Shown: piece by piece, positions 1-16,938 of the stretch
Position numbering within the stretch: position 1 is the stretch's first letter
How the letters are laid out: each line of letters begins with the position of its first letter
Source of the DNA: a virus
Taxonomy: Duplodnaviria > Heunggongvirae > Uroviricota > Caudoviricetes
Strand: one strand, 5' to 3'
Virus record (IMG/VR): IMGVR_UViG_3300032334_002267
Span: 137,310 to 154,247 of that record
Length of the DNA stretch: 16,938 nt
The notes under the pieces: generated by a model
What the model saw: the letters and a program-made list of their open reading frames with translations, nothing else
Told to the model about the DNA's origin: nothing
Database searches by the model: none
Made by a program: the position numbers and the translations under genes

Positions 1-1
1 C

Positions 2-151
2 AAAGAAAGATCACTTAGACAATTAATCGAGGAGTTCGAGGCTAAGGCCGGGAACTTCGGATCATTCCACAGAGAAATGACCACCAAAGAGAAGAAAGCC
101 TTTAAAGGCTGGCTTCAAGACATGAGAGCACCAAAACCAAAAACCCCTTAG
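2..151 (+). CDS. 3' end of a hypothetical protein (partial, 49 aa visible)
   Basis: Frame 2 is open from the window start (KERSLRQLIEEFEAK...PKPKTP) to TAG 149-151, 2 nt before the next ATG. Not in the ORF track. Confidence 0.7.
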   Translation, partial: KERSLRQLIEEFEAKAGNFGSFHREMTTKEKKAFKGWLQDMRAPKPKTP

Positions 152-153
152 AG

Positions 154-378
154 ATGGCAGCACTAAGATTCACATGCACAACTGACAGCAAGGCCTCACA
201 CGAGGAGATCAGACGCCGCACCTACATGGCTGGAGGAGCCATAGTGAGGGAGATGGTGAAAAGGGACACGTCAACGGTTTTCGAAGCCGAGTACGAGATC
301 GTCTCGGAGGGAGGCACCCTTTATAGGGAGGTCAAGGAGCTTGGCCTCTGTACATCTATTAACATCATAACCCAATAA
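154..378 (+). CDS. hypothetical protein, 74 aa
   Basis: ATG start, tightly packed between neighbouring genes. Confidence 0.75.
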   Translation: MAALRFTCTTDSKASHEEIRRRTYMAGGAIVREMVKRDTSTVFEAEYEIVSEGGTLYREVKELGLCTSINIITQ

Positions 379-382
379 TCTT

Positions 383-703
383 ATGTACGACGAAGAAGAC
401 TACGACGACAATTTCCCAGATCCTGATGAGTTGCAGCACATGATTAGGCTCAGAGCCCGCAAGGAGTTCATTGAGGGTTGTTATGAGGCCTACGATCTAC
501 TGGCCACCAGGGGTGAGCAAGCCCTAGAGGGTGCGGAGATTCCCGCGGTTCAAAGAGCCATCAACCGGATGACCGCTTTCTTCATCACGAAGGAGGAGTA
601 CGAACGCTGCGATTTCCTAAAGAGATACACAGAGAAACACATGCCCGGATTCGTGATTAATCCCGACTGGGAAGTGGAAAAAGAACTTAAAGCCACAGAG
701 TAA
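383..703 (+). CDS. hypothetical protein, 106 aa, with a UVR-like EEYERCDFLK motif
   Basis: Acidic N-terminus. EEYE-C--LK resembles the short UVR helical motif. TAATG overlap with the next gene. Confidence 0.75.
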   Translation: MYDEEDYDDNFPDPDELQHMIRLRARKEFIEGCYEAYDLLATRGEQALEGAEIPAVQRAINRMTAFFITKEEYERCDFLKRYTEKHMPGFVINPDWEVEKELKATE

Positions 704-882
704 TGAAATTAGTTAAATCAAGAGATCCCAAATTTGCACGAAGCAATAAGATGCTTGCTTGCACCCACTGTCCCGAGAAGGTCAGCGTTGACATCAACAC
801 GGTGTCCGTTGTTTGCTGGAGGTGCGTCAACAAGAGAGTCGGCAATTTCGACAAGAGGGACAATAACAAGAAAAAAGAGTAA
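703..882 (+). CDS. C4 zinc-ribbon protein, 59 aa (CTHC-x14-CWRC)
   Basis: Hand translation: MKLVKSRDPKFARSNKMLACTHCPEKVSVDINTVSVVCWRCVNKRVGNFDKRDNNKKKE*. Coupled by TAATG upstream and ends 3 nt before ATG 886. Below the track cutoff. Confidence 0.8.
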   Translation: MKLVKSRDPKFARSNKMLACTHCPEKVSVDINTVSVVCWRCVNKRVGNFDKRDNNKKKE

Positions 883-885
883 TAT

Positions 886-1104
886 ATGGATCCAAGATCA
901 GAAGCACTCCTTCAGAGCTACAAGAAGGAAGTGGAAAAACTAGCCCGAGCAATGTATATCCAGACGTTAGCCATCCGCAGAGAGGTGGACTCGTCAAGAA
1001 TTAATCCCGAGGACAAGGCCAACATCCTGCTAAATGTTATCGGCTTGCTTACCAGACCAGCGGTTCCCGATTCTCCGCAGCAGAATCCGCAGCAGAATGT
1101 TTAA
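886..1104 (+). CDS. hypothetical protein, 72 aa
   Basis: ATG start in a packed operon. The C-terminal PQQN-PQQN comes from a 12-nt duplication. Confidence 0.7.
   Translation: MDPRSEALLQSYKKEVEKLARAMYIQTLAIRREVDSSRINPEDKANILLNVIGLLTRPAVPDSPQQNPQQNV
1075..1098 (+). repeat. 12-nt tandem duplication CCGCAGCAGAAT x2
   Basis: Exact copies at 1075-1086 and 1087-1098. Confidence 0.9.
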
Positions 1105-1384
1105 AGCCCTAAAGATGACATTGCGCAGATGGCTCAGAAGTAGATGGCTGGAGAAAGCCATCAAGGCCAGAGGTGGAAGAGAGCAAAGGGGTCTCGAGCG
1201 CAAAGCCCGGATGAAAGCCATTAGGGATCAGAAGGAAGCCATAGCCAGAGGTCTGATGCTCAGCTGGAACCTAAAGGAGATCAAACCCCCGAGAACGGAG
1301 GAGCTCTATAGAGACATCCGATTCTTTCACCATCACTTCACGCTGAAACAATTGGAGGAGATCGAAAAATGGCACTGGAGTTGA
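1097..1384 (+). CDS. basic hypothetical protein, about 95 aa (start moved from 1034 to ATG 1097)
   Basis: ATG 1097 is in frame with the track ORF and overlaps the upstream stop by 8 nt. Followed by a terminator. Confidence 0.65.
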   Translation: MFKALKMTLRRWLRSRWLEKAIKARGGREQRGLERKARMKAIRDQKEAIARGLMLSWNLKEIKPPRTEELYRDIRFFHHHFTLKQLEEIEKWHWS

Positions 1385-1413
1385 ATATATAAACGCATAA
1401 GCCCAATTTTCAG

Positions 1414-1450
1414 AAGAGGAGTGAAATCATTTTGATTCGCTCCTTTTTTT
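1414..1450 (+). terminator. intrinsic terminator
   Basis: Stem GGAGTGAAATCA / TGATTCGCTCC (one bulge, one G-U) followed by T7. Confidence 0.75.
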
Positions 1451-1487
1451 ATTTTATTCGTTAAAGAAATATTTTTTTTGGTAAATA

Positions 1488-1519
1488 TTTTTTTATTCTA
1501 GGAAAAAGAATTACATTTG
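1488..1519 (+). promoter_or_regulatory. Bacteroidota primary-sigma promoter P1
   Basis: TTTTTTTAT-N15-TACATTTG, matching the -7 consensus TAnnTTTG. Confidence 0.85.
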
Positions 1520-1566
1520 GATCTTGAAATATAAAAACATTTACAAACTATAAAAAAAGAATACAT

Positions 1567-1704
1567 ATGTACAAAATCATTGCAAAATCAAAATACGGAA
1601 CTGAAGTTGTAGACGAGGCTAATACTTTATCAGCAGCAGAGAAATTAGCAGCAGAGTATAGAATGGCCTTCGGACCTGGCTTCACCATCAGTATAAAAAA
1701 ATAA
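1567..1704 (+). CDS. small hypothetical protein, 45 aa
   Basis: MYKIIAKSKYGTEVVDEANTLSAAEKLAAEYRMAFGPGFTISIKK*. Directly downstream of P1 with an A-rich leader. Not in the track. Confidence 0.8.
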   Translation: MYKIIAKSKYGTEVVDEANTLSAAEKLAAEYRMAFGPGFTISIKK

Positions 1705-1714
1705 ACCACAAACT

Positions 1715-2053
1715 ATGAAATTTTACGGAATTGCAGACGCACACGGAATTGAATCATTCAGACCTGTCGAGTTCAACTTTGAGACCGACGGTTTACAGAT
1801 CGATCCGAGAGAACTCAGCATCATGATTCTTAGGGCCAACGCCAACAGACAACGACACGCAGTTGTCTATCAAGTTGAACTCGCAGTAGATGATGCCAAA
1901 ATTGTAGACGATCTTATAGATGCCGGGGAATACCCGGAGGCTCTGATAGAGATTAAGAATAGAGCCAAATCGGTTGCTCTAGCCAAAAATATTACCGGAG
2001 CGGAGAAGAGTTGGAAGATGATTCCCAATCCAGATTTAGATCCATTTAGTTAA
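1715..2053 (+). CDS. hypothetical protein, 112 aa
   Basis: ATG with AAACT leader, in the P1 operon. Confidence 0.85.
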   Translation: MKFYGIADAHGIESFRPVEFNFETDGLQIDPRELSIMILRANANRQRHAVVYQVELAVDDAKIVDDLIDAGEYPEALIEIKNRAKSVALAKNITGAEKSWKMIPNPDLDPFS

Positions 2054-2070
2054 ACCCAAAATTCACAGAC

Positions 2071-2313
2071 ATGAGTCAATTAAAAGTACAAGACCAGTAC
2101 AGAACAAATTCCCTTAGCTTAAAGCCAGGAGGACACACAGTAACAGTTACATATGCCGGCGGAGCAAGCTTCGTCTACGACAAGGTTAAAAAACCGGGCA
2201 TGTATATTAAAGCCATTCACTCCAAAGGAGAACACGGAGCAATCAAAGAAATACTTATAGACGGTAAATCCGCTTGGAGCGATTCAATGAAAACAAATCC
2301 TTGGGAAATCTAA
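2071..2313 (+). CDS. hypothetical protein, 80 aa
   Basis: ATG start, packed operon. Confidence 0.8.
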   Translation: MSQLKVQDQYRTNSLSLKPGGHTVTVTYAGGASFVYDKVKKPGMYIKAIHSKGEHGAIKEILIDGKSAWSDSMKTNPWEI

Positions 2314-2323
2314 AAACTATCAC

Positions 2324-2569
2324 ATGAATATAAAAGACATCTTAAAACAAATCGCATCATCTCAGAACAAAGCTTTGCCCGTCTTAATCTTTTCGGTTGT
2401 GATTGGGTTAGCCCTCATTCTTTCTTTTCCACTTCTTCTAATCTACGGGTTAAAGTTTATCGGATTTAGTCAGATCGGGCTAAGTAGTAAATCTTACCTT
2501 GGAGCCATTATGTTGCTACTCTTTATCTCGTATGCAACAAGAATTGGGTCAGGTAAAGATAACGGATAG
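2324..2569 (+). CDS. small membrane protein, 81 aa (two hydrophobic segments)
   Basis: Hydrophobic stretches LPVLIFSVVIGLALILSFPLLLIYGL and YLGAIMLLLFISYA. Confidence 0.8.
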   Translation: MNIKDILKQIASSQNKALPVLIFSVVIGLALILSFPLLLIYGLKFIGFSQIGLSSKSYLGAIMLLLFISYATRIGSGKDNG

Positions 2570-2596
2570 TATTTCTCACGTTTAATAGAACCGGTT

Positions 2597-2854
2597 ATGA
2601 ATCAAGGAAGAGCATTAAAATTAAGAATAATCAAGAGCGAGCTCACATCATTTGTGGAAGGCTCTGTAAACAATCCCTCCACCCTCTGTGGGTTAGGTCT
2701 AGTCATGTTAGAGAAAGAGTGGTCACCGGAGGATCTTGAAGCCGACATAGCCACATCCGCTATTGAAGCTCTACTTGATGAGATTGAAAATGGAGATTAC
2801 GAAAAACTATCAGAGACATACGAGATTCTCAAATCTCAGGAGCTAGTTAAATAA
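2597..2854 (+). CDS. hypothetical protein, 85 aa
   Basis: ATG start, followed by a terminator. Confidence 0.75.
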   Translation: MNQGRALKLRIIKSELTSFVEGSVNNPSTLCGLGLVMLEKEWSPEDLEADIATSAIEALLDEIENGDYEKLSETYEILKSQELVK

Positions 2855-2858
2855 CAAG

Positions 2859-2894
2859 AACACCCTCGGAATATCCGGGGGTTTTTTGTGGGGT
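2859..2894 (+). terminator. intrinsic terminator with TTTTGTGGGGT tail
   Basis: ACCCTCGGA-ATA-TCCGGGGGT followed by a T-run and GTGGGGT. Confidence 0.85.
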
Positions 2895-2981
2895 TTGGAA
2901 GAATGAGAGTTAAAAGAAGTTTTGGATGTAGACATCTTCGAAACCGCGGGTTCTAAAAATTCCAAAAAAGTTGGATTAAAA

Positions 2982-3013
2982 TTTTTTTATCTCGAGATTT
3001 TACCTTATATTTG
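2982..3013 (+). promoter_or_regulatory. Bacteroidota promoter P2
   Basis: TTTTTTTAT-N15-TATATTTG. Confidence 0.85.
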
Positions 3014-3045
3014 TACCTATTATTAACTTAAATAAGTATTAAAAG

Positions 3046-3273
3046 ATGAGAAATCAAAATCGTCCGACCAATTACGCTAAGGTTAGCTATGGTCAAAAAT
3101 TGAGCATCGCAAATGCAGGTCGCCGTCGTGGGGATGTTTCAGATGTTGCTCGTAAAACTGGGTTTGCAATCAGCACAGTGAGCTACGTGTTGTCTGGTCG
3201 TTTCAAAAACGAGCGTATTGTAAATGCAGCTTACAACATTAGCCGCGGTCGTAAGGCTGCAGTTAAAGCTTAA
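3046..3273 (+). CDS. small basic helix-turn-helix DNA-binding protein (LacI/XRE-like HTH), 75 aa
   Basis: DVARKTGFAISTVSYVLSG matches the LacI-type HTH pattern (DVA--AGVS--TVS-VL-G). Monocistronic with its own promoter and terminator. Confidence 0.75.
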   Translation: MRNQNRPTNYAKVSYGQKLSIANAGRRRGDVSDVARKTGFAISTVSYVLSGRFKNERIVNAAYNISRGRKAAVKA

Positions 3274-3291
3274 GATCTGCCTTCAGAAATT

Positions 3292-3329
3292 AAAAAGTCC
3301 AGCTATCAAAGATATAGCTGGGCTTTTTT
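3292..3329 (+). terminator. intrinsic terminator (possibly bidirectional)
   Basis: AAAAAGTCCAGCTAT ... ATAGCTGGGCTTTTTT. Confidence 0.85.
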
Positions 3330-3375
3330 CTGATCGAAACGTTTTCAACAATTCCAACTATAAATACATATACAA

Positions 3376-3723
3376 ATGACCACCAAGATCCTCACATTAT
3401 TCCCAGAGCTTGATGACTGGACTAAAAAAATCTTCAGTCGGTCTTTCGTTGATTCATGTGCTAAGCATGTCACCGGACTTGGATATTCTTCTAAATTTAT
3501 TGGAGATCAAATTTGCATCATCGGTCCCGAGGGAGATAGCTCCTGTCAGCAGGGAACTCTTGTTGGATGGAGATTTGTAAACGATATAGAGAAATTCGTT
3601 TCCAGTAACGATATGCCATGGTTTGAATCGACGGGGAGAACTCCAGAGGAGTTGGCTAAAGGATTTGCCATCATTAGCCAGTTAGCTAGTATGGTTTCAA
3701 ATTTAATAATTCAGGATGAATAA
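3376..3723 (+). CDS. hypothetical protein, 115 aa
   Basis: ATG start, overlaps the next gene by 8 nt. Confidence 0.8.
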   Translation: MTTKILTLFPELDDWTKKIFSRSFVDSCAKHVTGLGYSSKFIGDQICIIGPEGDSSCQQGTLVGWRFVNDIEKFVSSNDMPWFESTGRTPEELAKGFAIISQLASMVSNLIIQDE

Positions 3724-3928
3724 GGAAGAACACGTAAAGTTGCTAGAGATTCTTGGTTTCACTAATGTGCGTGCGATAGAAACTAAAACACTATTTGGTG
3801 AAGATGATTGGGAGGTTTCATTCAGTTACAAAAACAAAAGATATCTAGTATATGGTATCTCTTTGGAGAATCTGATTTCAAAGTATAGTAAATTAAATAG
3901 AGAATTAATTATAGGAATATCAAAATGA
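3716..3928 (+). CDS. hypothetical protein, 70 aa
   Basis: Overlap-coupled to genes on both sides (ATGA at 3925-3928). Confidence 0.75.
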   Translation: MNKEEHVKLLEILGFTNVRAIETKTLFGEDDWEVSFSYKNKRYLVYGISLENLISKYSKLNRELIIGISK

Positions 3929-4218
3929 TTAAAAAGATTCTACTTCCGCTATTAGTTTTGACATTGGTCTCATGTCAACAAACCCAGGTTAAAAAGGATT
4001 CAGATATTGAAGTTATCAACCATGTTGTTTACAAGGTTAAATTCGATACACTAATCGTTAACTCGTGTGAGAGACATAAACCTGTCAGTGTCATGGATCA
4101 GATTAATCCAAGTTTCGATATTACCCTTAGTAACGGAAGAACAATGAGATCCCAACGGTCTATGCCCATTGGTGACACCATCTATACAAAAACACTAATT
4201 AAACAATGGCAGCAGTAG
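3925..4218 (+). CDS. putative lipoprotein, 97 aa
   Basis: MIKK, then hydrophobic ILLPLLVLT, then lipobox LVS-C: a signal peptidase II pattern. Confidence 0.75.
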   Translation: MIKKILLPLLVLTLVSCQQTQVKKDSDIEVINHVVYKVKFDTLIVNSCERHKPVSVMDQINPSFDITLSNGRTMRSQRSMPIGDTIYTKTLIKQWQQ

Positions 4219-4469
4219 ACTATAGGCTAATCACGATTGAGGTCGAAACAGTATTAGGAGAAAGCGAGGCTATAGACAAAGGCTTCTTTGAGTATCTAGA
4301 TGAGTACTCAATAATACCCAAGATACTAGAGAAGGAGGAGAATCAGGAATGGCCAATCGTTGAGTACACCAGCGGTCCCGTGTCGCTGAGCAATATGTTG
4401 AAAGAGAAGTTTGGAATGAGCAAAGAAGAAATAGAACAAAATTATCCACAACTTAAAAGAGATGAGTAA
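4206..4469 (+). CDS. acidic hypothetical protein, 87 aa
   Basis: ATG start, overlapping neighbours. Confidence 0.8.
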   Translation: MAAVDYRLITIEVETVLGESEAIDKGFFEYLDEYSIIPKILEKEENQEWPIVEYTSGPVSLSNMLKEKFGMSKEEIEQNYPQLKRDE

Positions 4470-4668
4470 CAATAGTATAAAAAAGTCTAAGGAGAAAGAG
4501 ATTAAGCTAGAGGTTGGAGAGTATTACAGAATAGACGGAGAGGTCTATTTAGTAGATGCCCTAACATACCTTTACGCCTATGTCTATCGAATAGACGAAA
4601 ACGGAGAACCTGTTGGCAGAGCCAGAATGATAGGTAGTCTCAAAAAAAGAAAAGTAGAAAAAGTTTAG
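4462..4668 (+). CDS. hypothetical protein, 68 aa
   Basis: ATG start overlapping the upstream gene by 8 nt. Confidence 0.75.
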   Translation: MSNNSIKKSKEKEIKLEVGEYYRIDGEVYLVDALTYLYAYVYRIDENGEPVGRARMIGSLKKRKVEKV

Positions 4669-4674
4669 TAAAAA

Positions 4675-4706
4675 TTTTTTTATTTGAAGAAGTTGATTTA
4701 CATTTG
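4675..4706 (+). promoter_or_regulatory. Bacteroidota promoter P3
   Basis: TTTTTTTAT-N15-TACATTTG. Confidence 0.85.
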
Positions 4707-4726
4707 GGACATAAACCAAATAAAAG

Positions 4727-5059
4727 ATGTACTATCAACTAGAACTCGCATGCACTACACCACATGACGAACCTTGCGCTCAAGTTGGATCTTTCAACTA
4801 TTCCAGCAGTTCCCGCACAGAAGCCAGAGCACTTATCAATCAACTAATTAGAGAGAACGGGAATCCACCAGAAGGTGTTGATTTCAAAATCAAATCCAAC
4901 CCTCACGACTTTGGGTCTTATCTGGATGTCGTTATCAGATTCGACGAGGACAACGAAGAACAATCAAATTACGCCTACCATATAGAAGGAGCTATTCCGG
5001 ACAAATGGGACAGCGAGGCTAAGAGAGAATTGGCTGAAGCCGGCTATACGCTAAATTAA
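4727..5059 (+). CDS. hypothetical phage protein, 110 aa (EPCAQVG / SNPHDFGSY motifs)
   Basis: Directly after P3. Motifs recalled from a recurrent phage family of unknown function; not verified by search. Confidence 0.85.
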   Translation: MYYQLELACTTPHDEPCAQVGSFNYSSSSRTEARALINQLIRENGNPPEGVDFKIKSNPHDFGSYLDVVIRFDEDNEEQSNYAYHIEGAIPDKWDSEAKRELAEAGYTLN

Positions 5060-5085
5060 TTTTTTAAAATCTTAAATTTTATATC

Positions 5086-5280
5086 ATGAGTAACGGATCA
5101 TTAAAAGGTTTCAAAGGAGACCAAAAAACAAGAGAACGCAGAACTAGAGTAATGGATCGTCTAGAGTCTCAGTTAAAGAGCGGAGTGAAAACAGTTAAAG
5201 GTGGCGGCACCGCAGAATTGGTTGACGGTGACGTGAAGCGCATTAACAAAGAATTATCAATTTTGAAAGAAAGAATCTAG
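5086..5280 (+). CDS. small basic hypothetical protein, 64 aa
   Basis: ATG with AT-rich leader. Confidence 0.8.
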   Translation: MSNGSLKGFKGDQKTRERRTRVMDRLESQLKSGVKTVKGGGTAELVDGDVKRINKELSILKERI

Positions 5281-5287
5281 TAAAAGA

Positions 5288-5319
5288 TTTTTTTATCTGA
5301 ACGAGAAGTCTTATCTTTG
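5288..5319 (+). promoter_or_regulatory. Bacteroidota promoter P4
   Basis: TTTTTTTAT-N15-TATCTTTG. Confidence 0.85.
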
Positions 5320-5340
5320 GGTTAAATCAAACTTAAAAAT

Positions 5341-5742
5341 ATGGGACGCTATTACACAGGTGACATTGAAGGTAAATTCTGGTTCGGAGTTCAATGCTCG
5401 GACGACGCTTCATTCTTCGGAGGATCGGAGGAAGAGGTTTATTTTGAAGACGAGGATGAAATTCCTTATGAGCTTCAGTACTTCTTTCAAACTGGAGACC
5501 TTGAAGAGATTAAGCATGGTATAGAAGAATGTATAATTCATCTTGGAGAGTATAAAATGAGATTGGATGATTTCTTTGCACAAAGAGATAGTTATAACGA
5601 CCAGATGATTATAGAGGCTTTTGAAATACCAAAGGAAAAGGTTTGGGAACTTCTGGTTTGGTATGCCCGATTGGAACTAGGAGTAAAGATTAAAGGATGT
5701 GTGGAGGAGAAAGGAGAATGTTCATTTAGCGCAGAACTCTAA
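5341..5742 (+). CDS. acidic hypothetical phage protein, 133 aa (MGRYYxGDIEGKFWFxVQ family)
   Basis: Directly after P4. The N-terminus is recalled from a recurrent phage family of unknown function. Confidence 0.85.
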   Translation: MGRYYTGDIEGKFWFGVQCSDDASFFGGSEEEVYFEDEDEIPYELQYFFQTGDLEEIKHGIEECIIHLGEYKMRLDDFFAQRDSYNDQMIIEAFEIPKEKVWELLVWYARLELGVKIKGCVEEKGECSFSAEL

Positions 5743-5748
5743 AACAAT

Positions 5749-6153
5749 ATGAAAAAAGAATTTATACCATACGAACAAGCACTTGCCTTAAAGAAACTAG
5801 GGTTTGATGAACCTTGTTTAGCACATCTTATTGGATTTGGAGATGGTACTATAGAAAATGATAAGTATTTCATTAAATATCAACAAGTGTTTTATCCTCA
5901 TGACAATATAAAATCAGATGACAAAGCAGAAGAATTAGAATTATATTCTTTTGGTATTTGTGGAGTTCCACTTTACCAACAAGCATTTAGATGGTTTAGA
6001 GAGAAGTATAATGTGCACATGTATCCAACAAAGTATGATGAAACAAAGTGGTGGGTTAATTGGGCTACTTGGACAAGTAAGGTTTTTGATACTTACGAAG
6101 AAGCTGAACTTGAATGTCTTAAAAAACTTATTGAAATTGTAAAAAACAAATAA
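5749..6153 (+). CDS. hypothetical phage protein, 134 aa, low GC
   Basis: Pattern KEFIPYEQALALKKLGFDEPC ... PLYQQAFRWFREK ... YEEAELECLKKLIEI, recalled as common in Bacteroidota phages. Confidence 0.85.
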   Translation: MKKEFIPYEQALALKKLGFDEPCLAHLIGFGDGTIENDKYFIKYQQVFYPHDNIKSDDKAEELELYSFGICGVPLYQQAFRWFREKYNVHMYPTKYDETKWWVNWATWTSKVFDTYEEAELECLKKLIEIVKNK

Positions 6154-6154
6154 C

Positions 6155-6385
6155 ATGAATACCACTATTCATGAATTCAAAGCTATCCTCAAAAAGGATT
6201 ACAAGGAGTATATGGATAGTATTAGACATGAGGACGATGCGATGCCGATGAGCGAATACCATTCAAACAACTCTGACTACTACGAGAAAGAGTACGGAAT
6301 CTATTGGGACGACCGGAAAGAGGAATGGTGTTATAATGAAAACAATAGTAACTACACTGAGGACGAAGATGATGAAGATTATTAA
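6155..6385 (+). CDS. acidic hypothetical protein, 76 aa
   Basis: ATG 1 nt after the upstream stop. Rich in D, E and Y. Confidence 0.75.
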   Translation: MNTTIHEFKAILKKDYKEYMDSIRHEDDAMPMSEYHSNNSDYYEKEYGIYWDDRKEEWCYNENNSNYTEDEDDEDY

Positions 6386-6402
6386 AAAAAAACCTCTAAA
6401 TA

Positions 6403-6434
6403 TTTTTTTATTTCAAAAAGATTGATTACCTTTA
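6403..6434 (+). promoter_or_regulatory. Bacteroidota promoter P5 (variant -7)
   Basis: TTTTTTTAT-N15-TACCTTTA, one mismatch from TAnnTTTG. Confidence 0.7.
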
Positions 6435-6454
6435 CAACCTAAAAACAAATACAT

Positions 6455-6898
6455 ATGGCAACACGTTCAAGAATCGCAATCGAAAACCAAGACGGAACAG
6501 TTAATTCAATTTACTGTCACTGGGATGGTTATCCATCTAACAATGGAGAAATTTTATTCAACAATTACAAAACCCAAGAGAAGGTGGAATCCTTAATAGA
6601 ACTTGGGAGCATCTCGTCCCTTAGACCACAGGTTGAAATTCCTGAAGGAGTGCAACACACTTTTGAAAATCAGAATGATGACATCACAGTAGCTTATCAC
6701 CGAGACCGAGGTGAAGATCTAAGCATCTCATCACATAAGAATGCTGAAGATTTCATGAGAAGCGATGTTGAGGAGTATGGCTATCTTTTCACAGCAGCAG
6801 GAGAATGGTTATTTGTTAACGGACACGTTAATGAATCAAAGAGGGAGTTTCAAACTCTAAGATCTGTGTTAAGTAAAGATGCGACTGTGAGTTATTAA
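6455..6898 (+). CDS. hypothetical phage protein, 147 aa (MATRSRI...YCHWDGYP family)
   Basis: The MxTRSxI and YCHWDGYP motifs recur in phage and mobile-element proteins of unknown function. Confidence 0.9.
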   Translation: MATRSRIAIENQDGTVNSIYCHWDGYPSNNGEILFNNYKTQEKVESLIELGSISSLRPQVEIPEGVQHTFENQNDDITVAYHRDRGEDLSISSHKNAEDFMRSDVEEYGYLFTAAGEWLFVNGHVNESKREFQTLRSVLSKDATVSY

Positions 6899-6920
6899 GC
6901 ATAGTTTGGTTTGGTTGATA

Positions 6921-6962
6921 GGACCAATTGGTCCAGAGCCCGGGATATCCCGGGCTTTTTTT
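6921..6962 (+). terminator. tandem palindromes; the second is an intrinsic terminator
   Basis: GGACCAATTGGTCC (6921-6934), then AGCCCGGGATATCCCGGGCT (6937-6956) followed by a T-run. Confidence 0.85.
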
Positions 6963-6986
6963 ATTTTTAAAATATCCGTCCAAATA

Positions 6987-7018
6987 TTTTTATCTTTGAA
7001 TAGTTTTATTTACATTTG
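6987..7018 (+). promoter_or_regulatory. Bacteroidota promoter P6
   Basis: T-run starts 24 nt upstream of TACATTTG (7011-7018). Confidence 0.75.
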
Positions 7019-7039
7019 GGTTAATTAAAACAAACTTAT

Positions 7040-7249
7040 ATGTGGAATCCATCATTTCAATCATTCGGTATAGTTAGAGTAGAAACTGACCGAGTTAGAG
7101 TTTTCAAAGATCAGTACAATTCAGTTACGGTCCATGTCGGTCAAAGGGTAACACAAGCCCACTGGGACGGCGGAGTACTCAACGTTTATTTAGCCAACGG
7201 TTCCGTGAGACGCTACATCGACTACATAAATTTCATTACGATCTATTAA
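7040..7249 (+). CDS. hypothetical protein, 69 aa, beta-rich
   Basis: ATG after P6 with an AAAACAAAC leader. Confidence 0.85.
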   Translation: MWNPSFQSFGIVRVETDRVRVFKDQYNSVTVHVGQRVTQAHWDGGVLNVYLANGSVRRYIDYINFITIY

Positions 7250-7269
7250 CAAAAAATTCTCAGATAGGA

Positions 7270-7301
7270 TTTTTCTATTTAAAAAGTTTATCTTACATTT
7301 G
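7270..7301 (+). promoter_or_regulatory. Bacteroidota promoter P7
   Basis: TTTTTCTAT-N15-TACATTTG. Confidence 0.8.
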
Positions 7302-7331
7302 CTTTATTAATCAAACTTAAATTTAAAAACT

Positions 7332-8342
7332 ATGGCATTTAAAGAACCAACCGGGCAAAGAAAACCCATGACAGAGGAGGCTAAAGCCCGCATAGCAGAG
7401 GCTATGCGCCAAGCAGCAATACGTAAGCGTATTGAGCAAGGCTTACCACCAACCCCAGTTACACCAACCCCATCAGCACCAACCTTCGTGGAGAAACCAC
7501 TAGAGCTTGTTAAGATGAAGGACCAGGAGTTTCCTGACGATCTATTTGTACCCATGAAGACCGGCAAACCGGTAGACCTACTCTTCACTACTGACGGAGG
7601 TATACCTAAGGCTTGCAACTTCATGCTTATCGGAGATCCGGGGGTAGGTAAATCAACGGTTTCGTTGGACATCCTTTCCGACTTGGCTATCGCAGGTCAT
7701 AAAGTACTTTTCATTTCCGCTGAAATGACTCGCATCGATCTTCATGGATATGTTAAACGCTATCCAAAGTTTGGAGAGGTTGATATTCTATTTACCGGAG
7801 AGTATTGCGACAGCAATCCAAAGAACGTAATAGAGAAGGCACTTCAGCCAGGATACGATGTGGTTCTGATTGACTCTTTTGCAGAGGTTCAAGAGGACAT
7901 AAAAGAGACCCTAAAGTTCTCGACCACCGGTTCCGAAAAATGGCTGATCGATCTGATGGTTTCTCACAACCTTGGAAACAACGACACTAAAACCAATACC
8001 ACCTTCATTGCTATCCAACAGGTTACTAAGGGTGGTGTCTTCGTCGGTTCCAATAAACTCAAGCACAACACAACGGGTATGATGGAGCTTAGATTTGATC
8101 AAGAGTCTTCAACTCAGTATATCACGTTCACTAAAAACCGTAGAGGTACAGCGGGTAAGCGTATGTTCTATTCTCTATCTGAAACAGGAGATGTTAAATA
8201 TGACTCTGTTAGGTTTAGCAACGATGAGAATGCAAGAGAAGCTTTAGCCCACGAACGATCACTGATTGAGAGCGAGGGAGAAGTCTTTGATGATCTGATA
8301 TTCGGAGGACAACCCCAACTTCAACCTGATTTTATGAGTTAG
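7332..8342 (+). CDS. RecA-superfamily P-loop ATPase, RadA/Sms-like core (no Zn finger, no Lon-like domain), 336 aa
   Basis: Walker A GDPGVGKST, LFISAEM, Walker B VVLIDS, GSNKLKH and KNRRG (compare KNRFG in RadA/Sms). The N-terminus has a basic helix and a Pro/Thr linker. Confidence 0.85.
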   Translation: MAFKEPTGQRKPMTEEAKARIAEAMRQAAIRKRIEQGLPPTPVTPTPSAPTFVEKPLELVKMKDQEFPDDLFVPMKTGKPVDLLFTTDGGIPKACNFMLIGDPGVGKSTVSLDILSDLAIAGHKVLFISAEMTRIDLHGYVKRYPKFGEVDILFTGEYCDSNPKNVIEKALQPGYDVVLIDSFAEVQEDIKETLKFSTTGSEKWLIDLMVSHNLGNNDTKTNTTFIAIQQVTKGGVFVGSNKLKHNTTGMMELRFDQESSTQYITFTKNRRGTAGKRMFYSLSETGDVKYDSVRFSNDENAREALAHERSLIESEGEVFDDLIFGGQPQLQPDFMS

Positions 8343-8350
8343 TCTAAAAA

Positions 8351-8384
8351 AAGTCCGCTTAATATTTTTTTATTAAGCGGACTT
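8351..8384. repeat. perfect 14-bp inverted repeat enclosing the -33 T-tract of P8
   Basis: AAGTCCGCTTAATA-TTTTTT-TATTAAGCGGACTT. Confidence 0.95.
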
Positions 8385-8396
8385 GTATTATATTTG
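8365..8396 (+). promoter_or_regulatory. Bacteroidota promoter P8
   Basis: TTTTTTTAT-N15-TATATTTG. Confidence 0.85.
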
Positions 8397-8421
8397 CATA
8401 ACAAACAAAAATTTAAGTCAT

Positions 8422-9516
8422 ATGTCAAAGTATCAAACAATTTCACAAACAGTATTCGATCAAAGAGCTAAAGAAGCCGTAGATCGCACACCAATCCGTA
8501 AAGCATTTCCGCTTAAGAACATTGAGGTGGTTAACAACTCTACACTTAGCCTTGATGGCAAACAGGTCAGCATGACAGCCGACGCATTCAAAGGCATCTG
8601 TAAGATAGTAGGTCTTCCGGTTGGTTTTGATAAAACGTTTAGCTCAGCCTTCGGAGAAAAGGCTAGACAACAATTAGTTAACAGGTTAAAGACTGCAGCT
8701 CAGGCTAAGGGTAACACTGAGGTTTCATTGGTACTCAATCCTTCAAACCGTTCCATCGTTGGAGTTCAAAAAGATCCAAGAGACTTGGTTTCAAACCAAA
8801 CATTCTTAGACACCTCTACATCTATTATAAATAAGTATGGTCTGGAGGTTAACGACTTCTCCATCGGTTTCGACGGAGGAGTAACGATCAACACTTCTTC
8901 TCCTAAAAACGTTTGGAGTTTAGAAGGTCTAAAAGATGAAGAGTTCTTTGGAGGAGTAACCTTTTCAAACTCACCAAACGCAGGCTTTGAAGTTAGTCCT
9001 TATCTATATCGATTGGTCTGCGCAAACGGTATGATCGGTAACGCATTCGAAGAAACATTACGTCTTGGTCAAATGGACGGGTTTACAATGGAGAAGTTTT
9101 GGACTAATCTAAATAGCTTAGCAGAGACAGGCTTCCGTCCGGCTAAATTCGAAGCTTCAGTTCGTAATGCTATGAACACTAGAGCATCTCTATCAGAACT
9201 TGAAATTGCCCACGATTACCTTAAGTCATATTCTGACGCAGAACATAAGGAGTTGGAAGCTTGGGTGCCTCTTCATAACACCCGTGCTCGTTTCCACACT
9301 GCTGGCATCGACACGATTACAATGTCACCAGCCCAGAAGAAGGGAGCTAAGACCGGAACAAATGTTTGGGACTTGGTTAATGGTATGACTCACTTTGCAT
9401 CTCACGACAATGGCTTTAAAATCGAAGATAAAAATCGTCGTCTTCTGCAAGTTAAAGCAGCCGATATACTGACTAAGAAGTATGACATGGCTAACATTAT
9501 TCCGAGTCCGTTTTAA
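8422..9516 (+). CDS. DUF932-like (phage/plasmid-type) protein, 364 aa (start moved from 8383 to ATG 8422)
   Basis: YRLVCANGM and VWDLVNGMTHFASH resemble the RLVCxNG and xWxxxNxxT motifs of DUF932. The track start at 8383 lies inside promoter P8. Confidence 0.65.
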   Translation: MSKYQTISQTVFDQRAKEAVDRTPIRKAFPLKNIEVVNNSTLSLDGKQVSMTADAFKGICKIVGLPVGFDKTFSSAFGEKARQQLVNRLKTAAQAKGNTEVSLVLNPSNRSIVGVQKDPRDLVSNQTFLDTSTSIINKYGLEVNDFSIGFDGGVTINTSSPKNVWSLEGLKDEEFFGGVTFSNSPNAGFEVSPYLYRLVCANGMIGNAFEETLRLGQMDGFTMEKFWTNLNSLAETGFRPAKFEASVRNAMNTRASLSELEIAHDYLKSYSDAEHKELEAWVPLHNTRARFHTAGIDTITMSPAQKKGAKTGTNVWDLVNGMTHFASHDNGFKIEDKNRRLLQVKAADILTKKYDMANIIPSPF

Positions 9517-9538
9517 TCTTAAATAATCGCTAATATCG

Positions 9539-9568
9539 AAGGTCCCTTAATTGGGACCTTTTTTGTGG
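9539..9568 (+). terminator. intrinsic terminator with TTTTGTGG tail
   Basis: AAGGTCCC-TTAATT-GGGACCTT-TTTT-GTGG. Confidence 0.85.
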
Positions 9569-9579
9569 CCCCCGTAAAG

Positions 9580-9613
9580 ATAGTATAGTACTAAGATACC
9601 ACGCTCGCGAGAG
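9580..9613 (+). repeat. 34-nt conserved motif B, copy 1 of 3
   Basis: ATAGTATAGTACTAAGATACCACGCTCGCGAGAG. 28 of 34 positions are invariant across the copies at 9580, 12575 and 16378. Confidence 0.9.
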
Positions 9614-9620
9614 TGCGCGT

Positions 9621-9780
9621 AAACCGTTGGATGACCCTCGCATGTAAGAGAATCAACAAGAATAATAATAGCTAAGCTGTAGTTCAGATAAGCTGAAACC
9701 GTTGGATGGCCCTCGCATGTAAGAGAATCAACAAGAATAATAATAGCTAAGCTGTAGTTCAGATAAGCGGAAACCGTTGG
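9621..9780 (+). repeat. 75-nt tandem duplication (2 units plus 10 nt), each unit starting with a half-site of the 21-bp palindrome
   Basis: Units start at 9621, 9696 and 9771, each with AAACCGTTGG. Units 1 and 2 differ at 2 positions. Confidence 0.95.
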
Positions 9781-9872
9781 TTGAACATCATCAATCAAAG
9801 GTGTAAAGATGACATTTACAGGCTTTGGAGGAATGGTAACTTTAGATTAATTAAGTACATCCGCAATAATAG

Positions 9873-9900
9873 AAGAGTCCGTGAAAACGGACTTTTTTGT
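9873..9900 (+). terminator. intrinsic terminator with GAAA tetraloop
   Basis: AGTCCGT-GAAA-ACGGACT followed by TTTTTGT. No obvious gene lies upstream of it. Confidence 0.75.
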
Positions 9901-9918
9901 TTCCGATCGGAATCGGAC

Positions 9919-9939
9919 GGAACTGTTGTCAACGGTTCC
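9919..9939. promoter_or_regulatory. 21-bp palindrome (motif A), copy 1
   Basis: GGAACTGTTG-T-CAACGGTTCC. Confidence 0.8.
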
Positions 9940-10013
9940 GCGCTGGGAAGATGTTGGGTTTTCGGTTTGACATCTTTGGATTTATAAGGCTATAGAAATT
10001 AATCAGTTAGATA

Positions 10014-10045
10014 TTTTTTTATACTGATTCTTTTGATTACTTTTG
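10014..10045 (+). promoter_or_regulatory. Bacteroidota promoter P9
   Basis: TTTTTTTAT-N15-TACTTTTG. Confidence 0.85.
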
Positions 10046-10067
10046 CATCCAATAAAACAAACCACAT

Positions 10068-10223
10068 ATGTACGGATTAAATTGCTCTTATTACACCAAA
10101 ACATTTCCCACTATTAACCAGCTTATTGATGATGTCATAGATTCAGGCATGGATCCAAACTATGAGATCACTTATAACGGTAAAGTAACCGGAGAACTAA
10201 TTATTGACCTTATAACTTTTTAA
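10068..10223 (+). CDS. small hypothetical protein, 51 aa
   Basis: MYGLNCSYYTKTFPTINQLIDDVIDSGMDPNYEITYNGKVTGELIIDLITF*. Follows P9 and ends 2 nt before the next ATG. Not in the track. Confidence 0.85.
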   Translation: MYGLNCSYYTKTFPTINQLIDDVIDSGMDPNYEITYNGKVTGELIIDLITF

Positions 10224-10225
10224 TC

Positions 10226-10414
10226 ATGACCCCAGAAAAAATAAAAGAAGCAGCATCTAAACTCACGGTATCTAAATTCATACTTTGGTCTGAGGATATG
10301 AAACTAAACCCTGTTATAACCAACCGTGATGAAGTATTCAATGTTAACCTTGATGAAGTCCACTTAGATGTGGGAGGAATATCACTAATATTCATTAACG
10401 GAAAAATTTCCTAA
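10226..10414 (+). CDS. hypothetical protein, 62 aa
   Basis: ATG 2 nt after the upstream stop. Confidence 0.75.
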   Translation: MTPEKIKEAASKLTVSKFILWSEDMKLNPVITNRDEVFNVNLDEVHLDVGGISLIFINGKIS

Positions 10415-10418
10415 TAAA

Positions 10419-10450
10419 TTTTTACATCTGGAAATAAATTCTTAATTTTG
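10419..10450 (+). promoter_or_regulatory. Bacteroidota promoter P10
   Basis: TTTTTACAT-N15-TAATTTTG. Confidence 0.75.
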
Positions 10451-10480
10451 CACTATTATTAATCAAAAAAAAACACAACT

Positions 10481-10861
10481 ATGGGCTTAGACATGTATGC
10501 AAACCACACCAAATTTAAACCTGAATCACAAGTTGATTTTCAAGTTCCCGAAGAATTAGAGAATGAAGAATTCCAGTACTGGCGTAAGCATCCAAACCTT
10601 CATGGATGGATGGAAGATCTTTATCGTAAAAAAGGCGGTTCTGATGAATTCTTCAACTGTGTAAACGTTCAGTTAACAGAAGAGGATTTAAACAATCTGG
10701 AAAAAACCATTAAAGATAATGAGCTACCCGGAACTATGGGTTTCTTTTTCGGGGAATCCTCAGGGGATGAGGAAGAGGTAAATGAAGATCTTGCTTTCAT
10801 TGAAAATGCCAAAAGACTTATCCAAGAAGGCAATACGGTTTATTACAGTTCTTGGTGGTAA
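10481..10861 (+). CDS. hypothetical phage protein, 126 aa (MGLDMY...YWRKHPNLHGWM...FFFG...YxSWW family)
   Basis: Characteristic motifs of a recurrent phage family of unknown function. Monocistronic unit. Confidence 0.9.
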   Translation: MGLDMYANHTKFKPESQVDFQVPEELENEEFQYWRKHPNLHGWMEDLYRKKGGSDEFFNCVNVQLTEEDLNNLEKTIKDNELPGTMGFFFGESSGDEEEVNEDLAFIENAKRLIQEGNTVYYSSWW

Positions 10862-10883
10862 AAAGCTAACCATTAAAAACATC

Positions 10884-10922
10884 AAAGAAGACTTTTCGGG
10901 GTCTTCTTTTTTTTTGTGGGGT
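10884..10922 (+). terminator. intrinsic terminator with TTTTGTGGGGT tail
   Basis: AAAGAAGACTT-TTCG-GGGTCTTCTTT, T9, then GTGGGGT. Confidence 0.85.
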
Positions 10923-10960
10923 CTTTCTTCAACTCCGTCCTGATATCAGAGCCATCTTAG

Positions 10961-10981
10961 GGAACCGCTGCCAACGGTTTC
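10961..10981. promoter_or_regulatory. 21-bp palindrome (motif A), copy 2
   Basis: GGAACCGCTG-C-CAACGGTTTC. Confidence 0.8.
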
Positions 10982-11040
10982 GCGGATGATGCAGCTGATC
11001 TGCAGCTGAAATTTTTCCCTGATTATAAGATATAGTAATC

Positions 11041-11373
11041 ATGGAAGAGAGAAGAAGAATACTTGATATTTCAAAAGAGGTAGAATATCCAAAAGAATTC
11101 TACAGCTTCGCCAACGGTGTCGACATCTCGAATCCAGAAATCAATAGATGGATCAGAGAATGTTTTGAGACCCTCCGACTTCAGATTCTTGAAGACCCTA
11201 CAAAATCACATCATAGTTATATGGGTTCTGGTAACGCTATAATTATCATATGGGCATATCCTCAATCTGATGGTACGTTTGAAGTTGAGTTCACTGTTTC
11301 TAAAAACTATTCAACATACAGCATCTTCGGTTTCGACCCTCTTGTTGACGAAGGGTTCGAAGAAATTAAATAA
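11041..11373 (+). CDS. hypothetical protein, 110 aa
   Basis: ATG start. No TAnnTTTG promoter upstream. Confidence 0.8.
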   Translation: MEERRRILDISKEVEYPKEFYSFANGVDISNPEINRWIRECFETLRLQILEDPTKSHHSYMGSGNAIIIIWAYPQSDGTFEVEFTVSKNYSTYSIFGFDPLVDEGFEEIK

Positions 11374-11390
11374 AAAAAGTTCCCAAAATA

Positions 11391-11422
11391 TTTTTTTATC
11401 TTGTATAGATTTATTATCTTTG
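11391..11422 (+). promoter_or_regulatory. Bacteroidota promoter P11
   Basis: TTTTTTTAT-N15-TATCTTTG. Confidence 0.85.
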
Positions 11423-11451
11423 GGATGTCGAAGCTTTTAAAAACAAATAAG

Positions 11452-11592
11452 ATGAATCAAATAATATTAATTATAATTTTTTTTATTACAATAGCGTATC
11501 TAATTTATTTAGGAAATAAAAAAAATCCAATGTCAATATCAGCAGCAGAGGATATAAAGAAAATGAATGAAGATTTAAAAAACTTTGAATAA
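11452..11592 (+). CDS. small membrane peptide, 46 aa (start moved from 11401 to ATG 11452)
   Basis: MNQIILIIIFFITIAYLIYLG forms a single hydrophobic helix. The track start lies inside P11. Confidence 0.7.
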   Translation: MNQIILIIIFFITIAYLIYLGNKKNPMSISAAEDIKKMNEDLKNFE

Positions 11593-11622
11593 ACCTTAAT
11601 TTATAATCTAAACACACAAACT

Positions 11623-12096
11623 ATGGGCTGGTGGTCAACAGATATTTTAGGAGGAGATACTCCCCTAGATTTCAAATCAGAATTTTACAGTAAATTAAAA
11701 CTTGATCAATTCAAGGACAAAGGTGACAAGGTTAAAACCGCCTTTGAGAAATACCAAAAGAAGTTCGTGAGTGATGGGGAGATGGATAACATCCTAAACA
11801 AATGGGGGTGCGGAGAACCTGATGAATCATTCTATCGAGATCATAAGAGTATAGGATACCAGGTCCTAGCTGTTATCCTAATGGAGAATGGATGTCAGAT
11901 ATCTTACGATTTGAAGGACATTATGCTAAATTGGATTCCCACGGACAATTGGGCTTCAGAAGATGACGAGAGAAAGACAACCATTCAAAATCTCGTAAAG
12001 ACTTTAACCGCCTATGACGGCAGTGTTCCGTTTAAAATTAAATCAAAAGGACTTTTCGAAGTTTGGGCAGAAAAAATACAAAACAAGAATATATGA
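11623..12096 (+). CDS. hypothetical protein, 157 aa (MGWWS..ILGGDTPLD N-terminus)
   Basis: ATG with an AAACACACAAACT leader. The N-terminus loosely recalls DUF4259-type MGAWG...D-A-D; weak. Confidence 0.85.
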   Translation: MGWWSTDILGGDTPLDFKSEFYSKLKLDQFKDKGDKVKTAFEKYQKKFVSDGEMDNILNKWGCGEPDESFYRDHKSIGYQVLAVILMENGCQISYDLKDIMLNWIPTDNWASEDDERKTTIQNLVKTLTAYDGSVPFKIKSKGLFEVWAEKIQNKNI

Positions 12097-12395
12097 AATT
12101 AAAAACAGCTTACTCCGAATACGACGTTATCCTTTCCTGGGGAAAGTATGGTAACGGACGCAAAGCATTAGAAATTATTGACTCTGAAGATGGATTCCCT
12201 GTTATGGTTGCCACAGTCAACATTCCCGAGGTTCCGTTGACCGAGAACGAAGTTATCATCAAGAACTATTCAGAGAACGAGGGAGTGCTGGAATTCCTAC
12301 AGGAGAATGGAATTGTAGGACCGGTTAAGAGAGAGGTGGGAACAGGATTCGTTTCTTTTCCTGTTGTTGACGTTTACACGTCAAGCGATGTTTAA
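12093..12395 (+). CDS. DUF4313-like protein, 100 aa (start moved from 12063 to ATG 12093)
   Basis: ATGA overlap with the upstream stop. Pattern Y-NG--AL-I ... ATVNI ... IKNYSEN ... L-ENGI ... GF--FP recalls DUF4313. Confidence 0.6.
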   Translation: MKLKTAYSEYDVILSWGKYGNGRKALEIIDSEDGFPVMVATVNIPEVPLTENEVIIKNYSENEGVLEFLQENGIVGPVKREVGTGFVSFPVVDVYTSSDV

Positions 12396-12416
12396 TGAAT
12401 AAAGATTTTAAATAGG

Positions 12417-12560
12417 ATGAAAGATTATATAGCGTATAAAATAGAAACGTACATAAAATACAATAATTATAATTTCTACAAGATTAGAAAAAAATTAAAA
12501 AGTTTAGGTTTATTTTTAGATAAGCCTGCACTTATTAAAAGGCTAAGAGGTTTAAAATAA
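12417..12560 (+). CDS. small basic hypothetical protein, 47 aa, very low GC
   Basis: MKDYIAYKIETYIKYNNYNFYKIRKKLKSLGLFLDKPALIKRLRGLK*. Fills the gap after 12395. Not in the track. Confidence 0.6.
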   Translation: MKDYIAYKIETYIKYNNYNFYKIRKKLKSLGLFLDKPALIKRLRGLK

Positions 12561-12574
12561 CTTCATCCCAAAAC

Positions 12575-12608
12575 ATAGTATGGTGGTAAGATACTACGCC
12601 CGCGAGAG
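12575..12608 (+). repeat. 34-nt conserved motif B, copy 2 of 3
   Basis: ATAGTATGGTGGTAAGATACTACGCCCGCGAGAG. The 3' part can fold as CCGC-GAGA-GCGG. Confidence 0.9.
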
Positions 12609-12658
12609 CGGACACGTTAAGATTTAAGAAAAATCATAAAGATTTAAAAAAGATTCAT

Positions 12659-12666
12659 TACCTTTG
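12659..12666 (+). promoter_or_regulatory. Bacteroidota -7 element P12 (lacks the -33 T-tract)
   Basis: TACCTTTG followed by the typical TCCCAACCAAAAAACAAACAC leader. Confidence 0.7.
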
Positions 12667-12687
12667 TCCCAACCAAAAAACAAACAC

Positions 12688-13065
12688 ATGAAAAGTATCA
12701 AAGTTAGGTTCAATCTAGGAAGGGGCAAGAATTATCTAAAGTGGAAGATCGAGTATCCAGATAAGAGAGTGGAGTACTTAGACCCAAATGCGATCCAGCT
12801 AACCATGCATGGATGCAAGCTAAAGAACAATCCCAAAACAGCAGAGAGAATATATCAGGGCCAAAGCAAAACGGTTTGCGCTTGGGTTCTCTGCAACCGA
12901 ATTGAGCTAACCCGCGGTTCCCTCCACTGCATCCAGAGTCCAGATTCCTGGGTTTACTACAATCCTAAGAATTTCCCCAACTGGGTTTACCAAGGTCATA
13001 ACGCCGACGGTTTCGAGTTCGACCGAATCCAGAGTTTAGGTTCTAAACTTTATGTTATAAGCTAA
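12688..13065 (+). CDS. hypothetical phage protein, 125 aa (KVRFNLGRGKNY-KWK family; start moved from 12664 to ATG 12688)
   Basis: The track start overlaps the -7 box. ATG 12688 has the canonical leader. Confidence 0.85.
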   Translation: MKSIKVRFNLGRGKNYLKWKIEYPDKRVEYLDPNAIQLTMHGCKLKNNPKTAERIYQGQSKTVCAWVLCNRIELTRGSLHCIQSPDSWVYYNPKNFPNWVYQGHNADGFEFDRIQSLGSKLYVIS

Positions 13066-13096
13066 TAAATCTTTAACGAAAAAAATAGGAAAAAGA

Positions 13097-13128
13097 TTTC
13101 TGTAATTGGAAAAGATGTATTATATTTG
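13097..13128 (+). promoter_or_regulatory. Bacteroidota promoter P13
   Basis: ATTT at the conserved distance, then TATATTTG (13121-13128). Confidence 0.75.
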
Positions 13129-13148
13129 CATAACAAAAAACATTCTAT

Positions 13149-13631
13149 ATGGTACACACAACCCCTAAAAAAAGATGGAGCAAATTGGAAGACAGCTACA
13201 TCATCCTTTCTCTTCAGAAAGGTTTAACAACTTCCGAAATCGCAAAAACCCTTAATCGCACATCCGGATCAGTTTCAACCCGAAAATGGGCATTGGGCTT
13301 AGAGGGTAGGTTCAAAAGTTCTGAAAGAGGAACCAAAATACAATCTACTAAAAGAATTGGTTTGGTTCAGGAGCCTAACCCGGAGTTTGTAGAAACATTC
13401 AAACTTGAAAGTGGAATTCCAATTCCTACTAGAAAAGAGAAAAACCCGGAGGCAAAAGAAAGAGCAAGATTTATCTTTAATCAAATGAAACCCGGTCAAT
13501 CATTTGTAGTTCCAAAATCTGATTTGTACTTTGTAAAAGCAGTTTACAAAGCAGAGTTTGAAGCTTACAAAATCAAAATTACACCAACCTTACCAAATGG
13601 AAAATTTTTCAGGATTTTTAGAGTAGCATAA
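13149..13631 (+). CDS. putative two-domain DNA-binding protein, 160 aa, with an N-terminal Myb/SANT- or GcrA-like HTH
   Basis: KRWSKLEDSYI ... GLTTSEIAKTLNRTSGSVSTR matches W(S/T)xxED ... xxxEIAxxLxRTxxSV. The C-terminal part has LESGIPIP ... MKPGQSFVVP. Confidence 0.7.
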   Translation: MVHTTPKKRWSKLEDSYIILSLQKGLTTSEIAKTLNRTSGSVSTRKWALGLEGRFKSSERGTKIQSTKRIGLVQEPNPEFVETFKLESGIPIPTRKEKNPEAKERARFIFNQMKPGQSFVVPKSDLYFVKAVYKAEFEAYKIKITPTLPNGKFFRIFRVA

Positions 13632-13649
13632 TAGGTGTTTGTTTTGGTT

Positions 13650-13687
13650 AAGGGACTCTTAAAAAAGAGTCCCTTTTTTTGTGGGGT
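13650..13687 (+). terminator. intrinsic terminator with TTTTGTGGGGT tail
   Basis: AAGGGACTCTT-AAAA-AAGAGTCCCTT, T-run, then GTGGGGT. Confidence 0.9.
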
Positions 13688-13723
13688 CAAATCTGGAAAA
13701 ACCCAAAACCCTGTTACAGTCTC

Positions 13724-13744
13724 GGAACTGCTGTCAACGGTTCC
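13724..13744. promoter_or_regulatory. 21-bp palindrome (motif A), copy 3
   Basis: GGAACTGCTG-T-CAACGGTTCC. Confidence 0.8.
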
Positions 13745-13757
13745 GGCACTTTTGGTG

Positions 13758-13787
13758 TTTCAGTAGTTTCCAGTAGTTTTCAGTAGT
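13758..13787 (+). repeat. 10-nt tandem repeat TT(T/C)CAGTAGT x3
   Basis: TTTCAGTAGT TTCCAGTAGT TTTCAGTAGT. Confidence 0.9.
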
Positions 13788-13808
13788 AGATAAATATTGT
13801 CTGAAATA

Positions 13809-13840
13809 TTTTTTTATTCAGAAACTATTTATTACTTTTG
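13809..13840 (+). promoter_or_regulatory. Bacteroidota promoter P14
   Basis: TTTTTTTAT-N15-TACTTTTG. Confidence 0.85.
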
Positions 13841-13861
13841 TCCCAACAAAAATAAACACAC

Positions 13862-14191
13862 ATGCAAAAGAAAATCACTTACACAGCAAAAGGTAACGTC
13901 CTTGGAAATTTTTGGGGAGGTGGAAGAGGAGCTTACCCAACCGTAGTTATCACTGGAGATTCAATTGAAGAGATTCAAGAAAAAGCAGAGAAGGCTTTAA
14001 AAGACGGAAGTCTAGATTCCGGTATGGGATACGAAAGCTTGATAGGAGCAGTTCTTGATGTTGAAGTAAAGACACAAATTACTGTTGACGATAAACCTTT
14101 CTTCAACAGGGAATGGGAACAAATCTTAGTTGGAGAACTGGATGAGATGGATTACGAGTTTTTAACAGGTTGCAATTTCGAATTAAACTAA
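13862..14191 (+). CDS. hypothetical phage protein, 109 aa (GNFWGGG / DGSLDSGMG motifs)
   Basis: Follows P14 with the canonical leader. Confidence 0.9.
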   Translation: MQKKITYTAKGNVLGNFWGGGRGAYPTVVITGDSIEEIQEKAEKALKDGSLDSGMGYESLIGAVLDVEVKTQITVDDKPFFNREWEQILVGELDEMDYEFLTGCNFELN

Positions 14192-14196
14192 ACAAT

Positions 14197-14496
14197 ATGA
14201 AAAGAGGAGACCAATATTTAGGCAGAGAGATTCTTCACACTGAGGAGTTTCCGGCCGCGGGAACATTTCAAGCATTCTATAATGCTGAGGCCCGTTTAAA
14301 AGATTTAGGATACACAACAGGTTCTATGGCTCGAACGGAGCCAATAGGATTTGCTGATGCAGACAAATACGATTATGTGGCTAAGTGGTATAAGATAAGC
14401 CCGGAGGAGAAGGCTCTTTTAGATGGAGTTATGGTAAGTAAAGATTTCAGAGAAGGTGGAGTTACAATAGTATTCTTTACACCTCCAAAATATTAA
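14197..14496 (+). CDS. hypothetical phage protein, 99 aa (GTF-A ... GSM ... PIG ... YVAKW ... LDG ... FREG; start moved from 14170 to ATG 14197)
   Basis: ATG 5 nt after the upstream stop, with an AAACAAT leader. Confidence 0.85.
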   Translation: MKRGDQYLGREILHTEEFPAAGTFQAFYNAEARLKDLGYTTGSMARTEPIGFADADKYDYVAKWYKISPEEKALLDGVMVSKDFREGGVTIVFFTPPKY

Positions 14497-14514
14497 ATTT
14501 GGGTTTTGGGTTGG

Positions 14515-14545
14515 AAGCAGACTTCGGTCTGCTTTTTTTGTGGGT
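14515..14545 (+). terminator. intrinsic terminator with UUCG loop and TTTTGTGGGT tail
   Basis: AAGCAGAC-TTCG-GTCTGCTT, T-run, then GTGGGT. Confidence 0.9.
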
Positions 14546-14582
14546 AAAACCAAAGCTTATTGCAGCTATGCTAGCAGGAGGA

Positions 14583-14603
14583 GAAACCGTTGTCAACGGT
14601 TCC
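14583..14603. promoter_or_regulatory. 21-bp palindrome (motif A), copy 4
   Basis: GAAACCGTTG-T-CAACGGTTCC. Confidence 0.8.
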
Positions 14604-14667
14604 GCGATTGCATTCTCGATCAGGGAAAAGAAGGTTGGAAATATTTTTTTGAAATCTCTCAAATTTA

Positions 14668-14699
14668 TTTTTTTATCTGAAGAAGTTTAATTACATTTG
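14668..14699 (+). promoter_or_regulatory. Bacteroidota promoter P15
   Basis: TTTTTTTAT-N15-TACATTTG. Confidence 0.85.
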
Positions 14700-14719
14700 C
14701 TCCAACAAAAACACACATC

Positions 14720-15019
14720 ATGAAAGTTATTCTAAACGAGGGTATTAAACCTTCATCATCAAACGGAGGACGTTTTCAGGACATTATCATTGTCAATGAA
14801 AAGAAAGAGAAATTCAGAATTTATATTCTGTCAGAATCTCACGAATCCCAATCCTACGCCCGTCTATACAAATGGACCAACGAAAAAGGCTGGGAGGTAA
14901 TAACGTCAAAGAACCCTAAGAGGGATTACAAGATTGATATCTCATATCAGTCAAGTTATCCTCAGAGCGCATTCAATCGTATTATTTCAGACCTAACCGC
15001 AATCGCTGAACATTTTTAA
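14720..15019 (+). CDS. hypothetical protein, 99 aa
   Basis: Follows P15 with the canonical leader. Confidence 0.85.
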   Translation: MKVILNEGIKPSSSNGGRFQDIIIVNEKKEKFRIYILSESHESQSYARLYKWTNEKGWEVITSKNPKRDYKIDISYQSSYPQSAFNRIISDLTAIAEHF

Positions 15020-15022
15020 ACT

Positions 15023-15063
15023 AAAAAAAATCTGTAATTTATTTTTTATTACAGATTTTTTTT
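15023..15063. repeat. perfect 16-bp inverted repeat (terminator-like) overlapping promoter P16
   Basis: AAAAAAAATCTGTAAT-TTATTTTTT-ATTACAGATTTTTTTT. Confidence 0.95.
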
Positions 15064-15073
15064 CTTATCTTTG
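15042..15073 (+). promoter_or_regulatory. Bacteroidota promoter P16
   Basis: T-run starts 24 nt upstream of TATCTTTG (15066-15073). Confidence 0.8.
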
Positions 15074-15095
15074 CACCAACAAAACCTATATAATT

Positions 15096-15308
15096 ATGAC
15101 AAACGAACAATCAGCAATCTTCAGAAAGGTACTAGATACCAATTGGGAAGTTAAAGAGTTAACAGAATCCAGCAGATGGATAGAAGCAATAGAAAAGGCA
15201 AAAGAGCTTGATAGGCTAAAATCCGAACTCAAAGAATCGATGGGTGAATATGAGTACAACAAGTTCATGGACACTGGACGTAAAATGTTTTCCCCTGCCG
15301 AAGACTAA
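15096..15308 (+). CDS. hypothetical protein, 70 aa, helical
   Basis: Follows P16. Confidence 0.85.
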   Translation: MTNEQSAIFRKVLDTNWEVKELTESSRWIEAIEKAKELDRLKSELKESMGEYEYNKFMDTGRKMFSPAED

Positions 15309-15359
15309 CACCTATAGTATTCTTTAATCAAAATTTCACACACTAAAATTGCAATCACC

Positions 15360-15701
15360 ATGGCAAAGAAACAAAAAAAACTAAACAGAAAAATCCAAGA
15401 GATCTTTGGATCCGTCATCTCTTCAGAATCCTCAGTGTTCTCAAAGGAAGATGTGCTAAGACTTTTAGAAGAGGTAAACGAAGCTGCGGAAAAGAAAACT
15501 TCAATATCTCAGGATCAATTGGATGACCTATCGGAAAGGATATCAACTGCAATTTCATATGTGGATGGCTTAGATCTTGTTGATGATTACTGTCTTGAGA
15601 TGGATGGAAATTGTGTTGAGATACGCAGTCTTGATCTTGACGGTGACCAGATTAAAGAAATTATAGATGAAGCTATCTCAGAATGGGAAGATGAAATTTA
15701 A
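15360..15701 (+). CDS. acidic hypothetical protein, 113 aa
   Basis: ATG start, followed by a terminator. A degenerate promoter may lie at 15320-15351 (TTCTTTAAT-N15-TAAAATTG). Confidence 0.85.
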   Translation: MAKKQKKLNRKIQEIFGSVISSESSVFSKEDVLRLLEEVNEAAEKKTSISQDQLDDLSERISTAISYVDGLDLVDDYCLEMDGNCVEIRSLDLDGDQIKEIIDEAISEWEDEI

Positions 15702-15722
15702 GAGTTAGTGTGTTTGTTTGTT

Positions 15723-15759
15723 AAAGATCCCAACTTCGGTTGGGGTTTTTTTTGTGGGT
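15723..15759 (+). terminator. intrinsic terminator with UUCG loop and TTTTGTGGGT tail
   Basis: GATCCCAAC-TTCG-GTTGGGGTT, T-run, then GTGGGT. Confidence 0.9.
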
Positions 15760-15802
15760 TGAGTTCGTGACGTGCTCACTTGAAACGTCATATGACGTCT
15801 GC

Positions 15803-15823
15803 GGAACCGATGCCAACGGTTCC
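15803..15823. promoter_or_regulatory. 21-bp palindrome (motif A), copy 5
   Basis: GGAACCGATG-C-CAACGGTTCC. Confidence 0.8.
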
Positions 15824-15881
15824 TCTCCAGCTGAGCAAACCAGCTGAGCGAAATTCGATTCTGAAAATATCCAGCTTGGAA

Positions 15882-15913
15882 TTTTTTTTATTGAAAGGTA
15901 ATCATTACTTTTG
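15882..15913 (+). promoter_or_regulatory. Bacteroidota promoter P17
   Basis: T8 run starts 24 nt upstream of TACTTTTG (15906-15913). Confidence 0.85.
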
Positions 15914-15931
15914 TCCCACAAAACACACAAC

Positions 15932-16375
15932 ATGAGCAACTTAAAATTATCGCCAAGCCTATTTATTAAAGAGAACGAAGTCATTAGCTACGACACAGTG
16001 GTAGCAGTGATTAAGGATGGAGCTATTTATGAGAAGGGAAAATTCTCAAGAACAACAACTAGACACGTGCGCATCGTGGCCAACCTATTTAAGCTAAATG
16101 TTATATCAGATGCCAAAGCAAAAATCCCATTCCACAAATACGAGATGGGAGAAGCAAACTGCAGAGTAGATAATTGCTTTAGCATCCGCACCTCTATTAA
16201 GATAGCTCAAGCTGTCTCCGAAGGCTCAAGCTTTTTATCCGCATTATCAACGATTCCCAAATATCCTCCTAAGGATGAAATTGTCCTACGCAGATATCTC
16301 AATAAAAAAGGAGTTGACTTGAACGAGTTTGAAAAGATTAGAAAATTCAACACCGTCCTAAAACACATCATGTAA
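15932..16375 (+). CDS. hypothetical protein, 147 aa (start moved from 15911 to ATG 15932)
   Basis: The track start overlaps the -7 box. ATG 15932 has a CACAAAACACACAAC leader. Confidence 0.85.
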   Translation: MSNLKLSPSLFIKENEVISYDTVVAVIKDGAIYEKGKFSRTTTRHVRIVANLFKLNVISDAKAKIPFHKYEMGEANCRVDNCFSIRTSIKIAQAVSEGSSFLSALSTIPKYPPKDEIVLRRYLNKKGVDLNEFEKIRKFNTVLKHIM

Positions 16376-16377
16376 AC

Positions 16378-16411
16378 ATAGTATGGTAGTAAGATACCAC
16401 GCACGCGAGCG
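16378..16411 (+). repeat. 34-nt conserved motif B, copy 3 of 3
   Basis: ATAGTATGGTAGTAAGATACCACGCACGCGAGCG, ending 5 nt upstream of the tRNA. Confidence 0.9.
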
Positions 16412-16416
16412 ATTAA

Positions 16417-16490
16417 GGTCAGGTGGCGCAATTGGTTAGCGCAAGATGCTTATACCATCGAGGCTACGGGTTCGAGTCCCGTCCTGACTA
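16417..16490 (+). tRNA. tRNA-Ile, anticodon UAU (TAT at 16451-16453)
   Basis: Full cloverleaf: acceptor GGTCAGG/CCTGACT, D stem GCGC/GCGC, anticodon stem AGATG/CATCG with loop CTTATAC, T arm ACGGG-TTCGAGT-CCCGT, discriminator A. CCA is not encoded. Confidence 0.92.
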
Positions 16491-16510
16491 CAAAAACGAA
16501 TTAAAATAAA

Positions 16511-16759
16511 ATGGGAAAAGCAATCAGAAATGTATTTAAAACTGATACATTAACTTTAACAGAATGTACTGATGGATATTATCTTTGGGATAAAGTCGCT
16601 GGTTTTAATATAGCAATACACGCTAAAAGTGAACAACAGGCTCTTATTGATGGACTAGATTATTACCAAAGGTATCATTCTAAATTAAAAAAAGAATACA
16701 AAGAACTGAACGACAAAGTAGAAAGCTTCCTTTGTCAATTTAATAGAGAAGAAGATTAA
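16511..16759 (+). CDS. hypothetical protein, 82 aa, low GC
   Basis: ATG 20 nt after the tRNA. C-terminal coiled-coil-like segment. Confidence 0.8.
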   Translation: MGKAIRNVFKTDTLTLTECTDGYYLWDKVAGFNIAIHAKSEQQALIDGLDYYQRYHSKLKKEYKELNDKVESFLCQFNREED

Positions 16760-16779
16760 AAAATAATTCACCCAAATAA

Positions 16780-16811
16780 TTTTTTTATCCGGTGGAAAGG
16801 CTGTATATTTG
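16780..16811 (+). promoter_or_regulatory. Bacteroidota promoter P18
   Basis: TTTTTTTAT-N15-TATATTTG. Confidence 0.85.
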
Positions 16812-16830
16812 TGTTCTAAACAAACACATC

Positions 16831-16938
16831 ATGAGACGCAAAATCATCCGCAGCAACGTTAACCCTCTTCAGCTTCCACAATACTTTTTTGCTGGTCGCT
16901 CAGTTCTCACCTTCCGCAACACCCAGACCGGGACTCAC
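16831..16938 (+). CDS. hypothetical protein, 5' partial (MRRKIIRSNVNPLQLPQYFFAGRSVLTFRNTQTGTH...)
   Basis: ATG after P18 with an AAACAAACACATC leader. Open to the window end. Confidence 0.8.
   Translation, partial: MRRKIIRSNVNPLQLPQYFFAGRSVLTFRNTQTGTH

Follow-up and report, generated by a model that had tools for sequence, protein, structure and literature searches.

How are the small genes at the end of a large phage genome divided into units, and what is the recurring site that stands between them? The window analyzed here, a stretch of 16,938 nucleotides, is the cut end of the 154,247-bp record of an uncultured jumbo phage, and an earlier note had described in its intergenic spacers an ordered module consisting of a terminator, a variable palindrome, a conserved palindrome, direct repeats and a promoter. 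This was suggested to be either a shared regulatory platform or a recombination joint between gene cassettes, and it was compared with the promoter-early stem-loops (PeSLs) that T4-type phages carry in their hyperplastic regions (PMC2839356, PMC4122927). Between platform and joint, the comparison of sequences presented here tentatively favors a protein-binding regulatory site with recombination as a by-product.

The ordered module is real. The central near-palindrome, GGAACCGTTGnCAACGGTTCC, is present in five copies, all of them in the window, and the rest of the 154-kb record contains no further one; searched as GGAACCGTTGTCAACGGTTCC with at most three mismatches it starts at 9919, 10961, 13724, 14583 and 15803, while 200 shuffles contained 0 copies. 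All five copies are intergenic and follow the order terminator, palindrome, promoter, and at the sequence level four of the five modules have a predicted terminator (hairpin and T-run) plus a predicted promoter (T-tract and TAnnTTTG). As had been seen for the spacer at 10884, no T-tract promoter follows palindrome copy 2, and only a partial ATATA box precedes the ATG at 11041; promoterless modules in both complete relatives (see below) have a full ATATATA-type box 5' of the ATG. The direct repeats (10990-11009, 13757-13787, 15827-15849) are likewise present as described. The features of the window are:

2862..2891, plus strand: terminator hairpin, T-run and GTGG belonging to the decayed module upstream (hairpin terminator prediction)
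2936..2952, no strand: collapsed palindrome GAAACCG-CGGGTTCT, outer arms kept, centre missing
9535..9568, plus strand: terminator hairpin, T-run and GTGG, 3' of the DUF932-like gene
9617..9784, plus strand: 75-bp tandem repeat, 2.2 copies, with three half-sites AAACCGTTGG at 75-bp spacing
9876..9900, plus strand: module 1 terminator hairpin and T-run, tail GTTT
9919..9939, no strand: palindrome copy 1, GGAACTGTTGTCAACGGTTCC (pattern search)
10014..10045, plus strand: module 1 promoter, T-tract and TAnnTTTG
10884..10919, plus strand: module 2 terminator hairpin, T-run and GTGG
10961..10981, no strand: palindrome copy 2, GGAACCGCTGCCAACGGTTTC (pattern search)
10990-10998 and 11001-11009, plus strand: direct repeat TGCAGCTGA, two copies, period 11 (read directly)
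13650..13684, plus strand: module 3 terminator hairpin, T-run and GTGG
13724..13744, no strand: palindrome copy 3, GGAACTGCTGTCAACGGTTCC (pattern search)
13757..13787, plus strand: direct repeat, 10-nt unit, 3.2 copies (repeat search)
13809..13840, plus strand: module 3 promoter
14515..14543, plus strand: module 4 terminator hairpin, T-run and GTGG
14583..14603, no strand: palindrome copy 4, GAAACCGTTGTCAACGGTTCC (pattern search)
14668..14699, plus strand: module 4 promoter
15723..15757, plus strand: module 5 terminator hairpin, T-run and GTGG
15803..15823, no strand: palindrome copy 5, GGAACCGATGCCAACGGTTCC (pattern search)
15827-15836 and 15840-15849, plus strand: direct repeat CCAGCTGAGC, two copies, period 13 (read directly)
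15882..15913, plus strand: module 5 promoter

The distances reported for the window were reproduced, namely 45, 43, 43 and 49 nt from the first G of GTGG to the palindrome, 89, 89 and 83 nt from the palindrome end to the TAnnTTTG box, and 20 and 99 nt for the fifth copy. The idea of a fixed palindrome-to-promoter spacing did not hold for the family, in which this distance ranges from 54 to 191 nt, the value of ~89 nt is not kept in the relatives, and helical phasing is absent (R = 0.07 at 10.5 bp, family-wide); a distance that is so large, variable and unphased makes contact by a classical activator unlikely. The GTGG tail also has to be removed from the list of module components: TTTTTGTGG occurs six times in the window versus 0.3 expected, and terminators made of hairpin, T-run and GTGG are the most frequent kind in these genomes, found far from palindromes too, so that this is a general feature and not specific for the module. 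The variable palindrome is strong in two spacers only (CTGATATCAG, 10940-10949; ACGTCATATGACGT, 15785-15798) and is not family-wide. Concerning the two degenerate copies that had been proposed, a terminator and a palindrome remnant lie within 2859-3013, the palindrome being collapsed with its centre lost, and the copy at 9539-9630 consists of half-sites inside the 75-bp tandem repeat.

The same linkers are present in two complete relatives, G001 (349 kb, ~20 copies) and G002 (373 kb, ~7 copies), and a scan of the genome and its relatives for the composite motif found it family-wide and confined to one small-gene region. This region contains 20 of the 22 site matches in G001 (74.2-96.9 kb), all seven in G002 (296.3-306.1 kb) and all five in the 154-kb record (final 7 kb). 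In both complete relatives the linkers are restricted to a single stretch of 10-23 kb in which tiny genes surround a conserved pair of ATPase and DUF932 genes, and the setting is that of a hyperplastic region with small and poorly conserved genes. The window is collinear with G001 up to position 9516 and permuted beyond it; for most genes after 9516 neither G001 nor G002 has a counterpart, and those that are shared are permuted. A megablast search of the window against 50,697 phage records gave no match, and the nearest relatives in IMG/VR and metagenome contigs reach at best 79% (ATPase) and 71% (DUF932) amino-acid identity. An exact-pattern scan of viral contigs returned 23 single matches in unrelated contigs, which we took as chance, and bacterial genomes (185,579 species) contain 66 scattered single sites; since none has more than one copy, a host regulon for the site is not visible. 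L034 and L035 have the ATPase/DUF932 pair, with few or no palindrome copies in the sequence examined.

Within one genome the palindrome is uniform, while its type differs by lineage. The type GGAACCGTTGnCAACGGTTCC is found in the window and L078, AACCGyTGTCAACGTTCC in G001, ACACCGTyGnCrACGGTGT in G002, L077, L079, L096 and L115, and GAGGAACCCCCG in L036 and L039, the last being the most distant variant and not self-complementary. The 12 distinct W-type copies vary only in the left arm, the right arm CAACGGTTCC being almost invariant, and pairing between the arms (99 of 120 paired cells) equals that of shuffles (mean 99.6); in 19 distinct copies of the ACACC type, 148 of 190 cells are paired compared with 153.7 in shuffles. 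Two bases outward from the centre, the arms combine as C/A eight times, as T/G six times and as a Watson-Crick pair only three times, a mismatch pattern that is that of one asymmetric site used in both orientations. The arms never compensate, which indicates that selection acts on the DNA sequence of the palindrome and not on a hairpin. ACACC-type copies occur about equally in both orientations, and copies of the window and G001 types lie nearly all in one orientation relative to the genes. As in a set of operators, a dyad-symmetric site is thus kept as sequence and tolerated in either orientation, with the exception of the L036-type variant. Sites are also paired or arrayed, at 73-75 bp in L078, at 108 bp in G001 and, in the window, as the three half-sites that recur every 75 bp. 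Between L029 and L079 (83% nucleotide identity) footprinting shows that terminator, palindrome, another repeat (ELEM2) and promoter are kept and that the spacers diverge with indels, and shared genes keep the upstream palindrome despite different neighbors (window 13862/G1_34574 and window 15932/G1_27191).

The earlier note was right that a simple recent duplication does not account for the modules, as the composite architecture is conserved across the phage family. What the window copies have in common is limited to the tail of the terminator, the site of 21 bp and the promoter of 32 bp, with unrelated spacers, so that the ~100 bp of near-continuous similarity known among PeSL copies is absent from the window, and between the window and L078 the site is kept in unrelated flanks. 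Some G001 copies have ~65 nt in common. Separately, at least five modules of G001 share a spacer of ~45 nt upstream of the site, which points to recent duplication in that genome. The order of gene blocks differs from relative to relative, and the joints fall at palindromes, promoters and terminators: between L029 and L079, a block with a palindrome at either end and another lying between a promoter and a terminator have changed places, and in L096 and L115 two genes are swapped behind the same palindrome-promoter. In the strain-level comparison with public runs, made with contigs only, strain X3 has the 85 nt 3' of palindrome 4 (14605-14689) replaced by 80 unrelated letters; the palindrome is kept, and the replacement begins one base past it and ends at the -7 box. 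Strain joints at elements include 14604>14690, 13839>1711 and 16792>7291. By construction, local alignments tend to terminate where an element is shared, and the coincidence of joints and elements is therefore partly built in.

Taken together, the modules are linker cassettes resembling PeSLs with an additional lineage-specific, probably protein-bound site. In the hyperplastic small-gene region of this freshwater jumbo phage family, each transcription unit would be closed by an intrinsic terminator, and the next would begin with a near-palindrome of 15-21 bp, often followed by short direct repeats and then by the promoter. A sequence-specific, phage-encoded protein, probably a dimer, would most likely recognize the near-palindrome as duplex DNA; it may act on the units of the region as a group, by shut-off, by switch-on or by insulation from read-through, independently of distance and helical face relative to the promoter. 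Palindrome, promoter and terminator, because they recur often in one orientation, might in addition serve as patches for homologous recombination that reshuffles gene blocks, as has been proposed for the PeSLs of T4-type phages. We tentatively assign a probability of about 45% to this reading of a site for a phage protein that, like the promoter and terminator beside it, doubles as a recombination patch; binding, the identity of the protein and the effect on transcription are all inferred. A counterpoint is that a symmetric operator needs no uniform orientation, yet the window and G001 types are nearly uniform. The non-palindromic variant GAGGAACCCCCG, the few or absent copies in L034 and L035 and the failure to find a protein that follows the site also weigh against it.

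The permuted blocks would also be expected if the palindrome were mainly for recombination, either as a homology patch or as the target of an exchange protein, moving cassettes of palindrome, promoter, gene and terminator as in the PeSL model. The loss of collinearity with G001 after 9516, the swaps in L029/L079 and L096/L115, the X3 replacement starting right after palindrome 4 and a RecA/KaiC-like ATPase gene adjoining the region all agree with it. However, 15-21 bp is short for homologous exchange, and the model does not need a near-palindrome; among the strain joints listed, those at promoters, ELEM2 and a tRNA end outnumber those at palindromes, quite apart from the bias of alignment ends toward common elements, and evolvability alone would exert only weak selection to hold 20 copies identical. 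Moreover, tyrosine (PF00589) and serine (PF00239) recombinases are absent from G000 and both complete relatives, with controls that matched, and we consider recombination as the main role rather unlikely. A narrower version, which we regard as improbable, is that a dedicated phage protein cuts or pairs the sites in a recombinase-free, integron-like exchange of cassettes between co-infecting phages, which might involve the RecA/KaiC-like ATPase and its DUF932 partner. The near-uniform orientation of window-type and G001-type copies would also suit a directional promoter element for a phage sigma factor of a middle class, giving a second start upstream of the host-type promoter. In G001 and G002 a gene for a 304-aa sigma-70-like factor lies beside the region's end, the phages also encode an ECF-like sigma, the arms contain GGAAC, which we take to be the usual ECF -35 core, and the T-tract promoter is missing in some modules (window 10961 and examples in G001 and G002). 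Against this, the consensus lines contain no second conserved element at a fixed distance on either strand, ACACC-type copies show no preferred orientation, the promoterless modules of the two relatives have their full ATATATA-type box and that of the window its partial one, and the start codon lies anywhere between about 40 and 250 nt from the site, which makes a sigma-factor element quite unlikely. When the arms were inspected as an ECF promoter, neither strand had a conserved -10-like element, and this candidate was rejected.

That the site works as an RNA or single-stranded DNA hairpin, as a back-up terminator, as a processing or stability signal in read-through RNA or in the manner of REP elements, appears very unlikely. 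The copies can fold, with energies between -8.3 and -13.7 kcal/mol that in three of the five beat almost every shuffle, and the site lies 30-50 nt past the terminator in what would be read-through RNA; yet the other two window copies fold no better than shuffles, no T-run follows the palindrome, and the L036-type variant cannot pair with itself. The 31 distinct copies contain 0 compensating changes, mismatched combinations dominate the variable position, and Rfam detects only tRNA above threshold and no family matching the palindrome. Slightly less credible still is a selfish or neutral repeat spreading with duplicated spacers and without function of its own: the common upstream spacer in at least five G001 modules fits it, but the site is retained in the unrelated flanks of the window and L078, is kept across lineages with DUF932 proteins only 57-71% identical, and survives flank replacement (X3; L029 versus L079).

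Among known systems, several resemble the phage linkers in part. KorB OB operators of plasmid RK2 are palindromes scattered upstream of many promoters and act at variable distance, and the protein p4 of phi29 switches the transcription programme by binding inverted repeats that precede early and late promoters. Here too, many intergenic copies of one palindrome stand at variable, unphased distance from the promoters of one gene set, although the site sequence is unrelated to OB and no encoded ParB_N-domain protein was found; a phage regulator reading inverted repeats like p4 would look alike, but p4 sites are few and fixed, whereas up to ~20 sites occur here at variable distance. Integron attC sites likewise separate arrays of small same-strand genes by imperfect inverted repeats, but attC keeps structure over sequence, the reverse of what is found here, where no tyrosine recombinase is present and the cassettes have their own promoters and terminators. 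REP/BIME elements are lineage-specific palindromes just beyond gene ends; unlike these, the phage sites show no arm compensation, are limited to one region and are far fewer.

The closest likeness is that to PeSLs (PMC2839356; Comeau et al., 2014, PMC4122927). These linkers join a terminator stem-loop to a strong early promoter and recur, all pointing the same way, between the small ORFan genes of hyperplastic regions; indels, replacements and permutations between relatives map to them. A dedicated recombination site for the PeSL stem-loop was speculated on by Arbiol et al. (2010; PMC2839356). The proposed counterpart of PeSLs stood as to architecture, hyperplastic location and permuted blocks; promoter spacing, GTGG, the variable palindrome and a recombinase fell away. 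In contrast to PeSLs, the linkers here add a separate near-palindrome of 15-21 bp between terminator and promoter, conserved while its surroundings are not, the site changes by lineage and is restricted to one variable region, and the promoter combines a T-tract with a TAnnTTTG box of the Bacteroidota kind. Hyperplastic regions hold most unknown genes of large phages, and their regulation and reshuffling are known only from studies of PeSLs in T4-related coliphages and vibriophages; the same linker logic is now seen in phages with predicted hosts of a different phylum, together with a discrete lineage-specific site. This site marks unit starts in one region and defines a candidate co-regulated early gene set, its edges are predicted exchange points, and the 21-bp sequence is a possible probe for the reader protein. 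A regulator as reader would mean an ordinary though new phage regulon, and a reader that promotes exchange a new gene-shuffling mechanism.

No cognate DNA-binding protein that tracks the site was found in the genomes compared. The helix-turn-helix candidates at 3046-3273 and 13149-13631 do not follow the motif type across relatives, the conserved neighboring genes have no DNA-binding domain, and a search for MotA (MotCF) gave no match, but its control likewise matched in none of the genomes, so that this blank carries no weight. Pfam and PHROGs revealed no convincing DNA-binding protein among 35 proteins taken from this region and from the relatives, the exceptions being a 'D5-like regulator' N-terminus and a weak LacI-type helix-turn-helix (E 9e-4, below the cut-off), and the only additions from the ESM Atlas were DUF932 and a weak lead to DUF8033. 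The collapsed palindrome at 2936..2952, for which G001, the closest relative, has a full copy at the syntenic position, lies upstream of a small gene with such a weak, sub-threshold LacI-type match.

The 154,247-bp IMG/VR record that ends with the 16.9 kb of the window has a CheckV completeness of 55%, and the public runs holding this stretch are labeled freshwater metagenome. Searches with the window proteins found IMG/VR relatives of 319–373 kb and many metagenome contigs besides, and two complete relatives, G001 (348.6 kb) and G002 (373.5 kb, with terminal repeats), were fetched for comparison. A 21-bp near-palindrome, GGAACCGTTGnCAACGGTTCC, occurs five times in the window and in none of 200 shuffles; elsewhere in the whole 154-kb record there is no further copy. 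All five copies are intergenic, and in the window, G001 and G002 the stretch bearing them surrounds, and mostly follows, a conserved gene pair.

Palindrome copies and conserved gene pair in the window
Starts 9919, 10961, 13724, 14583 and 15803: the five copies of the 21-bp site
7332–8342: RecA/KaiC-like ATPase
8422–9516: DUF932-like protein

A terminator composed of a hairpin, a T-run and GTGG lies 43–49 nt before four of the five copies (measured from the first G of GTGG), and the remaining copy has a GTTT-tailed terminator 20 nt ahead of it. Four of the five are followed by a promoter with a T-tract and TAnnTTTG, the −7 box of which lies 83–99 nt past the palindrome. Six metagenome relatives (L077, L078, L079, L096, L104, L115) have the order terminator, ~20–50 nt, site and promoter. 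The window copies and these relatives establish the ordered module described in the earlier note as real and as a trait of the phage family. The direct repeats reported for the spacers were recovered by repeat search and direct reading in three of them, while the proposed variable palindrome is strong in just two spacers, at 10940–10949 and 15785–15798. Of the two supposed degenerate copies, the one at 2859–3013 is a collapsed palindrome that lacks its center and has a full syntenic copy in the closest relative, and that at 9539–9630 consists of palindrome half-sites inside a 75-bp tandem repeat. This repeat (2.2 copies, three half-sites) belongs to a gene-free stretch between two terminators, 9569–9900, which also holds an AT-rich segment and a copy of a second conserved repeat, ELEM2.

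Across the family the site varies by lineage. G001 carries the variant AACCGyTGTCAACGTTCC with 22 matches, 20 of them inside 74.2–96.9 kb, and G002 carries ACACCGTyGnCrACGGTGT in seven copies, all inside 296.3–306.1 kb. The site of L078 is of the window's type and that of most other metagenome relatives of the ACACC type; the most distant ones, L036 and L039 (ATPase identity 55–57%), have the non-palindromic GAGGAACCCCCG in the equivalent position, and L034 and L035 have few or no sites within the DNA examined. Distances were measured over 72 pattern matches, some poor scattered ones included: from the end of GTGG to the site core they are 19–48 nt, mostly 31–44 (35 matches with a terminator), and 54–191 nt separate the site from the −7 box (37 matches with an early promoter). 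Since the latter vary family-wide and showed no helical periodicity when tested for it, the palindrome-to-promoter spacing of 89, 89 and 83 nt noted earlier is not a conserved property.

The terminator, previously counted as part of the module, proved to be a genome-wide flavor. Hairpin, T-run and GTGG form the commonest terminator type in the three genomes examined (8/35, 10/62 and 6/69 terminator-like sites) and also turn up in numerous positions where no palindrome follows; of the 17 or more T-tract promoters in the window, most likewise have no palindrome. This leaves the palindrome as the sole element specific to these spacers. Throughout the window's record, G001 and G002, intrinsic terminators very often run on as T-run-GTGG (or GTTG), and GTGG is the top tetranucleotide after terminator-like hairpins, late-gene intervals included. 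In the 70 nt downstream of palindromes at all loci, ACATCT is enriched (16 seen versus 1.7 expected), as are CAGCTG and CATCTG, with tandem copies making these counts non-independent; the words often form short direct repeats with a 10–13-nt period, and a second factor may bind there. A lone right half-site, CAACGGTTCC, lies at 7195–7204 within gene 7040–7249, with the −7 box of the ATPase promoter following ~90 nt downstream; this half-site has no conserved equivalent in G001 and is possibly a chance occurrence.

Judged from the copies themselves, selection appears to act on the sequence of double-stranded DNA rather than on a stem, because the arms vary without compensating pairing. Among 12 distinct copies of the window type, all variable positions are in the left arm, the right arm being almost invariant, and 99 cells are paired versus 99.6 expected from shuffles; 19 distinct ACACC-type copies have 148 paired cells, below the expected 153.7. 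The pair of positions two bases out from the center, one on each arm, is C/A eight times, T/G six times and a Watson–Crick pair three times. Predicted RNA folds of the window copies reach −8.3 to −13.7 kcal/mol, two of the five being no better than shuffles, and Rfam holds no family for the site; that it functions as a hairpin has little probability. GTTGnCGAC is the reverse complement of GTCGnCAAC, so the two represent a single site, slightly asymmetric, that occurs in either orientation. A functionless repeat is about the least probable account of the site. In the orthologous spacers of the related loci L029 and L079 (83% nucleotide identity), terminator, site, ELEM2 and promoter are kept, and the intervening DNA has diverged with indels.

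We consider it somewhat short of even odds (probability about 0.45) that the palindrome is bound by a phage-encoded protein which would regulate or insulate the units of the hyperplastic region, the variable stretch of small, mostly unshared genes around the ATPase/DUF932 pair. A host regulon is not visible, since no bacterial genome among those of 185,579 species contains more than one copy. ParB_N was not found in the phages, and a search of them for MotA (MotCF) gave no matches, with the control also blank. The phages encode a sigma-70-like factor of 304 aa (regions 1.2–4), whose gene is on the opposite strand next to the palindrome region's far end, as well as an ECF-like sigma of 177–214 aa; a third candidate has a weak region-2 match.

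Sigma factor loci
L188:1342–2256 (G001 70.3–71.2 kb)
G002 ~311.6 kb
L190:1231–1764 (window record 74.9–75.4 kb)

Recognition of the palindrome as a promoter by such a factor is possible, yet improbable and not favored, because no further promoter element was found at a constant distance from the site and the site is used in both orientations within one lineage. A protein of 75 aa (3046–3273), which matches a LacI-type helix-turn-helix weakly and below threshold, follows immediately on the first module both in the window, where that module is the collapsed one, and in G001; its homologs were found in G001, L035 and L077 only, however, and its presence or absence is unrelated to motif type.

Four public runs from other studies contain contigs that match the window at 88–100% identity with unchanged module order; in one, the 85 nt from palindrome 4 to the −7 box are swapped for 80 unrelated letters. 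The window and G001 are collinear to 9516 and permuted thereafter, and for two of five permuted shared genes the upstream palindrome is retained in both phages.

Positions of shared genes, window to G001
13862 to 34574
14197 to 29386
15096 to 32390
15932 to 27191
16831 to 33737

Between L029 and L079, a palindrome–palindrome block and a promoter–terminator block are in exchanged order, and L096 differs from L115 by the exchange of two genes behind the same palindrome–promoter. Strain joints include promoter-to-promoter ones (13839>1711, 16792>7291) and one at ELEM2 (16407>11429); among the joints listed, those at promoters equal or outnumber those at palindromes, and exact crossover points are beyond resolution because local alignments by construction end at shared elements. 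Neither tyrosine nor serine recombinases are encoded in the complete relatives. Recombination as the primary role of the palindrome is judged unlikely, and alongside a protein-binding role the repeated elements may double as exchange points between gene blocks. The modules work as linkers similar to the promoter-early stem-loop (PeSL) linkers of T4-type phages, to which they add a near-palindrome that is discrete, specific to the lineage, selected for its sequence and confined to a single hyperplastic region.

Further observations concern ELEM2 and strain variation. ELEM2 (~34 nt, ATAGTATGGTnnTAAnATACnnCGCnCGCG) lies at 9580–9613, 12575–12610 and 16378–16411, has no Rfam match and is also present in G001, G002, L077 and L079, often between palindrome and promoter and once immediately before tRNA-Ile. 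The 162-bp segment 11428–11589 codes for a small hydrophobic peptide; all four strain runs lack it there, and in two it is joined behind an ELEM2 copy instead. It may be a mobile mini-cassette. Within 5746–6153, gene 5749–6153 (134 aa) is precisely missing in runs X5 and X10, where six other letters stand instead, and it attracts many extra high-depth contigs, as a mobile gene of wide distribution would. After tRNA-Ile(UAU), runs X3 and X5 have 257 different letters where the window has 16492–16777, gene 16511–16759 included.

Follow-up and report, generated by a model that had tools for sequence, protein, structure and literature searches.

The window, a 16,938-nt stretch of viral DNA at the end of a 154,247-bp contig (IMG/VR record IMGVR_UViG_3300032334_002267, positions 137,310 to 154,247), carries five full copies of a 21-bp palindrome, each with an intrinsic terminator before it and the start of the next gene after it. 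The features of these intergenic regions are as follows.

2862-2893, + strand: intrinsic terminator preceding the collapsed variant; tail T6-GTGGGG
2940-2953, + strand: collapsed variant GAAACCGCGGGTTC, the outer arms minus the central 7 nt
9617-9784, + strand: 75-bp tandem repeat, 2.2 copies, holding three AAACCGTTG half-sites
9876-9899, + strand: intrinsic terminator upstream of copy 1
9919-9939, + strand: palindrome copy 1, GGAACTGTTGTCAACGGTTCC; T-run of the terminator 20 nt upstream, -7 box 98 nt downstream
10014-10045, + strand: phage early promoter (T7AT-N15-TAnnTTTG) downstream of copy 1
10884-10921, + strand: intrinsic terminator preceding copy 2; tail T9-GTGGGG
10961-10981, + strand: palindrome copy 2, GGAACCGCTGCCAACGGTTTC; T-run of the terminator 45 nt upstream
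13650-13686, + strand: intrinsic terminator preceding copy 3; tail T7-GTGGGG
13724-13744, + strand: palindrome copy 3, GGAACTGCTGTCAACGGTTCC; T-run 43 nt upstream, -7 box 88 nt downstream
13809-13840, + strand: phage early promoter downstream of copy 3
14515-14544, + strand: intrinsic terminator preceding copy 4; tail T7-GTGGG
14583-14603, + strand: palindrome copy 4, GAAACCGTTGTCAACGGTTCC; T-run 43 nt upstream
14668-14699, + strand: phage early promoter downstream of copy 4
15729-15758, + strand: intrinsic terminator preceding copy 5; tail T8-GTGGG
15803-15823, + strand: palindrome copy 5, GGAACCGATGCCAACGGTTCC; T-run 49 nt upstream, -7 box 82 nt downstream
15883-15913, + strand: phage early promoter downstream of copy 5

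All five copies described in an earlier, sequence-only reading of the window were recovered, each with one or two mismatches to GGAACCGTTGNCAACGGTTCC. The right half, reported there as nearly invariant, reads CAACGGTT(C/T)C in 5/5 copies, and all remaining changes fall in the left half: T8>C and C6>T in two copies each, T8>A and G2>A in one copy each. The intergenic location likewise applies to every copy, and the small ORFs that overlap the palindromes lack support. No match to the palindrome arose in 200 dinucleotide-preserving shuffles, and a scan of the entire contig for further copies gave a next best match with at least five mismatches. The copies are thus restricted to the last 7 kb of the contig. 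In a close relative, L243, the array runs on beyond the point at which this contig ends, with at least three further copies.

Putative half-sites and a collapsed variant were also found where they had been placed before. The half-site sequence is present at 9621, 9696 and 9771, and since all three are copies of one 75-bp tandem repeat, they represent one event and not three. The collapsed variant occupies the slot of the full copies, 47 nt past a T-run that carries a GTGGGG tail. The orthologous module of a related phage, G001, upstream of the homologous helix-turn-helix (HTH) gene, contains a full-length motif in reversed orientation. Its slot and its full-length counterpart in G001 indicate that the collapsed variant is a decayed member of the same family.

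The window palindrome is this lineage's version of a conserved pseudo-palindromic family, with the core ACCG-NNG-N-CAACG(G) and lineage-specific outer arms. The source phage is a giant phage of Bacteroidota-type bacteria, and the complete relatives, megaphages from freshwater, measure 320-430 kb. In every one of them the family is limited to a single 10-35-kb block of small early genes, which holds 14/15 core matches in G001 (23 kb), 8/9 in G002 (10 kb) and 7/7 in G004 (35 kb); a reversed-pattern control gave 0-1 matches per strand. Within IMG/VR the family occurs only in this megaphage clade, on at least eight contigs, all other matches being single and mostly in high-GC phages. A 19-mer search of 596 Gb of prokaryote genomes returned eight matches, by our own estimate about the number due to chance, among them single matches in Flavobacterium and Pedobacter. 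A host transcription-factor operator was rejected because the palindrome does not recur in host-type genomes. When orthologous intergenic modules of this phage and G001 are compared, only the T-run with its GTGG tail, the motif and the promoter can be aligned, which argues for purifying selection on the motif.

Across the clade, it is the upstream terminator to which the motif is phased, not the promoter. A terminator composed of a hairpin and T6 lies 27-59 nt upstream of 31/40 motif copies, a loose spacing with no fixed phase, and the palindrome sits after the T-run and before the promoter. The GTGG tail was found at 15 of 24 motif-coupled terminators versus 7 of about 90 others. As for the promoters, T7AT-N15-TAnnTTTG, in which we take TAnnTTTG to be the Bacteroidota -7 box, occurs 21 times on the + strand of the contig (11 of these within the window) and 0 times on the - strand. 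The palindrome had been said to precede the -7 box by 85-100 nt; this stands for four of the five copies (82-98 nt from palindrome end to TAnnTTTG) and fails for copy 2, which has no consensus promoter downstream and is followed by its next ATG at 11041. Clade-wide, 14/40 copies are followed by a consensus promoter within 250 nt, at 40-139 nt, and 26/40 are not.

The same distance had been taken to suit an activator, looping or nucleoid-organizing site, a placement that the clade-wide tie to the terminator does not support. If the element did control the downstream early promoter, a dimeric activator or repressor would bind about 110 bp upstream of the start, perhaps with looping between copies, in the manner of phi29 p4 at its upstream sites. 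The similar intervals at four of the five copies here are consistent with such a role, as are the module-specific short direct repeats that lie between palindrome and promoter and look regulatory. However, promoter distances elsewhere in the clade are not fixed, copy 2 and many copies in G001 and G004 lack such a promoter altogether, and the site is never found at promoters without an upstream terminator. We therefore consider promoter control rather unlikely.

The element itself is pseudo-palindromic. CAA at positions 12-14 is invariant in all of about 49 copies, and the mirror positions 8-9 are variable, which does not fit the simple symmetric dimer site that was first envisaged. An invariant G..CAA opposite variable positions would also be expected from a hairpin with a 5-7-bp stem and a 7-nt loop. 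The argument that non-compensated changes favor duplex DNA over an RNA hairpin is weak, because most of these changes fall at positions 8-9, which would belong to the loop if a hairpin formed with 7 bp in its stem and 7 nt in its loop. In addition, a deviation shared by all copies of one lineage, such as the G absent from every G001 copy, could reflect homogenization of copies and not protein specificity.

A structural hairpin with the loop NNGNCAA, formed in read-through RNA or in extruded or single-stranded DNA, might serve as the target of a loop-specific factor, or as a second stop, stabilizer or processing site. Positions 8-9 vary as a loop would, as read on the + strand, three of this phage's four stem changes form G-T wobbles, and the outer arms co-vary between lineages (A3:T19 here becomes C:G in the G002 type), although such co-variation is expected equally for a dimer site. 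DNA folding gave z scores of -2 to -4.6 for most elements of this phage's own type and of the G002 type, with copy 2 at about -0.2. In contrast, G001-type copies do not fold (z of 0.75 and -0.01), yet at least 14 of them persist and share an invariant right half, and one L243 copy has outer arms that are not complementary. The motif points forward in this phage, G001 and G002 but is reversed in 5/7 G004 copies, and an asymmetry mostly reversed relative to the terminator fits a site that is read on duplex DNA. The element also lies past the T-run and has no U-tract of its own, being followed by GCG, GGC or TCT. An intrinsic terminator or conserved RNA hairpin was rejected on the loss of the stem in the G001 type and the absence of a T-run behind the element. 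We regard a structural hairpin as distinctly unlikely; judged from the sequences, the earlier preference for a protein site on double-stranded DNA over an RNA hairpin appears the more likely choice, now on account of the G001 and G004 copies.

Gene order in this phage is scrambled relative to G001 downstream of a gene for a 377-aa protein and syntenic in the block upstream of it. In another sample or strain, the 85 nt from the 3' edge of copy 4 to the -7 box are swapped for 80 unrelated letters, with the motif kept, and strain-level insertions and replacements end at a terminator, motif, promoter or tRNA. The scrambled gene order would agree with a homology anchor, in which the conserved 13-21 bp act as a crossover point for homologous swapping of early cassettes, as proposed for the PeSL (promoter-early stem-loop) cassettes of T4-type phages (Arbiol et al. 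2010, PMC2839356; Comeau et al. 2014, PMC4122927). The replacement that begins exactly at the 3' edge of copy 4 also speaks for it, but other breakpoints fall in terminators, promoters or tRNA, away from the motif, and longer homology is already supplied by terminator and promoter. No site-specific recombinase was found in five genomes. Homology alone would also leave unexplained the pseudo-palindromic form and the fixed slot behind terminators. In this slot, 40-52 nt past T-runs that carry a GTG tail, the more distant phage L238 has a GC-rich pseudo-palindrome of unrelated sequence, GnGrGGG-N2-CCCyCnC, which homology alone likewise does not explain and which suggests that the architecture is more general than this particular sequence. 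Thus, a homology anchor seems very unlikely.

Highly improbable, finally, are centromere-like or replication-origin sites for a partition or initiator protein: the copies cluster in one block and the first adjoins a 75-bp tandem repeat with iteron-like half-sites, but these half-sites derive from one duplication, five genomes lack ParB_N, the neighboring 377-aa gene product resembles DUF932 proteins and not a known initiator, and the sites are tied one by one to terminators.

The initial judgment that the palindrome is not LexA, parS or dif was borne out. The LexA (SOS) box has GAAC-N4-GTTC-type spacing and keeps its sequence from host to host; here the GAAC and GTTC arms are 11 nt apart and other lineages have CAC/GTG arms, so a LexA box was rejected. 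ParB_N (PF02195) gave 0 matches in the five genomes, with control matches in 10/14 genomes, which rules against a ParB-parS centromere. Tyrosine and serine recombinases (PF00589, PF00239) also gave 0 matches in the five genomes, no integrase was found in the genomes searched, and matches to PF01797 (Y1 transposase) were confined to G003, which has fewer motif copies than any other lineage; attC, dif, lox-like and REP/RAYT sites were rejected for want of a cognate recombinase or transposase.

Two proteins of the window had been nominated as binders, and neither follows the motif. Homologs of the HTH protein encoded at 3046 occur only in this phage and G001 and do not track the motif. The protein encoded at 13149 combines a GcrA-like DNA-binding domain with a TusA-like domain; its full-length homologs occur in phages devoid of the motif and are absent from the motif-bearing G001-G004, and a PDB sequence search with it gave one unrelated marginal match and no repressor.

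That the motif is kept in the relatives suggests that it is probably the docking site of a DNA-binding protein that marks the boundaries of gene units. Our preferred reading, to which we assign a probability of about 0.5, is that the palindrome is a boundary or roadblock-type docking site on double-stranded DNA for a putative sequence-specific protein, probably encoded by the phage, within a PeSL-like terminator/promoter module. In this module, a spacer of about 25-45 nt separates the terminator hairpin and its T-run with GTGG tail from the palindrome, which is followed by module-specific short repeats and, usually, a host-type early promoter, and such composite boundary modules would form part of the hyperplastic early-gene block. 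Given the phasing to the terminator instead of the promoter, the motif would most likely serve to mark where a transcription unit ends or to insulate that end. Once bound, the protein may stop or trap RNA polymerase reading through the terminator, as a fail-safe roadblock in presumably non-transcribed DNA, and thereby shield the next cassette. Occupancy of the same sites could also switch the whole block on or off together.

More tentatively, we propose a general scheme for giant phages of Bacteroidota, in which a lineage-specific docking site about 25-50 bp behind early-cassette terminators would, once bound by a phage protein, act both as fail-safe roadblock or insulator and as common switch of the block, a possible counterpart of the Reb1/TTF-I-type factors of eukaryotes. 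Site and reader would co-evolve fast, as ACCGTTG-N-CAACGGT in this clade versus GnGrGGG-N2-CCCyCnC in another would illustrate. To our knowledge, there is hardly any documented case in bacteria or their viruses of a protein that assists termination or insulation at intrinsic terminators, and in this clade of uncultured phages of 320-430 kb a short site has persisted through evolution in a fixed slot behind terminators. If a protein docks there, the element would provide a simple natural system in which to test roadblock-assisted termination, would help to show how dozens of small early cassettes of giant phages stay independent or are jointly switched off, and would supply Bacteroidota genetics with a compact, portable insulator part.

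Several known systems resemble parts of this arrangement. The p4 protein of phi29 is a small dimer that binds inverted repeats tens of bp upstream of promoters and switches early and late transcription, its sites having fixed positions relative to promoters. Both systems place inverted repeats upstream of phage promoters, but p4 sites are promoter-phased and the motif described here is terminator-phased. Closer in layout, which alone is compared here, are the sites of roadblock or boundary factors such as yeast Reb1 and mouse TTF-I, which lie shortly behind terminators and ahead of the next promoter and are repeated between tandem units, although in another domain of life and with another polymerase.

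The stoperators of cluster A mycobacteriophages are likewise many copies of one short intergenic site at the ends of gene units. The gp71-type repressor of L5, a phage protein, recognizes them on duplex DNA and halts elongating RNA polymerase, and a single protein whose two DNA-binding domains contact successive major grooves can read an asymmetric site of this kind (PMC9283540). Stoperators are spread genome-wide in temperate phages and oriented strictly along transcription (PMC9283540), whereas the motif is confined to one early block and flipped in one lineage (5/7 copies in G004). Their cognate factor is a two-domain immunity repressor; here there is no integrase and no recognizable repressor, and the 13149 protein does not co-occur with the motif.

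PeSL cassettes are similar in more respects. Both are composites of a terminator and a host-type early promoter that punctuate small ORFans in a hyperplastic region of a T4-related phage; here, too, a strong host-type early promoter goes with the cassettes, gene order is shuffled at them between relatives, and strain-level replacements end at conserved pieces. A search of Comeau et al. (2014, PMC4122927) for the terms found no mention of a palindrome or binding site. PeSLs consist of stem-loop and promoter only, whereas here terminator and promoter share an intergenic region, 130-170 bp apart with other conserved elements between them: a third, terminator-phased pseudo-palindromic element, followed by module-specific repeats. 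Our results thus refine the PeSL picture of cassette shuffling in T4-related phages.

The window, which forms the final 17 kb of an IMG/VR virus contig of 154,247 bp (CheckV completeness, 55%), was searched for GGAACCGTTGNCAACGGTTCC with up to three mismatches. The search confirmed the five full copies listed by the sequence-only reading, each with one or two mismatches, while 200 dinucleotide-preserving shuffles gave no match and the best other site in the contig carried at least five mismatches. In all five copies the right half reads CAACGGTT(C/T)C, and all remaining changes fall in the left half. The half-sites and the collapsed form noticed in the same reading were also recovered, the half-sites as consecutive units of one 75-bp tandem repeat (9617-9784). 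In L243, a strain-level relative, these five copies recur, and at least three others lie past the end of this contig. A lone exact right half, CAACGGTTCC, lies at 7195-7204 within the conserved ORF 7040-7249 and is not accompanied by a left half; by our own estimate, about 0.3 such 10-mers are expected per contig by chance.

Palindrome copies, promoters and associated repeats in the window
9919, 10961, 13724, 14583, 15803: full copies of the 21-bp palindrome
9621, 9696, 9771: half-sites AAACCGTTG
2940: collapsed palindrome, GAAACCGCGGGTTC
1488, 2982, 4675, 5288, 8365, 10014, 11391, 13809, 14668, 15883, 16780, + strand: promoters of the T7AT-N15-TAnnTTTG type
13757-13787, 15828-15850, 10991-11009, 9949-9983: module-specific repeats between palindrome and promoter

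The real genes of the window are all on the + strand. The same is true of the promoter consensus T7AT-N15-TAnnTTTG, a very regular sequence found 21 times in the contig on the + strand and never on the − strand; 11 copies, over half of the total, are located in the final 17 kb. TAnnTTTG is the -7 box recognised by the primary sigma factor of Bacteroidota, and these promoters are therefore host-type and presumably early. The host is probably a freshwater member of the Flavobacteriia, Sphingobacteriia or Chitinophagia. A scan for sigma-70-type promoters, the wrong type for this host, showed no enrichment (34 found, 42.5 expected). The palindromes all sit in long stretches between genes. Each such module begins with a stop codon, a GC-stem hairpin and a T6-9 run with a GTGG(G) tail, followed by an unconserved spacer of 20-49 nt, the palindrome, and 60-75 nt with short repeats that lead in four of five cases to a promoter; thus, the palindrome lies between terminator and promoter. 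The spacer is probably untranscribed. A "variable palindrome" within it was discarded as an inconsistent feature, since its folds barely beat shuffles (mean z -0.56, one third below -1). The repeats comprise GTTTCAGTA three times, CCAGCTGAGC twice, GCAGCTGA twice and an inverted AAGATGT pair; a paired CAGCTG is shared with the orthologous module of G001, a megaphage relative, and repeats of the CATCTG or CAGATG type are present in relatives. Rfam, at its gathering threshold, detected the tRNA and nothing else.

The 377-aa protein adjoining the array has matches with 59-68% identity in megaphages of 320-430 kb, and these genomes carry the same promoter type together with a related element.

Forms of the element
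This phage: GGAACCG-NNG-N-CAACGGTTCC
G001: (a)AACCG-NNG-T-CAACGTTCC(c), every copy one G shorter
G002, G003, G004 (further megaphage relatives) and three more contigs: (a)CACCG-(T/C)CG-N-CAACGGTG

In complete genomes the common core, CCGNNGNCAACG, is strongly localised: 14 of 15 matches lie inside 23 kb in G001, eight of nine inside 10 kb in G002 and all seven inside 35 kb in G004, compared to 0-1 matches per strand for a reversed-pattern control. Beyond this clade, the patterns match single sites only, mostly in high-GC phages, and in IMG/VR the own-type pattern matched a single unrelated coding sequence, present in seven contigs, and one further site. The idea of a host operator was dropped because prokaryote genomes totalling 596 Gb contain the 19-mer eight times, approximately the chance number by our own estimate. 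The single sites outside the clade and this count argue that the element is specific to a clade of phages and is not a common host operator. In G001, ten motif copies in both orientations are found within 3.5 kb (about 74.1-77.7 kb), a region with few convincing ORFs and interleaved short tandem repeats that closes with an unusual G-rich segment containing four copies of AATGTCTACA; this region may be a regulatory hub.

We then related the motif to terminators, called as hairpins of -6 kcal/mol or lower ending at a run of at least six T, and to promoters called by consensus. Across five phages, 31 of 40 motif centres are found 27-59 nt downstream of a terminator, mostly at 42-55 nt. The five full copies in this genome, and the collapsed one with them, each come after a terminator; where a promoter directly follows a stop codon with no intervening terminator, the palindrome is always absent. 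A GTGG tail on the T-run was observed for 15 of 24 motif-coupled terminators compared to 7 of about 90 others. Orthologous modules of this phage and G001 can be aligned only at the motif, the promoter and the T-run with its GTGG tail, which points to selection on these islands. The collapsed variant occupies the same post-terminator slot, and its G001 orthologue is a full motif in reverse. The more distant phage L238 (9669-19850 of a 233-kb ENA contig) also has terminators tailed by GTG(G). In the same slot, 40-52 nt past the T-run, these carry a GC-rich pseudo-palindrome of unrelated sequence, GnGrGGG-N2-CCCyCnC (GCGAGGGAGCCCTCAC and variants). The layout is thus shared more widely than the sequence.

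On this comparative evidence, the palindrome is best read as a putative terminator-coupled boundary element, and not as a promoter-phased activator site. Its role as a candidate docking site for a boundary or roadblock protein has, in our estimate, a probability of roughly one half. The sequence-only reading had proposed a duplex site for a dimeric protein with an activating, looping or nucleoid-organising role; the duplex protein site stands as the best reading, while the promoter-phased activator and the simple symmetric dimer do not, and the proteins suggested as binders are poor candidates. That the element regulates promoters is doubtful: most copies here do precede one, and across the five phages a promoter follows within 250 nt for only 14 of the 40 motif centres, at distances spread over 40-139 nt.

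All of the approximately 49 copies seen retain ACCG, G10 and C12-A13-A14-C-G, and free variation is seen at positions 8-9, which mirror A13-A14. The outer arms are lineage-specific and change together on both sides (A3:T19 in this phage, C:G in the G002 type). The element is a pseudo-palindrome, not a symmetric operator, and the conservation pattern fits a duplex site that is read asymmetrically, either through one strong and one weak half or by a monomer with two domains, as described for the repressors that bind stoperators in cluster A mycobacteriophages (PMC9283540). The same pattern also fits a hairpin whose stem is 5-7 bp long and whose 7-nt loop reads NNGNCAA, and most own-type and G002-type copies fold well (z -2 to -4.6). 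We nonetheless favour duplex DNA, because G001-type copies fold no better than shuffles (z 0.75 and -0.01) and yet keep GTCAACGTTCC invariant in at least 14 copies, five of seven G004 copies are inverted relative to terminator and genes, and one L243 copy combines an own-type left arm with a G002-type right arm that cannot pair with it. The hairpin is therefore unlikely. The earlier argument against it from uncompensated changes is weaker than it appears, since most such changes fall at positions 8-9.

An anchor for recombination would suit the variability around these modules. Gene order is syntenic with relatives upstream of the 377-aa gene and scrambled downstream, and contigs from four other samples, compared at strain level, include a 941-nt insertion within terminator 10884-10921 and a replacement of the 85 nt from the 3' edge of copy 4 to the -7 box. 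Two other samples have 257 different letters in place of the 286 nt that follow tRNA-Ile (16491-16778, including ORF 16511-16759). Behaviour of this kind has been described for the promoter-early stem-loop (PeSL) cassettes of T4-type phages (PMC2839356, PMC4122927). Among the five genomes, no Tyr or Ser recombinase was found and a Y1 transposase was present in G003 only, so that dedicated recombination is unlikely and an anchor role quite improbable. The tRNA-Ile itself (anticodon TAT, 16417-16491) lies inside the early block. A 162-bp segment (11428-11589) is missing from contigs of all four other samples, two of which have similar sequence about 3 kb past the window end; either the segment is duplicated or this contig is an assembly chimera. 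An origin or centromere is scarcely credible; no ParB_N was found in the five genomes, and the 377-aa neighbour, considered as an initiator, is similar to DUF932 proteins and lacks a Rep signature.

The two DNA-binding proteins suggested earlier are poor candidates, as neither co-occurs with the motif. The 3046 protein, with a LacI-type HTH, has a homologue in G001 only, though the motif is present in G002-G004. The N-terminal domain of the 13149 protein is GcrA- or Myb-like (profile matches to c-Myb, E 1e-8, and GcrA, E 2e-6; model within 1.0 A rmsd of the GcrA DNA-binding domain over 44 residues at 32% identity), and its C-terminal domain is TusA-like. The Myb recognition element, which we take to be YAACGG, resembles the invariant CAACGG of the motif. 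Full-length homologues occur in the motif-less phages L238, L241 and L242, and G001-G004 have the N-terminal domain alone, in other proteins 22-44 kb away. G006 (250-kb contig, 92% complete) has a relative of this domain and no core motif; the motif-bearing block was not located there. This distribution argues against the 13149 protein, which remains a lead only. Its family (13149-13631) has at least 18 relatives at 37-93% identity with the same two domains, encoded in several lineages a few kb downstream of the DUF932-like gene. For the 147-aa gene common to all lineages (6455-6898), nothing informative was matched in a PDB sequence search.

Another intergenic element, cATAGTATGGTnGTAAGATACnACGCnCGCGAG, is also conserved; it is found at 9582-9626, 12577-12615 and 16380-16412, and about 346 nt before the window start. 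Its first copy precedes the 75-bp repeat, its third ends 5 nt ahead of tRNA-Ile, and similar strings are present in intergenic regions of relatives. It may represent a different class of promoter that serves stable RNAs, or a further site bound by a protein. The first copy and the repeat (2.2 copies, 93% matches) together make up a unit of roughly 310 nt, poor in ORFs, that two intrinsic terminators (9541-9568 and 9876-9899) enclose. Assemblies from other samples break at this unit (9541-9899), which is a candidate non-coding RNA.

Taken together, the modules described here would resemble PeSL-type cassettes to which an element comparable to a stoperator or roadblock site has been added, a third element that the PeSL cassettes of T4-type phages are not described as having.
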